Origin: a virus | DNA length: 64,000 nucleotides | Reading direction: 5' to 3' (one strand) | IMG/VR virus record: IMGVR_UViG_3300035698_011202 | Span: 1-64,000 of that record | Position numbers and translations under genes: made by a program | Notes under the pieces: model-generated | What the model was told of the DNA's origin: nothing | Databases searched by the model: none | The model's input: only the letters and a program-made list of their open reading frames with translations | Shown: one piece after another, positions 1 through 64,000 of the stretch | Numbering within the stretch: the stretch's first letter is position 1 | How the letters are laid out: every line of letters starts with the position of its first letter

Positions 1-78
1 AATGGGGACTACAGCCTACGAGAAGCGAACGCTGCCATACACAAGCCAGTTTTAAGTAATCATCTTGTTCTGGGAATT

Positions 79-126
79 TGGTACAACCGAGTGGACTCGA
101 ACCACCGACCCCTACCATGTCAAGGT
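79..126 (-). mobile_element. att core: 3' half of tRNA-Val(GAC), prophage left boundary (attR-like)
   Basis: Minus strand ACCTTGACATGGTAGGGGTCGGTGGTTCGAGTCCACTCGGTTGTACCA has an anticodon arm (GAC), T-arm and CCA but no intact 5' half; it directly flanks the lysis genes. Confidence 0.85.
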
Positions 127-169
127 AACAGACTAGTGCTCTAAGTAGTTGATTAATATAAAGAAAAAT

Positions 170-206
170 AGTGTGGAATAATTCCATTCCACACTCACGC
201 CACACT
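170..206. repeat. Inverted repeat AGTGTGGAAT/ATTCCACACT plus an extra CCACACT; possible integrase arm sites or terminator
   Basis: Seen in sequence next to the att core. Confidence 0.35.
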
Positions 207-236
207 AAGAAATCGGTCAGTACGTTTTTTGTACAA

Positions 237-785
237 TTACCTCGGAGGTTTTTCTAAGCCTTGATTATGTCGTTGCTCGTCTTTACTTTGAGAGCTTCTT
301 GAACTACCAAACCAAAAGTTTAGTATCTGCGGAATGGCTGCAGTCATCACGCCTAACAGTATAGCAAGGTCGGTAGGGATTTTAATCTGTGAATGCTGCA
401 CGACAATATAAAGCAGCGTTGCAATCAAGCCAAAGTATCCCACAATAAAAATAGAACTTAAAGTCAGTTGTGGAACGATAGAAGTACGCGTTGCCATCTC
501 ACGGGCCGAGTCTCTATCTTTTTGGTGAAGCTGCTCTTTCTTCAAACCAATCTCAGCCATCTTAGCTTCGAAGGCAAGGTCAGCATTTTTAAGTGCTAGT
601 AATAACTCAGGTGAAGCTTGAGCAAACAGCTTCTCAAGTTCAGCTTCAGGATTTTTAACCGCCACTTCATCACTACCCAGAAATTCGTCAGCTAAAAACT
701 TGACCGCCGTTCCAGCGAAAGGCGTACCAAATGTTCCCGCTAAAATAGGCGCAACTTTTCTAACAATATCTTTCCAATCACTCAT
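237..785 (-). CDS. Holin-like membrane protein (3TM holin type)
   Basis: Two C-terminal hydrophobic helices, DRDSAR and FWFGSS motifs, located in the lysis cluster. Confidence 0.65.
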   Translation of the reverse strand: MSDWKDIVRKVAPILAGTFGTPFAGTAVKFLADEFLGSDEVAVKNPEAELEKLFAQASPELLLALKNADLAFEAKMAEIGLKKEQLHQKDRDSAREMATRTSIVPQLTLSSIFIVGYFGLIATLLYIVVQHSQIKIPTDLAILLGVMTAAIPQILNFWFGSSRSSQSKDEQRHNQGLEKPPR

Positions 786-1002
786 CAGGTTTTAGTCTCC
801 CGTTTTTAAGAATAGGTAAGTTAGGGCCATGTACTCGCTGTAACGCTTTACGTATTTTACGCAAAGCTGTGGTGCGGTTTACATCAAACATCTCAGCTAC
901 GGCTGTGTAACTTTCCGTTTGAATGTACTGGTTAAGATACAAGCGTTCTTCCATATCTGCTTTTGCAAACACAGCAGGGGTCATTAGTTTGGTTATACTC
1001 AT
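778..1002 (-). CDS. Small HTH DNA-binding protein
   Basis: SYTAVAEMFDVNRTTALRKIRKAL helix-turn-helix; starts at the TTGACGATG motif; overlaps the holin start. Confidence 0.6.
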   Translation of the reverse strand: MSITKLMTPAVFAKADMEERLYLNQYIQTESYTAVAEMFDVNRTTALRKIRKALQRVHGPNLPILKNGRLKPDE

Positions 1003-1014
1003 CGTCAATATTTC

Positions 1015-1560
1015 CTAAGCTATTCTGTTCTTTAGCCAACCAAACAAAAACGTTTCGTTAGTTTCAGTTTTTTCACTGATGCGAATGTAGTATTCGCCCT
1101 GCAAACAATTTAAAGCTTTTAGCAGTACCGCCTCACCGTGGAGTGTACGTTGACGTAGAAAACTACGTAATGCTTCCTGAGTTTTCTCACCCATGATGCC
1201 ATCCGGTGTTATGTCAAGATAACTGCGCTGCTTTTTATTCAGCGAGTTTAAGGCGCGTTGTAACCAACGTATAGCCGTGACTTCACCGCAATTTATACCG
1301 CTATCAAATACTTCTTCTGCAATGCGTGAGGACTCTTTTTCGATTAGGTCCAGTTGTGGTTGATACCAATACTGCTCAGCGTAGATTTGCACTGCTTCGT
1401 AGCGGGGCATACGTTCCATATCCCCGTAGTACCCAAACTCTCTAGCGACCGCTATGGTAATACCAAAATTGGTTTCACCGCCTGCGTCATCAGGGTTGTT
1501 GACATAACCGCCTTCTTTTTGAATAACGGAATCAATAAACTTTTCTAGTACAGCCCGCAT
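1015..1560 (-). CDS. Endolysin, glycoside hydrolase family 108 with peptidoglycan-binding domain
   Basis: EGGYVNNPDDAGGETNFGIT catalytic motif, DGIMGEKT, terminal GWLKNR. Confidence 0.92.
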   Translation of the reverse strand: MRAVLEKFIDSVIQKEGGYVNNPDDAGGETNFGITIAVAREFGYYGDMERMPRYEAVQIYAEQYWYQPQLDLIEKESSRIAEEVFDSGINCGEVTAIRWLQRALNSLNKKQRSYLDITPDGIMGEKTQEALRSFLRQRTLHGEAVLLKALNCLQGEYYIRISEKTETNETFLFGWLKNRIA

Positions 1561-1949
1561 TATCTCTCACTCACTTGACTAACTTTACGGATAGCTTCAA
1601 CCATTTCGGGTAAAAGTTTTGACAGACCTGATATGCCTGATTCGGTACTATTAGATATTTTTTCTAAATGGGTTAGCCGTTTATTAATAGACTCTAAAAT
1701 TAATTCGTTACGCTGCTCGGTACGTAACATAAACGAAGTAAAGTGAGACTCAATCTCAGGCTTGTCGTAATAATTTTTAGCAATGTTTTGTTTAAAATCC
1801 ATATGCTCTTTCACTATCAAGGTAATAGCTGATGTATTCTTATCAATATTTCCAGTCACGCTTCGGAGAATAAATATACCAATCGTTGTCAACACACCTG
1901 AAAGTGCGACAAGAACTGTCAGTATCGATGTAAAGGCTTGGGTATCCAT
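1560..1949 (-). CDS. Single-TM membrane protein, possible holin/antiholin
   Basis: N-terminal TM helix plus coiled coil, coupled to the endolysin. Confidence 0.5.
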   Translation of the reverse strand: MDTQAFTSILTVLVALSGVLTTIGIFILRSVTGNIDKNTSAITLIVKEHMDFKQNIAKNYYDKPEIESHFTSFMLRTEQRNELILESINKRLTHLEKISNSTESGISGLSKLLPEMVEAIRKVSQVSER

Positions 1950-1950
1950 T

Positions 1951-2259
1951 TTACTGCTCCAATAATAAAACTAGCTCTAGCTGGGCGCTGATATAAGCAC
2001 CTAACGCGACAATAGTTTTTAGGTTTTCTAATTCACAGCCGAGCACATTCAACGGGTGAGGTTGGTGCTGGGGCAGTTTTAGTGCTAAGGGTCTAATATA
2101 AAATTGGTTCGAGTGAAGGACGTTGTTGTGATACCTACGCGTTAATTTCTCACAGTCAGGGGTGAGGCGAGGGGATTTAGTAATGGACGTTATGGGGAGT
2201 GCTAACACAACACAATTGCCATCGATAACCAGACAATTGTGTTGTATTTTAACAGGCAT
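1951..2259 (-). CDS. Hypothetical protein
   Basis: ORF fills the gap upstream of the lysis genes; no recognisable motif. Confidence 0.35.
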   Translation of the reverse strand: MPVKIQHNCLVIDGNCVVLALPITSITKSPRLTPDCEKLTRRYHNNVLHSNQFYIRPLALKLPQHQPHPLNVLGCELENLKTIVALGAYISAQLELVLLLEQ

Positions 2260-2316
2260 CGTTTAACAGGCATAGCCATCTCCATCACTCATCGTCAACC
2301 ACAGGAATTTTAAAAG

Positions 2317-2344
2317 ACAATAGCCCAGTTATGGGCTATTGGTC
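2317..2344 (-). terminator. Hairpin, probable terminator after the tail module
   Basis: GACAATAGCCCA-GTTA-TGGGCTATTGGTC inverted repeat followed by T-run on the minus strand. Confidence 0.55.
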
Positions 2345-2361
2345 AATATAGCGAGGCTGTT

Positions 2362-2721
2362 TTAGCTTTGCATAGGGGGGAGTATGACTTCTACTAAATG
2401 CGCTTCACACGCAGTTTCAAGCTCTGCAGCATTTTTTGGTACGCTGTTTAACTGGAAACGAAATTGTTTATTATCCATTTCGTCGCCTTGGTTATTCAAA
2501 TTATAAGGAGGGTGACCGTCATCCATCGCTTTCTGAGTAGGCCAATAGACTATTTGCATGTGGGCCTGAGTATTCATGTCCGACCGTTCAACAGGCTCGT
2601 TTAGATTATTGTTATGATAGACACTCAACGAGCTGTTGCAGTTCATGTTGAAGTTAATAACTTTTATCCTAGCATCTGTCCAAGTTTGGCCTTGTGGGTC
2701 TGTAAATGTTGCAGTAATCAT
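2362..2721 (-). CDS. Tail-fibre-associated hypothetical protein
   Basis: Position downstream of tail fibre, good RBS. Confidence 0.55.
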   Translation of the reverse strand: MITATFTDPQGQTWTDARIKVINFNMNCNSSLSVYHNNNLNEPVERSDMNTQAHMQIVYWPTQKAMDDGHPPYNLNNQGDEMDNKQFRFQLNSVPKNAAELETACEAHLVEVILPPMQS

Positions 2722-2739
2722 TTTTTATTCCTGTGTGTT

Positions 2740-3093
2740 TTAAGTTATAGGGTATTGCGCTTTAATAGCTAATACTTCATCTCGCCAAGCCTTTTCAGCC
2801 AGCTCTGTTTTATCGAATTGAAACTCAATAAACATAGGGTCTGACCTCAAGGTGTATGCACTCTTTCTTTTGATTAGGTTTACTTTAGAGGCCGCAGACA
2901 TGCACACCTCAAAGCATTCTTTATCTATATTATAAACTTTACCAACATAATTAAATGTTGGGTCAAACACTATCTCTATCCAATTTTCCAAGTTTTGAGG
3001 AATAGGAAATACTTGGACATTAGTTAAGTTAGTTTTCTCAACAAACGCCCGTGTATAAGTCAGCTCTTCTTTAAATTTACTTCTAAACATCAC
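2740..3093 (-). CDS. Tail fibre assembly/chaperone-like protein
   Basis: C-terminal R..AY...SDPMF.E.......W...V.AIKAQYP pattern; coupled to the fibre gene. Confidence 0.65.
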   Translation of the reverse strand: MMFRSKFKEELTYTRAFVEKTNLTNVQVFPIPQNLENWIEIVFDPTFNYVGKVYNIDKECFEVCMSAASKVNLIKRKSAYTLRSDPMFIEFQFDKTELAEKAWRDEVLAIKAQYPIT

Positions 3094-6000
3094 CCATTAT
3101 CCTTCTCTACAATGTTAACGCCACTTACCTTAAAGATGGTTGCGTCCTCTCCCGTATTAGTCAACGAAGTCCAACTAGTGTTAGGGCGTACTTTCCAAAT
3201 ATTCGCCCCCTCGCCACCCCAAAGTACAAACTGATTAAGGTCTGACAACGTGTAACTTTCCACTAGGTCAGCTACAGGTAATAACATAGCTTTTATAGTG
3301 TCATTGTTATTTGAAGAACCCAAAACAGACACAAACTGAAAGGCTCTCATATCAGAGGCTAGCGTTATGGTGCCTGAACCCAGACCTGAAGCATTGTAGT
3401 ACAATAAAGTGTAATCTAACTCCATCTCAATGCGCTTAAATGCAGGAGATTGAGCTTGCCAGAATGTACGAGTAATAGTAGTAGGTGTTCCACTAACGCG
3501 GGTCACTTGCAATACATACACTTCCGTAGCATCAGTAACATTAATGTCTTGGTATAAATCATTAATACTTAAATTAGCATTACGGTCGTAGTATCTTCCG
3601 TTTTCATTAGTGTTACTAGACGTGCCTGTGTAAGTCTTATCTACAATAGGTGTTGTTGAGGTTGTATTTCTATAAACACGCACTCTCCAAACAGGACTTG
3701 TGTAATCGGCCCCACCTGAAGATTCACCTGAAAACTGAGATGAAGCTACTAACCTCCATGACAGGTTGACTTTATTTCCTAAAACAGTCACTGCTGGTAA
3801 GGTGGTGGTGATACTTGTACCCGATTGAGAGGTAGTAACACTCTTGGTTGAGTTAGCATTAGTACCTACGTAATAAGGGTTTATCTCAGTACGCGCTTGG
3901 TCTTGTATCGAATCAATGTCTACCGTGTCTTTAGATAACTTTCCATCCAAGAAAGCGTTACCTTCAGCGTCAATAGAGAATATCTGCCTTTTAACACTCA
4001 AGTTATCATTTAGTAATGCGAAGGATATAGGCACTTGGGCATCAGGCGTAATTCTTAAAGACCTTCTATCTCCTGCTGCACCTACAACACCATTCACTTG
4101 TAAGTGTTTAGTCTGTATGGCACCTGAAGAAATCCAGTTAGCAGTAATAGTGTCCTCTAGTCCTACGGGGGGTTCATCGGGTAAGAAGTCATTGAAAGTA
4201 AGAACTTTAGATTTAGCGATGTTTGACCCGTGAGACTTAGCATACATATAACCATTAGCATCTACTTCCCAGTTGTTACCTATTAAGCGGTTACCTCTGA
4301 AATTTTGATTGTTACCGCTAGTGTTACCGTGGAATGTTTGGGCAGCATAATTATAGAAAATTGGTACGGATGTCTGAAAGTACATACTACCAGAAGCAAA
4401 AGCTGTACGTCCGTTAGTGTCTGAATAGAACCTACCATCATTACCATCACCCACTCTAAGGTCACCATTTACTATCACATCATGTGAGAATGTAAATTTA
4501 TCACCCGCCGCTTCATACCTAAGCCTAGTTCCATTATTAATATAAAACCCTGCTTGGTTATCAGATTGCCTTACAAACATTCTGAAAGTAGTGGTGCCCG
4601 ACTCTATGTTTATTGCAGTTTCATCCGATGTTTTACGCACAGTTAAGTCATTACTAAAAGTCTTACTTCCTGTAAAAGTTTGAGTACCTGATAACTTAGC
4701 TAAGTCGCTGTCGTTACCACTTGTCCAAACTTTGTACCTAGCATATCTATTTGAGTCTACGTTTGAGTAATATTCTAAGTCCCCATAATACGTAAAGACA
4801 AAACCACATGTAGCTGCTGAACCCACAGGAGAATAAAAATTAACTACTGTTTTTGAGGCACCAGTAACAGGTAAATTATAAGTACCTGATGCTAATTTAT
4901 TAGCCCAGTTATTATCTTGATTTAGTACACCCCTAGAACTTTTAAAATACTCAGGGCCACTGTGTTCATGATTTATACCTGCATAAGACGCATCTGTAAC
5001 ACTAGCTCTAAACTGAGCAGGGGTTGTGGGCCTTATATAATTATCAGTACTTTGATTAACCTGAGTCATGATGAACTTCACATTACCGTTCGTAGTGCCG
5101 TACTCACTCCTAAATAAGCGAGCTTGAATGTCACCAGAACTGTTACGTTCAACAACGGTATTCACAGTACTTGCAGAGGTTGAACTTTTATTGTTCAAGT
5201 TAGAGGCATTGCTAGATGTACCGTCCAAGCTACCTATAAAGTTAGCATGTAGTGGGCGCAGCGTTGTATGGTTAACACCATCAGCAAAGTAGAAATGACC
5301 ATCACTATGTAACGCCAATCGTCCTTGTTGTCTACCACCCCAATGAAACGCCAAAGCAGGAGCATAAGCATTAGAAGACTGACTAGTACCTACATAGTTA
5401 GTCTCTCTGAGTTCAATAGCTGCGTTCTGATAACCTCCATTGACGTCTGTAGACAGAAACTTATTATTTCCTTTAAACACGTTATTTGCTACAGCGTAAG
5501 CGCCGTTAGTGACGGTCTTGGCGTTACCATCAAGTTCACCTTCAAACGTATTACCTTTAAAGTTAGGAGCCTGAAACAGTCCACTAGCATGAAATATTGC
5601 CTGAGTAGTTCCGTTATAACCATTTTGCTGACCTGAAAGTATCCGGATGCTATTATCAGAGGCTAATATTAAGTCTTCAGTAGTGTGGTCATTTTCATAG
5701 TAACCTAAGCCTATAAGAACTTTCTCTGGTGCATCTCCTGCAAACACCATACAAGTTGAATCACTGTGAAAGGCTAATGCGTTCTGCAAGCTGTGTGTAA
5801 AAATACCACCACTTGAAGACTTAATTAAATATCTACGCACATTTCCAGAGTTGTTAAAGTTCAACTCACCTGTGAGTGTTCCTCCCGCTAACGGTATATA
5901 AGCAGCAAGCTGAGATTGCATAGCTACGTTACTTCCGTCCCATACTAATTTACCACTAGCGTTACCTAATGCTAAACCTGCTGCCGTAGGTGTATTTCCT

Positions 6001-9000
6001 CCCTCATGTATAAATATAGCACCACTACGTATAAAGCCATTGACTTGCAGACCTGCTCCACTGCCTGATGTTATCTCACCGTTTATGTGCAATTTACTAG
6101 ATATGGAAGCAATGCCCGTCATCACAGGGTTAGTAGATTTAACAAAATCAGAGGCGTGTAATCCGTCTAACTTATCAGCATCCAAGCCCGAACCTGTACC
6201 GTGGTTCATAGAGTTCCAAGAGTTTACCAACGTACAAGAAACTTTTTTAGTGCCTGTAGGCTCCACTTCATCAACAATACGCTCAACTGTGTTTACGTTT
6301 GTCGCTCCTCCCGCGTCCCTTACATGAACGTTAAAAGAGTTCCAGTAGGACTGTCTAGGCCACCAAAAACACAAGACACCTTGATGCTCTAATAATTTTA
6401 TAACCCCGTTAAAGTTACCCCCGCTGTTTATTCCCGAAACGCTTAATATAGTATCGTTATACAAGTATCCTTGAACCGTTATGATAAATGGAGGATTGCT
6501 TGAAGAATAACTCTTGCCAGATACTTCCATGACAAAAGAAGCACCGTTTTTTGCAGTTGCAGCAATACGAGTCTTTACTAGCGTTCCATTAACAAAGTTG
6601 CTTCCTGACTGTATACGGTCTAATTGCTGTACAGTAAGGCCATTAAGAAGGCCCGCATTAGTAGCATTAGTAGCATTAGTAGCATTAGTAGCATTAGTAG
6701 CATTAGTAGCGTTAGTAGCTGTGGCTGCGTTGCCTGTAATGCTTTGAGGTATATTGCCCTCGTGTATTAACTTCTTCCAAGACGCAAAACTAGCGTTAGA
6801 ATACCTACGCATGTAAAGGTCATCGTTATCACCAAAAGCAAGTTGTTTTCCATAAGGCCCGCTATGGCTATTCATCCATACAACACCGTTAGCATTATTA
6901 CCGCTAAAAGGTTTGTTGCTAGCATCCCCGCTATATCGTTGATACGTTAGAGTGTCAGCAGAAGTATTTGGAATCGTATTTAAGTTGCCAGTGCCTCCTC
7001 CTGATAATGTCTTAGCACTATTTGCGTTACCACTTAGATTACCTTCAAAATTTGTTGCTTTAACTGTACCTGTACTGCCTTCATAAGTGAAGGAAGTGTG
7101 ACTATGTATTGTACCGCTCACGTTAACTGTGACAGGGTATTTACCACTAAATGTTGTAGGAATAGACGTAAGTTTTGTCGCGGTTGATGAGTTACCTTCT
7201 AAAGCTCCCTTGAACGTTGTCGCCGTAACTTTCTTAGTCGAAGGGTTGTAATTAAAATGTGACCCAGAATCATATAATTGAGAGCTACCATTATGCCAAA
7301 CAATCGAATAATCAGTATTATTACTGGTATTCTCTGACACTAAAGACTTACTTGCACGTCCATCTAAGGCTCCTTTAAATGTTGTTGCAGATATTTCACC
7401 CGCTCCGGGCTTTACCTCTATAGTAGTAACAGACCTGAGATCAGAACTATTAGCAGCATGGAATACGAGATTAAAAGAATCAAAGGCAGAACTGTTTTGT
7501 ATTATACTAGCAGGTATTGAAATATCTGCAGTGCCGTCAAAACTTACACCGTTTATCTTTCTTGACGAGTATAGCTTAGTAGCACTAACCGCTTGACCTG
7601 AGTATTCCGAAGTGCGGGCAGTGTCTGCGTTTCCTGACAGTCTACCCTTGAATATGGAAGCTTCTACAATCCCTGTACTACCTTCATAAGTAAACGCGCT
7701 ATGGCTGTTTATTATACCATCAACACTCGCAGCTACAGGATGCTTCCCACTAAAGTTTTGTGCTATATAAGCTAACTTAGTAGCTGTATCGGCGTTACCT
7801 ACTAGCCCACCTGCAGCATATAGTTTACCGTCAGTCCTGAAGTCATAGTTACCGCCTGTAGCATTTTGACTAGTACCAACTGTGGTAGTGTGAATAGCCG
7901 TTGCGCCTGTGTATGAGTGACTGTCTTGAAAAGAGACAACTTCAGTATTAGCTGTAAATACGTCACACGCCATGTTAGTGCTACCTGAGCCGCCTAGACG
8001 CATAACTTCTATGGCGAATTTGTCATTACCGTTACTCGTAATCCTTATAGAGAGTTGCGCATAAGGCCCAGAGTGGCTTTTCACTAATATATCATTAGAG
8101 TGACTACACATAACATTTACTTCTGCGTTTACTACAACACCACTACTAGTCCCCGTAAAAGAGAAAGTAGCGTTAGAAGCAAGACGAGAGCCTGTAACTA
8201 CAGCTATTACTGTATAAGCATCTTTTGTAATATTAAAAGTTGTACTGTAACGTTTCTTAAAGTCTACATGAGAGAAACTATTCAATTTTGCAGAGTCACT
8301 AGAATAACTAGAAGTAAACGCGTTACCAGTAGTATCTTGATTAAGGCGTGGTAAGTTACTAGCAAAAGAGTTAAGAGTTTGCCATCTCAAGTAGCTATCT
8401 GAACCTGTTGAAATTGCAATCCTATCAGCAGTAACAGCAGTCTCGTTAGCAGACATGTTAAAATAATTGCTAAATATGTAACCATTTTGATGTCTAACTA
8501 CTAATTCGTTACCTGTAAAATCACCAGACCCATCGTTGGCATGAAAGCCATCTACAGTGTCTGCGTCTAAGCCAGAGTTAGGCCCGTGATTTACATCATC
8601 CCATTGCTTACGCCAATTAGACCATGTCGAGTTATATGCTCTTGTGTAAGATTCCCCGTTTACATAGTGTATCGCATGTTGAGCTACTACATTATTATTG
8701 TTACCAAAAGTATTTATTGCGTAGTGTTCTGTAGTAGGATTATTAACATGTGGATCAAATCGATAACCCGATGTTTTACGAGTAGCATTAGGATTTGTAA
8801 AAGCTCCATTTCCTGCCCAAGCAAAGTCATCAACATCTCTAGTACCTAGCAAACTAGCAGTACTCGCGCTACTTGCTGTTCCTGTCAAGTCGCCTACAAA
8901 TACAGCGTGTAAAGAGCACAACGTTGTATGGTCCAGACCATCAGCGAAATAAAAGTCACCATCGCTGTGTAATGCTAAACGTCCTTGTTGCCTACTACCC

Positions 9001-11135
9001 CAATGAAACGCCAAAGCAGGAGCATAAGCCTTAGAAGACTGACTATTACCTACTCCACCAACCTCGCGAATCTCAACAGCTGCACCTTGATATGAACCTG
9101 AAATATCAGTAGAGAAGAACTGATTGTTACCCCCGAACACATTATTCTTATCAATGTAAGCACCTTTAGTGACTGTCTCAGCGTTCCCTTCTAAATTTCC
9201 TTTAAATACAGCAGCTGTAACCTTCTTAGTAGATGGATTATAGTGAAAGTCTGATCCAGAATCATACAGTTGAGAGCTGCCGTTGTGCCACATTATGGAG
9301 TAATTAATGTTGTTAGTCTTATTCTCTGATACTAAGGCTTTGCTTGCTTGACCATCTAAAGCACCTTTGAAGGTTCCTGCTGTTAGCGTATTATTGATGC
9401 CCTCGTAAGTCAGGTCGCTGTGACTATAAATAGACCCTCCTACGTTTACGGTAACAGGGTATTTGCCGTTAAAGCTTTGTGCTATATAAGCAAGCTTTGT
9501 TGCGGTGTTAGCGTTGCCGGTTGTGGCTTGATTCCAAGTTGGGACCGTGCCAAAATTTGAGTAATCTAAATAGTGAGAGCCTTCTTCGCCGTTTAATGTA
9601 GTTGCCGCACCTGATGCTCCACCGCCTTGTGTTGCTTGTGAGAGGGTGAAGTCACCTAGTCGGTTATTAGATGGCATAGTTCCTGATACTTTATTCATAG
9701 TTAATTTATAAATTAACTTTGAAGCTGAGGCAGGAATGTTGTTATCTAGGTACTCTAGCTCTACATACGCGCTACCATAGTAAGTGTTGTTATTTGAACT
9801 ATAAAATTTACCCGTCACATCCACTTGCGCTAAATAAGAATAGCTAACCCCATCGTCTACCGATCTTGTTAACGTCAGTTTTAATCTTGGGTGATTATTG
9901 TAGGAGTTGGGTCCAGAGTAAGAGTTTGAAATCTGCCCTGAAACGCTGACTGTCTCTTGATTGCAAGGGTCTATACTCAGTGACCAAACCTCAGTATTAT
10001 TGGTTGCTGATACCGGAGTGCTAGGATATACCTTGGTTCCACCTGTTGAGCCAGCCACTAGAGGCACTAAAGAAGACAGCACTTCAGGGCTAAATACATT
10101 GAGGGATGTTATGGTGTTGGGTGCTAATCCTCCACCCAATTGCAGATACTCCACTTCAACATCATCGACTACTTTTTTAACAAATTTCAGCATGTCTTGA
10201 CCATCAGAGCCGCGAATATGTATAACCGATTTGTCTTTTTCTGAGGTAAGCACTATGCTTTGAGTAGCCCCGTTGGTTCCTGACGAAAGCTCAGGAGTAC
10301 CCACGGTTAAACTACCTGTAGCTGTTATGTTTTCAGAAAACACTCTATTAGCAAAAACTTGGTCAATGATAGCATCGCCGTTGACTACCAGATTGCCGTC
10401 CACGACTTTAGTGGCCCGTATCCAACTGCCGCTACCATTAAAGTATCTAGTCTCAGCCCAACCAGCGGCCATAAACAGAGTGACTTCATCCAAAAGAACG
10501 CTGTCATTAGGGGTCGCTAACTCTGCCTCAGCGTTGCTCCAATTTTGGCTGGTAACTAATCTATTATAGACCCCTGCGCCTCGGCTACCGTCAAAGTAAT
10601 CCACGTCTTTGATGGGGGAGTATCCCGCTAAAGCGAAACCGATGTTGGTAATGCTTCCGTTGAGGTTATGTATAGAGCAATCCCATCGGTAATTACCTGA
10701 TGGTTTTATACGTGATTCATAAAACTCCACTCCGTTCTTGCAGTAGTAGACTCTTATCCCGTTGTTCACAACTGAAAATACGTCGGTGGGTAAACTGGTG
10801 TTATTAGCACCTTTACTAGTCCCGCTCTCGTATATTACAACTTTTGCGGTGTCATCAACATATATCGCAAAGTCGATAGTGGTGTAACTGGCAGTAGCTA
10901 CATTATTACTTTGTTTGGAAAGTCCTACCATCGATCTAGTGCCCAAAGAACCTGACGCAACACACGTTGAGTAAGACTCTCTTGAGTAAGCGCCTGCGTT
11001 CCAAGAGTTTCCACCACTGGTCTTAGTTACACTAGCAGCCGATACAACCGTATTGTCGCTGTTGACTAAGTTAAAAACCGAGGCTCCGTCAATAATATCT
11101 GATATAGTTGCGGTTCCTACCGCTGTGCGTGGCAT
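3090..11135 (-). CDS. Long mosaic tail fibre / receptor-binding protein (2681 aa)
   Basis: G/S/T/N-rich; repeated F.G.L.GNA.TA.KL shaft motifs, GSGLDADKLDG motifs, duplicated modules. Confidence 0.9.
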   Translation of the reverse strand: MPRTAVGTATISDIIDGASVFNLVNSDNTVVSAASVTKTSGGNSWNAGAYSRESYSTCVASGSLGTRSMVGLSKQSNNVATASYTTIDFAIYVDDTAKVVIYESGTSKGANNTSLPTDVFSVVNNGIRVYYCKNGVEFYESRIKPSGNYRWDCSIHNLNGSITNIGFALAGYSPIKDVDYFDGSRGAGVYNRLVTSQNWSNAEAELATPNDSVLLDEVTLFMAAGWAETRYFNGSGSWIRATKVVDGNLVVNGDAIIDQVFANRVFSENITATGSLTVGTPELSSGTNGATQSIVLTSEKDKSVIHIRGSDGQDMLKFVKKVVDDVEVEYLQLGGGLAPNTITSLNVFSPEVLSSLVPLVAGSTGGTKVYPSTPVSATNNTEVWSLSIDPCNQETVSVSGQISNSYSGPNSYNNHPRLKLTLTRSVDDGVSYSYLAQVDVTGKFYSSNNNTYYGSAYVELEYLDNNIPASASKLIYKLTMNKVSGTMPSNNRLGDFTLSQATQGGGASGAATTLNGEEGSHYLDYSNFGTVPTWNQATTGNANTATKLAYIAQSFNGKYPVTVNVGGSIYSHSDLTYEGINNTLTAGTFKGALDGQASKALVSENKTNNINYSIMWHNGSSQLYDSGSDFHYNPSTKKVTAAVFKGNLEGNAETVTKGAYIDKNNVFGGNNQFFSTDISGSYQGAAVEIREVGGVGNSQSSKAYAPALAFHWGSRQQGRLALHSDGDFYFADGLDHTTLCSLHAVFVGDLTGTASSASTASLLGTRDVDDFAWAGNGAFTNPNATRKTSGYRFDPHVNNPTTEHYAINTFGNNNNVVAQHAIHYVNGESYTRAYNSTWSNWRKQWDDVNHGPNSGLDADTVDGFHANDGSGDFTGNELVVRHQNGYIFSNYFNMSANETAVTADRIAISTGSDSYLRWQTLNSFASNLPRLNQDTTGNAFTSSYSSDSAKLNSFSHVDFKKRYSTTFNITKDAYTVIAVVTGSRLASNATFSFTGTSSGVVVNAEVNVMCSHSNDILVKSHSGPYAQLSIRITSNGNDKFAIEVMRLGGSGSTNMACDVFTANTEVVSFQDSHSYTGATAIHTTTVGTSQNATGGNYDFRTDGKLYAAGGLVGNADTATKLAYIAQNFSGKHPVAASVDGIINSHSAFTYEGSTGIVEASIFKGRLSGNADTARTSEYSGQAVSATKLYSSRKINGVSFDGTADISIPASIIQNSSAFDSFNLVFHAANSSDLRSVTTIEVKPGAGEISATTFKGALDGRASKSLVSENTSNNTDYSIVWHNGSSQLYDSGSHFNYNPSTKKVTATTFKGALEGNSSTATKLTSIPTTFSGKYPVTVNVSGTIHSHTSFTYEGSTGTVKATNFEGNLSGNANSAKTLSGGGTGNLNTIPNTSADTLTYQRYSGDASNKPFSGNNANGVVWMNSHSGPYGKQLAFGDNDDLYMRRYSNASFASWKKLIHEGNIPQSITGNAATATNATNATNATNATNATNATNAGLLNGLTVQQLDRIQSGSNFVNGTLVKTRIAATAKNGASFVMEVSGKSYSSSNPPFIITVQGYLYNDTILSVSGINSGGNFNGVIKLLEHQGVLCFWWPRQSYWNSFNVHVRDAGGATNVNTVERIVDEVEPTGTKKVSCTLVNSWNSMNHGTGSGLDADKLDGLHASDFVKSTNPVMTGIASISSKLHINGEITSGSGAGLQVNGFIRSGAIFIHEGGNTPTAAGLALGNASGKLVWDGSNVAMQSQLAAYIPLAGGTLTGELNFNNSGNVRRYLIKSSSGGIFTHSLQNALAFHSDSTCMVFAGDAPEKVLIGLGYYENDHTTEDLILASDNSIRILSGQQNGYNGTTQAIFHASGLFQAPNFKGNTFEGELDGNAKTVTNGAYAVANNVFKGNNKFLSTDVNGGYQNAAIELRETNYVGTSQSSNAYAPALAFHWGGRQQGRLALHSDGHFYFADGVNHTTLRPLHANFIGSLDGTSSNASNLNNKSSTSASTVNTVVERNSSGDIQARLFRSEYGTTNGNVKFIMTQVNQSTDNYIRPTTPAQFRASVTDASYAGINHEHSGPEYFKSSRGVLNQDNNWANKLASGTYNLPVTGASKTVVNFYSPVGSAATCGFVFTYYGDLEYYSNVDSNRYARYKVWTSGNDSDLAKLSGTQTFTGSKTFSNDLTVRKTSDETAINIESGTTTFRMFVRQSDNQAGFYINNGTRLRYEAAGDKFTFSHDVIVNGDLRVGDGNDGRFYSDTNGRTAFASGSMYFQTSVPIFYNYAAQTFHGNTSGNNQNFRGNRLIGNNWEVDANGYMYAKSHGSNIAKSKVLTFNDFLPDEPPVGLEDTITANWISSGAIQTKHLQVNGVVGAAGDRRSLRITPDAQVPISFALLNDNLSVKRQIFSIDAEGNAFLDGKLSKDTVDIDSIQDQARTEINPYYVGTNANSTKSVTTSQSGTSITTTLPAVTVLGNKVNLSWRLVASSQFSGESSGGADYTSPVWRVRVYRNTTSTTPIVDKTYTGTSSNTNENGRYYDRNANLSINDLYQDINVTDATEVYVLQVTRVSGTPTTITRTFWQAQSPAFKRIEMELDYTLLYYNASGLGSGTITLASDMRAFQFVSVLGSSNNNDTIKAMLLPVADLVESYTLSDLNQFVLWGGEGANIWKVRPNTSWTSLTNTGEDATIFKVSGVNIVEKDNG
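6655..6717. repeat. 9-bp tandem repeat (GCATTAGTA x6 plus one variant) encoding (ATN)n in the tail fibre
   Basis: Seen directly. Confidence 0.95.
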
Positions 11136-12169
11136 TAGGCGACCGAAACAGAACAGCTGTACTGCTCTGAACTACCATTATCTATATCGCCAAACGTCAC
11201 CACTAAATTTTTACTATTCGTACCCACTGTTATTCCGTTTCTAGCCCATAAGTAGGTAACGCCTGATGTAATTTCAGAGCCATCTTTATTGTCATAGACT
11301 TTAGCGGTTAACGTCTTTGCGGGACCAGTGTTATTTCTAAACTCAAAACCGTTAACACTTGAGGTAATAATAACCAGTAATGAAGCCGCGCCGGTATTAC
11401 CATTTTGGATTCTAACAATGCTGATAATATCTACAGCATCACCCCCACCTACCACTTTAATTGCCATGGTTTCGGCGTTACCAAAGTTCGCGGCTGAAAT
11501 AACAATTAAGTCGTTACCAGCAAGACCATCTATATCTATAGATTTTGCTTGATTAGCAGCATTTCCCACCGAAAGGGCTGAAAAACTACCTCCGTTTTTA
11601 CTAACAAAGGCTTGCATGTCATTCACTGTGCCTTGGATAACTACAGGTATCTTGATGTCGTTAGTAGCACTGGTGTCAGTGGTGCCTGCTTCGGTAAACT
11701 TAAAGCTTTGGCGGCTAGGGACCAAACTAATAATTGCACCACCGGCACCTATAACAGCCTTAGATAAAGAAATGACTGCCGTAACCAACGTGGCATTACC
11801 CGCGCCATTGGTAACAGTAATAGCTACATCTACTAAACCTGTTTTATCCGCAGTGTTTAATCCTGAAGGACAGGTAGATACCTTTACCACTTTTTGACCC
11901 GCAACTGTTTCAGTAGTCACAGCCCATGTGCCTGAAGGAGTAAGTGCCACATTATAAGTGCTGTTGGCACCCGTACTGCCAAAAGGTATTCTGTTTGCGC
12001 CTAAGTAAACGAACAACTCACATCTAAATAAATTCTTTTCTGCATCGGTTACAACACCGGTGGAGCTTGCCGCAAAGGAATGTGACTGGTTTCCAAGTAC
12101 AACGGAGATGGGGTTAAAACCATCATTAATGTCGGATATTGTAATTGCGCCTATACTAGTTCTTGCCAT
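11135..12169 (-). CDS. Tail protein with Ig-like beta domains (adaptor between J-like protein and fibre)
   Basis: Beta-rich; C-terminal Y.W..NG...Y.C.V Ig-like pattern; between J-like and fibre genes. Confidence 0.65.
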   Translation of the reverse strand: MARTSIGAITISDINDGFNPISVVLGNQSHSFAASSTGVVTDAEKNLFRCELFVYLGANRIPFGSTGANSTYNVALTPSGTWAVTTETVAGQKVVKVSTCPSGLNTADKTGLVDVAITVTNGAGNATLVTAVISLSKAVIGAGGAIISLVPSRQSFKFTEAGTTDTSATNDIKIPVVIQGTVNDMQAFVSKNGGSFSALSVGNAANQAKSIDIDGLAGNDLIVISAANFGNAETMAIKVVGGGDAVDIISIVRIQNGNTGAASLLVIITSSVNGFEFRNNTGPAKTLTAKVYDNKDGSEITSGVTYLWARNGITVGTNSKNLVVTFGDIDNGSSEQYSCSVSVA

Positions 12170-12187
12170 GATTGTGAAGCTCCGGTG

Positions 12188-15100
12188 TTATATGTTGGTT
12201 ACAGTGCATGTGAGGTTTAAATCCGCGCCATTAGCTACGTCAGTAAAGTCCACTTTTATAGTCTTAAAATTTAGCCCTTGTGGGTCTTCACCATCAGCCG
12301 CAAAAAGATTAGTTGAGGGGGATAGGGACACGTAATCTCCACTGGTTGTGACGTAAACTACTCGCCCTTCATTAGTCCATTTATACTTATATTCACTGGT
12401 GTCATAAGCGGCTACACCGTTAATAAATATATTTGCCGTAATACTTTTTAACGCACCTGTGTTGTTTCTAAAGTAGTTTCCGTTGTCACTTAGAAGCACC
12501 ATTTGAATAGTCTCGCCCTCAGTTAAAGGCAACCACGTATAGATGCTGGCATCCGTAATGATGGCTTGTGCCGTCGTATGTCCTGAACTCAATCCTTGCC
12601 AGGTTAACTCGCCAGCGGAAGTACTAATATTTGTACCCACGGCATCCTCGGCATACGCGGTCCATGTATATAATATTTGTTCTGTGCCAAGGGCTGAGGT
12701 GAGCCTCCATGTGGTATTGCGGTTGTTATCTGTAACCAGTCGATACCAGACATGGTAAATTTGGTCTTTGATAACATTGCCAAAGGACAAACTAGTGTTT
12801 GAACCTACAGGTTTCGCAATTTCAAAATTATCAGACGTGCTGGTTTTAAATTCATAAGTATCAAATTTAGATTCAACTACAGGGGGAGTGACCGTGATGG
12901 TGCCATTGCTCGATGTTGTGTTAGGTGCAACATCTGAGGTATCTTTTTGCAATACAACCAAGGTTTGAGTAAATATTTTTCCATACCCTAAGTCTGAGCT
13001 AACAGGCTGAATAGTGAATGTGTACGTACCCGCTGAAAGCGTTTCAAGTGTAACTTCAGCACTGGTAAGGGTTTGCTTCTTTAGAATGTTTCCGGTGAGG
13101 GTGAGTAACGTAAATTCGTAGTTAGCTGAATCATCCGTCCACGTAATTAAATACTTTCCAAACGCACTGGTTTGTTCAGTGACTACAACGTTCGTAATTA
13201 AAGCCTGCACTGCCTCAATCGTTAAGATGTGGTCGTTTACCGCAAGGGCAGGGTAACGCTCATCAAAGAAATCGTGAAACGCTACACGTACAATTAACTT
13301 GCTAGGTAGAAATACTTGTTGTGACGCTTCTTTGAACTGACTCGCGGTTAAGATTAAGTTGGGTTGAGTTTGAACAGTATTAAATAAAAACGTGTTGTTG
13401 CCATCAGAATCATCAAAGATTGAAAAAGTTACACTAGATAAATAGCCACCTGTTAATAGGGCTACAGGGAGGCTAGTGACTGACCCCACAACATAGTTAA
13501 TATCTGCGTAGGCTTTTAATATTCCATTCTTGAAGCTGCCATACATAAGAGGCAATGCGTTCTCTTCAATTAGGTCAGCCGCCGTGACTCTTCCTAATTC
13601 GTAGGTTAGCGAAGTTACCGCGCTTTTAGTGCCTGACCGCTCAGCGGTGACTCTAAATTCGTACTCTGCAAACTGTAACCCTTTTATCTCAGTAAAATTT
13701 TCTGCAGTATTAACAACTCGACCTATCGACGTACCATTGCTAAAGACTTCTACGCGGTAAGATGTGCCAAACTGACGGTCTTCTTGCTCGTCCCATGAAA
13801 TCCACGCGCTAACTTGAGTGCCTTGCAAGGTATCTACAATAGACTCGTTAACCACAACTAAATTGGTGACTCTCTTTAATGGCGCTAGGAGCTGGAATGA
13901 GTACTGAGGTTGAGTAGCTTGCTTGAGTAAATCAGCTTCAGTGTGCTTTTCAGAATTAAACTCCACCGCTGAAATAGAAAATAATTCTAGGCCAGTATCA
14001 TCAGTTGGCTCAATCGATGTGATCCTATAAAGTTTTGGAAAGCCTATTTGCTTATCAGACCTTGCTCGGTTTCCAATATGCACTACCGGATAATCACCAA
14101 GACTACTCGCCGCAGGATAAGGACGACTTAACGTAAACTTGCGAAGAGGCAGCCCGACTTCAGTATCTTTTATGGTAATAGTAGCGTCAAAATCTTCCGT
14201 AAGTCCTTGCAACGTAAGGCTGTATAAACCGGATTCAGCAAAGTAAATTGGATCTCTTACCGTCAGCGAAAACGTATCGTTAGATACCACGCGGCCCGAC
14301 ACACCATGTCCCATCACAGGGTCTACTATCGCTACCACGTCATAAACTTGGAACTGCACACCCGATAAGGGCATGACAAAGTTAATCGATTCAGTTTCAG
14401 TTTGCCCAGCAACTAAAAATACCAGCGCCTTACGCTCAGCTTCCCACGCATTCGTAGTGCCTAACGACACAAACTCCGTGACATTTAAACCATGACGGTC
14501 AATGGCATCTTGGTTTCTTATCTCAGGTAATTGCTGCGTCGCATACTCACTGTCTTTATCGATAAAGCTCGTAGATACAGCGTTAATCCGCGCCGACGTA
14601 CTAGAATAAGAATAACTAAACGGAGACTCAGAGCTAGTTGATACTGCCATTTCTGCCGTAATAAAGGCCACTGGCACCGTGGGCATGTCGGTGAGTATTT
14701 CTATTTCACCATCATCGTTTTCTAAAATTACCGAAAACGTAGTGGCTAGAATTTTATTAATGAACTCCATGCCACTCATCCGGTCACTTAATACCGCGTT
14801 AAACGTGTATCGAGCTACGCCGGTTTCTGATGTATTCGGATTTTGTAAGTCTTTTGCGTTACTGAAAGCGTTATAACCATCTGCGTATTTAGCTTTGTCA
14901 TAAACTGAATACTTGTTTACTTTCACATTAGGGTTGTAAGAGATAACACCAAACACTTCGTTAAGTATTAGCTCATTGACTATCCAAAAAGGGTTGTCGG
15001 TAGGGAATCGCTCAGGAGCGTACAGGCCATCCCACGCCGAGCTTTCGTCATAGGTCTTAGTACGTGGGTTGTAATTAGATGGAACGCGGCACAACAAGCC

Positions 15101-15928
15101 CCTGTAGTCAGCATTCATCGTAGGTAGACCGTCAATCTGGTCACCAATCACACCTACCACATGCAACATCGCTGTACTTGGGTGATACTCGAAGCTAGGG
15201 GTGTCGTATTTTTTATCTGAAGCCCCATAGCTGCTCAACTTACGTGTAACCAGCTCGTACCCACGCCAAATTATCGTATCAAAGATGTCTTCATCATCAC
15301 TGTTAGTGTTTTTAGTCAGCGTAATTTCGTACTGGTCACCCGTATTTGAACGCACAGGTAACTCAAACTTTAGGCTTCGGGCAAAACCACTTTGAGGGGT
15401 TTTACCTTTTATCCTAATCGCTTTAGTTTCAGAGTAACCACCACCAATTTTTGACAGCACCACCGTCAAAGTAACTTCGTGCTCTTTCACGCCGTCTTTT
15501 GAGTTGCGGTAAAGTGCTTGTGCAACTACCTGAACGTCAAGCTGGTCCCAACCATCAGGAATACTAGGCGTGGTTTTACTAATGGGCGCACCATGAACAA
15601 CTTCCTGACCTACCGTTTGATTTGAGGCGGTGCCGTCAAACAAATATCTAATCGGCGTTTGACCGTCTTCACTCTCAGCAGCGGTTAACGGAGTGCCTGA
15701 TTCAAAACGAATGAGTAGTTCACTTTCCTCAAAGTTAGGTTTGCCTTGGCTGTCAAAAATAGGTGTGTCATCAAGGTAGATGTGGTTTAGCTTTTCTTCC
15801 GCAGATTCACCCACAATGCCACCAATCTGTCCTTGAGCAATACCCATCACAAACTCGAAAGCGTCTGTAGAAAACAGATTGCTTCTAGCATTGCTTGGGC
15901 CGCCGCCTCCGCTGCCTTTAAATCTCAT
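12188..15928 (-). CDS. Tail tip / host specificity protein (lambda J-like)
   Basis: GLLCRVPSNYNP..TY....WDG, TDNPFW and RYTFN motifs, FN3-like domains; starts at TTGACGATG. Confidence 0.88.
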   Translation of the reverse strand: MRFKGSGGGGPSNARSNLFSTDAFEFVMGIAQGQIGGIVGESAEEKLNHIYLDDTPIFDSQGKPNFEESELLIRFESGTPLTAAESEDGQTPIRYLFDGTASNQTVGQEVVHGAPISKTTPSIPDGWDQLDVQVVAQALYRNSKDGVKEHEVTLTVVLSKIGGGYSETKAIRIKGKTPQSGFARSLKFELPVRSNTGDQYEITLTKNTNSDDEDIFDTIIWRGYELVTRKLSSYGASDKKYDTPSFEYHPSTAMLHVVGVIGDQIDGLPTMNADYRGLLCRVPSNYNPRTKTYDESSAWDGLYAPERFPTDNPFWIVNELILNEVFGVISYNPNVKVNKYSVYDKAKYADGYNAFSNAKDLQNPNTSETGVARYTFNAVLSDRMSGMEFINKILATTFSVILENDDGEIEILTDMPTVPVAFITAEMAVSTSSESPFSYSYSSTSARINAVSTSFIDKDSEYATQQLPEIRNQDAIDRHGLNVTEFVSLGTTNAWEAERKALVFLVAGQTETESINFVMPLSGVQFQVYDVVAIVDPVMGHGVSGRVVSNDTFSLTVRDPIYFAESGLYSLTLQGLTEDFDATITIKDTEVGLPLRKFTLSRPYPAASSLGDYPVVHIGNRARSDKQIGFPKLYRITSIEPTDDTGLELFSISAVEFNSEKHTEADLLKQATQPQYSFQLLAPLKRVTNLVVVNESIVDTLQGTQVSAWISWDEQEDRQFGTSYRVEVFSNGTSIGRVVNTAENFTEIKGLQFAEYEFRVTAERSGTKSAVTSLTYELGRVTAADLIEENALPLMYGSFKNGILKAYADINYVVGSVTSLPVALLTGGYLSSVTFSIFDDSDGNNTFLFNTVQTQPNLILTASQFKEASQQVFLPSKLIVRVAFHDFFDERYPALAVNDHILTIEAVQALITNVVVTEQTSAFGKYLITWTDDSANYEFTLLTLTGNILKKQTLTSAEVTLETLSAGTYTFTIQPVSSDLGYGKIFTQTLVVLQKDTSDVAPNTTSSNGTITVTPPVVESKFDTYEFKTSTSDNFEIAKPVGSNTSLSFGNVIKDQIYHVWYRLVTDNNRNTTWRLTSALGTEQILYTWTAYAEDAVGTNISTSAGELTWQGLSSGHTTAQAIITDASIYTWLPLTEGETIQMVLLSDNGNYFRNNTGALKSITANIFINGVAAYDTSEYKYKWTNEGRVVYVTTSGDYVSLSPSTNLFAADGEDPQGLNFKTIKVDFTDVANGADLNLTCTVTNI

Positions 15929-15955
15929 CGTCAATCCTCATTGTATTTTTACAGC

Positions 15956-16702
15956 CTAGCGGGTAAAAGCGCCGTTCTTAGACTTGCCGCCTAGATAATA
16001 ATTGTACTCAATATCAAAGTAACTCAATTCCTCAGCGTTGTGATACAAAGTGTTCCATGAATCCCAGCCTACATCCTGCTCCCATAAGTTCAAAGCGAAG
16101 CTGCTTAGCCCTGAATCTCTACCTTTCAACGACTCGATGTTGACACTGAACAAGTGACCTCCCCATCTATGCGTCCCAAAAATCATCGGTATCACTGTGC
16201 CAGATTGTATGGTGTTGGGGTAACGCCTTGATACGCGACTATCTTTGTCTTTTTCTTTCTCCAAAGGGTCTTGTAGCTTTTCAATAATCCCGCCAACCAC
16301 TAGACCAATACCCATGGAAAAAGCCGCACTCATAAACATCTGGCCCGCTGTCAGTATCTCGCCCGCTATAATTGCGTTACCTGTCGTAGCAAAAAAGACC
16401 ACAGCTACAATTATTAGAATAATCCCGACTATAATTCTGGCGTTGGCGTTACCCGCACCCGCCATAGTCATAGGGTTGGTCTTCTTTTTGTAACGCAGCG
16501 TCATGGTGGCATCACCGACATGCTTTACTAAATCACGCGAGTCTTGGACTTCATCAATCACGCACTCGTAACGGTCCATTACTTTTCGAGGGTCAAAGTC
16601 AGGGTGAGTTTTCAGTGCTTCAAGAGCTTGCTTATACGTAGTCACATCAAAAGATAATTTCTTAGGCTTGCCTTTGAAGCCTACTAACTTAATGGTTACC
16701 AT
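15956..16702 (-). CDS. Tail assembly protein (lambda I-like)
   Basis: Ubiquitin-like N-terminus, hydrophobic Gly-rich middle, NT...G.VIPMIFG; order L-K-I-J. Confidence 0.8.
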   Translation of the reverse strand: MVTIKLVGFKGKPKKLSFDVTTYKQALEALKTHPDFDPRKVMDRYECVIDEVQDSRDLVKHVGDATMTLRYKKKTNPMTMAGAGNANARIIVGIILIIVAVVFFATTGNAIIAGEILTAGQMFMSAAFSMGIGLVVGGIIEKLQDPLEKEKDKDSRVSRRYPNTIQSGTVIPMIFGTHRWGGHLFSVNIESLKGRDSGLSSFALNLWEQDVGWDSWNTLYHNAEELSYFDIEYNYYLGGKSKNGAFTR

Positions 16703-17042
16703 AATGTGTCACCCCTCGATAAACGCTATGTCCTTCCACGTAATAGTTCGTCACTTCGTCTTTAGAAATAATAATATGTTGCCACTCAGGAACTTGTGAA
16801 AATAACTCATAGTCAGACTGACTTAAATTAGCTGTGCCTCTAGGGTGGCTATGCCATGACGCTGCAATCCTGTCTTCGTATTTATCAATATCATCATACG
16901 AAATTTCAAAATTGTCTTCAGGGTCATCGGCTATATTTTCGACTTCTACGATTTCTCCGCTGGTCAGCACGAAACCACAGCGTTCAATCTTATCGTTCCA
17001 GTAAGAACGCCATGCTAGGTCAATAGGGTTTATTGAAGCCAT
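16689..17042 (-). CDS. JAB/MPN domain tail protein (lambda K N-terminal domain)
   Basis: ERCG...WHSHP....NLSQSD JAMM motif. Confidence 0.88.
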   Translation of the reverse strand: MASINPIDLAWRSYWNDKIERCGFVLTSGEIVEVENIADDPEDNFEISYDDIDKYEDRIAASWHSHPRGTANLSQSDYELFSQVPEWQHIIISKDEVTNYYVEGHSVYRGVTHYGNH

Positions 17043-17506
17043 TACTTTCTCCTGAAACGCATTTGAGGTGAACGCTTATCTAACACATCCACTATTCCGT
17101 CAATACTGCTTAGGCCATCTACAGCTGGGTGACGCAGTACTGTCGTCACGCGTAACCGCCAGCGGTGGTCATATTCACTAAGCTCAGAAGGCTTCCCGTA
17201 CATATGGTGCAGTATCTTGTTGCGGCCCACGTAGATTCCAATGTGGTTGTCCACAGGCGATTTAAGCAAGTTCATGACCAGTACGTCACCCTTTTGCACC
17301 TTGTTAGGGTTGTTGCCTGTGTCAAAGAAACCCTCTTGATTAAACAAGTTGTGAAGCAAGTTAAGCTGAGGATTTAAAGACCAAGCATTAGGACGAGCGT
17401 GATTTTTTAATTGTAATGAATACTCGTTTTTATAGAACTGCTGCACAAGGGTATAGCAATCTTGAGTACCCAATGAATAGGGTAGGTTTAAGTAGTCAAT
17501 GTACAT
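17042..17506 (-). CDS. NlpC/P60 tail protein (lambda K C-terminal domain)
   Basis: DCYTLV, NHIGIYVG..KILHH. Confidence 0.9.
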   Translation of the reverse strand: MYIDYLNLPYSLGTQDCYTLVQQFYKNEYSLQLKNHARPNAWSLNPQLNLLHNLFNQEGFFDTGNNPNKVQKGDVLVMNLLKSPVDNHIGIYVGRNKILHHMYGKPSELSEYDHRWRLRVTTVLRHPAVDGLSSIDGIVDVLDKRSPQMRFRRK

Positions 17507-17507
17507 A

Positions 17508-17996
17508 TTAGACTCTCACCGATGAAAACTCAGGCTGCGCGTATCGACGAGGTGGGAAAACAATTTGGTTTCCGTCACTCGGCATTCTTAGCTCAGCCGT
17601 TATCATATGCTCTGTAATATTCGTTACATGCGACACAATAAAGACTCGTCGAGTATAGGTGCCCAACGATAGTTCTTGAGGTAGCACTCGGTACTCAACA
17701 ACATCTGCGCCTTCTAGGATACGTCTTGACACGTAGTAGGATAGGGCACCATCTTGGTTAGGTAAGTTAAGTTTAGGGCGAGATACTTCACCTGAACTGT
17801 TTTGCTGAAAACCAGCAATAAGAAAAGGATTACTTGTCCACGTTTCACCTAGCCACGTTATAGTTGGACCATCGGTAAGGCGAAAATGAATAGGCGTAGA
17901 ATCTAAGTCTAGGATTTTTATATATAGGAATTTTATACGTTCAGAGGACGTAAGAGATTTAATCTCAGTGGTTAAACTGGGCGAAAGTGTTTTCAT
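17508..17996 (-). CDS. Minor tail protein (lambda L-like)
   Basis: W.G..W...PF...GF.....G..SRPKL pattern; position before K-like genes; starts at TTGACGATG. Confidence 0.7.
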   Translation of the reverse strand: MKTLSPSLTTEIKSLTSSERIKFLYIKILDLDSTPIHFRLTDGPTITWLGETWTSNPFLIAGFQQNSSGEVSRPKLNLPNQDGALSYYVSRRILEGADVVEYRVLPQELSLGTYTRRVFIVSHVTNITEHMITAELRMPSDGNQIVFPPRRYAQPEFSSVRV

Positions 17997-18042
17997 CGTC
18001 AACTCCAAATTTTATGCTTGGAGTTTAATACAAAGCGCAGAC

Positions 18043-18069
18043 AAAAAAAACCCCGCACTAGGCAGGGTT
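18043..18069 (-). terminator. Intrinsic terminator of the predicted sRNA
   Basis: AACCCTGC-CTAGT-GCGGGG followed by T8. Confidence 0.85.
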
Positions 18070-18118
18070 GATACTAAATTGACGATGAGAAATGGCATCT
18101 GGCGACGCCATCAAACGA
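18043..18118 (-). ncRNA. Predicted ~75-nt small RNA antisense to the TTGACGATG start-codon motif
   Basis: Sigma70-like promoter upstream, 5' hairpin AUGGCGUC-GCCA-GAUGCCAU, unpaired UUCUCAUCGUCAAUUUAGU, intrinsic terminator; both stems need G-U pairs that form only on the minus strand; 5' end approximate. Confidence 0.75.
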
Positions 18119-18123
18119 GATAA

Positions 18124-18151
18124 ATATTATCATAATGATAACGTGCGTCAA
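18124..18151 (-). promoter_or_regulatory. Sigma70-like promoter for the sRNA with an overlapping 7-1-7 palindrome
   Basis: TTGACG-16 bp-(TGn)TAATAT; TTATCAT-A-ATGATAA at 18127-18141. Confidence 0.6.
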
Positions 18152-18176
18152 CAGGTTTATTCTGTACATGAATATT

Positions 18177-18566
18177 TTATGAGACTGATACCTGTTTCAG
18201 AGACACCTGTATGCCCGTGTGTACACCATCAGCCCCTGTCAAGCCTTCAGGGATAACAAGCGGCTGCATAAATTTGACAACTACACTGCCATATCTCTCA
18301 TGTTCAAACAAAAAGGAATCATGCAGCTCATGAGCAAGATAGAAGTCTTCTAGTGCTTGTAACGAATATCTTTTCTGAAACGCAGTTAATACTTTAGTGG
18401 GTTCAAAAAACTTCATTCCTGCAAACGTTAACGTAAACTTTTTTGCAACCGGCGTGTGAGACTTAACCGTATAATCCCAATTATTTCCTAGCGTTACCGC
18501 CTTACCCCTTGCGGGGTACTCGACAGATACTTTGTGCATTGGAAAGTTGAATACTTGTAGTGCCAT
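18177..18566 (-). CDS. Distal/minor tail protein (lambda M-like)
   Basis: Directly after tape measure; LEDFY..H....SF.F pattern. Confidence 0.7.
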   Translation of the reverse strand: MALQVFNFPMHKVSVEYPARGKAVTLGNNWDYTVKSHTPVAKKFTLTFAGMKFFEPTKVLTAFQKRYSLQALEDFYLAHELHDSFLFEHERYGSVVVKFMQPLVIPEGLTGADGVHTGIQVSLKQVSVS

Positions 18567-21500
18567 TAGAGCGTTCCCATATTAATTCGTTTAACTAGTT
18601 GCTTGGTTACGCCGCCTCGCGTGAGGTTATCAGCAATGATATGTACCACGTCATTCGCTCCCAGACTGGATGGCATCTGCTCAGGGCTGACCACGTAGAC
18701 ATTGACTTCTTTGCTACCACTGTCTTTTTGTTGAGCCATCGGATTGCCGCCTAGCTTCTCGGCCTGACGGTCAATTAGATTGGGATCAGCTGAGTTGAGA
18801 GCTTTCACCGTATCGATACCTAATGACTGCACCGCTTTTCTACGAAGCACAAACTCGCCCTTGGCTACTTTGGCAAAAGTGGAATCACGGGTAGACATAC
18901 CACGCGTTATCTCACCGCCACCCGCGTAGCTTCCTGCGAACTGTTCGCCTCCGTTCCAAGCATTCATCCCCCCATTCATATTAGTTGAGGGGTTTCCAGC
19001 CATAGTTGTTCCTGTGGGGCTAAACATACCCCCAAAGCCTGCGCCCGCCACCATTTGCAAGATACCTTTTAGCAACGCGTTAGCCGCAATCTCAGACGCT
19101 ATATCCAACATGCTTTCTAAGATACTGATAGTAAACGCTTTAAAAGCCTCGCTACCTGAAAGAGTGCCGTTTGCAAACGCTGTAAAAGCCTGCGCAAAAT
19201 TGGAGGCTAAATCCTGAGCAACATCATTCAAGCCTTTCATGGCTTCTGTCAACGGGTCAAAGTTATCTAGGCTTTGCATCAACAAGTCGTTGATACCTCT
19301 AAAGCCTCCGGCGACATTTTCAAGTATGCCCTCGGGAGTATCCTGCCCATTTTTAGGTACGTAAGTAGTATCGGTTGTTTCATCACCTAGTGGATTAAAC
19401 CCTTCACCTGTCATAGCAGCAAACAACCTACGGCGTACATCATCATCAAACTGATTAGCTTTTAAATCACGTACTATTGTGCCTAGCTCGTCGGATGTCT
19501 TCTTATTGTCAAGGTTAGTGTCTGACTGATTTTTATTATCATCGGCTAAATCTTTTTGGGCTTGGGCTTGCTTGACTATTTGCTCTTTAATAGTTTTGTT
19601 CAAGCCACTTCCATCAATACCACTATCAACGGCTAAGTCAGGATTACTGGCAACAAGAGATTCAAGGTATTCGATTAAAACTTTCCTAGCCCTAATTGCC
19701 TCAGTGGTTAAGTCTATTTCAGCTTTTGCTCTTTCTTCTCTTTTATCAATTAACTGCTGAGTGACTAGCTGTTGCTCTTCAAGAGAAGCCTCTTTAAATT
19801 GATTAGTGTACTTATCCCCACCTGTGGTGATTTTTTGTAGTTCACTTATCCGAGCTTCAAAAACCTCTTCAGTTTGTTTCAAGGCAATAACCTCAGCCTT
19901 CGCCAACTCTGAAGCTTTTTCTATCTTAGATTCTTGAGCCTCGGTAAAAGACTTTATAAGCCTAAGCCCATCTGTCTCTTCGTAGTCACGGTCTTTTGTA
20001 TCCAGATTTGTGTTTTTACCGTCCAAGGATTTAGCAAACTTTTGAGTGAACAAGTTCTTGTCTATAATTAACTGGGTTTCAGCTTTTGAGCTTATTGCTT
20101 CTTGTTGCGTCAAACGAGTAGCAACACCTTTGCTTTGTGGGCCTTGGTCGTTAAGACGCCCAGCAAAATCTTCCTTTTCCCTAGCAATTGCGCTTATTTT
20201 AGCCTGTAGCAATTCCTTTTCATCTGCCAACACGTTTAATCGTTCAGCTGACGCAGAGGTTGATAGTTCTTTATTGATCGTGCCCATCTGAGCATCAAGA
20301 ATAGCACCTCGGTTTTTGAAATCTAAGTCCTTAGCAAACTTGGCTTCTGTAGCGATATTCTTAAAACCCACCGATAAAGAAAGAATAATTGCATTAACTA
20401 CTTCATTGAATCCTGTGCTCACAAAGGCTTCCTGAAGCTCTTGTGGCGATAAGCCATTGCCTGTTGCGGTTGATTCAATGATTTTATTATTGTCGTTGTT
20501 TTTAGGGTCAAGACCACTTTGTATTAAGACTTCTCTTACCTGATTGCTAGTCAGCTCAGGGTTACTGAGAAGATTTTGTATTTGTAGTGGGTCTACATTT
20601 TGAGCCTCTAAAACTTTACGCAACTCGTCACCTGTCAGTGGTCTATCCCGCAAGGTAGTTTTAAAGTTATTCGTTAGCCTGTCTAACTCCGCTAATACCG
20701 TAGTCTCATTTTCTCCCATTGACGTGTAAGCTTTTAAATCGTCACGCTCATCTAGTTTTAGTACGTTTTGATAGACAGAAGAAATGTTTGACGTAAAGGC
20801 TTTTGTCGCTTGCTCTAATTGCAACATGCCCCCTGTCACCGCATCATCACCTAACGTTGTTAGCTCACGACGATTAATAACGTTGGCTTCTGAGTTAGTT
20901 AAATTATTTTCGAACCCTGTCTGAGATGTAGAGATGGCGAAAATAATACTCTGTAAAGCATCCGTAAAATCTTTACCGTACTTTTTAAACACATCTCCGT
21001 TTAAGCCTGTTTCAGTTGCATATTGTTGTACATTGCCTTCACGAATAAATACATCTCTTAGATTACCTTCTACGCTGAGTATTTTATCTAAAATACTCTT
21101 ACCTTCAGCTACCTTGTCTTTATCAACGTTACCGTCTTTGTCCGTAAAAGCTAACTGGTTGTATTGTTGAGTCAAGCCTGTGACAATTTTAGAGGTATCT
21201 CGCAACGAGGTTGTAAAGTCGCCAAGTTCAATTCTACCGCTGCCGACTGGTCCTCTCTCGCTACGATCCCTTTCTCCCGTATTACCCGTGAGTTTGCGCG
21301 AAGCTTTCTCAAAAATAGCCACTGCACTGTTTTCACCTTTCAGTGGTAGCTGTTCCTGAATAATAGCGTTTGAAGTTCTAGCTGATGCTTTGCCGCCATC
21401 AACAAGGGCGAGGTCTAGGCTCGCGTTTTCCTCATCCTTAAAAGTTTTAACTGCGTCAAATAACCCTTTATAATCCTTTACCGAATCGGGGATATATAAA

Positions 21501-24500
21501 CCCAACGCTTTAAACTCAGAGTTAACGCGCTTAATAGTTGAGGCCAACATGTCCGTGTCTTTACTTAACTTTACTTCGTTGGTAGCAATATTTTGCAGCG
21601 TTTTATTCAAAGCTTTTATGCTGTCTCGACTGGCTATCTGCCTAGATTTAGCATCGTTTTCTTCAGCCGTGGCCTTGTCTACTACATCCTTTAGTTTTGC
21701 ATCGTCATTAAAGCTATCTGCCAAGTACGCAATGCCTCCGAGTAAACCACCTATGGCAGCGAGCACCAGCGTTACTTTTCCTGCTAAAAATCTTAGCGCA
21801 ACAGTTAGTGCTGACGTGCCCATAGCCGCTCTTCTGGCTGTGTTTAAGCTTGAGCGCGTGTTGTCCCTTTGTAATCGATTACTGTTCAAAGGACGTCTAT
21901 CACCATCCCCTGAAACAGTTGAGCCAATCCCTAAGATAGCCGCAATAGCTCTGCCACCTGCAGCCAAGCCTATAGCAAGTTTTCCGAATGACACCACAAG
22001 GGCACCAATAGCAGCGCCCCCCGCAATAGAGCCAATAACCGATAACGCACCACCTACATCTTTTAAGCCGCTCAACATATCCGCAAGCGTAGAAACAAGA
22101 GCTGTTCCAGACTTCAAAAGCGGGTCGAACGCTTCCGAGGTGACCGAGAAAAACGTAGAGCCTAATCGCGCAAACTGGTTCGCAAATGATTCCATCTGAA
22201 TAGCGTTAGCTCTTGCCGCTGCACCACCAATCTCCATCTTCTCAGCCAGCTCATCAGCCACATCGATGTTGTTAGCAAACGCACCAAACGCCGCTGCCGC
22301 TCGAACTTGCATCGTTCGCATAGCATCGGTAACAGTAAATCCACTTTGAGAAAGCTTTTTAAGAACAGGAATTAAACCATTAGTCGATATGTCTAAGTCA
22401 CTCATACTTAAACCAAGTAACTGTGTAGTCCTTACAAACTCTTCTGAGGGCTTTTGTAAGGCGATCAATATCTGACGTAAGCCTGTGCCTAGCGTTGAGC
22501 CTGAACGTATGCCTGAGTTAGCCATGGCTCCTAGAGCTGCAACTGTTTCTTCAAAGCTGACGTTAGACTGAGCTGCGATGTTACCTGCATACTGTAGACC
22601 CAACGCAAGCTTGTTTAAGTTTAGTTTTGATGAGTTAACCGCCGTCGTTAACTTGTCAGCAATGTTACCCATGTCTCTTGCATCACGGTTAAATATGCCC
22701 ATTGTTGACGTAGCTAAGTCTACCGCTTCACTTAGATTTGCACCTACCGCTGTAGCAAACAGCGTAATACCTTCTATCGAGTCTGCTATCTGGTCTTTAC
22801 CAAATCCTGCTTGTCCAAGTACGACCGCTGCTTGTGTGACTTCTAGCGCCGTGAACTTAGTTTTTTCTGATACCGCAACTAACGTTTTACTTAGCCCTTG
22901 CATCTCAGTATTGGTCAAAGCCACAATAGATTGTAGCTGTTTCATCTCCTTTTCGAGCTGAACCATGAACTGACCAGATTGAGTAATAAGACTAATGCCT
23001 GTTCCCATAACTGCATAGTTTCTAAGCAACTGAGCTTGCTGCTTAAACATACCCGCGCCATTGTCCATTCGGCGTCTTTCGTCAGCCGCTAGAAGCGATC
23101 GGGCTGAACTAGTCTGAGCGCGACCTATTTCTGTTTGAGCAGGGCGGTAGTTTTGCTTAATCTTGATTTGCTCTAAGCGTCGCTCAATCCGTTTTAGCTC
23201 AGCGGTGGCTTGGTCAAAAACTACCGATGTAGCTGATGAACTTTTAATTAACCCTTTGACGACATTAGCGTAGTCACCTGCGGATTTTTTTAATTCGTTG
23301 AGTTCAGATGAACTTAAACCAACTAGTGATTTATTCAGTCCCTCTTTACCGGCCCGAGCGAAACGGTCACCGGCTAGGCGATTCTCGGTTTCTCTTAAAA
23401 GGGTGGTGTTGTTGTCACGCTGCAACTTTAAATCATTCTTAAATTGGGTGCTGTTTGACGCATCAATCTGAGCTTTGTTTTTTTGCTGCTGAGTTTCTAC
23501 TCGCTTGTCGCTTTGACGAATACTGGCAAGTTGTGTATCTATTTGTTTGCGTAAGTCAGAGCCTTCTGGCGCATTCTTTACTTGCTGGTTAACCGTTCTC
23601 GCAAACTCTTTTAGGTTGTTTCGTATTTGAGTCAGCTCACCCTTGCTTTTCATGTTTATGCTTTGGTCACCTAGACCACGCGCAAACCTAGCACCTTCCG
23701 ATACGCGAGAGTCAGCCTTTGACCTTGCAGAGACTTCTTGTTTAAGATCAGACGAGTTCGCTCTTGATAACTTACGTTTGGCTTTTTCTGGTTCACTGTT
23801 ATAAAAGACTTTAGCGGCGGCGTTACTTTCTCGCTGCGTCACAATGCCTTCTTTTAATGCGCTTATCTGTTGCTTGCGTAAATCTATCTGGCTACGCAGC
23901 TGCGTTCCTTCAGGAGCATTTTTTACTTGCGCGTTAACCACTTTCTCATACGCGCTCACATCTCTTGAAAGCCTTCTTAGCTCAGCAGGAGATTTGGCCC
24001 CAAGGTCTAATCTAGCCGCACCCCTAACAACTCTTTTCTTACCTTCGCGGGCATTAATATCAGCCGCCAATCTAACCGCGCTAGTTTTGGTAATACTCGT
24101 GCTGTTAGCGGCTCTAACCTTCTCGTCCTGCTTTCGCTTGGCCTTCGCTTCAGGACTATTGAAAACCCGCTTTTGCTCAGCGATAAACGCTTTGCGAGAG
24201 CCTGTTTCTTTATCTAAGGCCGCAAGTTGGTTCTCAAATAAACCTTTAAGACGGGCAGAAGACTTGGCAAAAGCCGTGTCCCCCGTATTGTTAGCTGCGT
24301 TGTTAGCTTTGGTGGCACCCTTTAAATAAACAGCCGTAGCCTGACGTTGCGCTTTTAGGTCCGACGCAGACATGGCACTCGTTCGTGCGTCTGAGAACTT
24401 AGATTCTTTTTTTGCAAGGTTAGGGTTTCGTCTAATTTCTTCGTTTAGAAATGAACGAGTACTTTGAGAAATAGCTCTTTTTATAGCCGGAGAAGAAACC

Positions 24501-24925
24501 ATCTTCCCTGTAATTTCACTCACCCCTTTAGTCAGACTATCCGTGTACCGTTTTACTAAAGCAGGGTCATTTAACTTGCTGGCTAAATTGCCTAAGTTTC
24601 CTATAATCCCTTGGGCTTCAGATTGCAGCGTAGCTACGCCGCCCCGAGAAATCGCCAATGCTCTGTTTAAAGGCGCAAGCTCTGCAGCATTCAAAGCATC
24701 AATAGGTTTTCGACTCTTAGCCGACATGCCGCTAGTCAGCTTTTCGTTAGCCTTAACGACATTATTTATGTCGGTCATAGATTGCTTGACAGTACCCATG
24801 CTTAGTTCAAGGGCTTTTTGTAGCTTCTCTAATTTTTTAGTCGCTTCGTCAACGGCTTTTTGACCGCTTTTATCAAATTTTACTTTTAATACGGTAGTAC
24901 GGATAGAACTGCTGTTATCACTCAT
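18566..24925 (-). CDS. Tail tape measure protein
   Basis: About 2119 aa helical protein with TP901-type core (TKFTALEV.QA...LGQAG; G..GS..GT.LR), C-terminal GG...DS..A....GEFVL; starts at TTGACGATG. Confidence 0.93.
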   Translation of the reverse strand: MSDNSSSIRTTVLKVKFDKSGQKAVDEATKKLEKLQKALELSMGTVKQSMTDINNVVKANEKLTSGMSAKSRKPIDALNAAELAPLNRALAISRGGVATLQSEAQGIIGNLGNLASKLNDPALVKRYTDSLTKGVSEITGKMVSSPAIKRAISQSTRSFLNEEIRRNPNLAKKESKFSDARTSAMSASDLKAQRQATAVYLKGATKANNAANNTGDTAFAKSSARLKGLFENQLAALDKETGSRKAFIAEQKRVFNSPEAKAKRKQDEKVRAANSTSITKTSAVRLAADINAREGKKRVVRGAARLDLGAKSPAELRRLSRDVSAYEKVVNAQVKNAPEGTQLRSQIDLRKQQISALKEGIVTQRESNAAAKVFYNSEPEKAKRKLSRANSSDLKQEVSARSKADSRVSEGARFARGLGDQSINMKSKGELTQIRNNLKEFARTVNQQVKNAPEGSDLRKQIDTQLASIRQSDKRVETQQQKNKAQIDASNSTQFKNDLKLQRDNNTTLLRETENRLAGDRFARAGKEGLNKSLVGLSSSELNELKKSAGDYANVVKGLIKSSSATSVVFDQATAELKRIERRLEQIKIKQNYRPAQTEIGRAQTSSARSLLAADERRRMDNGAGMFKQQAQLLRNYAVMGTGISLITQSGQFMVQLEKEMKQLQSIVALTNTEMQGLSKTLVAVSEKTKFTALEVTQAAVVLGQAGFGKDQIADSIEGITLFATAVGANLSEAVDLATSTMGIFNRDARDMGNIADKLTTAVNSSKLNLNKLALGLQYAGNIAAQSNVSFEETVAALGAMANSGIRSGSTLGTGLRQILIALQKPSEEFVRTTQLLGLSMSDLDISTNGLIPVLKKLSQSGFTVTDAMRTMQVRAAAAFGAFANNIDVADELAEKMEIGGAAARANAIQMESFANQFARLGSTFFSVTSEAFDPLLKSGTALVSTLADMLSGLKDVGGALSVIGSIAGGAAIGALVVSFGKLAIGLAAGGRAIAAILGIGSTVSGDGDRRPLNSNRLQRDNTRSSLNTARRAAMGTSALTVALRFLAGKVTLVLAAIGGLLGGIAYLADSFNDDAKLKDVVDKATAEENDAKSRQIASRDSIKALNKTLQNIATNEVKLSKDTDMLASTIKRVNSEFKALGLYIPDSVKDYKGLFDAVKTFKDEENASLDLALVDGGKASARTSNAIIQEQLPLKGENSAVAIFEKASRKLTGNTGERDRSERGPVGSGRIELGDFTTSLRDTSKIVTGLTQQYNQLAFTDKDGNVDKDKVAEGKSILDKILSVEGNLRDVFIREGNVQQYATETGLNGDVFKKYGKDFTDALQSIIFAISTSQTGFENNLTNSEANVINRRELTTLGDDAVTGGMLQLEQATKAFTSNISSVYQNVLKLDERDDLKAYTSMGENETTVLAELDRLTNNFKTTLRDRPLTGDELRKVLEAQNVDPLQIQNLLSNPELTSNQVREVLIQSGLDPKNNDNNKIIESTATGNGLSPQELQEAFVSTGFNEVVNAIILSLSVGFKNIATEAKFAKDLDFKNRGAILDAQMGTINKELSTSASAERLNVLADEKELLQAKISAIAREKEDFAGRLNDQGPQSKGVATRLTQQEAISSKAETQLIIDKNLFTQKFAKSLDGKNTNLDTKDRDYEETDGLRLIKSFTEAQESKIEKASELAKAEVIALKQTEEVFEARISELQKITTGGDKYTNQFKEASLEEQQLVTQQLIDKREERAKAEIDLTTEAIRARKVLIEYLESLVASNPDLAVDSGIDGSGLNKTIKEQIVKQAQAQKDLADDNKNQSDTNLDNKKTSDELGTIVRDLKANQFDDDVRRRLFAAMTGEGFNPLGDETTDTTYVPKNGQDTPEGILENVAGGFRGINDLLMQSLDNFDPLTEAMKGLNDVAQDLASNFAQAFTAFANGTLSGSEAFKAFTISILESMLDIASEIAANALLKGILQMVAGAGFGGMFSPTGTTMAGNPSTNMNGGMNAWNGGEQFAGSYAGGGEITRGMSTRDSTFAKVAKGEFVLRRKAVQSLGIDTVKALNSADPNLIDRQAEKLGGNPMAQQKDSGSKEVNVYVVSPEQMPSSLGANDVVHIIADNLTRGGVTKQLVKRINMGTL

Positions 24926-24941
24926 CGTCAATCTCCAAATT

Positions 24942-25316
24942 TTACGACAAGCCGCGTATCATGGCTTGCGCTTGTGCAATATTCTGAGGTTCATCTTGCT
25001 TTCGGACAGTTACAGGCTTTTCACTCTCACCACCCATTATGGCAACAGCTACTTTCATAAGGGACTCTTGAAACTGTCCGAACTTAACGGTCTGTAAGCC
25101 TACAACAAGCTTTATCTTTAATTGTATATCAGAATATGCCAGCGACCAGAAGACAGCCTCTAGTTGACTCGGGACAGAATCAAACACAAAACACATTTGG
25201 TCTTCAAATTCTAAGCCCGAATACCAGACGTTGAAGGTTTCTAAATACTTTTCTTGATTGCCTCTGTCCTTTTTATCGAGCTTGCTATCGACTTCTCCCA
25301 AGCTCGTAAAAAAAAA
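24942..25316 (-). CDS. Tail assembly chaperone frameshift extension (GT-like)
   Basis: Overlaps the upstream chaperone in the -1 frame, entered at a T9 run; lies between major tail and tape measure genes. Confidence 0.65.
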   Translation of the reverse strand, partial: FFFTSLGEVDSKLDKKDRGNQEKYLETFNVWYSGLEFEDQMCFVFDSVPSQLEAVFWSLAYSDIQLKIKLVVGLQTVKFGQFQESLMKVAVAIMGGESEKPVTVRKQDEPQNIAQAQAMIRGLS

Positions 25317-25603
25317 TACGATATATGGCTCTCTACCCAATCAAGAAAGTCGATCAAATGGTCCGTGTCTATTTCTAATTCATTAATAGCAAACTCTTCG
25401 GTTATTTTTCCATATTGGTCACGCTTAGATAGACACAATAAAAGTATGTCTAGTCGAACGGTAGCGTTGGTAAAGGTTTCTGAAATTTGTTGTGGGTTTT
25501 CGAATATGGCACTTAATGTGTTGAGCAATCCAAAAGACATAAACAGTTCTTTTTGTGTATCACCACAGGTCAAAGTAAAGCGAGGGGCTAGTTTATCAGT
25601 CAT
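25241..25603 (-). CDS. Tail assembly chaperone (G-like)
   Basis: Position after major tail protein; starts at TTGACGATG. Confidence 0.75.
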   Translation of the reverse strand: MTDKLAPRFTLTCGDTQKELFMSFGLLNTLSAIFENPQQISETFTNATVRLDILLLCLSKRDQYGKITEEFAINELEIDTDHLIDFLDWVESHISYFFLRAWEKSIASSIKRTEAIKKSI

Positions 25604-25625
25604 CGTCAATCCAAATTATAAGTAT

Positions 25626-25651
25626 AAAAAAAGGCTCCAAAAGGAGCCTTT
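25626..25651 (-). terminator. Intrinsic terminator after major tail gene
   Basis: AAAGGCTCC-TTTT-GGAGCC followed by T7. Confidence 0.8.
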
Positions 25652-25671
25652 ATACTATCAGGTATAGGTTG

Positions 25672-26505
25672 TTACACAATAGGTGCAGTAACCGTGTCAG
25701 TTAGTAACTCAGCTACTTTGTTCTTGAACTGAGCATAGAACGGGTCACCGCTAATAGGCTTCATAGGCATAAATTCGAACGGGACGTTACCGAAGTTATC
25801 AGTTGTAAACGACATAGTTAATCCTGAACTCACACGAATTTTAGGAATTAACAATACGATGAACTGTCCATCAGCCAACTGACCCTGCACTTTAGCAGAG
25901 TAATAACGGTCAGTATCGGTAGAACCAATATCTAATACGTTAACCAGTGACACGCGAGTACCTGCAGCAAAGCTACTTACTGAAACAACATCTGGCATAG
26001 AAACCGTCATGGTTGCGCTTGTAGAAGTGTTGCCAGAAATACCAGAAACAGCCGTAGCTGTACCCGCAACAATCTTATCCGTAGAAGGGTCACGCAATAA
26101 TACGCGGCTACCAAGGGTAATGTTCTGAATGTCAGCGGCATCTTCAAACGAAAGGTCTACTGAGCCAGCTGAGAATGATGCTGTCCCTGAAGTTTCCAAC
26201 GCTTTTTGAGGGGCTGAAATTAAGCCTGAGCCTTCTAATCCTAACGCATACGCTAAGTTCTGAGTAGTATACTCGTACATTTCAAAAGAACCCCGAGTCG
26301 TTTGACCCGTAGTTAATGAAACGATAATGTCGTTGGTACGACCTTGTGTTAGCTCGGTTTGGTCTTTAGTTGCTTCAATACTGAAGTTTTTTACCAAGCC
26401 TACGCCATGCTGCACAGGGTTTAAATTATACACGTCTTCTGGGTTGCCGATCATTACTTCGGCAGTACCCAACATGAATTTCTGTGATTTAGCATTTCCG
26501 CTCAT
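25672..26505 (-). CDS. Major tail (tube) protein
   Basis: Size, position before chaperones, followed by a terminator; starts at TTGACGATG. Confidence 0.82.
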   Translation of the reverse strand: MSGNAKSQKFMLGTAEVMIGNPEDVYNLNPVQHGVGLVKNFSIEATKDQTELTQGRTNDIIVSLTTGQTTRGSFEMYEYTTQNLAYALGLEGSGLISAPQKALETSGTASFSAGSVDLSFEDAADIQNITLGSRVLLRDPSTDKIVAGTATAVSGISGNTSTSATMTVSMPDVVSVSSFAAGTRVSLVNVLDIGSTDTDRYYSAKVQGQLADGQFIVLLIPKIRVSSGLTMSFTTDNFGNVPFEFMPMKPISGDPFYAQFKNKVAELLTDTVTAPIV

Positions 26506-26570
26506 CGTCAATCTCCAAATTTTGATTTAGTTAGGTTATAATCAATACCTCAACAAAGGAGCGAAAGACG

Positions 26571-26882
26571 ATGAAACTAACACCGATACCCTTACAACTA
26601 CCCTCGTATATAGTACACTTGGCGAAAACTGCACCTATTGATGAAACAGATACTGCTTCAAAAATTAGGATGCTAACTCGGCATTTTCTGAAAAACGATT
26701 TACCCGTTCCAGATATGTCCTCGTATAAAGACTTGCACCAAGACAAATCTTTCACGTTAAGAATGTCGCAACCTGAGTTGGACACGCTTAATAAGTTCTG
26801 CCAAAAAAAGCTCTATAATCGGCAACAAGCCTTTCAAATAGCTATCGTGGCGAGTCTGCAACATTTATCAGACCTTTACTAG
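26571..26882 (+). CDS. Ribbon-helix-helix-like DNA-binding protein, antisense within the late region
   Basis: KSFTLRMSQPELDTLNKFCQKKLYNRQQAFQIAI RHH pattern; AAGGAG RBS; TATAAT at 26537-26542. Confidence 0.6.
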   Translation: MKLTPIPLQLPSYIVHLAKTAPIDETDTASKIRMLTRHFLKNDLPVPDMSSYKDLHQDKSFTLRMSQPELDTLNKFCQKKLYNRQQAFQIAIVASLQHLSDLY

Positions 26883-27316
26883 ACTACAGCACCGTTGAAG
26901 GTAATGCCCTGATAAACTCTAGCGGTATTACCTCTGACAACAGCCGATATTTGAGTTATCCCATATATCTTCGCAAGGTGGGTTCTTAACCCATTAGTAG
27001 CATTATAAATAGCTATTTCCTGCTCAGGCTTTAGCTCTTTATAAATCGCATCAACGACAAAGCTCAACATCATATTGTTTGGGTCGTTCAAGGTAGAAAT
27101 AGTAATGGTGGCGTTAAAGGTTTCTAACGCTTGCATATCTGAGCCTGATTGCATACTCAAGCCTTCAAGGCCAATCAAATTCACTTCTGGAAATTGTGAC
27201 TCGTTAGCAAACGCATCAAAATTGTCAGCTTGAAAATTATACCCAGCCGTGGCGTTAAGAAGAATAGCTTTGTCGTTGCAATATTTAAGTAGTGAGGCTT
27301 GAATGTTCTGAAACAT
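26879..27316 (-). CDS. Tail completion/terminator-like protein
   Basis: Gene order and size. Confidence 0.5.
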   Translation of the reverse strand: MFQNIQASLLKYCNDKAILLNATAGYNFQADNFDAFANESQFPEVNLIGLEGLSMQSGSDMQALETFNATITISTLNDPNNMMLSFVVDAIYKELKPEQEIAIYNATNGLRTHLAKIYGITQISAVVRGNTARVYQGITFNGAVV

Positions 27317-27317
27317 A

Positions 27318-28223
27318 TTAGTTTATATACCTGTTTAGTGAAACGCCCTGAAAACCGGCTGAGCTGGTGACACCTTGTAAAAATGCGCGTTCTAATAACT
27401 GATGGTTAACCACGTACCTAGTACCGGCATCCCCTTTACCACCATTAGCTTTTAAGTAGTGAAAAAGAGCACCGTTGTTTATATCCATAGGCGACCCTGT
27501 ATTCGCGTTTAATATTTTTTCTTGCTGTAATTTTTCAGCAATAATATCGTCGTATAAATCTTTCTTGAGTCTTTTTAAGTCTGGGAGTGCAACGATAGTG
27601 GTCTTTGTGCCTGCGATGCCATCGAACATAGCTCTAAATACATGCTTGTTACCGAATGCCTTTATCTTGTCTTTACCAGAACTGGCACCGAAACTTTCCA
27701 TTAACTTCTTAGCGTTTTTTCGCTCAACCACTTTAAAAGCGTCTTCCCAACTAATGAAGGATTTCTTTTTTTGGTCATAAGGTGTGTTGTTCTTAGTTAG
27801 GCGAACACCTCGTCTAAATAACGATGCACCGCCGGTGCTTATATTTTTTTCTACACCACCGAACGCAGCTAGTAAGTCCTCTTCATCTTTATCAGCTAAA
27901 TACTGTAAGGTTTGAGCGAGGTTATAACCAAGACCACTCCAAAGGTCTGAGGGGGGGTTTGTGCCTCCCGCTTTTTCTTGACGCCAACTCATCGTTAGAG
28001 GCGATGAACGATTGGCGATATTCAATCCAGCGCCACCTTTAAAGCTCACTGTTTTTCGAGCAGGGTTCATGTTTTCAACAAAATCAAACAAACTTCTGAA
28101 AAAGTTCTTTAGAAATTTCTCAGAACCTTTAGTTACCTTGGCGTTAGTAACTTCTATCTCAGTTTCAAGCATGTCTTCTAAGTGTCTCTCTAGGGCTTGT
28201 TTGAAATTGAGAACTAACGCCAC
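27318..28223 (-). CDS. Neck/morphogenesis protein (hypothetical)
   Basis: Gene order in head-tail region. Confidence 0.45.
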   Translation of the reverse strand: MALVLNFKQALERHLEDMLETEIEVTNAKVTKGSEKFLKNFFRSLFDFVENMNPARKTVSFKGGAGLNIANRSSPLTMSWRQEKAGGTNPPSDLWSGLGYNLAQTLQYLADKDEEDLLAAFGGVEKNISTGGASLFRRGVRLTKNNTPYDQKKKSFISWEDAFKVVERKNAKKLMESFGASSGKDKIKAFGNKHVFRAMFDGIAGTKTTIVALPDLKRLKKDLYDDIIAEKLQQEKILNANTGSPMDINNGALFHYLKANGGKGDAGTRYVVNHQLLERAFLQGVTSSAGFQGVSLNRYIN

Positions 28224-28711
28224 TAGTTGACCTCCACTCGATATAACCCTGAAATATTTCTAATAGTCTTAATGGTTTTGCCATTAATCTTATCATTTAG
28301 CCCTACGGATTCTGCCAGATAATAAATACTTCTCTCTACTACCAGTGAACGCTCATCTGTCAGATTTCCTAATTCGAATACACCCACTATCTGTCGAGTG
28401 CCAATGCTGACTTCTGCGGTCGCTAAACCCGTAACAGGGTGTATGCCTGTGCGCTTTGAATTAAGGGTGACTAAAGTGTTAATGTGCAAACCAAGATACA
28501 CAGCATAACCTTCGGTCATATGATGGTCAGCTAGTAACAGTAAAGGCTTGTCGTTTGTAGATTTTAAAACACGGTTAAAATGTTTATTGTATTTCAGAGG
28601 TAGATACACCAACGAGCGCACTGGCATCATGGTGCTAATATTCTGGCTAGGTTTAGTAACCGCAGCTTGGACTTTTTTATAACCCATTCTATAAGATTTA
28701 TAAGGTGTCAT
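28223..28711 (-). CDS. Head closure/adaptor-like protein
   Basis: Gene order; beta-rich. Confidence 0.45.
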   Translation of the reverse strand: MTPYKSYRMGYKKVQAAVTKPSQNISTMMPVRSLVYLPLKYNKHFNRVLKSTNDKPLLLLADHHMTEGYAVYLGLHINTLVTLNSKRTGIHPVTGLATAEVSIGTRQIVGVFELGNLTDERSLVVERSIYYLAESVGLNDKINGKTIKTIRNISGLYRVEVN

Positions 28712-29400
28712 TAGACCCCCGTGAACGGATCGGTTCGGGCTACTATCGTCAATAAAGGAATAATCGGTGAGGCTTGCTCAGGTACAAACTTAGTACGCAG
28801 CTCTCTAACCAATCCCTCGAATCGCTGACGTAGAGCTTCAAAATCAAAATTAGCTAAACGCGTTTTACGAATATCGTCTATTGAAAAGCTTTTTAATAAT
28901 TTAAGTTCTAAAAATAACGTTTGTCGCAGGGCTTCTTCATACAAAATAAGTTCGTTAGCATCGGTAGGGTTGTATTGTTCAGCAAGAATATCGATACCTA
29001 AACTTTCGTTTATCGCATAATACCGGCTGTATAAATCAACATCGCTATCAGGAAGCTCACTGGCACTGACACCTAGAGAAGCCCTGACGTTATCAGGAGT
29101 AACAAAGATGAAGGTGTGCTTCTCTAATCTGATAAAGTCTCTGAAAACTCTACTACGGCCCTCAGATTGGAAGTTTAGTATTAGCGTAAACATCTTATTA
29201 GGCTCGTTGTCTAATAATGTCCCAAACTCACTAGCTGGTATAACAATATGCGCGTCAAAAGCAGGAGAGTCATCATAAAATACCTCACCGTTTCGAGCTT
29301 TTAATCGGACACGGACTACGCCCGAATCAGGTGTGAACTGTTCGTCATTTATAACAAAATCACTAAATATTAAATCATCACCAGACTCAAGGCGTATCAT
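28711..29400 (-). CDS. Head-tail connector-like protein
   Basis: VTPDNVRASLGV...ELPD gp6-like helix; start context TTTACGATG (motif variant). Confidence 0.55.
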   Translation of the reverse strand: MIRLESGDDLIFSDFVINDEQFTPDSGVVRVRLKARNGEVFYDDSPAFDAHIVIPASEFGTLLDNEPNKMFTLILNFQSEGRSRVFRDFIRLEKHTFIFVTPDNVRASLGVSASELPDSDVDLYSRYYAINESLGIDILAEQYNPTDANELILYEEALRQTLFLELKLLKSFSIDDIRKTRLANFDFEALRQRFEGLVRELRTKFVPEQASPIIPLLTIVARTDPFTGV

Positions 29401-29409
29401 CGTAAATCC

Positions 29410-29730
29410 TTACTTCTTAGAAATCGTTTTTGCTTTGGCAGGGGGCTTAGTAGAAATTTTATTTTCTGTGGCTTCGTCTTCAACTGTCAAAGAAGCAATG
29501 TAATTTTGAACCGCTGATTCAACATCGCCATCGTGGGCCTTTAAAAATTTCTCGAACTCAAGGTCACAAGCTTCTTCTGGCAGTGAATTAAAGCTTCTTA
29601 CTAGCTTCTCATGCACCAACTCATTTAATCGATTTGAGCTATGAATCACAGTAGGTCGGTGAGCGTAAATGTACTCAGACCCAAGCATGTAACTGAAATC
29701 CCCAATTGATTCAACAATATGTTTAGACAT
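29410..29730 (-). CDS. Hypothetical head-region protein
   Basis: AGGT RBS, follows capsid gene. Confidence 0.55.
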   Translation of the reverse strand: MSKHIVESIGDFSYMLGSEYIYAHRPTVIHSSNRLNELVHEKLVRSFNSLPEEACDLEFEKFLKAHDGDVESAVQNYIASLTVEDEATENKISTKPPAKAKTISKK

Positions 29731-29741
29731 GGTATTACCTT

Positions 29742-29768
29742 AAAAAAGAGGGTGGGAAACCCACCCTC
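29742..29768 (-). terminator. Intrinsic terminator after major capsid gene
   Basis: GAGGGTGGG-TTT-CCCACCCTC followed by T-rich tract. Confidence 0.8.
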
Positions 29769-29778
29769 AAAGGGAGAC

Positions 29779-30990
29779 TTACGCTAAGGTGTTAAAAATT
29801 GTGCGCGTATCGCCGTACACTAAACGGTAACCAGTATTAATGGTTCTTACGTAAGTGATAGACTGGTTTTTGATAGCTTCTTCAGATTCATTAACTACTG
29901 AACCTGTTTCAACTAGCTCTTCTAACGTGTCACCTTGAGAGTAACAAATTAGCTGACCGGCTGGCGCAGAGCTTGATATACGAATAGACACGCCATTCAT
30001 AAAGTCCAAGTTCATTGAAAAGCTAGGCATACCACGGCCCTGAAGCGTTTCAGCATCAGAACTTTGATTGCCATTGTTCGGTAAGAACATTAGGAACAAT
30101 TCTAAAAACATAGAATAGTTACATACGATGGTATCAACCGGCACCATGTCGCGGGCGCGTTGAGTCAAGAAGTCAGCTAAAGCAACATAGTTGTCTTTTA
30201 GGGACTTGGCACCTGAAACATCCCAATTCTTATAACCAGAAGCAGCTTTAACAGTCGCAGCTGCATGAACACCATCACCACTAACTAACAAGTTAGTTGC
30301 TTGACGAACTTTACCGATTTCCATGTTACGAACAATACGAGCAACATAGGGCGTTAGTATGTCTAAGCTTGCACGACGTTCAAATTCGTATGAAGTACGA
30401 ATACCAGAACCATGCTTGAAGAACTTAACGCGACGGTCACTAGACGTAATTGTCTGCATTGGGATGTTCGCTAGTTCTGCGATAGGTGACGTATTAAGGT
30501 TACCTGCATCGTCAAAAATAGCTTCCGTGATAATCTCGTTACCTGTAACTGTACGGGTCTGAGAAACCATACCAGTAGTGCTTTCAAACTGGTCTAAACG
30601 ATTGGTGAACTGCATCATGTCATCAATAGTTTCTGGGAAAAGCGCACGAACTCCTGGACGGGTTGCAAACGTATCTGCAGCAGCTTGAAGGGTCACACCA
30701 GATTTAAAGTCATTTTTAAATGGTAAGTTAAGCTCAGAAAGAGCAGCTTCATAACCTGTTAAAAATTGACCGTTGGCCCCTACGAAGCGGTTGTGCTTGT
30801 TCTCGTCAACTGAGCTTGCAACGTCAATCGAAAGAGTAAGGAAGTCACGGATACTTAGTCCAAATTGCTTTGCCTGTGAGCAAAGTTTAAGACCCGCATT
30901 TTTAGAAACTTCTTGTCTGTCATCAGCTAAACCAGCAAGTACTTCGTTTACTGTTCCGCGTTTGACCTGAGTTAAAGGTGTTAAATTCAT
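29779..30990 (-). CDS. Major capsid protein (HK97-fold expected)
   Basis: About 403 aa, after protease and decoration genes, IAELANIP and KHGSGIRTSYE E-loop/backbone pattern, terminator downstream. Confidence 0.85.
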   Translation of the reverse strand: MNLTPLTQVKRGTVNEVLAGLADDRQEVSKNAGLKLCSQAKQFGLSIRDFLTLSIDVASSVDENKHNRFVGANGQFLTGYEAALSELNLPFKNDFKSGVTLQAAADTFATRPGVRALFPETIDDMMQFTNRLDQFESTTGMVSQTRTVTGNEIITEAIFDDAGNLNTSPIAELANIPMQTITSSDRRVKFFKHGSGIRTSYEFERRASLDILTPYVARIVRNMEIGKVRQATNLLVSGDGVHAAATVKAASGYKNWDVSGAKSLKDNYVALADFLTQRARDMVPVDTIVCNYSMFLELFLMFLPNNGNQSSDAETLQGRGMPSFSMNLDFMNGVSIRISSSAPAGQLICYSQGDTLEELVETGSVVNESEEAIKNQSITYVRTINTGYRLVYGDTRTIFNTLA

Positions 30991-31017
30991 CGTCAATCTC
31001 CAAATTTTAAATTGTTC

Positions 31018-31407
31018 TTAGCGAATAATAAATTCGCAAGTGCCTTCAGCAGTGTCTACCTGAGTAACTACAATGTTTGTAGCCGTTGCAGATGCTTTAG
31101 GATAACCAGCATCAGTTGAACCTTGTAAGCCGCCGCCAACTACAGGGGCAGTGCCGACGTAGGTGGCTTTACTACAAAGCATCCAAGAAACCGCACCAGT
31201 TTTAGAACCTTCAGTTACACGGTCTTCATAAGACTCTAGGTAACCAAAAATAACGTCGCCATCGCCAGCTAAGCCTACCAAATGGTTGCCTTTTAAAGCG
31301 ACCAATTTACCTACATCAGCGTTAGCCGTGATGCTTGCATCTAGTTCGAAAGTAGCCGCTGCTGATTCAGTGCGAATACCGTTATGTGTTAGTTGTCCGA
31401 TATACAT
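31018..31407 (-). CDS. Capsid decoration protein
   Basis: Small G/A/V-rich beta protein between protease and capsid. Confidence 0.65.
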   Translation of the reverse strand: MYIGQLTHNGIRTESAAATFELDASITANADVGKLVALKGNHLVGLAGDGDVIFGYLESYEDRVTEGSKTGAVSWMLCSKATYVGTAPVVGGGLQGSTDAGYPKASATATNIVVTQVDTAEGTCEFIIR

Positions 31408-31421
31408 AAGTAATCTCCAAT

Positions 31422-32600
31422 TTATTTAGTTTGAAACGCACTGTTCCGAGATAGCATAGCTATTTGAGATAAGTTCACTTCGCCAGAGGTAGGCTCATTC
31501 GTTAGTCCACCGCGAGGAATAGCCGCAAGTTTAATTTGCGCGTTCTTCATCAAAGTGATTTTTTCGTCGTTAGACAGACCTTCTTTTAACTCAAGCTCAG
31601 CCGCTACCGCTGCTGCCTTGACTTGGGCATCAAAAAACTCTTGTAAAGGCTTTTGGCCTTCGACAGCAGCTTCCAATTCGACCAATTTCTTTGCGGTTTC
31701 TGACTGTTCAGTTGCCGCTAGTTCTAGTACTAATTTGTCTACCTTATCTTGCAGAGCCGCAACTTCGGTTTTAGAAGCAGCCAGTGCTAAATCTGCACCT
31801 TCCATCTTCACTTCCAATCGTGCTTTGTCTGCTGATAAGCTACTTACTTGATCCGTTATATCTTTTAAGTTCATGTCGTTGCCTTCATCATCATTTATAG
31901 TTGGGGTGGTTGCGGAGCAAAGAAGATAAGCCATTTCGATACCCTTATCGGACATACTAGATGCCGCCAAGGACTGATAGCGTTCTTTACCCAATCGCTG
32001 CTTCGCAGAACCAACGATTTTTGGTTTATCACTCGCGCCTTTACCCACAAGTGACAATTCTTTCCAAGAGCTAAGCTTGGTCAATCTTAGGTGAGTGCCA
32101 TTTACACCAAGGGCATGACCCTCATCGCACTCTCTAAAATAAAAATTCATTTCATTGTTTTCAGCCATATAATCGAAATCACATTCTGAACAATAAGCGT
32201 GGAGAGGTAAGGCACCAACACTTACTTCGTCTATAATCCCAAGGTCAATCTTTTTAGCTTCATCGCTATCAGACTCAACGTAGAACAAGGCGACCAAATC
32301 TTTATGACCAGATTCCGCATCAAGGACCGCAGCATCAAATACTTTACCAGCGGGCAACATGGAACCTTCGTGCATGATGAGAATAGGTACAGATTCAGAA
32401 AGTAAGTGCTCGGACATTTCTACGAGAAATGCTTCCGACATAACTGCTCCGTCGTAAGCAGTTCGAGATTGGTGAATGGGTCTTGTACTGGCGGCAACAG
32501 ATTCATAAGCCGCAATGAGGTTGAAGTCAATATCGTCATTGCCTGAAGCAAGACGTATCTTTTTCTTCAACTGTTCGCTAAGTTGTAGTCGTTTGCTCAT
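31422..32600 (-). CDS. Prohead protease with C-terminal scaffold
   Basis: MHEG..LPAGK, DEVSVG, ELSLVGKGA (HK97/herpes-type protease) then a coiled coil; CxxC insert; start context TAGACGATG. Confidence 0.8.
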   Translation of the reverse strand: MSKRLQLSEQLKKKIRLASGNDDIDFNLIAAYESVAASTRPIHQSRTAYDGAVMSEAFLVEMSEHLLSESVPILIMHEGSMLPAGKVFDAAVLDAESGHKDLVALFYVESDSDEAKKIDLGIIDEVSVGALPLHAYCSECDFDYMAENNEMNFYFRECDEGHALGVNGTHLRLTKLSSWKELSLVGKGASDKPKIVGSAKQRLGKERYQSLAASSMSDKGIEMAYLLCSATTPTINDDEGNDMNLKDITDQVSSLSADKARLEVKMEGADLALAASKTEVAALQDKVDKLVLELAATEQSETAKKLVELEAAVEGQKPLQEFFDAQVKAAAVAAELELKEGLSNDEKITLMKNAQIKLAAIPRGGLTNEPTSGEVNLSQIAMLSRNSAFQTK

Positions 32601-32674
32601 CGTCTATCCAAATTTTAAAGGCAAGCCTTATTAGCTGTATTAAAAACATTATTTACGAAAATAATCAACCCTAC

Positions 32675-34120
32675 CTAGTTACTCTTAGCTTGTTTATCCG
32701 CAGCTCTTGAGACACTTTCACCAGCAGGGTCAGAGTTAGGTGAAATACGTGTGGCATCAACCTCTAGTTTTTTACTGTTAAAGCCCGTTCCTGATAGCTC
32801 AGGAGATGAATCAGGGCGTATACGGCGATACATAGCTAAATGATATTCGTCGTCAGTAATCAAGCCATCACTCAAATCTTGTCTCAAGCGTGAGTTTTTC
32901 ATGGTGATGTTAGCTTCGCCTTCCAACTCAGAGCGGAGATTTATTTCTGGGAACTTCACTTTTACTCGACCCTCAGAGCCTTGCAAACGTAGCGCCATAG
33001 TCAGAATTTTACTTAACACTTCAGCAATAGGTTTGTTGATACTGTCAGCGTTCATCGCAAACAAGTTGGCTTCCACCGTAGCAGTGTTAACTCCGCTTTC
33101 CCCACGACCCAAAACCGTTGCCATGGTCCTAAGACCCGCTTGGTTTTGCGCGTTTAGCACTTCAATCATTTTACTAATATCAAGACCCGCTGCAGGATTG
33201 CTATCATTTAGCATTTTGACTTCCATCGAGTCGGTGTGAATGATGGGTTGGTCAGGTCTAATAGCCGCGAACTGCGCTCCCATTTCACCGCGTCGGGCGT
33301 TGATGTATTGGCGTAGCTTTAATTGGTCGTTACGTATCTCAGGGGGTGCATTTTTTACTAGGACTTCTTCCAGTACTTTTAGCGTAATGCGAGGGAAGCC
33401 GGTGATTTGCATAATACGATACAAGTCATTAATAACTTGCTGACGTGCCGCCATGGTGTTGATGGCTGATATAAATGGACTACTTGAATACACATCACTG
33501 GGGTCTTTGCGAAACCATGCTACAAAAAACGTCGGTATGTCTAGCTTTACGGGGTCACCGCCACCTTGGTCTTGGTACGGCACCAACTTACCGGCTTCTT
33601 TTTCTTGCCAGCGGATTGAGGCTAATTCTACCAAACGTATTTCCGTTAGTTCTAAAATATCTCCAAACACCGCTTCGGCACCAATACCACCTTGAGCAAT
33701 TATCATGTAACGAAAATCATTAGCCAGTTCAGCTAGTGTTCTCTTGTGAACAAAGCCTTTGGTATAATCACGACGAGTTTCTAGCACCTCAATTATTTCG
33801 TTTACAAGCTTGTACGCCTCGCGGTCTACTGCGCCATCTACATCAGTAACTTCTATGTAAGGCAGGACTTTACCCGCCGTAGTTAGATACGCGTTTAGAG
33901 AGGCACTAGCATCAGGGTCAGATTTTAATAAACTTTTTATTAATTCTTGAGAGTTAGAAGACCTACGTAGGCTTAGTAAGTCATCAAGGTGCTCACGATA
34001 AGCGGGTAGCCCAAAAACGTCATCCTTTTTTTCTTCTTCAAAAGTAGGCGTTATGAAGCTGCCTTTGGGCTTTGTTCGGGTAGGGATAAGAATCTTTAGT
34101 TTGCTAAGTATGTTTGCCAT
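32675..34120 (-). CDS. Portal protein
   Basis: 481 aa between terminase and protease; start context CTGACGATG. Confidence 0.8.
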   Translation of the reverse strand: MANILSKLKILIPTRTKPKGSFITPTFEEEKKDDVFGLPAYREHLDDLLSLRRSSNSQELIKSLLKSDPDASASLNAYLTTAGKVLPYIEVTDVDGAVDREAYKLVNEIIEVLETRRDYTKGFVHKRTLAELANDFRYMIIAQGGIGAEAVFGDILELTEIRLVELASIRWQEKEAGKLVPYQDQGGGDPVKLDIPTFFVAWFRKDPSDVYSSSPFISAINTMAARQQVINDLYRIMQITGFPRITLKVLEEVLVKNAPPEIRNDQLKLRQYINARRGEMGAQFAAIRPDQPIIHTDSMEVKMLNDSNPAAGLDISKMIEVLNAQNQAGLRTMATVLGRGESGVNTATVEANLFAMNADSINKPIAEVLSKILTMALRLQGSEGRVKVKFPEINLRSELEGEANITMKNSRLRQDLSDGLITDDEYHLAMYRRIRPDSSPELSGTGFNSKKLEVDATRISPNSDPAGESVSRAADKQAKSN

Positions 34121-34134
34121 CGTCAGTCCAATTT

Positions 34135-36372
34135 TTAGTATCGTGTGATAATTTTATCAGGCGAATAACTATTGCCAAAGCCAATCAAGTCTTGCGCCCC
34201 AAAAAAGTCCTCACTTTCGCCGGACATTAGCATGTTGCTATGACGTATACCAGATAGCCCCACGGTTAAGTTGACGAAGGGTTCTTTGCCTTCTACGTAA
34301 CGATAATACTCAATAGACCCAAACATATAACCTAACGCATGAAAGAAGTGGTCGTTACCATTTAATTTAACCCAGACCGGAATCTTCTCGTCGTTTTCTT
34401 CTCGTACCATGTCTACTAAATGCTCTATAATCATGGTCTTGAATTTACCAAACCCATCGAGGAATAAGTTTCGCTTCTTAATACCAAAAAACACGGAATC
34501 TAGGACGTGGGTTCTGTTTATCTGAACGTAATCTAACTTGTCTAAGCCATCCGTGACCAAAGCAATAGGCTTGTTGACCGTGTAATGAGCAGGAGCAATT
34601 TTTCCATCACTGGCTTCGCGTATAGCATTAGCCGTGGGTGTGTAAGGGTAACGGTCCATCAGGCCACTGATGATGTTGTATTTAGCTCTCATGCTGTCTA
34701 CAAAAGACTGGATAGCCGATGAGGGGCACGTCATAAATTCAACTACGCGAATTTTTTCAGTCCCTTCCATACGCGCTACAACAATGTGACACGTTTTACC
34801 CACGTCTATACCTATGAAGTGGGGTAGGGTGTTATCGACAGGCGGGCATCCAGCGTAGCCAAACATCGCATCGACATCGCTGTCCGACATTTTCTGGTCT
34901 TCATTGGTGTAAGGCTCACCAAGCACCGTGTTGTGGAAGCCTTTTAAATTATCCTTTTCCAAGTACTTGAACATCTGAGTAAAACAATAAACAGGGTCCA
35001 GACGGTGTGTTGAGAAAGTCCTGACACGATAGCCTCGGTTTAAAGTCCTACTTGGATACTTAGCCACCCACTCACGATTATCATGGTCAGCAAGATTAAG
35101 AGGTTTGTGGCATTTCTCGCAATAAACTTTCGCAGTCTCAAGTTTAACTTGTCCACTATCAACAAGCTTAGATGAAAGGTGAATAAAACTATCACAATCA
35201 TCAGGCATACCATCGACACGAACAAAATCGCGGTTAAATAAAGGAACTTGGTGATGATTGCAAGCAGCACATTTAAGAATATATTCATGTTGGTCACTTC
35301 TAGCATAGCCTTTGTCAACACCAAACCCTTCATAGGTAGGTGTACTAAACCGCTGGCTGACTCGGTGGTCTGAACCCTGCAATCGAGAGTTGAACAAAGA
35401 CAGCATATCGGGGGGTGTTAAATCAATTTCATCGTTAAATACAAAGTCAGCATTGATAGATGTCGCATCTGCCTCGCTTGAGCCGGTGACATACAAGTAC
35501 GACGTACCAATTCTCATCAAATCCATGGATTGTTGCGTCTTATCTTGGGCATCTTGCCTGAATGCTTTGTCGTATTTCAGCAAGGGCTGGATACGCGCCT
35601 TAGAAATACGCTTAAACATTCGCTCGTTGGGCATGGTGTAGATTAATGACGTATTGGGTGTACGAATTAGCAGCGTTATTGCTTTGCGAATTTGTATCTC
35701 AGTGTTGTGCGTCGGTATCATTCCTCGACCACACAAAAACAAGTGAGAAGGTGAGTCTACTGATATACATCGAACAGGTACGGGGTCACAGGCTTTGATA
35801 GATTGTATGTAGTGGTGTCCAATCCCGTTCGCGGTGGGTATTCGTATCGTTCGACCCGTTACTAAATGGGCTAATCGATGAGTTGGATGCACGTTGACTT
35901 CTCTGTGCAGCTTAATTCCGAGAAAGTTGACGTAAGTTTCTACTTTCCAGCGATGACCAGCATCAGCGATTATTTTTTCCCCTCCTTTGAATTTTATTTC
36001 AAAGCAGTCATGGTCTTGATAAATGGGTGATACGTAAGTGACGTTGCAGTGCCGTAGATTTTCGTCAAAGACCACATCCCCCACATCAAGAGCGCCCATA
36101 TTACTAAACCCCCCGAGTACACGAACAGGCGTATCTAGCGCCAAAGCAAGACCAACCTGCGATGGCTTGATTACATCCATGTTTGGGTGCATATCGTCGG
36201 CTATCTGTTTTTGGAACGGGTATCGGTCAAAAGAGAAGGGGCGTTTGTTAAGGCTAGTGTTGGCACACATCCAATCGCCATGGCTCATATCAGCCGAATC
36301 TTTGTTATAGCGACCATTAGCTTTAGACACGAAGCTTTGAACAAAGCTGTTCTTTTTCATTCTCATCGCCAT
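34135..36372 (-). CDS. terL: Terminase large subunit (GpA-like) containing a mini-intein
   Basis: YPFQ adenine-binding motif, KPSQVGL|TE Walker A split by the intein, FNDEID Walker B, STPT, Zn fingers, GIDVG nuclease; start may be ATG at 36366. Confidence 0.92.
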   Translation of the reverse strand: MAMRMKKNSFVQSFVSKANGRYNKDSADMSHGDWMCANTSLNKRPFSFDRYPFQKQIADDMHPNMDVIKPSQVGLALALDTPVRVLGGFSNMGALDVGDVVFDENLRHCNVTYVSPIYQDHDCFEIKFKGGEKIIADAGHRWKVETYVNFLGIKLHREVNVHPTHRLAHLVTGRTIRIPTANGIGHHYIQSIKACDPVPVRCISVDSPSHLFLCGRGMIPTHNTEIQIRKAITLLIRTPNTSLIYTMPNERMFKRISKARIQPLLKYDKAFRQDAQDKTQQSMDLMRIGTSYLYVTGSSEADATSINADFVFNDEIDLTPPDMLSLFNSRLQGSDHRVSQRFSTPTYEGFGVDKGYARSDQHEYILKCAACNHHQVPLFNRDFVRVDGMPDDCDSFIHLSSKLVDSGQVKLETAKVYCEKCHKPLNLADHDNREWVAKYPSRTLNRGYRVRTFSTHRLDPVYCFTQMFKYLEKDNLKGFHNTVLGEPYTNEDQKMSDSDVDAMFGYAGCPPVDNTLPHFIGIDVGKTCHIVVARMEGTEKIRVVEFMTCPSSAIQSFVDSMRAKYNIISGLMDRYPYTPTANAIREASDGKIAPAHYTVNKPIALVTDGLDKLDYVQINRTHVLDSVFFGIKKRNLFLDGFGKFKTMIIEHLVDMVREENDEKIPVWVKLNGNDHFFHALGYMFGSIEYYRYVEGKEPFVNLTVGLSGIRHSNMLMSGESEDFFGAQDLIGFGNSYSPDKIITRY
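35704..36147 (-). mobile_element. Class 3 (Ala1) mini-intein, 148 aa, no homing endonuclease
   Basis: ALALDTPV N-terminus, ADAGHRW block B, VRCISV block F, IPTHN|T block G. Confidence 0.9.
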
Positions 36373-36434
36373 AGTTTAATTTTATGCGTGATAAGGTATC
36401 ATTTGTAGCGAAACATACAATATGGCAGATGACG

Positions 36435-36917
36435 ATGAGCAAGCACTACCCCGAAATGGATGCTCTTAGTATCCAACGATTTATCATTATAAAAAATATG
36501 ATGGATAACGACCCCCTGTACCTCGATGATGACCATTGCCCCTATGATTATGAGGTTGTTCAAAAGCTAAGACAGCTCCTAGATACCCCTAAAGCGCCGG
36601 TTTCATTTGTGGCCGAAGTCGAAGACCTAAATGAGCTTGATGAAATCGATTTTGAAGTGGAAACCAAGAAGCTGTTCCGCGATATAAAGCTGTTTAAAGC
36701 CACACTTAGTAATGATGACTCATCCGAGCAAGTGCAAACCTTTAGAACCATGGTGACACTTATCGAAAAAATGATTGAGTCACAAGAACGAGCATCGGGC
36801 ATCAAACAATTTACAGCCTTCACCTCAATGATTATGGACTCCATGGATAGGTATCTTACCCCTGTTCAAAAAACCGAGTTCCTAGAAACCCTCGAACTTA
36901 CATTGGATAGACAATAA
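36435..36917 (+). CDS. Helical hypothetical protein, candidate terminase small subunit
   Basis: Divergent neighbour of terL; coiled coil; start context ATGACGATGAG. Confidence 0.4.
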   Translation: MSKHYPEMDALSIQRFIIIKNMMDNDPLYLDDDHCPYDYEVVQKLRQLLDTPKAPVSFVAEVEDLNELDEIDFEVETKKLFRDIKLFKATLSNDDSSEQVQTFRTMVTLIEKMIESQERASGIKQFTAFTSMIMDSMDRYLTPVQKTEFLETLELTLDRQ

Positions 36918-36919
36918 TT

Positions 36920-39319
36920 ATGTTTGAATCCCTGTCCCGACAAGCAATTGAACTAGGTTTACCTCTAATCCCTGTTTTTCAGGCCAGTGGTTTACCTTGC
37001 GTCACCGATAAAATTCTACCACGGGCTTTTGACCCTTTAATTCAAGCTAGTATGCGTACCGAGCACCCAACTAAAAACGCCTGTATCTCGTTAGACACAT
37101 TAGGTGACAATGGTTGCCGCTTATATGTGGTCGAAGTGTTCGATTCTCGCATTAACCGACTGCTACAGCCGACTGCAGCATTAGGCCATAAGTTAATTTA
37201 CAAAACTATGGACCCCACAGGCAGAAAAGACTTCGATGTTTATAACCTTGAAGGCGATGTTGTGGTGTCTGTTCAGTTGCGAGGGTACGTCACGGTACTG
37301 AGTGCCACGGATTTACCGAGCAAACACGCAGAAATTATAGTCGTAGACCTGCAACAGTTAAGAGAAATACTGGCTGAGGTAGGTGAAATACGCACTCAAA
37401 ATGACCCTTATACCCGTCTACCCAGCACTTTTGCTCAATTAGACTACCAACTAAAGAGCAAAAACGGGCTGTTTGTGGCTAATTTACTGCTAAAAAGCAA
37501 CGAAAACACCCGAGTTCTTCCGATTTTGCATGAAATTGACGCGGTTTATGCCCAAATGACCGTAAAACTGCTAAAAGACGCTCGATTGGCCCATTCTCCG
37601 GTGGGTTTGTATATACAACACTTTCTTAGTTTATTATCAGAGCAGATTCACGAAAATAAATTGAAGTTACACCCTGACGCGCTGCGAGGTATAGGTGCTC
37701 AGTACAGCGAAAAATACTTTGTGTCGTTGTCAAAAGACGACATTCAAATGGATTACGAGGACTTTAAAACGTTCGCACTGCGCCTAATGTCAGCCGCAAT
37801 AGGCAGTGAGCAAAAGATGTTGGTTGCTTGCCAAGATATTTTTGATGAAATGGCTTTATCAACCGCGCTTAGCAAAATACAGCTGGACCAGTTCAAGCGA
37901 TTCGTGTCACGGCAGTCTGCGATGAAACTCAACATGAATAAAATTGAATCTCAAATACTTGAAACCCGCAAAGAACGCTTTGGCCTTGGGTCGTTTAGCA
38001 ACACACTTGGAAAAGCTATATCCACCCTAAACCTAATGGGTGACTTTCGCTACGACGGAATTATATCCAGTGAACTGCTTCGCTGGTCGGGTGCGTTCTG
38101 GGAAATTTACCCTGATGTTGAACTTCGACAATTCATTAACTACTATTTTGCGTCAAAAGAAATACAGCGTTCAATATCCAAACTCAATGAAATGTGTGAG
38201 TCCATCAAGCGCCAGTTCGCCTCCTACTTGCCCCCTACATCGGGCGTTAACTTTTTAAACTGCTACTTGGATGAGAATTTGAATACCTTTAGCCATGACC
38301 GCCGACAAGGGTTTACGTATGCCTTCGATTTTGAGTACAACCCTGAATTACCAGACCCTGCATTATTCTTAGACTTCCTAAACGATTGCTTTTGTGAGCA
38401 AACGCCTGCAGACCGCGATCGGAATATTAATCTGGTTAAGCAAACCATCGCTGCCACCTTGTTTCAAAAAGGCCCATCACTACAAAAAGCAGTGTTACTT
38501 TATGGCGCAGCCTCGACAGGTAAAAGCCAGCTACTTGAAATAGTAAAGCGGTTAGTGCCCTCGCACAAAACCTGTGCCATCTCTCCTGAGAAGTGGAACG
38601 AGGCGGTCCAAGCTAAAGGACTAAACGACAAGCTCTTGAATGTGTGTGGTGAGCTAAGTGAAACGAAATCGATAGATGCCCAGCGGTTCAAAGACATAGT
38701 AGATGGCAACCCGATTACTCACTCCACCTTGAGTACAAGCTTTACCGTAACGCCACATTGTACTCACTGGTTCGCATCCAACCACTTACCTAAATCCAAA
38801 GACCCCACAGAGGGCTTTAGCCGCAGATGGTTGATTATACAATTCGACAACGTAGTTAAGCCACACCTACGCGTACTAGATTTAGGCTCAAAGATAGCCT
38901 CAGCTGAAAAAGAGCAAATTGTAAATTGGGCTAGTAAAGCAATCACCCAATTAAACGAGCAGCGCAGTTTTGACCTAGCGCCTAATGACTTAGAAGGAGG
39001 TATCGCTCGTATGAATAACAACGTTAGGTATTTTATAGAAACAGCGTGTACCACTCACAATCTGTCTTGGCTAAAAAGCCTCGAAAAAGATGAATTGACC
39101 CAAGAACTGACAGCCTTAAAACCCACATCACTAAAATATATTTATACAAAGTACAGCGTGTTCGTGAAAGATATGAATTGTGGCGCGGGAGTAGACGAGC
39201 AGGAATTTATTATGAGAATGAGGCATCTTGCGGCAATGTTCGGCTTCATCTCTGTGGTAGGAGCAGCAGCAAATCGACGTATAATCGTACAGTATTATGG
39301 GGTGGTTATATGCGCTTAA
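36920..39319 (+). CDS. P4/D5-family SF3 helicase with degenerate prim-pol-like N-terminus
   Basis: LYGAASTGKS Walker A, KLLNVCGEL, WFASNHLP, GFSRRW; D5_N-like region. Confidence 0.85.
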   Translation: MFESLSRQAIELGLPLIPVFQASGLPCVTDKILPRAFDPLIQASMRTEHPTKNACISLDTLGDNGCRLYVVEVFDSRINRLLQPTAALGHKLIYKTMDPTGRKDFDVYNLEGDVVVSVQLRGYVTVLSATDLPSKHAEIIVVDLQQLREILAEVGEIRTQNDPYTRLPSTFAQLDYQLKSKNGLFVANLLLKSNENTRVLPILHEIDAVYAQMTVKLLKDARLAHSPVGLYIQHFLSLLSEQIHENKLKLHPDALRGIGAQYSEKYFVSLSKDDIQMDYEDFKTFALRLMSAAIGSEQKMLVACQDIFDEMALSTALSKIQLDQFKRFVSRQSAMKLNMNKIESQILETRKERFGLGSFSNTLGKAISTLNLMGDFRYDGIISSELLRWSGAFWEIYPDVELRQFINYYFASKEIQRSISKLNEMCESIKRQFASYLPPTSGVNFLNCYLDENLNTFSHDRRQGFTYAFDFEYNPELPDPALFLDFLNDCFCEQTPADRDRNINLVKQTIAATLFQKGPSLQKAVLLYGAASTGKSQLLEIVKRLVPSHKTCAISPEKWNEAVQAKGLNDKLLNVCGELSETKSIDAQRFKDIVDGNPITHSTLSTSFTVTPHCTHWFASNHLPKSKDPTEGFSRRWLIIQFDNVVKPHLRVLDLGSKIASAEKEQIVNWASKAITQLNEQRSFDLAPNDLEGGIARMNNNVRYFIETACTTHNLSWLKSLEKDELTQELTALKPTSLKYIYTKYSVFVKDMNCGAGVDEQEFIMRMRHLAAMFGFISVVGAAANRRIIVQYYGVVICA

Positions 39320-39420
39320 AAATAGTTATAGCGTTTTATACTTTAGTATAATGGACGTTAGTTTAATGGGGACTGTTTTTTATATTGACAGATTTTAAAA
39401 ATAGGCAGAAACTCCCGCCC

Positions 39421-39521
39421 GACGGTGAGTTCAGAACATAGTAAAAAAAAGACGATGAGTTCAGAACGCAGTAAAAAAATGACGATGAGTTCAAAACGCA
39501 GTAAAAAAATGACGATGAGTT
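39421..39521 (+). repeat. 30-bp tandem repeat (3 full units plus a partial) carrying GACGATGAGT
   Basis: GAC(G)RTGAGTTCARAACRYAGTAAAAAAAW units seen directly. Confidence 0.95.
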
Positions 39522-39584
39522 AAATCAGGCAACATACCCTTTAAAGCTTATTCTATTCGTGGCATTCGCGTGGGCGTGAACATC

Positions 39585-39619
39585 AAGCCCTCACTTCTTT
39601 GAAGTGGGGGTTTTCTTTT
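39585..39619 (+). terminator. Intrinsic terminator
   Basis: AAGCCCTCACTTC-TTT-GAAGTGGGGGTTTT then CTTTT. Confidence 0.75.
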
Positions 39620-39953
39620 GCCCGAGTTTCGCCATGACACATAGACCGGCCCTTTCAAATTCCCTTTCAAATTATTAAATATTCATAGCTTTTCGCTTTT
39701 CGCTTTTGGCTCTAGCTTTTCGGTTTGAGGTATGAACTTCTACCTCCGTAAAATCCTAATTTTTTTCAGCTGGAGTGAGGGCACAACCAGACTAAGGTGT
39801 TGTTTCTGTTGACCTTTTTAGCCGATACCCTTAATATATGTGGGTCGGATAAGGAGTCTGGCAGGGGGTGCAAATGTACCCGTTCAAGGCACAAATGTAC
39901 CTTGTTACTTTTAATTAACTCAGGTGGGGACTCCCCACCAAAAGGCAAAAAAA

Positions 39954-40832
39954 ATGACCACATCAAACGTAGTAAATTCAGTAAACGTAGTAAATCCAGT
40001 AAAAGCTAACTTCGAATTTTTACTAAAAAAGGACAAAGAAATTCTGTTCAATAAAGTTGGTTTTGCCGTGACCCTAGTATGTAATGGGTTGGTTGATATA
40101 GGTCAAATTATTGACCATATCGATGCAAGAAATGACGCGAATGGTATCGCTCAAATTGATTCTCAATGTGATGGATTTAGTCAGATTAAAGGTTTTGTGA
40201 AAGACTTCACAAAAAAGCTAGTTGAGTTGGAATTTTTACCAAAAAGTCACTTGAATATTGGCGAATGTAAACCCGCTCAGTTCACTGCTTATGGTAAATT
40301 CTTGCTTGCTGGCGGCACAAAAGACGCGTTTATTAAAAAGTTATCGGCTATGAATGGCGATTACGAACGCGCTGCTAAGTGGAATACTTTGTTAAATTCG
40401 TTCCCAACGCTAGCCGGTTTTGAAGGCGCTGAAGGTCAACCGCCAGTGCTACCTGCTGAAGTCTTAGCATTAGCCGAAAACTTAGAGCGCGACCATGCCG
40501 ATGCGCTGAATATCAACGCGATTTTAATCGCTAACGATAATGCTAAGTTTGATGCCGCATTGGCCATTGTGAATGCTCGGACCAACGCCATAGAAGCTGC
40601 TAAGCAGTCGCTAATTGATGCCGAAGCTTTACCGCTAACAGGTGGGGACTCCCCACTAGAAGCGCCAACCGAAGTGCTAACAGGTGAGCGATTGACCGAA
40701 GTGCTAGAAGCCGTGAACAATAAAGTCTTAACTAATATTGAGCTGTTAATGAATGATTACATCGATGCTAGTTTTGATGCGGTTCAAAAGGCAAAAGTTA
40801 GAAAAATGATGATTGCATTTGCCCAATCGTAA
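39954..40832 (+). CDS. Early hypothetical protein (about 292 aa)
   Basis: Long ORF after hairpin and AAGG RBS; followed by a terminator. Confidence 0.7.
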   Translation: MTTSNVVNSVNVVNPVKANFEFLLKKDKEILFNKVGFAVTLVCNGLVDIGQIIDHIDARNDANGIAQIDSQCDGFSQIKGFVKDFTKKLVELEFLPKSHLNIGECKPAQFTAYGKFLLAGGTKDAFIKKLSAMNGDYERAAKWNTLLNSFPTLAGFEGAEGQPPVLPAEVLALAENLERDHADALNINAILIANDNAKFDAALAIVNARTNAIEAAKQSLIDAEALPLTGGDSPLEAPTEVLTGERLTEVLEAVNNKVLTNIELLMNDYIDASFDAVQKAKVRKMMIAFAQS

Positions 40833-40848
40833 AAACAAATAACCATCC

Positions 40849-40875
40849 AGAACCCGCTGACAAGCGGGTTTTGTT
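40849..40875 (+). terminator. Intrinsic terminator
   Basis: AACCCGCT-GACA-AGCGGGTT followed by TTGTT. Confidence 0.75.
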
Positions 40876-41084
40876 CTCGCGTGACGCATGACGCATGACG
40901 CGTGACTCCCCTTGTACCATTTACTGCCCACCGCTAGGCGCTCACAGTGAGCGCCTTGCTGTGAGCTGTGTATTTTGCTGGGAATAGTAAAACGCGAGAC
41001 AAAAAAACTGGGGCATTTTTGGCCCTATATATCGCGGGAAATTTAATTAACTAACGGTGGGGACTCCCCACTAGGAATATAAAA

Positions 41085-41576
41085 ATGTCTACTTTACAAG
41101 CTAAGCAAATCCTTAAACTAAAAAGCCTTGTAGCTAAGGGTACAGCGTTGTACCAGTTGCACAAAAGCACAACGTTCTTGAAAGGGAGCTACGACAATGA
41201 AGATGGGATATGCGTCGTTGTCCTGCCTATGAAGTGCGATAACGACAACAACTATTATGACATGATAGGTGAAAAGCTCACCTGTGATATGGACTTTCCC
41301 GAAGATGGAATAGCCGTTTCCATGTCTGGCGACGCTAAAGAGCATTATGAATATGTCACTAGCGAGTGGGTTATCTACCCCCTCATAGCCGAGTTAGGGC
41401 TTGTAAAAAGAGTAGATGAAGATGGGAGGCTACACATCGATATACCCAAACTAGACGCGATACCAAGGTTTATGACCGGTGAATTAAACCTTCAAAATTT
41501 TAAGGGTAAGACCGTAGCATTTTGTCAGGCCAGTGGCTTGAGCATTTTGGAAACAGACCTAGCGTTAACCGCTTAA
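41085..41576 (+). CDS. Hypothetical protein
   Basis: AGGA RBS after palindrome. Confidence 0.7.
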   Translation: MSTLQAKQILKLKSLVAKGTALYQLHKSTTFLKGSYDNEDGICVVVLPMKCDNDNNYYDMIGEKLTCDMDFPEDGIAVSMSGDAKEHYEYVTSEWVIYPLIAELGLVKRVDEDGRLHIDIPKLDAIPRFMTGELNLQNFKGKTVAFCQASGLSILETDLALTA

Positions 41577-41624
41577 TTTAATTAACTAACAGTGCGGACT
41601 CCGCACTAACAATTGGAATTGACG

Positions 41625-41807
41625 ATGGAAACAATAGTATTAGTAATACTTGTACTAATCACCTTTTGGCTTGCCCTAATGGTCATTAAAATTACCCTTA
41701 ACGCTGCTTTATCGTACAAAAAACGGGTCACAATTCGCAGAAAGATGTTCATAGCGCGAAAAAAAGCGCGTGAAAAATATTTTAAGCACCTGTTTTTGCG
41801 CGATTAA
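41625..41807 (+). CDS. Small membrane protein
   Basis: N-terminal TM helix, basic tail; starts at TTGACGATG. Confidence 0.65.
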   Translation: METIVLVILVLITFWLALMVIKITLNAALSYKKRVTIRRKMFIARKKAREKYFKHLFLRD

Positions 41808-41939
41808 GGTGGACGGGGGGGATAAAAACGCAGTGCAATTTCACCCCCAAAGTCAACGCGCACTGCTCACCGCTAACATGAATAAGCTCACCGCTAACAT
41901 TCACTTTTTACTTAAATCTTCACAAAAGGGTCTACCACA

Positions 41940-42185
41940 ATGTCCATATTTTCAATAATCGCCAACACGTTTAGCGTCAACAAAACGATGTTATCTGCCT
42001 CAGAAATGCAATTACTGGCATCTATAAATGCGTCTGCCCGTACATTAAAAGCGCAATTAGAGGCCAAAAAATTGGGCGCTCAGCGTGCAAAAGTCCAAGT
42101 AAAAGACTGCTACCGTAGCAATAAAACCCTGTTACGGACTCCTATTAGTACAAAAATTGCACGAAAAGCCCCTATTAATCTATAG
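41940..42185 (+). CDS. Basic hypothetical protein
   Basis: ORF on the expected strand; weak RBS. Confidence 0.45.
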   Translation: MSIFSIIANTFSVNKTMLSASEMQLLASINASARTLKAQLEAKKLGAQRAKVQVKDCYRSNKTLLRTPISTKIARKAPINL

Positions 42186-42728
42186 CTTTGCGGGCTAGGG
42201 TAAATTAGTAGGTTAGTAGCCACTATCGCTTTATGCCGTCATATGTCGGGTCTTGAGAAGAATAAAGTGTACAGAATCAAAAATAGCAGACATTTTTCTT
42301 ATTAAAAACATTATGTATTAATTAGAAATATGAGTGTGATCTAAAAAAGAGCCATCAAAAAAAGAGCCTACAATTTAGTTCCTAAGCGTGACCGCACGAA
42401 AGTCCTCAGGCGACATCCGACAGCTAAGAGTCCAAACGCGCCAACGTCATTGCTGGGCGATTTGACTTTTGCTCCTGTATCGCTCGGTGTTGATATATAA
42501 TTTTATAGATATACCAATGCTTAGGTTGATGCTCGAACGTGTCACCTTGCTATGTTTGCTTTCGTATTTCGGGTATTGTGTCTGCTTAGTTTGCCCGTAG
42601 GGTATGAAGGTATTAAAAAGCTTGCAATATATTATTCTTTGATCGAATAATACTCACAGTAAATCGGGGATTAAGACCTGATTACTATTTTATAGATGGG
42701 GACTCCCCACTAACAATTGGAATTGACG

Positions 42729-43259
42729 ATGACAAACACGACATTTGTATGCTCTCAACGAGCGACGCAGAAAGAGATTTCTGAGATTCGCCTTCAAGTA
42801 TTCACATTGGGTAATCGCCTAAATAATTATCGCATAAATAATGCGGTGCGAGTTCGTGCTGCGTTGGGCGATTTGTTGCTTGCCTCCATACGCCGTGAGG
42901 CTGAGCTGACGGCGTTATTATCCTTCCTTAATACGACGTGTCGTATTCTCAATAAAAAGCCCATAACACCTCACTGTGAGGTTATTACAAGCGATTTAGA
43001 CGATGCGGTGGGTAACATCATTGGATTTAAGAACGATGGCAAGGGTTTCGCCATCATTCCTACATTTAGGGAGTTGGGCGCGGTGTTTGTTCCGACTCAA
43101 TATAAAGTGACGTTGTTGCGTAACACTGATTTCGAAAAGCTTTACATTGTAATGCTAAACGACGAGCTAAAGGCTGACTTTCTAGGCCGCCAGCAGCTTG
43201 TTCAAGAGCATAACGCCCTAGTATTGAGGCATACCCACCTTATGTGCCTCTTAGCTTAA
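42729..43259 (+). CDS. Hypothetical protein
   Basis: Starts at TTGACGATG after palindrome. Confidence 0.7.
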   Translation: MTNTTFVCSQRATQKEISEIRLQVFTLGNRLNNYRINNAVRVRAALGDLLLASIRREAELTALLSFLNTTCRILNKKPITPHCEVITSDLDDAVGNIIGFKNDGKGFAIIPTFRELGAVFVPTQYKVTLLRNTDFEKLYIVMLNDELKADFLGRQQLVQEHNALVLRHTHLMCLLA

Positions 43260-43427
43260 CAGCGAGCGAGTGGGGAGTCCCCACTCAAAACTTAAATTAA
43301 CTTGAAAATTGGAAATTGACGATGAAAAATACTTCGGTATCAAATCTAACCTGTCCTCAGGTGTTCAACTAATGGCGGTCGCTACGTTCGACACTCAGCG
43401 AGAATTAGCTTCTTGGGTGAATAGTTT

Positions 43428-43796
43428 ATGACTGTTCTGATAGGTGAAATGCTGACCCGTGAGCAGTGTTGGCTTGAATATCATGCAAACCGTGATTTTG
43501 AGGCAAGTTACGATGCTTTTGAAATGGGTTATCACTCTGTGCTGGGTCAAAACACCTGTTCGTGGGCTATTCACATTGATGAAATGTCACGCGGTCTTTG
43601 TGATATTTCACGGGAAGAAGCCTTCGACTTAATGGAGGCGCATGAGTGTGAAATCCAGCGAGAATATGACCGTTATGCCCCGCCTGAAGAAACTGAAGAA
43701 GAAGCTCAGGCTTACTTCGAGTTTCACCATCTAAAGCCTGTGACAGCTCCATACTGGCAAGTGTGTGTGGCTAAAATAGACGCGGCTTTAGCTTAG
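43428..43796 (+). CDS. Acidic hypothetical protein, 5' end possibly frameshifted
   Basis: ORF; the upstream motif start at 43322 is in another frame. Confidence 0.5.
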   Translation: MTVLIGEMLTREQCWLEYHANRDFEASYDAFEMGYHSVLGQNTCSWAIHIDEMSRGLCDISREEAFDLMEAHECEIQREYDRYAPPEETEEEAQAYFEFHHLKPVTAPYWQVCVAKIDAALA

Positions 43797-43815
43797 AATC
43801 GGTGGGGACTCCCCA

Positions 43816-43990
43816 CCAATAAAACGGTGTGACACCTGTAAAATTGATGACCAATAAAACGGTGTGACACCTGTAAAATTGACGATGAGAAAACAGTGTG
43901 ACACCTAATAGTGTGACACCTATCAAATTGACGATGTGAACAAACAGCAAGGTTTTTGCCTTGCACTCCAATTAAATTGACGAAGAGATA
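43816..43990 (+). repeat. Composite repeat region: 35-bp duplication, four GTGTGACAC palindromes, several AAATTGACGATG copies
   Basis: Seen directly. Confidence 0.9.
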
Positions 43991-43993
43991 ATT

Positions 43994-45697
43994 ATGACTG
44001 TTATTGCTATGAGTAAAATCGAAGTACAAGCCCACTTTGCAGATAAAATGGACAATTGCCATCCTTTGGTTGCCGATGCGATTAACAATTGCGTTGGCGG
44101 GTTGCAAATCCGATCCGTGTTCAAGCCTGAATTAAACAGAGAGGCGTTACAATCCAAAGTACAGGTAGCTTTGAGAAAGTTGGCTGCCCACCCTATAGGT
44201 GAGCGTAAAAAGGGTCGTATCTTGGGTGAGGGCAGCAGCATGGATTTTAGATTACACCTAAGTATTCATCAAGATACCCCTTATATGGTGAGTAATATCA
44301 ACGAGATTTGGGTCAACTATATGGTCACGGGTGACATGCCTGCTGAGCGGTCTGTGGGCAGTAAGTTAATGCACAAGGGTCGTGTGCCCATTTCTAAAGT
44401 AGTGTCTGATTTCAGTGATGGCTTGTGCGGTATATTTCGCAACCAAGACCAAACGGTCAAGGACTTTATTGCTGAGATTAACCAGTTGGTAAGTTCCAAT
44501 ATATTTGTGATGACTAAAAGTAAGCTCAAGCATCACTATCAAACGTTTGCAAAAACTAAAAATACGACCTCTTGCATGTCAAAGCCTGACGAACAATATG
44601 AGATGGGTGGTGGTCACCCTATCGATTGTTATGAACAAAGCCCAAATATGGCATTAGGTCTAATGATTAGGCCCGATGCGACTTTTTCTGAGGACCATTA
44701 TAGTTTTGCGGGTCGCATGTTTTTCTTGCATAACCTTGAGGGCAAGTTTGTCGGACGTTCCTCGTTTTACGGCAACGAATCTCAAAAAAGGTTCATCATT
44801 GACCAACTCAATGACAGTGGTATCGACAACACGCTTTACGGCGGTTTGCTGAACGTTATCACTAACCACGATAACGAGTTGATGGTGCCATATATCGATG
44901 TATGCCATCAGCCCCATCGTGACCCTCAATCAAATAGATTGCATTGGCTAGCTGACTTGACTGAATTGCAGGACAATAATTGTATGCACTTAATCGACCA
45001 GCAAATGTGGTTGGAAAAAGGTAAAAAGTACCTTTTTATTGGTGAGCCTGAGTATTGTGGTAATGAGCAGTATTTTCATGGAGAGGCCAGTGACCAAGGC
45101 CGCAAAGTATGCCGTTTAGTGGACGTAGACGACGCGCAGCGGTCATGGACTGATTTATCAAAGGGTGTGGTCCTGATATATGTACCAAGCCGTGACGAGT
45201 CGTATCCAGAGGACGAAGTGGTTTATTCCGACTATTCAGACAGCTATATACACGAGGACGATGTAGTTCACTTAGTAACAGGCGAGATAATGCACGAAGA
45301 TGACGAAGGTAACGAGTATGTCCAATGCGATGACAGCGGCGATAACATTCGCATAGATAGGGCAATTCGCTCTGATTACCACGACCGGTGGTATCGAAAG
45401 GATTTGCATGGCGATATTCTTAGTTATTGCTCAGAAGAAGATGACTATTACTTAGACCACGAAGAAGATAACTTTATGGAGTATCACGGCTACGTTCAGG
45501 TTGTTGATATTTACGGTGATAAGGAATGGTCTAAAAACGCGGTGTTTTCTGAGTTTAGAGGTGCCCATCTTGACGGCGATAGCGCCATTTCCACACCCAC
45601 CAATGATTATATCTATTCAGAAGATGTAATCGAGTGGTTAGAGGCCAATGATTCGTACGAGTACGAGTTTGGTGAATTTACAGAAAAAGCAGCATAG
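43994..45697 (+). CDS. Phage protein with SCM motif and acidic C-terminal repeats
   Basis: TSCMSK...HP...SPN...GR...FYGNE...PYID; C-terminal repeats such as VYSDYSDSYIHEDDVV. Confidence 0.75.
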   Translation: MTVIAMSKIEVQAHFADKMDNCHPLVADAINNCVGGLQIRSVFKPELNREALQSKVQVALRKLAAHPIGERKKGRILGEGSSMDFRLHLSIHQDTPYMVSNINEIWVNYMVTGDMPAERSVGSKLMHKGRVPISKVVSDFSDGLCGIFRNQDQTVKDFIAEINQLVSSNIFVMTKSKLKHHYQTFAKTKNTTSCMSKPDEQYEMGGGHPIDCYEQSPNMALGLMIRPDATFSEDHYSFAGRMFFLHNLEGKFVGRSSFYGNESQKRFIIDQLNDSGIDNTLYGGLLNVITNHDNELMVPYIDVCHQPHRDPQSNRLHWLADLTELQDNNCMHLIDQQMWLEKGKKYLFIGEPEYCGNEQYFHGEASDQGRKVCRLVDVDDAQRSWTDLSKGVVLIYVPSRDESYPEDEVVYSDYSDSYIHEDDVVHLVTGEIMHEDDEGNEYVQCDDSGDNIRIDRAIRSDYHDRWYRKDLHGDILSYCSEEDDYYLDHEEDNFMEYHGYVQVVDIYGDKEWSKNAVFSEFRGAHLDGDSAISTPTNDYIYSEDVIEWLEANDSYEYEFGEFTEKAA

Positions 45698-45708
45698 GAA
45701 AATTGACG

Positions 45709-47211
45709 ATGAGTTATACAAGTAAGACCTTTAACCAATTACAGGCTTCAGTTTTGAAGTCTATGGATGATTTAAATCTAGCACCTATAGAAATACTTTC
45801 GTTGACGAAGAACGCAGCTATGAATGCTGCCCAGCGTTACGCAGAAAAGTATTTGGAGGTATCGCTACGTCAAGGCGATCCTTCTCAGATGAAGCGGCTC
45901 CGAGCGTTTATGGATTCAGCTGGAAACTGTTGTTATGACTTCAATATAGTGGGGAGTCCCCACTCAGAAGAGGATGGTGAGTATCGGTTCACTTATAGCG
46001 TTGATTTTGACCGTCAGGACGGCCTGTACCTGCAAAAACGCTCAAAGCGAGGTGTCAGCCTTGGTCGAGTACTTGGTGACTTTGACGACGGCCTGATGCT
46101 CAATCTTCAATTCGATGGCGATACGTATATTCGCAGCTATCACGAGGTAGAAGCATTAAAAACTGAGGGTATGCCCCAAAGCGAGTTGATCAAGTACTTT
46201 GTCAACAAATTCAAAGCACAATCAAAAAATGCTTTTGTGTATTTCACAGACGTTAACATCGACCAACATTACAAATCTTTGTCTCAAGTGCGTGACTTAG
46301 ATACCTGTTTGAGTCGTAAAAACTCACACTACCATCGCAAGGTCAATGGCACCTATTACCACCCATTGCGAACATTAAACAAGTCGCCAAATGTCCGATT
46401 GGCTTTACTATCCAACACTCATCACAGCGAGTGGGAGGACGGCCAGTACCCCTTTGTGGGTCGTTGTTTAGTCAAGATGGACGAGCTAGGTAAGGTCACG
46501 GGTCTATCTCGTTACTATGGTCACGAAAAGTTCAGTCGTGATTCGCTAAGTCAAGCGTTTAACACTAGAGAAGGAGTGCAAGGCGGGGTATTTAAGGCGG
46601 TATATGATGACGAAAACGAATTGATTTTGTTTTTTGCTGACCAACTAACCTCAGATTCTGAAGAGAAAAATGCGGTTTCGTGGATAGATAATCCTAGTCC
46701 TAGATGGTTCGATATTCATGTAGGCCGCGAGTTTTCGTCCCTCAAGAATCGCAAAGATTTACTGGTAATGGGTAATACCAATCGCAGTTTTGGGGTCACG
46801 CCCAGCTTCGATGGCAGGGAAGTGACTACTTGTAGCAATGCTAAGTATGTGCGTAACGACAGACCTAAGCCCGATAAGTATAGCGACTACGTTTATAGCC
46901 TTGAGTATGGCGTAATCAGGGCCAGTAACTACGATTTGACGTTCAATATTGCGCTAAACGACTTTGTAGTAGACGGCGACATACTACACCGCTCAAATAC
47001 GGGGGATGGCATTACGCATTATCACGTAGAGAAAAACTTGTACGTACAAACTATCTTTCACGATTGGGTGTTACGTGACGAAGTGATACTTTTCTTTGTC
47101 GCATATAGCAGTTGCTATGTCCCGATAGATAATGACCTTGGCATCATATACGGTCAAGAAATGGGCACACGAGAACTTGAAGAATTAATAGCTGACACGA
47201 TTGCAGCATAG
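45709..47211 (+). CDS. Paralog of the upstream SCM-motif protein
   Basis: DTCLSR...HP...SPN...GR...YYGHE...FFAD aligns with upstream ORF; starts at TTGACGATG. Confidence 0.75.
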   Translation: MSYTSKTFNQLQASVLKSMDDLNLAPIEILSLTKNAAMNAAQRYAEKYLEVSLRQGDPSQMKRLRAFMDSAGNCCYDFNIVGSPHSEEDGEYRFTYSVDFDRQDGLYLQKRSKRGVSLGRVLGDFDDGLMLNLQFDGDTYIRSYHEVEALKTEGMPQSELIKYFVNKFKAQSKNAFVYFTDVNIDQHYKSLSQVRDLDTCLSRKNSHYHRKVNGTYYHPLRTLNKSPNVRLALLSNTHHSEWEDGQYPFVGRCLVKMDELGKVTGLSRYYGHEKFSRDSLSQAFNTREGVQGGVFKAVYDDENELILFFADQLTSDSEEKNAVSWIDNPSPRWFDIHVGREFSSLKNRKDLLVMGNTNRSFGVTPSFDGREVTTCSNAKYVRNDRPKPDKYSDYVYSLEYGVIRASNYDLTFNIALNDFVVDGDILHRSNTGDGITHYHVEKNLYVQTIFHDWVLRDEVILFFVAYSSCYVPIDNDLGIIYGQEMGTRELEELIADTIAA

Positions 47212-47222
47212 GAAAATTGACG

Positions 47223-48602
47223 ATGACATTTAAAACAGAATTAAAATTGATTGCTAACGAATCCAAGGTATTTCACAACACGGACGCTTTTTTACCCAGT
47301 GTGATATTGCCACAGATATGCCGCCATATCCGAGGCCATAACAGTGTTGGCGAAAAGAATTTCCTTAAAAACTGGCTTGAGCCAGCGTTCAAGAAGCTTG
47401 GCCTTGAGTTCACCAACGATGCCTTTGGTAACTATTACGTGCAAATAAAAGGCCCGCAAATGGAGCGAGTGCTGCACGTAGGCCACTTAGATACGGTCAG
47501 TAGTGCCAGTAATCTCAAGAAATACCAGAAAGTAATTATCGACAAAGATAACTTTATGACGCTAGACCATGCTCACTATGCAAGTCTCAAAGGGGCTGAT
47601 GCTTCTATGGGTGTGCTTGGCGCTGATGACGGCTCGGCTATCGCTGTAATGTTGTATTTGATGGCTAACGGAGTATCGGGCTGTTTTTTACTAACCAAAG
47701 CAGAAGAAATTGGATGCCTTGGTGCAAACTACATCGTAAAAAATCACCCTGAGTTCTTAGAAAAGTTCGATATTGCGCTAGAAGTTGACCGAGCAGACAC
47801 CTTCGAGCTTATCGCTGAGCAAAGTACAGGTAAGTGCGCCAGCCGTGGATTTACAAAAACACTAGCGGATGCAATCGGCATGAAGCACGAGCATTCGGAT
47901 GGAGGAATTATTACTGACCTTGGGAATTTTAATAACCTAATCAAAGAGGGAATTAACATAGCCGCTGGCTATTTATTTCAGCATTCCAGTGATGAGATTC
48001 AAGACATGCTTTACATTGAGATATTAGCTAAGCAGATGGCTAAGCTAGATTATGGCTCGTTGGTTGTATCCCGAAAAGTCACTGATTTAGGTGACACAGG
48101 TTGGGGTAACTATGGGGGTTATGGTGGTGGTTACAGTCGCTCCAAAAGCAGCTCAGGATTACACAAAAACTCTGGGTACAGGTACGACGATTATGAAGAT
48201 TACGATTACGATGGTTTTTTCTCTTCTAAACAGAAAAGCAAGACTGAGGATGTTAAAGGTATTTGCCCTGCGTTGCTGCAAAAAGACCCTGCGTTAGAAA
48301 CAGGGTTGAGCATAGATGACTTGACTTATGACGAGAAAACCGACCTGTACCAGAACCTTTCAGATTCTGATTGGTATTTTATGCTCAACGCTGATGCGAG
48401 GCGCGAGCTGATGCGTTTCGAATATCCAATTATAACGGGTGTTACGTGTGACAAATTACCCTATGCCGAACTCGTTGACTTTATTGCGTCAGACCCAGAG
48501 GCATTTGCTAACTATTTCATAGACCAAAAGCTCGACCTAGCGGTAGTTGGCGCGGATGATTATTTGCAAGATATTAACGATATATACGAAGGAAAATTAT
48601 AA
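47223..48602 (+). CDS. Zn-dependent peptidase, M28/M20-like
   Basis: HLDTV, LGADD, EEIG, EVDR, GY..QHS..E metal ligands; starts at TTGACGATG. Confidence 0.85.
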   Translation: MTFKTELKLIANESKVFHNTDAFLPSVILPQICRHIRGHNSVGEKNFLKNWLEPAFKKLGLEFTNDAFGNYYVQIKGPQMERVLHVGHLDTVSSASNLKKYQKVIIDKDNFMTLDHAHYASLKGADASMGVLGADDGSAIAVMLYLMANGVSGCFLLTKAEEIGCLGANYIVKNHPEFLEKFDIALEVDRADTFELIAEQSTGKCASRGFTKTLADAIGMKHEHSDGGIITDLGNFNNLIKEGINIAAGYLFQHSSDEIQDMLYIEILAKQMAKLDYGSLVVSRKVTDLGDTGWGNYGGYGGGYSRSKSSSGLHKNSGYRYDDYEDYDYDGFFSSKQKSKTEDVKGICPALLQKDPALETGLSIDDLTYDEKTDLYQNLSDSDWYFMLNADARRELMRFEYPIITGVTCDKLPYAELVDFIASDPEAFANYFIDQKLDLAVVGADDYLQDINDIYEGKL

Positions 48603-48850
48603 TGAGTAAATGTTCTAAGAAAGAAGGATGTAATTTGTTTTTCAACGGCGTGTGTCAGGCGCTTTGTGGTCAGCCACAAGACATTTTTGTGGCTGAGTTT
48701 AATAGAGCCAAAAAAACGGTGGCAGCGCCAGTGACGGGTGCTGGATTGTCAAGTACCGCGAACTGGTACAAGCCCAAGCCAGCCGTGGTCTATAAGCCGC
48801 GCCATGTCACTGCCAGTATCCGTACAAGACGCGACTATTTACCTGTATAA
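48602..48850 (+). CDS. Small Cys-rich hypothetical protein
   Basis: Coupled ORF with four N-terminal Cys. Confidence 0.55.
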   Translation: MSKCSKKEGCNLFFNGVCQALCGQPQDIFVAEFNRAKKTVAAPVTGAGLSSTANWYKPKPAVVYKPRHVTASIRTRRDYLPV

Positions 48851-48897
48851 TTAACTAACTGAGTGGGGAGTCCCCACTCAAAAACTAGGAATTGACG

Positions 48898-49149
48898 ATG
48901 AAACTAAATCACACCACTCCTGCTGTTGGTAGAAAATCCACGCGTGAAAATAAAGGTAGCACTCAGCTTTTTTTAGTGTTGTTTACTAATTTTAATGGGA
49001 TGAAAACCCAAGAAATTGTCAAAGCTTTTAGTTTTGACGAGCTACATTCTTGGATTGAGAAGTTCAAAGCGGATTATGGCCCCCGTATGACTCATAGTAT
49101 CCAACATATTAACAAAGCGCGTATAGCTGACAAAATAAATATTGCTTAA
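48898..49149 (+). CDS. Hypothetical protein
   Basis: Starts at TTGACGATG after palindrome. Confidence 0.65.
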   Translation: MKLNHTTPAVGRKSTRENKGSTQLFLVLFTNFNGMKTQEIVKAFSFDELHSWIEKFKADYGPRMTHSIQHINKARIADKINIA

Positions 49150-49180
49150 ATTAACACCACTCAAAAACTAGGAATTGACG

Positions 49181-49684
49181 ATGACATTAGCAGAACAAAT
49201 ATTAGATAGACTTTTCTCTTTAGACGAGCAGCAAAAGCAAATCCTCGAATTAATTAAGAACTTACCAGCGTCTAGGGACGCTGCATTTGAAGCTGAATTA
49301 CAAGCGATAGTCGAGCCTACGGTTTTACCGCTTATTGAGTTACCTGTGACGTTGCATGAAGCACCTGTGGCTCTTAAAAACTCCCGGCTACTTTTGAGCG
49401 ACATGACTAAAGGCACTAACGCCGCACTTGGCTTGCGATTGCTAAAAAAACACCCTGAAGTATTGGGTAGGATTATAAGGTTGCGTAGAGAAGGCTACTT
49501 GAACGATGACGTCTTTGAGTTTCTTAGCTCTGATTTTATAAATATTCACAAGGAATATCATATTGGAGCCATTATCACAGCGGCAACTCAGGTCAGGTTC
49601 ATGGTAGGACAGACCAAAAACCTAAAAGCCACGGCTGCTTATAGGCGCTTCATCAAAGATTGTGAAGCGGGTATTAAAGTATGA
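49181..49684 (+). CDS. Hypothetical protein
   Basis: Starts at TTGACGATG. Confidence 0.65.
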   Translation: MTLAEQILDRLFSLDEQQKQILELIKNLPASRDAAFEAELQAIVEPTVLPLIELPVTLHEAPVALKNSRLLLSDMTKGTNAALGLRLLKKHPEVLGRIIRLRREGYLNDDVFEFLSSDFINIHKEYHIGAIITAATQVRFMVGQTKNLKATAAYRRFIKDCEAGIKV

Positions 49685-49857
49685 GGCCCAAGTACGCGTT
49701 CACAGAAGAAGAGAAGGTGCATATCTTCAAGCTGCGTCGTGAAGGAACTTTTGCAGATGTGGTTGCCGCGTATCCTAAAAAAAGCCTAGTGAGTATTAAG
49801 CGGTTGATTATGCGAATGGGCTTGTCTTCCACCGATTCACCAAGGACATATTCATGA
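49681..49857 (+). CDS. 58-aa putative helical DNA-binding protein (not in ORF track)
   Basis: MRPKYAFTEEEKVHIFKLRREG...; ATGA overlaps at both ends. Confidence 0.6.
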   Translation: MRPKYAFTEEEKVHIFKLRREGTFADVVAAYPKKSLVSIKRLIMRMGLSSTDSPRTYS

Positions 49858-50114
49858 ATTATTTTACAGCTTGGTTTCGCCGTAAGAAGGGTACGGACAT
49901 GAATTTGCCTATAAATTTCCATCAAAAGTGGAAGGCGCGTATGCCTGATGTGGCTCAGATGATCCAGCAGGGTTTGTTGGTCAAGCACATTGCCAAACAT
50001 TACCAGTGTGCGCCTAGCACTGTTGTAGAGGCGGTAACTATGCACAGCATAGGTGTTAACCGGCTAAAGCAGAAGTTTAGAGCAGAGGGTACGTTATGCA
50101 AACAACTCTCGTAA
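49854..50114 (+). CDS. HTH-like protein
   Basis: GLLVKHIAKHYQCAPSTVVEAV. Confidence 0.6.
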   Translation: MNYFTAWFRRKKGTDMNLPINFHQKWKARMPDVAQMIQQGLLVKHIAKHYQCAPSTVVEAVTMHSIGVNRLKQKFRAEGTLCKQLS

Positions 50115-50254
50115 AGCATCAGTCCCAGAGATACTGGACAGAAAAAAATCGGTGTCTTGAGTGCGCGTATAGAACGCAGTTCTCAAGTCATCACTGCCAG
50201 ATTGTTATTAGCAAGCCTATGCAAAAATGCCCTTGGTTTAAGGAAAATTTATGA
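50096..50254 (+). CDS. 52-aa Cys-rich protein (not in ORF track)
   Basis: GAGGG RBS, CLEC...C...C, ATGA overlap with next gene. Confidence 0.55.
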   Translation: MQTTLVKHQSQRYWTEKNRCLECAYRTQFSSHHCQIVISKPMQKCPWFKENL

Positions 50255-50703
50255 AAGCGCGTAATAAAAAGTACAACCCGTTGCGGGTTGCTATTCTCAA
50301 AGCTGAAAGGGTACTGTCAGGTTATTGCATTATTAATGTGAATAACCAAGGCGGTGTGTGCCGGTTGTTGAAGCTAAACGGGGACGAGGTGATGGTCACG
50401 CAAGCAATTCACCACACCCTTACGTTAACCAAGTTCAACTGGTCAATTTATATGGCTGCTTTTGGTATTAATGGTACTGAAAATTACACTAAGTCTAAGA
50501 TTGCTATCTCTGATAAGCCCTACCTTCAGTCAGAGCTAATCGAGTTCTTAAACCATGAGCATCAAAAGATACTGAAAGGTTTCAATCCGTCGCAGTTGTG
50601 TGGGTTTGGTTGGATTGCCAGCCCCACAGGGCACGATTTCACAGAAGAACACGCCTACCAGCTTTTTGAGCGGTATGGTGCGTTTACGGAGTTAGCCGCA
50701 TGA
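50251..50703 (+). CDS. Hypothetical protein
   Basis: RNKKYNP N-terminus, GWIASP; AAGGA RBS. Confidence 0.7.
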   Translation: MKARNKKYNPLRVAILKAERVLSGYCIINVNNQGGVCRLLKLNGDEVMVTQAIHHTLTLTKFNWSIYMAAFGINGTENYTKSKIAISDKPYLQSELIEFLNHEHQKILKGFNPSQLCGFGWIASPTGHDFTEEHAYQLFERYGAFTELAA

Positions 50704-51029
50704 GTGACCTAGTGCAAATGCTCAGAAAACAAACCAAATTACACAGACTAGGCGGTGCAGTGCAATTAGGATATGTGTTTCTCAATGCAGCTAATAGAAT
50801 CGAGAAACTTGAAGAAGAAAACAGGAAGTTAATCCTTGCTAGAAACGAAAAGGGCGAGTTAAACGCTCAGCTTAAAAGCCAAGTGCTAAAACTTGAGACA
50901 CTGATTAACAGCCACCATAAAGTAGTAGAGAGTAATTTGCTTCGTGTGATTTTACAGCACGAAAATACGATTGACCAACTCAGGTCAGATTACAACGACT
51001 CAATGGAGTCTAACGGGGGTAGCTGTTGA
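50700..51029 (+). CDS. Coiled-coil hypothetical protein
   Basis: AANRIEKLE pattern typical of small phage early proteins. Confidence 0.65.
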   Translation: MSDLVQMLRKQTKLHRLGGAVQLGYVFLNAANRIEKLEEENRKLILARNEKGELNAQLKSQVLKLETLINSHHKVVESNLLRVILQHENTIDQLRSDYNDSMESNGGSC

Positions 51030-51157
51030 TTACCGACCAGCAGAAGGAGAAAGAATTAGCCTTGTACAACCAAGGTTATGAAAAAGGTGTAAAAGATACA
51101 GCTGTCAGCTGTGCTTATATTTTATTAATTGGATTTATGGTGCTGGCTTTTTTATAG
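51026..51157 (+). CDS. 43-aa membrane peptide (not in ORF track)
   Basis: TTGA overlap start, YNQGYEKG, C-terminal TM helix. Confidence 0.45.
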   Translation: MITDQQKEKELALYNQGYEKGVKDTAVSCAYILLIGFMVLAFL

Positions 51158-51184
51158 CTCACCCAAAACAACTTGGAATTGACG

Positions 51185-51679
51185 ATGACTTTTTATACAA
51201 AAGACGAACTGTATTGTAAATATGTAGAACTTATCCCTTCAGAAGAAGTGCATAACACGTTTATGCCTCTAATGGAAAAGTACCCTCGACTAATAGGACT
51301 GGACATGAAGACTTGTAATCTCATGGACCAGTTTCGTGACGACAAAAACCCTTCTGGCTATGGCATGGCAGATTGCTATTTGGTTGGTCGTAGCGAAGAG
51401 CAAAAAACAATGTTGTTTGTGTTTGGCTCCAAGACTGAAATAGTTGACGTAAGTGTCGCGTCTAACTATTTTCAAGGGTCTATGAGTGTGGCGGCATTAA
51501 GTGTGGCGTGTCAGATTTTGTGGCACAATCATCTGGCGGCATTTGCAGATTCTATGGGACAACATCTGCTTTCTTCTTGGGCAGCAGATATGTATTATGC
51601 TCTTAAAGATGTTGTTTACCTTGAAGCTCTAGGCTTATCAGACAACGACAGGTCAGCTATTGCTGGCTTCTTAGATTAA
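51185..51679 (+). CDS. Hypothetical protein, weak resemblance to ArdB/KlcA antirestriction fold
   Basis: YFQGSMSVAALSVACQIL...YYALKD...DRSAIAGFLD resembles the ArdB-type C-terminus; starts at TTGACGATG. Confidence 0.5.
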   Translation: MTFYTKDELYCKYVELIPSEEVHNTFMPLMEKYPRLIGLDMKTCNLMDQFRDDKNPSGYGMADCYLVGRSEEQKTMLFVFGSKTEIVDVSVASNYFQGSMSVAALSVACQILWHNHLAAFADSMGQHLLSSWAADMYYALKDVVYLEALGLSDNDRSAIAGFLD

Positions 51680-51695
51680 AAAATTGGAATTGACG

Positions 51696-51848
51696 ATGAA
51701 ACAATCATATGTATGGGTGCCCTCAAAAAACTTCTCTTCATTACTTAGCCTTTGTATCTATTCGATACCGCTGGGCGAGTACATTTTACGCCGTGAAGCT
51801 GTCGTAGACGAAACAGGTCAAGTGACACTAGCGGAGGATTTCGCATGA
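51696..51848 (+). CDS. 50-aa hypothetical protein (not in ORF track)
   Basis: Starts at TTGACGATG; ATGA overlap with next ORF. Confidence 0.65.
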   Translation: MKQSYVWVPSKNFSSLLSLCIYSIPLGEYILRREAVVDETGQVTLAEDFA

Positions 51849-52045
51849 CTGAAGCGGAAGAAATGGACTTGTATGGCGACTCTCGTAGCTCTTTTGAGGC
51901 GTACAGTTTCCAACTTTCCGTCGCCACGGTAAGACGTGAGCATGGAAGTAAAATTACAGGGGGGATGATAGAAATAGCTACACTAGTTAATTATCACTTT
52001 GCTCGAATGAAGCGATTAGAGGTCAAGCCAGAGACTGACGTTTAA
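51845..52045 (+). CDS. Hypothetical protein
   Basis: GGAGG RBS, coupled. Confidence 0.6.
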   Translation: MTEAEEMDLYGDSRSSFEAYSFQLSVATVRREHGSKITGGMIEIATLVNYHFARMKRLEVKPETDV

Positions 52046-52120
52046 GTTAGTCTCTTATCTTTTAACCCCGATGGTGCTTGTTGACGAACAGGCCGCGCCT
52101 ACTTGCGAAAGTGTAGGGCT

Positions 52121-52208
52121 TATTGAGTTGGTGACTTAGTTCAAGCGACGGTTTGAAGAGGTCTATGCGTGAAACGTGGTTCGACTCCACAAAGTCACCA
52201 ACTCAATA
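52121..52208 (+). ncRNA. tRNA-like structured RNA without an anticodon arm
   Basis: 17-bp closing stem, internal hairpin TTCAAGC-GACG-GTTTGAA, T-arm GTGG-TTCGACT-CCAC. Confidence 0.6.
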
Positions 52209-52254
52209 CGTTAAGCGTATTATTTTAGTAATTAACTACAATTAGGAATTGACG

Positions 52255-52434
52255 ATGAGAAATCATTTTGAACAAAACGAGTACGTCCGACTTGTTAACA
52301 GTCCCAGTAAAGTCTACGTGGTAATAGTCCAAAACGGGTCTAGGGTTTCGGTTAAACGTGAATACTACCAGACCCCAGAGGTCGTTGCGTTACGAAGCGA
52401 GATTATTGACCGAAGTTTATTGGAGCGCCTGTAA
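52255..52434 (+). CDS. Small SH3-like hypothetical protein
   Basis: Starts at TTGACGATG; F...EYVRL.....KVYVV. Confidence 0.6.
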   Translation: MRNHFEQNEYVRLVNSPSKVYVVIVQNGSRVSVKREYYQTPEVVALRSEIIDRSLLERL

Positions 52435-53090
52435 TGATAGTAGGAATTACAGGTAAGGCGGGTGTGGGGAAAGACACATTGTTCAAGCTTCTAGCGCCCA
52501 CCTACCCTAATGCTAAACGTTTTGCTTTTGCTGATGAGATTAAAGTGTTGTGCGCTTTGTACTTTGATTGGAAAGAGAGGCATTTAAACGGTTATTTAAA
52601 AGATAAACTAGTTCCCACCAATGGTTCAAAGATAGGGCATAGTCGTTTAAATGCTCGATTGCATATTCTAGCAAAGGCGGTGGGTTTATGTCCTGAGTTA
52701 GTGATTAAGCATTTTTTAGCCGCGTTTAAAATGTTCGAGTTGCGAGGACAGGTAATGCCGCGAGAAGTCATGCAGTATATGGGCACCGAGATAGGTAGAG
52801 TGCTATACACTGATTTTTGGGCCATTGTTTTAATGGCCCAGATACAAAAGTCAGTGGGGACTCCCCACCACTTTGTTACTGATGTTCGTTTCGACAGCGA
52901 GGCTTACGCTATCAAGGCGCAAGGTGGTGTAATTATTCAGATACATCGACCTAATGTACCGGATGTAAGAGAGCATTCATCCGAGTCAGGTGTCCATCTA
53001 ACGCTTATCGACCACATTATTATTAATAGCGAGGATGTGCATTTCTTCAAGCACCAAGCTTTGTCTTTTTTAGGGAAGTTCAATGCCTGA
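52434..53090 (+). CDS. Deoxynucleoside monophosphate kinase
   Basis: GKAGVGKDT P-loop, FADEIK, PREVMQYMGTE..R, TDVRF..E, H.SE. Confidence 0.9.
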   Translation: MIVGITGKAGVGKDTLFKLLAPTYPNAKRFAFADEIKVLCALYFDWKERHLNGYLKDKLVPTNGSKIGHSRLNARLHILAKAVGLCPELVIKHFLAAFKMFELRGQVMPREVMQYMGTEIGRVLYTDFWAIVLMAQIQKSVGTPHHFVTDVRFDSEAYAIKAQGGVIIQIHRPNVPDVREHSSESGVHLTLIDHIIINSEDVHFFKHQALSFLGKFNA

Positions 53091-53412
53091 GCTAACTCAG
53101 TTCTATGGAGCCTTGCAACAGGTAGCAGACTGCCAACTCAAAATGGTGCAGTTAACTAAAGAGTTCCAGGATTTAAAATCGACCTTGAAAATCGCTGTGG
53201 CCCACGTCAACAAGTTAAATCAACCTACCACTGCCCAAGAAAGAAAAGGCTTACCCCCCAAGGGGGCGCAGTACTTTACGCTTGGCTCATATTGGAAGGT
53301 AGACCAATTTAACAGGTTGATGCAGCACACAGGCACTGCTTGGGTTCGCTCACTTAGAGAGCGCAAGCACATCATTAATAAACCGCTTGTTATTTTTAGG
53401 AAAACAATATGA
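53083..53412 (+). CDS. Hypothetical protein
   Basis: Coupled ORF. Confidence 0.6.
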   Translation: MPELTQFYGALQQVADCQLKMVQLTKEFQDLKSTLKIAVAHVNKLNQPTTAQERKGLPPKGAQYFTLGSYWKVDQFNRLMQHTGTAWVRSLRERKHIINKPLVIFRKTI

Positions 53413-53558
53413 TAGTCACTACGCAAACTGCACAAGACCATATAAATTGGATGAACTATAAATTTAATAAATCTCGGATTTATTTAGGTGTAATTATATC
53501 TTTGCAAACCTCACAAGAGCAGTGGTGGAGACACACACAGCGCAATAAAAAGCCATGA
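53409..53558 (+). CDS. 49-aa hypothetical protein (not in ORF track)
   Basis: AGGA RBS, ATGA overlaps at both ends. Confidence 0.5.
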   Translation: MIVTTQTAQDHINWMNYKFNKSRIYLGVIISLQTSQEQWWRHTQRNKKP

Positions 53559-54169
53559 ACAAAGAGCAAAAGTTCCGTCTACGTACTAGTGTGCAGCAGT
53601 GGTCAAGAGAGTATCACGCGCCTTTTATTAGGCCACTGTACAAAGCCCTGTTAGAGCACTATCAAACGCATCATTCAGGCGTTAATTGGAATGTTGCTAT
53701 TGCTCAAGCCAGAGCAGACTTTATAGTAGCAAAGCGGTGGGGTGAGATGACTTGTAAGCAGCGTTCGGTTCGGTTGTATGTAGATGGACTAAACATAGAG
53801 CTTTCGTGTGCTACGGCAGCGTGGGCTTTGATATTTCCTGACTATCTACTGGTCACTTACCCCACGTTCCCTATAGGTAGGGCAGGTAAATTATCGGACG
53901 AATGGAGTCACAGCTGCAATCCTTTTTATTGGCAGCCGAGTCACCTGTGGCACTTGCCAGAGCACGTTTACTTAGCTATGGAAGGCGAGTATGGCCCTAG
54001 AAAAAAAGAGGCTTTAAATCCTAAGAAATACGAGGATTATTATGCGTTGCGAAAAACTTATTGTGAGTATTTCTGTAAATCATATAATCTTAATCCTGAA
54101 GTATTAACCCCTATAATTAACAAGGCAAGGCCGACGCTTCATATTGCGTCGATATTTGAGGTAAATTGA
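53555..54169 (+). CDS. Hypothetical protein, possible degenerate HNH-like fold
   Basis: SHSCNPFYWQPSHL resembles the H.C.N..C.NP.HL pattern. Confidence 0.5.
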   Translation: MNKEQKFRLRTSVQQWSREYHAPFIRPLYKALLEHYQTHHSGVNWNVAIAQARADFIVAKRWGEMTCKQRSVRLYVDGLNIELSCATAAWALIFPDYLLVTYPTFPIGRAGKLSDEWSHSCNPFYWQPSHLWHLPEHVYLAMEGEYGPRKKEALNPKKYEDYYALRKTYCEYFCKSYNLNPEVLTPIINKARPTLHIASIFEVN

Positions 54170-54381
54170 TGACTATAACTAAATTAGAGGGTGTAATGGT
54201 TCTAACTAAACGCTTAGGTAAAACACCCACCTTGGCGCTTGCACAAGAGCTTTTAGACGTGATGTTGGAACTAAATGAAGAGCACAGTGGGGTATTTGCT
54301 AAAGAACAACTTGATGGGGTAATTGAAGTCAGGGACAAGCTAAAAGAGCAAGAAGCTCAAACCAAGGAAAAGAGGCATTAA
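54166..54381 (+). CDS. Hypothetical protein
   Basis: GAGG RBS, coupled. Confidence 0.55.
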   Translation: MMTITKLEGVMVLTKRLGKTPTLALAQELLDVMLELNEEHSGVFAKEQLDGVIEVRDKLKEQEAQTKEKRH

Positions 54382-54415
54382 GCATCAATTAAGCGATATT
54401 CACGTAAAAATTGGG

Positions 54416-54610
54416 ATGACACTCGATTCTTACGTGCATTTTACATATAATGATGGGACTACCCAGCGTTTAATAGAACATTTAGGCGTTACTACCGGAG
54501 GCTGGAAGGCTTTATTGGCTGGGAAGCGAGAAATTACATTAACTGAGTTATTAAAACTTTCGGTTTGGTTTAAAACAGACTTAAACAAGATACTCACAGC
54601 AAACTTTTAA
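54416..54610 (+). CDS. XRE-like HTH protein
   Basis: EHLGVT......LLAGKREITLTELLKLSVWF. Confidence 0.65.
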   Translation: MTLDSYVHFTYNDGTTQRLIEHLGVTTGGWKALLAGKREITLTELLKLSVWFKTDLNKILTANF

Positions 54611-54625
54611 AATTTGGAATTGACG

Positions 54626-55321
54626 ATGATGAATCAAACAAGACAGTTGCCTTCGTATGGGTTACATACAAGCGATCAAGGTATTACCTACTTATTTCAA
54701 GACCTGTGCCCCTATGGTTGGGAGTTTTTAGGACTAAAAAATAGCCGTTCAAATCTGAGCGTCAAACACTTAAAAAACCAATGCCCCCACCAAATTAATA
54801 TGTACTTAGCCCAGCGTGTGCTTAGCAAAAAGGTTTGGGATTCGTTTTGCAGAATTATAAACGATCCTTTAGTCAGAGCTATGCTGCCTTTGCCTAACGG
54901 TAGGACGTATTCTTTTGACCAAAACTCAATAGAAAATTCAACCGAATGGTTTAGCTGCTTAGAGCGATTAGCGTCACCGTTACATACAGGTGTAAAGCCT
55001 TTTTGGGTAGACTCAAATCAAGCTATGGCTAGAAAGCTTACGCTAACAAATATACAGCCTTTGGTCTTAATGGATGTCAAAGCTGAGAATACATTGGATG
55101 TAAGAAGGCTACATGACCTAAATAAAACGTGTCCTAGAACCTTAATTATTAGCTGTACCGAGCAGCTAGTATTAACGCCTTCGGTAGAAGTTATTCAAAC
55201 ACAGCTAGAATCGTTAATATCCTTAAAAGATATGATTTCATTGCCATTAGAGCATATTGGTTCCTATTTAATTGCAGAGCATTGCAAGAGTACCCTTCAA
55301 TTAGAATCTATTACTAACTAG
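54626..55321 (+). CDS. Hypothetical protein
   Basis: Starts at TTGACGATG. Confidence 0.65.
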   Translation: MMNQTRQLPSYGLHTSDQGITYLFQDLCPYGWEFLGLKNSRSNLSVKHLKNQCPHQINMYLAQRVLSKKVWDSFCRIINDPLVRAMLPLPNGRTYSFDQNSIENSTEWFSCLERLASPLHTGVKPFWVDSNQAMARKLTLTNIQPLVLMDVKAENTLDVRRLHDLNKTCPRTLIISCTEQLVLTPSVEVIQTQLESLISLKDMISLPLEHIGSYLIAEHCKSTLQLESITN

Positions 55322-55329
55322 GAGAAAGT

Positions 55330-55668
55330 GTGTCCAACGTAAACATGACCGCATTACGAGTAGCTATATCAGACAGTGGTTTTACACAGTCCGATATATG
55401 TAAAGAATTGGGCATAAAGCAGCCATCGTTATCTAAAAAATTACGTTGTAAAGAAAAGGTTGACGTAATATTTATGTTTAAAGTAATGAAGATTGTTAAC
55501 GCCCCGATTAACGATATTTTTCCAGATTTGCAGGAAAAGTTAGCCAAGGCGTTAACGTTAACACCAGAAAATAACCAACAAGCTTTGAATCAAATATTAG
55601 GGCTTTTAATGTTACAGGCTAATCTAATTGACTATAAAAATACCGAATCAACCGAGATACAATCCTGA
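55330..55668 (+). CDS. Cro/XRE-like HTH protein
   Basis: SGFTQSDICKELGIKQPSLSKKL; AGGAG RBS. Confidence 0.8.
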   Translation: MSNVNMTALRVAISDSGFTQSDICKELGIKQPSLSKKLRCKEKVDVIFMFKVMKIVNAPINDIFPDLQEKLAKALTLTPENNQQALNQILGLLMLQANLIDYKNTESTEIQS

Positions 55669-57097
55669 GTTTGATTTTAACAGGATAATGCAAAACAGAG
55701 AGAAGCTTCAGCTTAGGGATTACCAGAACAAGCATCTATCATTTTTATTAAGCAACCACCGAGCCGGTGATTTAAGTGAAGCAGGGACCGGAAAGTCCCC
55801 AACAGCAGCACTTTGGATTTACGCTCAATCGCAAGATAAACGTGTTATCTGGGTAATGCCTAAGTCTTTACTAGTAAAAAACTACTTCGAGTTACTCTTG
55901 TGGTCAAATTTGACCCCCGACGAAGTAATAATACTAGATGGCAGTATCGGTCAAAGAGCCAAGCAATTAGCTAACAAAACCACGCGTGTTTTTATTATGG
56001 GCTATCAATGCTTTGCAAATAACTGGAATAAAATTGTTGAACAGTTTCCAGATACATATCATTTAGCAGTAGACGAGCATCACTTAGGTTTCTCTACCCA
56101 TTGCCAATACAACTTTCACCAGCGCAAGTACGTTGGGGCTATGAGAACACTAGAGTTTTACCAGTTTTTAAAGCGCGGGGGGGCGCTATTATCGATGACC
56201 GGCACTATGATTTCAGGGAGGCTAAACTCAGCTTACTCATTTATTAACGCGGTTAATCCTAGCTATTACCCTACTTATGAAGCTTTTATGCAGTGGCACA
56301 GCCTTCGAGATGAGTACGGCAACCCGTTTCATTGGAAGAATCACGGGAGGTTGCAAAAAATACTAGATAAACACTCTTGTCGGGTGACATTTGAAGAAGT
56401 ATACGGAAAAGAGAAAAAGGACATGTTTATTCAAATGTGTACGATGAGTCCTAGTCAATATAAGGCTTACAAGGACATGGAAAACAGGCAGATTTCTATG
56501 CTAGGTGACGATTATCTTGAAGCAGATAACGCCGCCGTTGCGATAGCTCATTGCTTTTCGATTATGCAGACTCCCGAAAAGCATGGTTTACCCTGCCATC
56601 CTACGGACTCAAAAGAGGCGCACCTAGAAAACTTGTTAGATGACCACAAAGAAACAGGCCGACCGTTAATTATCTTCGATAAGGCTGTGGATAACCATTA
56701 CAAGGTTGCGGAAATGTGTAAGAAGCGGGGGATGACGCATGGAATTATGAACTCGCGGGAAACCACTGATAGGGGTGTGATGGATTATCAATTTACAGGT
56801 GGACAGATGCAAATCATGATTTGTTCCCCAGCTGTAGCAGGCATAGGATTCAATTGGGGCCACGTAGATGACATGGTGTTCAATAGTTTAGATTGGCAGG
56901 ACTCTACGTTTATCCAGAACTATAGAAGAGCCATGAGGGGCGTTAGAGAGCGTCCACTACGAATATACGTTTTCGTATATCGGGGCGGCTTAGATATTTA
57001 TATTGCTAAGAAGCTAAAAGAAAAATCCAGAAACCGACTAATGGTGGAAGAGGGTGTCGATGTAGAAATCATTGATGCCATATTAAATGCAGTATAA
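55628..57097 (+). CDS. Superfamily 2 (SNF2-like) helicase
   Basis: LRDYQ, GTGKS, DEHH, MTGT, GIGFN, Q..RR..R; exact start uncertain. Confidence 0.9.
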   Translation: MTIKIPNQPRYNPEFDFNRIMQNREKLQLRDYQNKHLSFLLSNHRAGDLSEAGTGKSPTAALWIYAQSQDKRVIWVMPKSLLVKNYFELLLWSNLTPDEVIILDGSIGQRAKQLANKTTRVFIMGYQCFANNWNKIVEQFPDTYHLAVDEHHLGFSTHCQYNFHQRKYVGAMRTLEFYQFLKRGGALLSMTGTMISGRLNSAYSFINAVNPSYYPTYEAFMQWHSLRDEYGNPFHWKNHGRLQKILDKHSCRVTFEEVYGKEKKDMFIQMCTMSPSQYKAYKDMENRQISMLGDDYLEADNAAVAIAHCFSIMQTPEKHGLPCHPTDSKEAHLENLLDDHKETGRPLIIFDKAVDNHYKVAEMCKKRGMTHGIMNSRETTDRGVMDYQFTGGQMQIMICSPAVAGIGFNWGHVDDMVFNSLDWQDSTFIQNYRRAMRGVRERPLRIYVFVYRGGLDIYIAKKLKEKSRNRLMVEEGVDVEIIDAILNAV

Positions 57098-57110
57098 CGA
57101 GGATTAATTA

Positions 57111-57416
57111 ATGACTGCCCTTTCAAAACTAAAAAACTTTGAAGCGTTTGAGCTAAAGCTCACAGATATAGATACTGACGACTCATTGGTAGCGTTGTTA
57201 GTTATTAGTTCACTTTTACAGGTAATTAAGACTGACTCACAGATTACTTCAAAGTCCGATAAAGCTAACATATCTATGATGATAGCGGTGATGGAGAAGC
57301 AGTTTAGAGCTTCGCCAGAAGAGGACAAACAACCAGTACGTTTGGCTCTTTTGGAAAACCTAGAAACTTTTATTAAAGAAATCAGAGATAGTGTTGACAC
57401 ATCTTTGGACTCTTGA
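57111..57416 (+). CDS. Hypothetical protein
   Basis: GAGG RBS. Confidence 0.6.
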   Translation: MTALSKLKNFEAFELKLTDIDTDDSLVALLVISSLLQVIKTDSQITSKSDKANISMMIAVMEKQFRASPEEDKQPVRLALLENLETFIKEIRDSVDTSLDS

Positions 57417-57521
57417 TAAGGTTAGTTTCCATACCGGCAAAGGGTATGAAACCATTGAGAAAACAATGCTAAAAATCAAACCCAACTTAAAATCTAAATA
57501 TGACGAATGAGACATTAAACA

Positions 57522-58349
57522 ATGAACAATAACATCAACGAAATAATCCAAAACGCTAAAAATCAAAACACTGCTGGCATCATTGTAAACGATGACTCTA
57601 AAAACGTTATCGAGCAAAAGATTGCTGAAGTGTCAAATGATAATAGCCATGCGCTCGTTACTAAAGATAATACTAACGAGATGGCTGGTATAGATATGGA
57701 TTCTTTACCCGCTGAGCTAAGAGCCTTATTAATGGGCGGCGCAGCGCCAAGTCAAGAGCTAGGTAACGCTACAAAGACAACGCTAGGTGTCGATACGTGG
57801 TTACAACCATCAGGTATGGGCTTAACCGCTAAAGAGTGCGATGACGTATTAAAGCCGTTCAAAGCCTCCATCGTTTATAGTAAAGGTGATGGTGTCAACA
57901 AAATCAAAACTGTTCAAATTGAGTCGGTATCTCCTACAGGTGATGTTGAAGTGCAATACGTCAGTACTGTCGATGATAAAGGCGAAAAAGGTTCAGATGG
58001 TCGCCCTTGGGGTCTATCAATTGTTGAGGCTTACACTCAGGCTACTCAAAAAGGCCGAAAGTACCCTTACGATTCAGCGCAAATCATATTGATTGCTGAA
58101 GAAGATGTAACAGGCTTTGATGGCGAAGTGTTATTTGAAAAAGGCACTAAGTTCGGACATTCTACGCCGCGTACTGGTTGGAACAACTTTGCTGACCTTG
58201 ACCAAAAAGTAGGTCAATGTGGATTAGTTGGAAAGAAGATACTGGTACAAGTATCTAACGAAAAAGTTCTTATGAAAGGTCGCAAGCCTTGGGGCGTGTT
58301 GGCTTTTGCTTTGATCGGTGTAGCTGAAGACCAAGAAGTAGTCAGCTAG
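57522..58349 (+). CDS. Probable single-stranded DNA-binding protein
   Basis: Position between helicase and exonuclease/polymerase, beta-rich, own terminator; function inferred from context. Confidence 0.5.
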   Translation: MNNNINEIIQNAKNQNTAGIIVNDDSKNVIEQKIAEVSNDNSHALVTKDNTNEMAGIDMDSLPAELRALLMGGAAPSQELGNATKTTLGVDTWLQPSGMGLTAKECDDVLKPFKASIVYSKGDGVNKIKTVQIESVSPTGDVEVQYVSTVDDKGEKGSDGRPWGLSIVEAYTQATQKGRKYPYDSAQIILIAEEDVTGFDGEVLFEKGTKFGHSTPRTGWNNFADLDQKVGQCGLVGKKILVQVSNEKVLMKGRKPWGVLAFALIGVAEDQEVVS

Positions 58350-58378
58350 TACCTTTAAACACTACGAATATTACTCAT

Positions 58379-58401
58379 AGGGGCTTTTAAGCCCCTTTTT
58401 T
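58379..58401 (+). terminator. Intrinsic terminator
   Basis: AGGGGCTT-TT-AAGCCCC followed by T6. Confidence 0.8.
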
Positions 58402-58418
58402 GACTACGGAAATTGACG

Positions 58419-59228
58419 ATGAAAATAGAATGTATTGATGGCAACAACGTGTTGCGCCGGTTAGTTGAGGCTGAGGGTGTAACGGTCACCAAGTCTTTGT
58501 ACAATATTGCTTGCATGGACTCCCCCGACCTACAAATTATATGGGTGTGGGATGGTAAAGACGGCAACAAAGTCCGTCGAGAAATCTTTCCCGACTATAA
58601 AAAGAAAGCTGAGGGCACAGGTACGCCAGATAGCTTTTACGAATTTATGAACAACTTCAGAACATTGCTCAATCACAGTAATTGTTTGCAGATACGCGTA
58701 GACGGCTTTGAGGGTGATGATGTTATCGCTCAGATTGTAGCGTTACGCGATGCCGGTCAGAAGATAGAAATCAACTCTAACGACCAAGACTTCAGGCAGT
58801 TAGTTAGCAATAACGTCACTTTAGAGTACATGGCACCTAAGTTTTCAGGCTACTCAGCATCCGACATGCGCTTAGCTAAGACTTTAGTAGGCGATAGTGC
58901 GGATAACATAAAAGGATTGCCTCGTTTTGGGTTGAAATCCTTCGAGAAACTTACGCCTACGCAGCGTGATAGCTGGGTAGATTTGTTAGAAGACGATGCT
59001 ATCCAATTAAGCCCCGCTCACCTTGAAGGTATGCCGGATGCTTTGGGGCTGTCAAAAACCCTCTCGCAAGTCACCTTAGACAACATCGATTTGCTACGCG
59101 CTTACTACACCATCATTGGGTTTATGCCTATCCCTATAGACGTGTTTGCAAGTAGCTTTACGATGGGTGACGGAGACACCAAAAAAGGTGGTGAGCTTCT
59201 TAATGACATGTTCATGCTAGAAATTTAA
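58419..59228 (+). CDS. 5'-3' exonuclease / flap endonuclease
   Basis: IDGNN, WDG, R.EIFPDYK, FEGDDVIA, SNDQDF, LVGD.ADNIKG; starts at TTGACGATG. Confidence 0.92.
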   Translation: MKIECIDGNNVLRRLVEAEGVTVTKSLYNIACMDSPDLQIIWVWDGKDGNKVRREIFPDYKKKAEGTGTPDSFYEFMNNFRTLLNHSNCLQIRVDGFEGDDVIAQIVALRDAGQKIEINSNDQDFRQLVSNNVTLEYMAPKFSGYSASDMRLAKTLVGDSADNIKGLPRFGLKSFEKLTPTQRDSWVDLLEDDAIQLSPAHLEGMPDALGLSKTLSQVTLDNIDLLRAYYTIIGFMPIPIDVFASSFTMGDGDTKKGGELLNDMFMLEI

Positions 59229-59272
59229 GTGCTGAGTGGGGACTCCCCACTCAATTACAATTTGGATTGACG

Positions 59273-62158
59273 ATGATAAGCAAAATTAACGAATACACAG
59301 GGTTGGTTGAACAGCTAGTTGACGCTAGAAATATGGAATATCTGAGTATCGCTCTTGACCGTATCAAAGAACAGCAGGGTAAAGCTTTCGTAGGTTTTGA
59401 TATTGAGACTGAGGATAGCCAGCGTCACGATGGACTCAATCGGCTAATGAACGTAGATGCTCATAGCCTACGCTACAAAAAACCCACTAAGTTAATGTTC
59501 GACATTCCTAGAACTAACGTCACAGGGTTCTCGTTCTACATAAAAGGCGAAGATATTGTTTACTACGTGAACACTAAGCATTTTGACGTAGAAAACAGAA
59601 TACCTTTTGCGCTCACCAAATGTTTTATAGAAGAGTTACGAGACAATGCCACTTTAATTATCCATAACTATACGTTTGAAAGAACTATGGTGCTTGCGGA
59701 TTGGGGTATTGACCTTGGCAAGAACTATATCGATACGCTTCAAATGGCCGTGTCAGCTTACAACGATGACCAGTATGATATTGCGGCTTTTAAGCAGCGA
59801 AATCTTGGTGAGATAGCTAAACTGGTGCCTGAAATAAAGAAGCATTTTAAAGGATTTGACCCTAAAGTGCCGCTTAGTGCTGAGCAGTTCGAGGTGGTTA
59901 ACAAGGTCGTATCTAAAGACTCCAAAGCCGATCATAGTTACAACGGTTATGTACGGTCTATGAATTACGGTTATGGTTTAAAAGTCTGTACCGAGCGTTT
60001 GTTTGGTTACAAGCAAGACTCGTTTGAGGACTGCCTACAAGGTAAGGCTCACATGGGTATGCTAACAGGTGAAGAAGTGTTGCATTATGGTGCTGATGAC
60101 TCCTATTGGTGTGTCAGGTTGTTCGATTGGCTTTTAGAGTTTATGAGTAAGACTAACCCAGCTGTCATACAAACCTTCTTTGAGCAAGAGAACCCAATGC
60201 CTTACATCTTTAGTGATTGTTGGTCTAGGGGTTGGAGAGTTAACCGTGAGGCGATTGAGAGAAGAAACATTCAAGAGCGTGTTAACTATGTAAGGGCATT
60301 ACGAGATTTAGCGGAATTATTGAACGGTTACACGTACATATTTCCTGATGGAAACCCAGCCATGCTAGAAAAACAGCCCAAATGGTATAGCGGCAAAGAG
60401 GGTGAGTCCTTTCAAAAGTACCGCGAGAAGTTAGAGTTTTTCAAAAGTGGCTACCAGTTATTGCTGCAAGAGCAAGGTGTAACCACGCTAACCAACGAGC
60501 GCCTAGAGTCTAATGAAATGTTAGGCTTTGACCTTTGCCAATTATCCAGCGGTAGTGTCCCCGCAGCTTGGCGGGTAGAAATGAAGAACGCGCCAGTGAA
60601 GAAGGACTTAGATAAGCGCCCCAATCTTATGCACTATATGGTACAGCGGGTGCTGTTACATGATTTATGCAATCTCCCGTTCATTTATATAAAAGGTAAA
60701 GTGTCTACGAACGGCGAGGCACGAGGTAAAATGATGCAAAAGGCTGAAGACCTAGCTTCTATGCCTAATGCGTGGCTTGAGTATTGGGATAAATACAAAT
60801 CACTGACCCAACTAACGCCTATGGAGCGCCAGCTAACGGCTGAACATCTGTCAAACGAGTACGATGCAGACAAGGTGCAAAACATCATCCGTTGTCTGAA
60901 TACGTTGGTTGGTATTGACCAGCGCATTAAGCTATTCATTACTAATTACAGGTGCATGATTGATCCTAATACCGACCGCATTCACCCTGTACTAAGCTCC
61001 AAGCTAAACACTAGGCGTATGGCCTCACAGAACCCTAATGCGATGCAGTTAGCCAAGCGAGGCGACTCTGCGTACATTCGCGGGTTCTTCCAAGCAAACC
61101 ACGATGACCACCTAATTATCGCGGTTGACTGGTCACAGGTAGAGCTAGTGTTGATAGGAGAAGAGTCCTCAGACCCTAACTTTGCTAAAGCATTTGGTCA
61201 GTTACCTTACGAAGACTTACACACGGCAGCGGCAAAATCCGCGTTAGAAGTATTTTATCCTAATTTTAGTGACGAATTATTTATGGGTTTGAAGATGGGA
61301 GATGCCAGCGCCATCCAAACTATTCAAATAGATTTTCCCAAGGTGTTAATTAACCCTGTAGAAAATGAGCCGCTAGAACCTAGCTATGCCTTTAAGTTTT
61401 GGCGTAGCGAAGCGGGGAAGCCTAGTAACTTTGGTTACTGGTATTCAGGCTCACTGATGACGGTGCAAGAAAAGCTAGGTTGGACTAGCAAGGAAATGTG
61501 GGCCGGTACTGAGAACTACCGAATGGTGTTTGAGATAGCAGAGCATTGGCGGCTCAAGGTTATTGAGAATGTTAAGAATAAGGGTATCACTACACTTAGA
61601 GACAATCACCAGAGAGTACGTTATGAAGCTACTGATGAGTGGGTTTATGACTTTGTAGCTAAGTTCTCAGCCCACGGAAATAACGATTTATCTATGTTTG
61701 GTTATCACTGTGCGAAGAAGATACAACGTCGTGCCCACAACCAAGCAGTCAACGCAAAAATACAAGGTGGGTGTGCCACGCTAGCCAAGCGCAGCATTAT
61801 ACCTCTGCATAAAGAAATACACGAAGAAGGTAAGTGGGACGCAGAATTTTTGATGCCTATTCACGATGAATTAGTGTTTAGCGCCCACCACAGTCAGGCT
61901 GTAGATTTCTCATATCGTATCTTAGAGGTCATGTGTGACCACCCAACCGTAGTCAAGAACTTGAAGCTAGACGGCACCATTTCTATTGGTAAAACCCTAG
62001 AGCCATTTCACCCTGTCAACGCCCCGTATGGGCAGATAGAGCTTGATGAAGCGCCCTTTATTGATGGTGTTATACCTAAAGAATATGTGAAGAAATCATT
62101 GCCTAGAGAAATTAGACAAAAGGTAGTTGATTACCTAAGAAGAGGCAGTTATGCGTGA
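59273..62158 (+). CDS. polA: Family A DNA polymerase with 3'-5' exonuclease
   Basis: FDIET, HNYTFE, YGADD; TRRMASQNPNAMQ, DWSQVEL, KPSNFG, QGGCA, IHDEL; starts at TTGACGATG. Confidence 0.95.
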   Translation: MISKINEYTGLVEQLVDARNMEYLSIALDRIKEQQGKAFVGFDIETEDSQRHDGLNRLMNVDAHSLRYKKPTKLMFDIPRTNVTGFSFYIKGEDIVYYVNTKHFDVENRIPFALTKCFIEELRDNATLIIHNYTFERTMVLADWGIDLGKNYIDTLQMAVSAYNDDQYDIAAFKQRNLGEIAKLVPEIKKHFKGFDPKVPLSAEQFEVVNKVVSKDSKADHSYNGYVRSMNYGYGLKVCTERLFGYKQDSFEDCLQGKAHMGMLTGEEVLHYGADDSYWCVRLFDWLLEFMSKTNPAVIQTFFEQENPMPYIFSDCWSRGWRVNREAIERRNIQERVNYVRALRDLAELLNGYTYIFPDGNPAMLEKQPKWYSGKEGESFQKYREKLEFFKSGYQLLLQEQGVTTLTNERLESNEMLGFDLCQLSSGSVPAAWRVEMKNAPVKKDLDKRPNLMHYMVQRVLLHDLCNLPFIYIKGKVSTNGEARGKMMQKAEDLASMPNAWLEYWDKYKSLTQLTPMERQLTAEHLSNEYDADKVQNIIRCLNTLVGIDQRIKLFITNYRCMIDPNTDRIHPVLSSKLNTRRMASQNPNAMQLAKRGDSAYIRGFFQANHDDHLIIAVDWSQVELVLIGEESSDPNFAKAFGQLPYEDLHTAAAKSALEVFYPNFSDELFMGLKMGDASAIQTIQIDFPKVLINPVENEPLEPSYAFKFWRSEAGKPSNFGYWYSGSLMTVQEKLGWTSKEMWAGTENYRMVFEIAEHWRLKVIENVKNKGITTLRDNHQRVRYEATDEWVYDFVAKFSAHGNNDLSMFGYHCAKKIQRRAHNQAVNAKIQGGCATLAKRSIIPLHKEIHEEGKWDAEFLMPIHDELVFSAHHSQAVDFSYRILEVMCDHPTVVKNLKLDGTISIGKTLEPFHPVNAPYGQIELDEAPFIDGVIPKEYVKKSLPREIRQKVVDYLRRGSYA

Positions 62159-62390
62159 GTTTGGAATCTTAAAACAAGACCTAAAAGACGTTTTAGAGAT
62201 ACAAGAATATCAGCAGCGTTTGCTCACAAAAACAGTTTTGATAAAACGGGTACGTGATATAGTAGACAGGGCAGGGGCACTCGAATCGGCGTTAAGGCAA
62301 CTCGACCCTCACCACCCTTTAATTACTACGAGAGTAAAAAATGATGACCGCACAATCAAAAGTAGTCCAACTAAGACCCCGACCTTTTGA
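62151..62390 (+). CDS. Hypothetical protein
   Basis: GAGG RBS, coupled. Confidence 0.5.
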   Translation: MREFGILKQDLKDVLEIQEYQQRLLTKTVLIKRVRDIVDRAGALESALRQLDPHHPLITTRVKNDDRTIKSSPTKTPTF

Positions 62391-62934
62391 GTATCTAAAA
62401 GATAAGTCTTTTATTACCTTTGATACTGAAACCACAGGTGTATCTGGTACTAGTGAGATTTGCGAGATTTGCTTAATCGATGGCGACACAGGCAACGTAA
62501 TGATTAACACGTTGGTCAAGCCTGTTGGGATGATGCACCCCAAGGCGCAAGAAATACACGGGATTATGCCTCACGAATTAGTCGATGCACCTGACTGGCT
62601 AGAAGTGGAGCAGCAGATTAGAGCCATTTCACAAGGTCGAGTCGGCATTGCGTACAACGCTAACTTCGATCTAAAGATGATGGTGCAATCTTGCAATGTA
62701 AGAGGTGTAAAAACCGACATTTCTTTTGGGTTTGACAATTTCTTTTGCGCCATGGTTGAGTATTCTAAGCGAATTAAAATAATGGATTTCTTCCGTAAAT
62801 CTCACAAGTGGGTAAAGCTAAGTCAAGCGTGTGAGTTAGAAGGCATTGCTGTAAACGAAACGCTTCACCGAGCTAAAGCTGATGCGATGTTAACCCACTT
62901 GTTAGTGCGTAAATTAATAGACGAGCTAGAATAA
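62341..62934 (+). CDS. DEDDh 3'-5' exonuclease (DnaQ-like)
   Basis: FDTETTG, IHGI, YNANFD, HRAKADA. Confidence 0.92.
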   Translation: MMTAQSKVVQLRPRPFEYLKDKSFITFDTETTGVSGTSEICEICLIDGDTGNVMINTLVKPVGMMHPKAQEIHGIMPHELVDAPDWLEVEQQIRAISQGRVGIAYNANFDLKMMVQSCNVRGVKTDISFGFDNFFCAMVEYSKRIKIMDFFRKSHKWVKLSQACELEGIAVNETLHRAKADAMLTHLLVRKLIDELE

Positions 62935-62935
62935 T

Positions 62936-63127
62936 ATGCTTGCCAGTATGGTTCTTTGGGGTTTCTGTTTAATGTTTCCTATCGCATTTTTTCTAGTTCA
63001 TTTAAAGATGAAGATGGATTGTGAGAAATATAAACAAGACTTCCAAAGGGCTAGACCCCCTATACCGCCCCATGATGACCCGCCACTAGATAGGTTAGAA
63101 ACCTTGAACGACAGGCACCCACTTTAA
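62936..63127 (+). CDS. Small membrane protein
   Basis: N-terminal TM helix, Pro-rich tail. Confidence 0.5.
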   Translation: MLASMVLWGFCLMFPIAFFLVHLKMKMDCEKYKQDFQRARPPIPPHDDPPLDRLETLNDRHPL

Positions 63128-63144
63128 CAACTAGGAAATTGACG

Positions 63145-63762
63145 ATGAGAACACATACCTTGACCCCTTTACCCTTCAAGTACCTTACAGAAGTGACGTA
63201 TAAAAAGCTTTATAACGATATTATTGAGTTCAGAACGCTGTTTGATTTACCTATCGATAAAAAAGTACTAAGCCGTGACGAGCACCGTTTACATTGTGAT
63301 TTATTTTGCGAAGAGCAGGGGGAGTTAGCCCTCGCCACAAACCGAGTAGACAGCATTGATGCAGTAATTGACTCGGTTTACGTATACATGGGCGCACTGG
63401 TTCATATAGGAAAGCCTTGGGAAGTTTTAGTCGCTTGCTCACCTTTAATTGCTTATCCCTTAGAATCGATGCTCGGTTCAGCTGAAGAAATGGGGTTTGA
63501 TTTTGTAGAAGCATGGGATATTGTTCATAGCAGTAACATATCAAAGCTTTGCACAGCGGATAATGTTGACCAAACCTCTCAAGTGTACAAATCTTTAGGG
63601 GTGTCGGTAGTTACTGAGCTAGCTTTCAACAATATCCATAAAGGTGCTAAATATAGGGTTAAAGTTGCTCGTCATTGCAAAGACTATCATGGGAAATTCT
63701 ACCCCCAAGGCAAGGTTTTAAAGAGCATTGGCTATACTCCGGCGATTTTAACGGGTCTGTAG
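63145..63762 (+). CDS. MazG-like nucleoside triphosphate pyrophosphohydrolase
   Basis: EEQGEL...DAVIDSVYV..G, VHSSN.SK, GKVLK; starts at TTGACGATG. Confidence 0.85.
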   Translation: MRTHTLTPLPFKYLTEVTYKKLYNDIIEFRTLFDLPIDKKVLSRDEHRLHCDLFCEEQGELALATNRVDSIDAVIDSVYVYMGALVHIGKPWEVLVACSPLIAYPLESMLGSAEEMGFDFVEAWDIVHSSNISKLCTADNVDQTSQVYKSLGVSVVTELAFNNIHKGAKYRVKVARHCKDYHGKFYPQGKVLKSIGYTPAILTGL

Positions 63763-63789
63763 TACTGAACACAACAATTTGGACTGACG

Positions 63790-64000
63790 ATGACAAACAA
63801 ACTAATTCCGTTAACCGTTTTTACAGCCCATAAGGGTGTTCTAACCAAAACCATAACCAGACAGCATGGAAAGTTCAATGCTGATCCTCCAAAACTTGCG
63901 TCCGGTTTAGCTAGAACAGCGTGGGTCACGCTTGCCGAGCTTCCTAAGTTTATTAAAAGCCTAAAAATCTCTGAGTGTTTTACACTTGGAGTTTTTGATT
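63790..64000 (+). CDS. Partial ORF, possible primase/replication protein N-terminus
   Basis: Start context TTTGGACTGACGATG; MTNKLIPLTVF....GVLTKT; open to the window end. Confidence 0.5.
   Translation, partial: MTNKLIPLTVFTAHKGVLTKTITRQHGKFNADPPKLASGLARTAWVTLAELPKFIKSLKISECFTLGVFD

Follow-up and report, generated by a model that had tools for sequence, protein, structure and literature searches.

The early arm of this phage genome returns repeatedly to one short GC-rich palindrome, GTGGGGASTCCCCAC, and raises the question of whether the element acts as an RNA hairpin, as a DNA site, or has no regulatory role. The window, a 64,000-nt stretch of a 72,231-bp record, contains nine exact and two variant copies; none of 100 shuffled windows has any exact match, and a search allowing up to two mismatches gives 11 matches against a shuffle mean of 0.04, recovering all eleven hairpins listed in the first-pass annotation. 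A twelfth, exact copy lies beyond the window at 71318. The window copies all fall within 39924-59250 with none in the minus-strand structural arm, and all 12 copies of the record are in the plus-strand early arm, to which the annotation had limited its eleven, distributed across 31 kb; nine are intergenic and three are within ORFs, the latter being the three (40642, 45949 and 52854) already assigned to coding sequences. The source phage, a siphovirus with a temperate lifestyle, is a relative of Pseudoalteromonas phage KB12-38, whose genome has an integrase and an excisionase; an integrase fragment and an excisionase-like helix-turn-helix (HTH) product are encoded at the right end of the record, and the relative G004 is classed as a provirus. 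The palindrome does not behave as a REP-like repeat of the host chromosome, the outcome named in the annotation as fatal to a phage signal, in that bacterial stretches with the motif have one copy each among the 80 matches listed, of at least 120, and the 21 other viral contigs with the motif also have one copy each. The features of the region are as follows.

39912 (start), plus strand: AT box TAATTAACT, upstream of the copy 1 hairpin
39924..39938, plus strand: copy 1, centre C; intergenic, 15 nt to the ATG at 39954; RNA fold -13.6 kcal/mol
40642..40656, plus strand: copy 2, centre C; within ORF 39954-40832, frame 1
41040..41055 and 41575..41590, plus strand: AT-rich stop boxes, an identical 16-nt direct repeat with TAA in three frames
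41057..41071, plus strand: copy 3, centre C; intergenic, AT box upstream (41042-41055), 13 nt to the ATG at 41085
41592..41606, plus strand: copy 4, variant GTGCGGACTCCGCAC; AT box upstream (41577-41590), RBS motif, ATG at 41625
42696..42710, plus strand: copy 5, first base A, outermost pair A-C; RBS motif, ATG at 42729
43270..43284, plus strand: copy 6, centre G; like the relatives, has its AT box on the 3' side; RBS motif at 43316
43802..43816, plus strand: copy 7, centre C; then a cluster of four GTGTGACACCT repeats
45949..45963, plus strand: copy 8, centre G; within ORF 45709-47211, frame 0, encoding VGSPH
48846, plus strand: AT box of copy 9
48863..48877, plus strand: copy 9, centre G; 10-bp palindrome arms, flanks TGA/TCA; RBS motif, ATG at 48898; fold -15.9 kcal/mol
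49148..49183, plus strand: cassette remnant with 3' arm, spacer and RBS/start motif; 5' arm absent
52854..52868, plus strand: copy 10, centre C; within dNMP kinase ORF 52434-53090, frame 0, encoding VGTPH
55330..55668, plus strand: Xre-type HTH ORF, 112 aa; candidate DNA-binding partner if the element is an operator
59236..59250, plus strand: copy 11, centre C; intergenic, 22 nt to the DNA polymerase A ATG at 59273; -16.4 kcal/mol

The best explanation of this arrangement is a composite intercistronic cassette in which the palindrome provides the GC stem-loop, next to an AT-rich stop box and the RBS/start motif GGAATTGACGATG; the cassette punctuates the variable, ORFan-rich early region in a clade of temperate KB12-38-like siphoviruses. 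The AT box and start motif that the annotation had placed around several hairpins are both present, the former upstream of the copies at 39924, 41057, 41592 and 48863, and the latter as TTGACGATG on the 3' side of six copies (41592, 42696, 43270, 48863, 59236 and 71318), 13-31 nt past the stem end. Stem end and ATG are 13-22 nt apart in seven of the nine intergenic copies (39924, 41057, 41592, 42696, 48863, 59236 and 71318); of the remaining two, 43270 has its AT box between hairpin and start motif and 43802 adjoins the repeat cluster. The RBS motif is found in both genome arms; the hairpin copies are restricted to the early arm in every genome examined.

The same cassette, its parts ordered stop, hairpin, AT box, RBS, is found in five relatives, each having a G-run/C-run palindrome family of its own: GGGGTAACGTTACCCC (ten copies) and GGGCTGACTCAGCCC (four) in KB12-38, GGTGGGG-N4-CCCCACC in G004, GGGGGA-N6-TCCCCC in G003 and G005, and GGTGGGTAA-N2-TTACCCACC in G001. 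Both arms differ between families, and the loops, of 1/3, 4 or 6 nt, are non-palindromic and occur in both orientations. The families switch in concert between the close relatives G003 and G004, whose polymerases are 86% identical; at one orthologous intergenic site the family found in G003 is not that of G004. Between G003 and G005 (91-95% identical) a hairpin is present in one and absent in the other between the same two genes, so that the element behaves like a modulator and not like a signal that is essential.

Early gene cassettes are gained, lost or swapped at the conserved cassette, and the idea that the repeats serve as recombination points holds up, more exactly for the cassette as a whole. 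One natural variant lacks ORF 41085-41576 through a deletion via the 16-nt AT-box direct repeat (41040-41055/41575-41590); in natural variants of the source phage homology breaks exactly at 39938, the end of copy 1; and in variants X1 and X2 the segment 40603-40659, which holds copy 2, is exchanged for 67 different letters. In G003 and G005, seven of 24 homology-break boundaries are within 25 nt of a cassette element, compared with 3.1% of the sequence (P = 5.5e-6).

All 11 window copies are predicted to form the same hairpin, with RNA folds of -8.7 to -16.4 kcal/mol. The copy at 41592 does have the compensatory double change attributed to it, a mirrored G>C / C>G substitution that turns the fourth pair from G-C to C-G, and its fold of -10.4 kcal/mol is equalled in none of 200 shuffles; it is the sole compensatory event within the genome, and the description of the hairpins as covarying is not borne out as it stands. 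The first flanking pair is purine...pyrimidine in all 12 copies and Watson-Crick in seven, where the frequencies of R and Y would give 6.3. Closing G-T pairs, which the first-pass annotation had read as pairing on plus-strand RNA, number three and are equalled by A-C closures (two, plus an A-C inside 42696), so that there is no plus-strand RNA bias; in a census of non-Watson-Crick closures over six genomes the stem register is ambiguous. The longer flanks GA/TC and TGA/TCA seem to be what is left of an ancestral palindrome that was longer, and not independent covariation. The centre base is C or G only, as would be expected of a conserved central C:G pair read from either strand.

We tentatively favor a hairpin acting in the early transcript, and regard a dyad-symmetric DNA operator as nearly as likely. 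Within a long rightward early transcript the element would fold as a G-run/C-run hairpin (6-9 bp stem, 3-nt loop) that could damp read-through and/or cap processed mRNA ends next to the AU-rich box; expression would then be set gene by gene, with each RBS insulated from its upstream neighbour, and the clade's FinO/ProQ-type RNA chaperone may be the binder. The common predicted fold, the compensatory change at 41592 and the cassette slot before gene starts point to a transcript hairpin, whereas the lack of both U-rich sequence 3' of the stem and a closure strand bias counts against it. The G-run/C-run stem-loops of T4-type PeSLs lowered reporter expression like a strong terminator (PMC2839356).

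The possible operator would be a double-stranded 17-bp dyad, R-GTGGGGA-S-TCCCCAC-Y, bound at many sites by a dimeric phage regulator, for which the Xre-type HTH product of 55330-55668 or another repressor is a candidate; occupancy of these sites, as a roadblock or a global operator, would shut the early arm down or set its timing, and family switches would be specificity changes in the style of immunity groups, as the concerted switch between G003 and G004 suggests. Multi-copy repressor sites are known in temperate phages, as in the L5 stoperators, phiC31 conserved inverted repeats and P1 C1 operators, and this precedent and the temperate nature of the phage are consistent with an operator, as are the flank rule R...Y, which is not Watson-Crick, and the consistent C:G centre. 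Within each genome the arms are nearly invariant while the centres vary in both orientations, and the GTGGGG/CCCCAC arm is common to the source phage and G004 despite 56% polymerase identity (saturated divergence). Invariant arms are not predicted by a structure-only constraint, and argue for sequence-specific recognition that fits a DNA operator at least equally well. The in-gene copies suggest selection for the exact sequence: those at 45949 and 52854 encode in frame what we count as the same pentapeptide (VGSPH, VGTPH) in conserved coding sequence and are not insertions, the dNMP kinase ORF having none relative to its homologues. A very similar 17-bp repeat in Cluster O mycobacteriophages is taken by its authors as a likely dimer-binding site (PMC4351075). 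Against an operator, promoter-like sites are not enriched in 36000-55999 (36 found, 41.1 expected) and there is no consistent -35/-10 beside the copies; the mirrored change at 41592 alters both half-sites, as a hairpin predicts; the phage has, apart from these sites, a cluster (four GTGTGACACCT within 93 bp) that looks like a classical operator or iteron array; loop length varies from 1 to 6 bp among families; and every family is a G-run then a C-run, for which a DNA-binding protein offers no obvious reason.

The FinO/ProQ-domain ORF at record positions 67344-67835 (Pfam E 3.9e-10, above cut-off) is present in all seven clade phages and none of six outgroup phages, all six of which also lack G-rich hairpin families; because the seven form a single clade, this co-occurrence amounts to one evolutionary event. 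The pattern is identical (7/7 hairpin-bearing phages, 0/6 outgroup phages) for an HTH ORF that overlaps the helicase gene at its start, which likewise counts against the transcript hairpin. By gene position and by-eye alignment, the putative recognition helix of this ORF tracks the palindrome, differing wherever the family differs and being identical in G003 and G005, and the ORF is 50% identical between G003 and G004 compared with 76-85% for neighbouring genes. Judged from these comparisons, the Xre-type HTH gene, which has a weak HipB likeness (E 0.006), is fast-evolving and, with the FinO/ProQ-type gene, confined to the hairpin-bearing clade; a tblastn search with the three HTH ORFs of the source phage gave no match in the relatives, a point against the operator.

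It is improbable that the palindrome is a non-regulatory repeat, homogenised by inter-cassette recombination or quasi-palindrome template switching and persisting as a harmless passenger of a useful RBS/AT-box cassette. Cassette recombination is frequent, the copy at 49148-49183 is truncated (27 of its nt match 48871-48900 exactly), hairpins come and go between G003 and G005, and the loop inversions are compatible with template-switch mutation; however, the unique coding sequence to the left of each hairpin would call for short-patch conversion without homology on one side, the arm is shared with G004 across saturated divergence, exact copies arise inside conserved coding sequence, and confinement to the early arm is strict, though the RBS motif is in both arms. 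Less probable still are the classical signals, either Rho-independent terminators or the N4-type single-stranded hairpin promoters, used by a virion RNA polymerase, that the first-pass annotation had entertained. The stem is GC-rich, CTTTTAATT follows the hairpin in some relatives, and N4 early promoters have a geometry similar to that of this stem (6-7 bp, 3-nt loop), but three copies are within genes, and the copies extend over 31 kb rather than lying at an injected genome end. Only one of 11 window copies (52854) passes a stem-plus-T-run scan, and ordinary hairpin-plus-T-run terminators are used elsewhere in the phage (e.g. before 58413 and 25609). The only ORF of giant size, at 2681 aa, looks like a tail fibre gene, and the record has no match to the single-subunit RNA polymerase family PF00940, a weak result since the search's control also had none. 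Neither a sigma-70 promoter nor a U-tract nor a virion RNA polymerase came to light, and this speaks against classical terminators, N4-type promoters and membership of the PeSLs alike.

The favored transcript hairpin has its parallels among known systems, as does the operator. Multi-site repressor operators likewise have many conserved intergenic copies in a temperate phage, with a phage- or immunity-group-specific sequence, whereas here the sites are not at promoters and the binder is a candidate only. The L5 stoperators and P1 operators have no symmetry, and their orientation matters. FinO/ProQ ligands are hairpins with a 3' tail, mostly terminators, and the stable GC hairpin, single-stranded flanks and FinO/ProQ-domain gene are alike here, although there is no U-tail and ProQ binding is putative; FinO domains are said to recognise structure, not sequence, and this would leave the fixed arm sequence unexplained (PMC9977716).

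The cassette type has already been seen in other phages, and in anatomy its closest analogues are the T4-type PeSLs, the Cluster K SAS/ESAS and the Cluster O repeat. T4-type PeSLs are promoter-early stem-loops with a consensus sigma-70 early promoter (PMC2839356), none being detectable here, and their stems are not of one fixed sequence and belong to virulent myoviruses; they share an upstream stop in an AT-rich stretch, a stem-loop of variable position that is often poly-G then poly-C, an SD and start at the cassette 3' end, a concentration in hyperplastic ORFan regions, and recombination between copies that shuffles gene cassettes (PMC2839356; PMC4122927). The Cluster K account, which also mentions stoperators, describes ESAS arms of 17 bp, imperfect and 4-13 bp apart, as opposed to 6-9 bp and perfect here, and our start motif, unlike SAS, is in both genome arms; alike are a start-site motif extending past 16S rRNA pairing, an inverted repeat just 5' of about half the motifs, and an ESAS restricted to the non-structural half with a consensus that varies by subcluster (PMC3203893). 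The Cluster O repeat, TGTTCGG-N3-CCGAACA, differs in host phylum and sequence, in copy number (34 versus 12), in having no tie to an RBS/AT-box cassette and no G-run/C-run, and in being one sequence across all five phages, whereas close relatives here differ in family. It nonetheless has 7-bp inverted arms around a short centre, the arms fixed per genome and the centre varying in both orientations, sits for the most part in the short gaps between genes of the non-structural arm, though some copies are inside genes, is absent from the host, and accounts through recombination between copies for indels among related phages (PMC4351075).

The 11 palindromes reported by the first-pass annotation are all real and start where it placed them. 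In a motif search, GTGGGGASTCCCCAC has nine exact matches in the window and 11 at two or fewer mismatches, where dinucleotide shuffles give 0 and 0.04 respectively. A twelfth, exact copy (copies are named here by start coordinate) lies at 71318 of the whole record, directly before an excisionase-like ORF, and the claimed restriction to the early arm holds, with no copy in the 36-kb structural arm. The record is linear and 72,231 bp long, the window being its first 64 kb, with a CheckV completeness of 89%, and its gene content, including an excisionase-like HTH and an integrase fragment, identifies a temperate phage. The closest named relative is Pseudoalteromonas phage KB12-38 (terminase identity 48%), megablast finds no near-identical phage record, and the 10 sequencing runs that contain the stretch include no RNA runs, the DNA runs being labelled as salt lake metagenomes. 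The features needed below are as follows.

Features of the phage (window coordinates unless stated)
1-36372, minus strand: structural arm with the structural genes, among them portal and major head protein
12188-15934, minus strand: central tail fibre
18566-24931, minus strand: tape measure
34135-36372, minus strand: large terminase
36384 onward, plus strand: replication/early arm, including dNMP kinase, SNF2 helicase and 5'-3' exonuclease
36920-39319, plus strand: primase, followed by a block of ORFans
41042-41055, 41577-41590 and 48846-48861: AT boxes TTTAATTAACTAAC, with TAA in three frames
55330-55668: Xre-type HTH ORF, a candidate reader of the palindrome, in overlap with the SNF2 helicase start
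59267-62158, plus strand: DNA polymerase A
Past the window end: origin-binding helicase, FinO/ProQ-domain ORF, RecU-like resolvase, SbcCD, excisionase-like HTH, integrase fragment

Within the early arm, the hairpin zone coincides with the part that is rich in ORFans and poorly shared with relatives; among the ORFs of 39954-49684 only an M28 peptidase has a Pfam or PHROG family. The terminase ORF and the divergent first plus-strand ORF are separated by only about 12 bp (36372-36384), which leaves no normal divergent promoter region for both arms there. A better candidate for the early control region is the 600-bp gap at 39320-39953, which contains a strong terminator-like hairpin (39585-39613).

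The central base of the palindrome is C in nine copies and G in three, the two forms being reverse complements of each other. In copy 41592 a G>C change in one arm is mirrored by C>G in the other, and in copy 42696 the first G is replaced by A. Three copies lie within ORFs, two of them in frame 0 and encoding VG(T/S)PH, and the dNMP kinase carries its copy without an insertion, since TGTPH aligns there without a gap in a homologue of 58% identity. The proposal that the flanks vary while staying complementary overstates the case: all 12 copies have a purine...pyrimidine first flanking pair, yet only seven of these are Watson-Crick pairs, against 6.3 expected. By a manual count, three G-T closing pairs are balanced by two or three A-C, and a census of G-U against A-C pairs across six genomes does not serve as a test of strand: in the family shared by the uncultured relatives G003 and G005, registers overlap, and what looks like a mismatch becomes a perfect stem in another register. 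RNA folding predicts, for each of the 11 window copies, a stem of 6-9 bp closed by a 3-nt loop (-8.7 to -16.4 kcal/mol); as in a dyad operator, the inverted half-sites are conserved and their spacing is fixed within a genome. Two other descriptions of the sequence were discarded: a central GANTC methylation/restriction site is present here and in the GGGCTGACTCAGCCC family and absent from other families, and a Chi-like GGTGG is limited to those copies whose flank is G.

The palindrome is one element of a cassette at early-gene boundaries. The AT box, TTTAATTAACTAAC or a near variant, lies 5' of four copies and has TAA in all three frames in three of the four boxes, a property that is probably incidental because the boxes of relatives have stops in two frames only. 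On the other side, GGAATTGACGATG lies 3' of six copies, and in seven intergenic copies the ATG follows the stem end by 13-22 nt. TTGACGATG has 20 plus-strand and nine minus-strand sites in the record; almost all mark an ORF start, and they are found in both arms, so the start motif is general and the hairpin is an early-arm addition to it. The full start-associated motif, GGA(A/G)(A)TTGACGATG (for example at 41615-41627, 45699-45711 and, on the minus strand, 30988-31000), is also used by KB12-38 and by the five uncultured relatives G001-G005, and its conservation goes past what an SD requires, like the Cluster K SAS. At copy 43270 the order is reversed, with the AT box after the hairpin; a full start motif follows and opens an ORF of only 16 codons (43316-43372), and the next long ORF begins at 43428 without a start motif. 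Between hairpin 43802 and the ORF at 43994, GTGTGACACCT occurs as four direct copies within 93 bp (43826-43921) and nowhere else in the 72-kb record; its core is a 9-bp palindrome, and the cluster looks like an operator or a set of iterons.

The same slot is occupied by different palindromes in related phages. KB12-38 has ten copies of GGGGTAACGTTACCCC (34-60 kb) and four of GGGCTGACTCAGCCC (55-77 kb), all intergenic and on its early strand, each followed by TTAATTAAACTAAAAC and then by GGATTGACA and an ATG. The order of stop, hairpin, AT box and start motif recurs in four of the five uncultured relatives retrieved whole. G004 has about 11 copies of GGTGGGG-N4-CCCCACC, G003 and G005 share GGGGGA-N6-TCCCCC, and G001 has GGTGGGTAA-N2-TTACCCACC together with a single GGGCTGACTCAGCCC; no family was found in G002, a fragment 41% complete. 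In all families a G-run is followed by a C-run, and the arms are nearly constant within a genome, with centres that are variable, non-palindromic and found in either orientation relative to genes (AACT / AGTT in G004; GAACAT / ATGTTC in G003/G005). Polymerase identity is 99% between G003 and G005, 86% between G004 and G003, 64% between KB12-38 and G001, and 55-56% between this phage and G003-G005. One orthologous intergenic site holds different families in G003 and G004, from which we conclude that families switch in concert genome-wide, and an identical arm is retained by this phage and G004 across deep divergence. The G-rich families are absent from six more distant phages (G006-G010 and Mystique), and a metagenome scan for hairpin plus start motif gave no matches in a set that may lack near relatives. 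We note that one of these outgroup phages, G010 (64% GC), has ten copies of TTTAAC-S-GTTAAA at 46-65 kb, a few bases 5' of minus-strand start codons; this AT-rich palindrome cannot form a stable hairpin and is a parallel multi-copy dyad repeat.

Two genes are candidate readers of the palindrome, and both co-occurrences rest on a single clade, the seven hairpin-bearing, KB12-38-like temperate siphoviruses. An ORF of 163 aa at 67344-67835 of the record has a FinO/ProQ domain (PF04352, 40.1 bits against a cut-off of 27, E 3.9e-10) and weak matches to NMB1681 and ProQ; the gene is present in 7/7 clade phages and 0/6 outgroup phages. The hairpin is not followed by a U-tail 3', whereas the usual FinO/ProQ ligand has a U-rich one. 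The Xre-type HTH ORF at 55330-55668 likewise has positional homologues in all seven clade phages and in none of the six outgroup phages. Between G003 and G004 this protein is only 50% identical, against 76-85% for its neighbours, and in an alignment made by eye the putative recognition helix differs wherever the palindrome family differs. The three HTH ORFs of this phage were rejected as a set of conserved regulators, with no tblastn match in relatives and positional homologues for 55330 only.

The suggestion that the repeats act as recombination points is supported. Among contigs from four salt-lake DNA runs aligned to 39500-59400, one in each of two runs joins 41039 to 41575 through a 16-nt direct repeat in the AT box, with 52 nt and 1.7 kb of unique sequence flanking the joint, and the resulting variant lacks hairpin 41057 and the ORF at 41085-41576. 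Position 39938, the final base of the first hairpin, is the exact break of homology to a diverged allele, as well as a loose end in another run. G003 and G005, whose DNA is 91-95% identical, differ at 12 gaps with 24 homology-break boundaries, a gap at the record ends being left out. A hairpin or start motif lies no more than 25 nt from 7 of these boundaries, although such sequence makes up only 3.1% of the total (binomial P = 5.5e-6). Most of the near-cassette breaks fall at the start motif and one at a hairpin. In one G003/G005 indel the start motif is repeated directly, over 25 nt, on the two flanks, and one gap between the same two genes holds a hairpin cassette in G005 and 15 nt in G003. 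The ORFs of the G004 hairpin zone are mostly unshared, and one contig from the salt-lake runs matches 48863-48900, with its hairpin and start motif, before running into a different gene. Other apparent joints were set aside. That from 48874 to 49158 (run X5, one of the DNA runs) is no evidence of a deletion: the two places have 27 nt in common, and the shorter side of the joint is exactly that long; a joint from 52258 to 59264 (side of 21 nt) and loose ends at 42697, 42734 and 52258 reflect cross-mapping of the 71318 cassette. At 49148-49183 lies a truncated cassette that lacks the 5' arm; from the 3' arm through the spacer to the start motif it repeats copy 48863 over 27 identical nt.

Known classes of signal account poorly for the element. 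It shares with PeSL stem-loops the intergenic series of upstream stop in an AT box, hairpin, GGA-type SD and ATG, a stable stem-loop with a G-run then a C-run (here and in relatives), and an ORFan-rich hyperplastic region with indels and breaks at cassettes. We do not file it as a PeSL because the defining sigma-70 promoter is missing: 36 promoter-like sites were found against 41.1 +/- 6.1 in shuffles, and reading by eye revealed no -35/-10 common to the 11 window copies. Neither a sigma-70 promoter with the hairpin in a MerR-like 19-20 bp spacer, nor TTGACG as a -35, nor the TAAAAT of the relatives' cassette as a -10 is common to the copies, and the spacing does not fit sigma-54. A stem-plus-T-run scan for Rho-independent terminators is passed by one of the 11 window copies (52854), ordinary terminators being found elsewhere in the phage, and Rfam covariance models gave no match in 36000-64000 at E up to 1. 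The N4 early hairpin promoter has a 5-7 bp stem and a 3-nt loop, a geometry that the 6-9 bp stems and 3-nt loops here match. The idea of an N4-type promoter nonetheless found no polymerase to go with it: a PF00940 search for a virion RNA polymerase had no match in the record, with a positive control that was equally silent, and the 2681-aa ORF belongs to no polymerase family and shows features of a tail fibre. That ORF (3090-11135, minus strand) has no Pfam or PHROG match; to judge by its internal repeats, runs of ATN and fibre-like motifs, it may encode a very long tail fibre. In the sequence scanned, the element also does not behave as a widespread REP-like repeat: the motif is present in at least 120 bacterial stretches, taxonomically scattered and with one site each in the 80 listed, and in 21 other viral contigs with one site apiece.

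Two readings of the mechanism lead, a transcript hairpin and a DNA operator. Our tentative best guess is that the palindrome acts as a hairpin in the transcript. Its place is after the stop of one gene and before the RBS of the next, on the strand that is transcribed as one long operon, the predicted folds are stable, copy 41592 has a compensatory change, both arms are altered between families, and loop length varies. The G-run/C-run rule is common to all families and to PeSL stem-loops, which behaved as terminators in reporter assays (PMC2839356), and the FinO/ProQ-domain gene is specific to the clade. It is possible, and only somewhat less likely, that the palindrome is instead a DNA operator of a phage regulator, a reading favored by arms that hardly vary inside any one genome, flanks that follow the R...Y rule, a central pair that is always C:G, the concerted switching of family by close relatives, the keeping of a single arm sequence across deep divergence, the exact copies carried by conserved coding sequence, and the clade-specific Xre-type HTH ORF whose putative recognition helix appears by eye to track the family.

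A homogenised repeat without function strikes us as unlikely, and one of the classical signals as very improbable indeed; the remaining probability belongs to an explanation outside these four. A more specific proposal, which we regard as a long shot, is that the hairpins are cis sites of a phage-encoded post-transcriptional regulon, read on a dozen early mRNAs by the clade's FinO/ProQ-type chaperone, perhaps with a second specificity factor, which would set stability or translation. If so, hairpin families and reader would co-evolve, and close relatives would be regulatory 'heterotypes', an RNA-level counterpart of immunity groups.

The clade is a comparative series in which the slot is constant and the palindrome family differs at 56-86% polymerase identity, and it also offers one RNA-binding and one DNA-binding candidate reader, both clade-specific, and natural variants in which the cassettes are exactly where gene content changes. 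Because KB12-38 is cultured, with a Pseudoalteromonas host named in its record, the RNA-versus-DNA question is open to standard experiments. In practice, the gain would be a rule by which to recognise where genes end and cassettes are exchanged in uncultured temperate phages.

In anatomy, the Cluster O mycobacteriophage repeat TGTTCGG-N3-CCGAACA comes closest, with invariant 7-bp arms, a centre in both orientations, copies both intergenic and within genes, absence from the host, deletions between copies and an unknown function (PMC4351075). The Cluster K SAS/ESAS is likewise a start-associated motif paired with an upstream inverted repeat (PMC3203893), and PeSLs are alike in cassette logic and shuffling, differing in the promoter that is missing here. 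Multi-copy, phage-specific dyad repeats are known several times over (Cluster O, Cluster K ESAS and PeSLs), the first two of them without a known function. New here are the succession of palindrome families, each specific to a genome, that fill one conserved slot, the way in which these families switch in concert, and two candidate readers.

Follow-up and report, generated by a model that had tools for sequence, protein, structure and literature searches.

The question raised by this locus is why a spacer of 197 nt should hold four tandem copies of a motif that belongs, elsewhere in the same genome, at the starts of genes, when none of the four starts a real gene. The spacer (43797-43993) separates a 122-aa ORF from an accessory operon in an uncultured salt-lake phage with a genome of 72,231 bp; the window referred to below is the whole stretch of 64,000 nt that was analysed. 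The features of the spacer and its borders are as follows.

43428-43796, plus strand: 122-aa ORF of unassigned function, its stop 5 nt before the first hairpin
43801-43817, unstranded: first hairpin, GGTGGGGACTCCCCACC, 7-bp stem and 3-nt loop
43815-43849 and 43850-43884, plus strand: two 35-bp tandem units, identical at 34 of 35 positions
43827-43837, unstranded: palindrome 1, GTGTGACACCT
43841-43850, plus strand: motif copy 1, AAATTGATGA, with a 6-codon mini-ORF at 43847-43867 (MTNKTV*)
43862-43872, unstranded: palindrome 2, GTGTGACACCT
43876-43892, plus strand: motif copy 2, AAATTGACGATGAGAAA, with a 7-codon mini-ORF at 43885-43908 (MRKQCDT*)
43896-43906 and 43911-43921, unstranded: palindromes 3 and 4, GTGTGACACCT, a 15-bp sub-duplication
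43925-43939, plus strand: motif copy 3, with a 1-codon start-stop, ATGTGA, at 43934-43939
43947-43964, unstranded: second hairpin, GCAAGGTTTTTGCCTTGC (GCAAGG-TTTTTG-CCTTGC), between copies 3 and 4
43974-43988, plus strand: motif copy 4, AAATTGACGAAGAGA, displaced from the ATG at 43994
43994-48850, plus strand: accessory operon, with ORFs of 567, 500, 459 (M28-like peptidase) and 82 aa

The first hairpin, the 35-bp duplication, the four palindromes and the motif copies all lie where the initial annotation had put them within 43801-43993. That account listed a 7-codon ORF and a start-stop as micro-ORFs, both of which are present, and overlooked the mini-ORF of copy 1, which brings the total to three. 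Its statement that the copies start no real gene also holds, except that copy 4, which stops 5 nt short of the ATG at 43994 (10 nt short if only its 10-nt core is counted), is close enough to be part of the 5' region of the 567-aa ORF. The second hairpin was absent from its list.

TRF describes the array as 2.7 copies of a period of 35 with 89% matches, and on alignment the second hairpin stands in the palindrome's place in unit 4. Each unit is built like an ordinary cassette junction of this phage, with a self-complementary element followed after 5-10 nt by the motif. All four copies contain AAATTGAYGA, and so keep the AAATTGA part that can pair with the sRNA discussed below, and all four lack the GGA present at most real starts. 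The first hairpin, which is not followed by a T-run, is one of about 11 copies of a family, GTGGGGA(C/G)TCCCCAC. When up to 2 mismatches are allowed, this family matches 27 times where 4.65 are expected, and almost all of these sites are intergenic and lie from 39.9 to 59.2 kb. Rfam families gave 0 matches in 36000-50000 at E up to 1, and the ORFs antisense to the array (66, 104 and 89 aa) belong to no PHROG family.

The array could be a functionless scar, left by recent slippage or unequal recombination between the hairpin-plus-motif junctions that flank cassettes, with mini-ORFs and sRNA matches simply inherited from the duplicated start site. The duplication itself is not an assembly artefact, since it is held by contigs of four public salt-lake DNA runs, a 62-nt unitig bridges the first unit copy to the second, and in run X2 the repeated 33-nt unitig has a depth of 18.2 against about 8.1. 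The 97% identity of units 1 and 2 marks the duplication as young and possibly neutral. The sub-duplication of palindromes 3 and 4, the cassette-junction build of the units, the confinement of the palindrome cluster to this phage and the accessory nature of the operon are all consistent with such a scar, and in run X1 the depth of the bridging unitig (10.3, against 15.3-16.3 in the flanks) gives a weak hint of one-copy variants. Against a scar, tandem or orphan copies recur in the leaders of three other lineages. In phage KB12-38 (41498-41568) and in the related genome G007 (6756-6880) tandem orphan copies and then a hairpin precede a real start, and a leader with an orphan copy is conserved between these two upstream of an orthologous gene. 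The retention of AAATTGA without GGA in all four copies also speaks against a scar, as does the fact that the array is unchanged in the four runs. That said, the stretch without any base change or indel in these runs, 43612-44964, reaches ~970 nt into the 567-aa gene, so that no special constraint on the array is shown. Among the public runs listed, no RNA run holds the array stretch. On balance we regard a neutral scar as somewhat unlikely.

The palindromes invite a different explanation, in which they are DNA operators for a dimeric phage protein that would govern a weak promoter within the spacer or stop read-through into the operon. The 9-mer GTGTGACAC occurs exactly at 43827, 43862, 43896 and 43911 and nowhere else in the whole genome, and all four copies extend to the 11-mer GTGTGACACCT; the numbers expected per strand under a first-order Markov model are 0.2 and 0.013, respectively, whereas matches with one mismatch in the rest of the window stand at chance level (14, against 11.7 expected). 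Operator arrays of the lambda OR/OL type have at least three (pseudo)palindromic sites, and here there are four exact ones within 95 bp, each only a 9-bp palindrome whose 1-nt centre leaves it unable to fold alone as RNA. By eye, GTGACA (43898-43903) and TATCAA, 17 nt apart, agree with a promoter at 9 of 12 positions and enclose palindrome 4, and the phage encodes helix-turn-helix proteins of 86 aa (49854-50114, a weak match) and 81 aa (HTH_17; G000 71353-71598). However, TATCAA lacks the final T, and a promoter scan found no plus-strand sigma-70 promoter inside the array; the same scan gave 18 sites in 39000-49500 against 22.9 in shuffles, and with fewer sites than shuffled sequence it does not define transcription units. 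The palindromes are spaced 35, 34 and 15 bp apart, out of helical phase, the genes flanking the array carry no DNA-binding signature in Pfam, PHROG or Atlas, and no GTGTGACAC palindrome cluster was found in the relatives. Moreover, the palindromes lie inside the duplicated units, so their number may reflect only the duplication. Operators are a decidedly unlikely explanation.

The same spacings, not in helical phase, speak against an iteron origin, and position and spacing rule out the array as an attP, packaging site or replication origin. The terminase region is near 34-36 kb, and an excisionase-like gene lies at the contig's right end, where comparison with KB12-38 leads one to expect the integrase beside it. 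The repeat-rich gap at 39320-39923, directly after the primase gene, is a better origin candidate.

The motif of the array is the start-associated sequence of the phage, with the consensus AAAATTTGGAATTGACGATGA. On both strands, 31 ORFs of at least 30 aa have this word directly at their ATG, always co-oriented with the gene, and it is found on both arms of the genome (for example at 1010, 15936, 24933 and 30998 on the minus strand). By a count from the ORF table, the motif precedes 0 of the 16 plus-strand ORFs whose start overlaps the upstream stop, against 17 of the 40 others. Variants of it mark related genomes: GGATTGAC followed by 2-8 nt and ATG in KB12-38 and G007, GGAAATTGACGAT in G001 and G009, and ATCGACGATG in G006 and G008. 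These observations support a real genome-wide signal that would act at the RNA level as a start signal. Its TTGACG does not qualify as a -35 element, the sequence 17 nt downstream being unconserved and within coding DNA; nor is the motif a trait of the entire family, as the more distant Achromobacter phage JWF uses an ordinary AAGGA. The initial annotation missed that the motif is what ordinarily stands at the starts of 31 genes; complementarity to the sRNA is therefore the norm in this genome and marks no decoy.

A close precedent is found in the Cluster K mycobacteriophages, where Start-Associated Sequences (SAS) and extended SAS with the consensus GGGATAGGAGCCC have been described (PMC3203893). 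In the text of that description available here, SAS resemble the present motif in several ways: each is a conserved asymmetric word placed in one orientation a few bases before many start codons, each combines a Shine-Dalgarno-like core with conserved bases unable to pair with 16S rRNA, each is often preceded by an inverted repeat, and each has rare copies that lie in the opposite orientation or away from genes. The consensus differs, however, and SAS are confined to the non-structural half of the genome, whereas the present motif occurs on both arms (PMC3203893). Neither a complementary sRNA nor a tandem gene-less array is reported for SAS in that part of the source, whose authors did not decide whether SAS are bound by a phage RNA or by a protein (PMC3203893). 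The motif system is best described as an analogue of SAS, not a member.

For the present motif, a candidate complementary RNA lies in the tail module.

18043-18118, minus strand: predicted anti-motif sRNA, with a seed, UUUCUCAUCGUCAAUUU, complementary to the motif
18151-18124, minus strand: its sigma-70-like promoter, TTGACG-16-TAATAT

Besides the promoter, the locus shows a hairpin at the 5' end, then the anti-motif in single-stranded form, and an intrinsic terminator. All five full genomes examined have a single antisense motif copy in the same tail-module gap, and in all five a promoter-like site and a hairpin with a T-run lie on either side of it on the local gene strand (a scan tool located them in the window and in KB12-38; in the remaining three they were identified by eye). 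The syntenic counterparts are those of KB12-38 (13808-13888, minus strand), G001, G007 and G009; folding of four of the sRNAs gave a 5' hairpin, single-stranded anti-motif and terminator in each, and the anti-motif follows each phage's own motif variant. An RNA complementary to the motif is therefore a credible prediction and looks like a genuine conserved sRNA gene, so that the sRNA on which the initial annotation relied gains from its promoter, terminator, synteny and co-variation with the motif. Sub-threshold Rfam matches at the locus (Trp_leader at 28.5 bits where 41 are needed, PrrF at 25.7 where 90 are needed) are read as terminator-like structure, not as membership. Reading the copy at 18076 instead as the start of a small plus-strand gene fails, since the peptides in three phages are 12, 10 and 3 codons long and unrelated, and the promoter and terminator are on the other strand. 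A ProQ/FinO-domain protein is encoded by this phage and in all five of the relatives' records searched.

Over 17 nt, array copy 2 is perfectly complementary to the sRNA, as claimed earlier, though it is tied for the longest in the genome with the start region of a 59-aa ORF at 52255, which also reaches 17 nt. Predicted duplex energies are -11.8, -24.1, -19.3 and -21.0 kcal/mol for copies 1 through 4, respectively, against a median of -18.3 kcal/mol for the 31 gene-adjacent sites, so that copies 2, 3 and 4 are at or better than the typical target and copy 1 is a weak site. In each of four lineages an orphan or displaced copy, situated in a leader or noncoding stretch, gives the longest sRNA match (17 nt in the window, 16 nt in KB12-38, 19 nt in G001/G009 and 18 nt in G007), a pattern noticed post hoc and one in which the window and KB12-38 values are ties with a gene-adjacent copy. 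Taken as a class in the five genomes, orphan or displaced copies are not longer matches than gene-adjacent ones: one-sided Mann-Whitney tests gave p values of 0.49, 0.03, 0.82, 0.37 and 0.79, so the proposal that orphan copies are generally better matches was dropped, being not significant in four of five genomes. The earlier idea of a decoy or multi-site leader draws support from the genome-wide motif, the credible sRNA, the shared top rank of copy 2 and the orphan or displaced best matches of the four lineages, and none from orphan copies as a class.

The reading we prefer, with a probability of roughly 0.4, is that the array is a leader made by tandem duplication to which the predicted sRNA binds, so that it serves as a sponge or else as a site through which the downstream operon is controlled. 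The array would act on the mRNA as a gene-less tandem run of the start-site module, that is, a short self-complementary element and then the motif. The GTGTGACACCT words would pair with one another (1 with 2 and 3 with 4, or 2 with 3), while the motif copies would stay roughly as accessible as an ordinary start site and open to pairing with the sRNA, probably with the assistance of the ProQ/FinO-domain protein. The leader might then soak up the sRNA, or the sRNA might shut the mini-ORFs and the start at 43994 and so control the operon in cis. The layout of the array, its descent by duplication, the identity of the motif, the conserved make-up of the sRNA gene and the complementarity are established from the sequences, whereas production of the sRNA, its binding to the leader and the effects of that binding are inferred. 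In the predicted fold ensemble the palindromes are indeed paired (probability of being unpaired 0.11-0.12), and the motif copies have values of 0.43-0.62 against a median of 0.55 at ordinary start sites. The low folding energy of the array (z of -5.7) is no sign of RNA function, because it is matched on the other strand (z of -4.3) and follows from palindromic DNA.

The mini-ORFs, which carry the consensus start sequence of the phage, could also serve a leader that works without any sRNA, recruiting ribosomes that prevent the structured leader from closing or shield the mRNA and thereby tune translation from 43994, which has no adjacent motif. The ATG of each of the three mini-ORFs is placed after the motif just as it is in real genes, AAGAGA is the sole Shine-Dalgarno-like element of the main ATG, and motif-driven mini-ORFs occur in other leaders as well (16 codons at 43322-43372; 9 codons near 2299 on the minus strand). 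Yet the array copies lack the GGA core of most real starts, the end of the last mini-ORF is 54 nt away from the main ATG, which is far for coupling, and the mini-ORF peptides are not conserved in any genome looked at; we find ribosome loading of this kind very unlikely. The gating of the operon by attenuation or Rho loading, put forward by the initial annotation, fares worse still. Four identical self-complementary segments would allow 1:2 with 3:4, or 2:3, mini-ORF 2 ends inside palindrome 3, and translation of the mini-ORFs could in principle set which pairing forms and so decide termination before the operon. A classical attenuator nevertheless needs a terminator, and 43801-43993 contains neither a hairpin with a T-run nor any terminator-like site on the plus strand in the scan; MTNKTV, MRKQCDT and M hold no run of regulatory codons, there is no match to an Rfam leader family, and the composition of the leader (A72 C38 G41 T46) is A-rich, not C-rich or G-poor as for Rho. 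Such a mechanism is extremely improbable here.

The 122-aa ORF has no Pfam or PHROG family and no usable ESM Atlas match. In a set of 5.8 billion proteins the 567-aa protein has two homologues only, P0001 (98% identity) and P0002 (56%), with which the start at 43994 agrees; its gene was not found in IMG/VR, named phages, metagenome contigs, species genomes or the records of five relatives. A query with the M28-like peptidase found none in IMG/VR, and blastn of 43000-46000 against phages gave no match. As DNA patterns, the array word had 0 matches, the hairpin plus motif had 0 in IMG/VR and metagenome contigs, and the 14-nt motif alone gave only single chance matches among the 80 stretches listed. 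Another array lies upstream in the same genome.

39421-39521, plus strand: first array, a 30-bp unit repeated 3.4 times, with AAAAAATGACGATGAG
39585-39613: terminator-like hairpin after the first array

This first array occupies the same post-primase position as the 19-nt orphan site of G001.

Several known systems share parts of this arrangement. The PeSL (promoter-early stem-loop) cassettes of T4-type phages join a stem-loop to a sigma-70 promoter and, like the array modules, are repeated units of stem-loop plus expression signal, lie on either side of small accessory genes and might promote shuffling and duplication. The repeated signal here differs in abutting an ATG, with no room for a -10 element. 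The chbBC spacer that captures ChiX is an mRNA-embedded sRNA decoy. Other sponges are SroC, which acts on GcvB (PMC4474525), and the prophage anti-sRNAs AgvB and AsxR (cited in PMC12197685). The known sponges and the array alike offer extended seed complementarity in a spacer or noncoding RNA and not at the regulated start site; sRNA titration or decay has been proven by experiment for the sponges, whereas the array is known from sequence alone, and its four tandem sites are copies of the ordinary targets of the sRNA.

Among antisense regulators, the c4 RNA of P1 and P7 offers a parallel: like the predicted sRNA it is a structured antisense RNA, encoded by a phage, whose pairing region surrounds a ribosome-binding site, its target leader has more than one complementary site, as the array does, and RNA and target co-vary in a way that determines specificity among related temperate phages. 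That RNA is processed from its target's own operon and has one target mRNA, whereas the sRNA here has a promoter and a terminator to itself, within the tail module, and ~30 potential targets. The action of c4 on the ant leader is described in PMC12197685. The FinP/FinO-traJ and Inc/FopA-repZ systems likewise combine, on a mobile element, a FinO-domain protein with a terminator-bearing antisense RNA directed against a ribosome-binding site; these are cis-encoded pairs with a single target, unlike the predicted sRNA (PMC9977716).

A bolder extension, which we consider unlikely, is that this temperate clade silences ~30 of its own genes post-transcriptionally with one ProQ/FinO-assisted sRNA that pairs with a start-site word they share, and that gene-less arrays of this word, transcribed early (39421-39521 and 43841-43988 here, single sites in relatives) act as an RNA sponge against immunity, soaking up the sRNA and releasing translation. 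Co-variation of word and sRNA would then set heteroimmunity in the manner of P1/P7 c4, but genome-wide.

To our knowledge, conserved start-associated phage words have been without explanation since their description in Cluster K mycobacteriophages. The present clade combines such a word with a predicted complementary sRNA, a FinO-domain protein and gene-less arrays, and a cultured relative with a host, Pseudoalteromonas phage KB12-38, has the same parts, a ProQ-like gene among them. If the pairing is real, the clade would possess a genome-wide translational switch run by a single phage sRNA, in which the arrays would serve as built-in sponges or as hypersensitive control sites.

The spacer at 43801-43993, the leader of the operon at 43994-48850 and here called the array, holds every element that the initial annotation had listed, each in the same place, and in addition mini-ORF 1 and a second hairpin:

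43801-43817: hairpin GGTGGGGACTCCCCACC
43815-43849 and 43850-43884: two 35-bp tandem units, identical at 34 of 35 positions
43827, 43862, 43896 and 43911: palindromes 1-4, exact GTGTGACACCT words, the sole copies genome-wide
43841, 43876, 43925 and 43974: starts of motif copies 1-4 (AAATTGAYGA)
43847-43867: mini-ORF 1, 6 codons
43885-43908: mini-ORF 2, 7 codons
43934-43939: mini-ORF 3, start-stop
43947-43964: second hairpin

The observation holds up and lies well outside chance: the 11-mer palindrome word was found four times against 0.013 expected per strand, and TRF reports a period of 35 with 2.7 copies. When the four array units are aligned, each consists of a self-complementary element, 5-6 nt and then the motif. 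Ordinary gene junctions are built in the same way, with GTGGGGACTCCCCAC followed after about 10 nt by AATTGACGATG.

Contigs from public runs corroborate the 35-bp duplication and carry no base change or indel over 43612-44964, with SNPs on both flanks beyond. Since the unvarying span runs some 970 nt into the downstream gene, it is no sign of constraint specific to the array. That the array is a neutral duplication scar seems to us rather unlikely. In salt-lake run X1, the unitig bridging repeat copies 1 and 2 (43815-43879) has a depth of 10.3 against 15.3-16.3 in its flanks, which weakly suggests that this one sample contains one-copy variants; in run X2 the bridging unitig stands at 8.5 against about 8.1.

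The IMG/VR viral contig is 72,231 bp long, is classed as linear and has an estimated completeness of 89%; its first 64 kb make up the window. Near-identical DNA is present in 11 salt-lake metagenome runs among those listed; in five of these, half or more of the sampled words are found. The predicted gene layout is of siphovirus type, the - strand carrying structural genes as far as about 36.4 kb and the + strand early and replication genes beyond, including, by family searches:

36920-39319 (+): D5-like primase
55628-57097 (+): SNF2 helicase
58419-59228 (+): 5'-3' exonuclease
59273-62158 (+): family A DNA polymerase

Among named phages the closest relative is KB12-38, a temperate Pseudoalteromonas phage (polymerase identity 48%, layout alike). 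Uncultured relatives, some of them proviruses, are nearer still, at 53-56% polymerase identity.

The motif is not special to the array. With up to one mismatch allowed, the window has 29 copies of AAATTGACGA where 5.9 would be expected, nearly all motif copies lie directly 5' of an ATG and in the orientation of the gene in both arms, and genome-wide the motif (consensus AAAATTTGGAATTGACGATGA) abuts the start of 31 ORFs of at least 30 aa. By a hand count from the ORF table, it precedes none of the 16 + strand ORFs between 36.4 and 72 kb whose start overlaps the upstream stop and 17 of the 40 others, as would be expected of a de novo translation initiation signal. The motif was also considered as a sigma-70 promoter and rejected, because the TTGACG-to-ATG gap is too short for a -10 element and the downstream sequence is unconserved. 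A copy at 43313 opens just a 16-codon ORF (43322-43372), a leader mini-ORF directly upstream of the array; the next gene, at 43428, has no motif, and this copy is classed as an orphan, that is, one with no real gene start directly after it.

Variants of the motif are found in relatives: GGATTGAC followed by 2-8 nt and ATG in KB12-38 and the uncultured G007, GGAAATTGACGAT in G001 and G009, and ATCGACGATG in G006 and G008. The more distant Achromobacter phage JWF has an ordinary AAGGA. The GGA of the motif is positioned as a weak Shine-Dalgarno core would be. Judged on the standard anti-Shine-Dalgarno sequence, 16S pairing presumably does not explain the TTGAC(G) conserved beside it. The closest described counterpart comes from Cluster K mycobacteriophages, whose Start-Associated Sequence was proposed by its authors to act in translation; they left undecided whether it is bound by a phage RNA or a phage protein (PMC3203893).

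The sole + strand motif copy inside the - strand tail module, at 18076-18092, becomes intelligible when read on the - strand, where a small RNA is predicted:

18151-18124 (-): promoter TTGACG-16-TAATAT with a TG extension, by scan
18043-18118 (-): predicted sRNA of about 76 nt, by scan, fold and synteny
18069-18049 (-): terminator, 8-bp stem then T-run, by scan

The RNA folds (z -4.0) into a 5' hairpin, an open stretch of about 20 nt (UUUCUCAUCGUCAAUUUAGUAUCAA) and the terminator. One antisense motif copy is present in the tail module in five of five full genomes examined, with a promoter-like site, a hairpin and a T-run on the local gene strand. In the syntenic gap of KB12-38, arranged as in the window, the scan gives TTGACT-17-TACTAT and a terminator; for G001, G009 and G007 the signals come from inspection by eye, with a weak promoter in G007.

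Predicted sRNA counterparts in the same tail-module gap
KB12-38, 13808-13888 (-): anti-motif CAUAUUGUCAAUCC
G001, 69677-69756 (+): anti-motif AUCGUCAAUUUCC
G007, 60229-60311 (-): anti-motif CAUAUCGUCAAUCC
G009, 16368-16447 (-)

The order of hairpin, open stretch and terminator is common to the four RNAs folded; the consensus fold of a five-sequence alignment is weak (-3.8 kcal/mol) because that alignment is poor. In each phage the open stretch complements that phage's own motif variant (the window's anti-motif is CAUCGUCAAUUU). Read in the other direction, the locus yields peptides of 12, 10 and 3 codons, unrelated to one another. The sRNA proposed in the initial annotation thus emerges as a well-founded prediction, by promoter, terminator, fold, synteny and co-variation with the motif. 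A candidate chaperone for it is a 163-aa ProQ/FinO-domain protein (Pfam E 3.9e-10) encoded outside the window, at 67344-67835 of the full record (4344-4835 of its piece L005), with homologues in five of five relatives' records searched and one annotated in KB12-38. According to PMC9977716, FinO-domain proteins usually bind terminator-bearing antisense RNAs, aiding pairing to the ribosome-binding site.

The longest perfect sRNA matches in the genome, at 17 nt, are array copy 2 (43876-43892) and the start region of a 59-aa ORF at 52255. Of the gene-adjacent copies, 23 match over 10 nt or more, and their median is 12.

Predicted sRNA duplex energies (kcal/mol)
Array copy 1: -11.8
Array copy 2: -24.1 (shuffled seeds against this copy, mean -7.9)
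Array copy 3: -19.3
Array copy 4: -21.0
31 gene-adjacent sites: median -18.3, best -26.1

Among relatives, too, the single longest match is to an orphan copy or a displaced one (set back from the gene start), a post hoc pattern that, with the window counted, includes two ties. In KB12-38 it is 16 nt, a displaced copy tied with the second copy of a tandem pair (the orphan first copy has 15 nt); in G001 and G009 it is 19 nt, in an apparently noncoding stretch, and in G007 18 nt, in the middle of a three-copy tandem. As a class, orphan and displaced copies match the sRNA no better than gene-adjacent ones (one-sided Mann-Whitney, p = 0.49, 0.03, 0.82, 0.37 and 0.79 in five genomes). Relatives' leaders keep the order of the window, with one or more orphan copies, a hairpin and then the real start, and in front of an orthologous gene (MNNIDNLI...) KB12-38 (58640-58840) and G007 (23400-23640) have in common a conserved leader that carries an orphan copy. 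In that leader, overlapping and mutually exclusive hairpins, CCCCTAAGC...GCTTAGGGG and GGGGTGT...ACACCC, precede the orphan copy. The window ortholog lies at 57522-58349, and its leader (57417-57521) has a degenerate motif copy only.

Our most likely reading, to which we give a probability of roughly 40%, is that the array is a young leader built by duplication that would, on the mRNA, present a cluster of pairing sites for the predicted, ProQ/FinO-linked anti-start-site sRNA. Pairing there might make the array a sponge, or a control site for the operon.

The leader RNA folds far better than shuffles (z -5.7), palindrome 1 pairing with 2 and 3 with 4. The opposite strand comes close to this (z -4.3), so the low fold energy is due to the palindromic repeats and is no evidence of RNA function. 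Across the folding ensemble the palindromes stay mostly paired (P unpaired 0.11-0.12), and the array motif copies are open at 0.43-0.62 against a median of 0.55 for ordinary start sites, values compatible with stems that would hold pairing sites in loops. That the leader loads ribosomes independently of the sRNA we hold to be quite improbable.

The initial annotation had suggested, as one possibility, gating of the operon by attenuation or Rho loading. Neither finds a footing here, and such a site is very improbable indeed: no T-run follows any hairpin, the mini-ORFs have no single-codon run, Rfam families give no match, and the leader is A-rich (A72 C38 G41 T46), not C-rich and G-poor. The palindromes might instead be DNA operators, a reading kept alive by the fact that 9-bp palindromes with one base at the centre cannot fold on themselves. 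Their spacings (35, 34 and 15 bp) do not match helical phase, family searches gave no DNA-binding match for the genes flanking the array, and no cluster of the GTGTGACACCT word was seen in the relatives examined; we judge operators unlikely. Scans of the array found no promoter or + strand terminator, and by eye there is at most GTGACA-17-TATCAA, the final T being absent.

Only two homologues were found in a set of 5.8 billion proteins, at 98% and 56% identity; both are 567 aa long, like the product of the gene here, and both agree with its start at 43994. Searches of the five relatives' records, named phages, IMG/VR, metagenome contigs and species genomes did not find the gene, which is an accessory cassette; the array has no syntenic counterpart for comparison. 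The third operon gene (47223-48602) encodes an M28-like peptidase (PHROG 4191, E 4e-51), with relatives annotated 'peptidase' in many Klebsiella, Vibrio and Pectobacterium phages.

A further repeat region follows the primase gene:

39320-39923: 604-nt noncoding gap
39421-39521: first array, 30-bp unit repeated 3.4 times, with motif-like AAAAAATGACGATGAG
39585-39613: terminator-like hairpin 3' of the first array

Tandem repeats of 12 bp and then 7 bp lie downstream of this hairpin. The gap is likely an origin region, possibly with a noncoding RNA, and the 19-nt orphan site of G001 shares its first array's post-primase position (primases 35% identical).

A hairpin family, GTGGGGA(C/G)TCCCCAC, lies mainly between small early genes (39926, 40644, 41059, 41594, 42698, 43272, 43804, 45951, 48865, 52856 and 59238) and in no case does a T-run come after it. 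A compensatory swap of G-C to C-G marks the 41594 copy, and this double swap recurs at 43273 and 43281 in contigs from runs X2 and X3. The family might serve in processing or stability, or as recombination junctions. An AT-rich box, AATTTAATTAACTAAC, with stops in all three frames, adjoins the hairpins (for example 41040-41056, 41575-41590 and 48848-48860) and may act as a phage-specific promoter or as a stop in every frame. Similar TTAATTAAACTAAAAC boxes lie 5' of the motif in KB12-38, G007 and G001.

Taken alone, the array is a variant of start-associated sequences and of sRNA target clusters or sponges. A system of start word, sRNA and FinO-domain protein was not found described in the accessible part of a phage-sRNA review (PMC12197685) or in the literature searched, and may still have been published. 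More surprising than the array is the system that surrounds it, in which a shared start word would be matched by a complementary predicted sRNA that co-varies with it across a phage clade, and accompanied by a FinO-domain protein.
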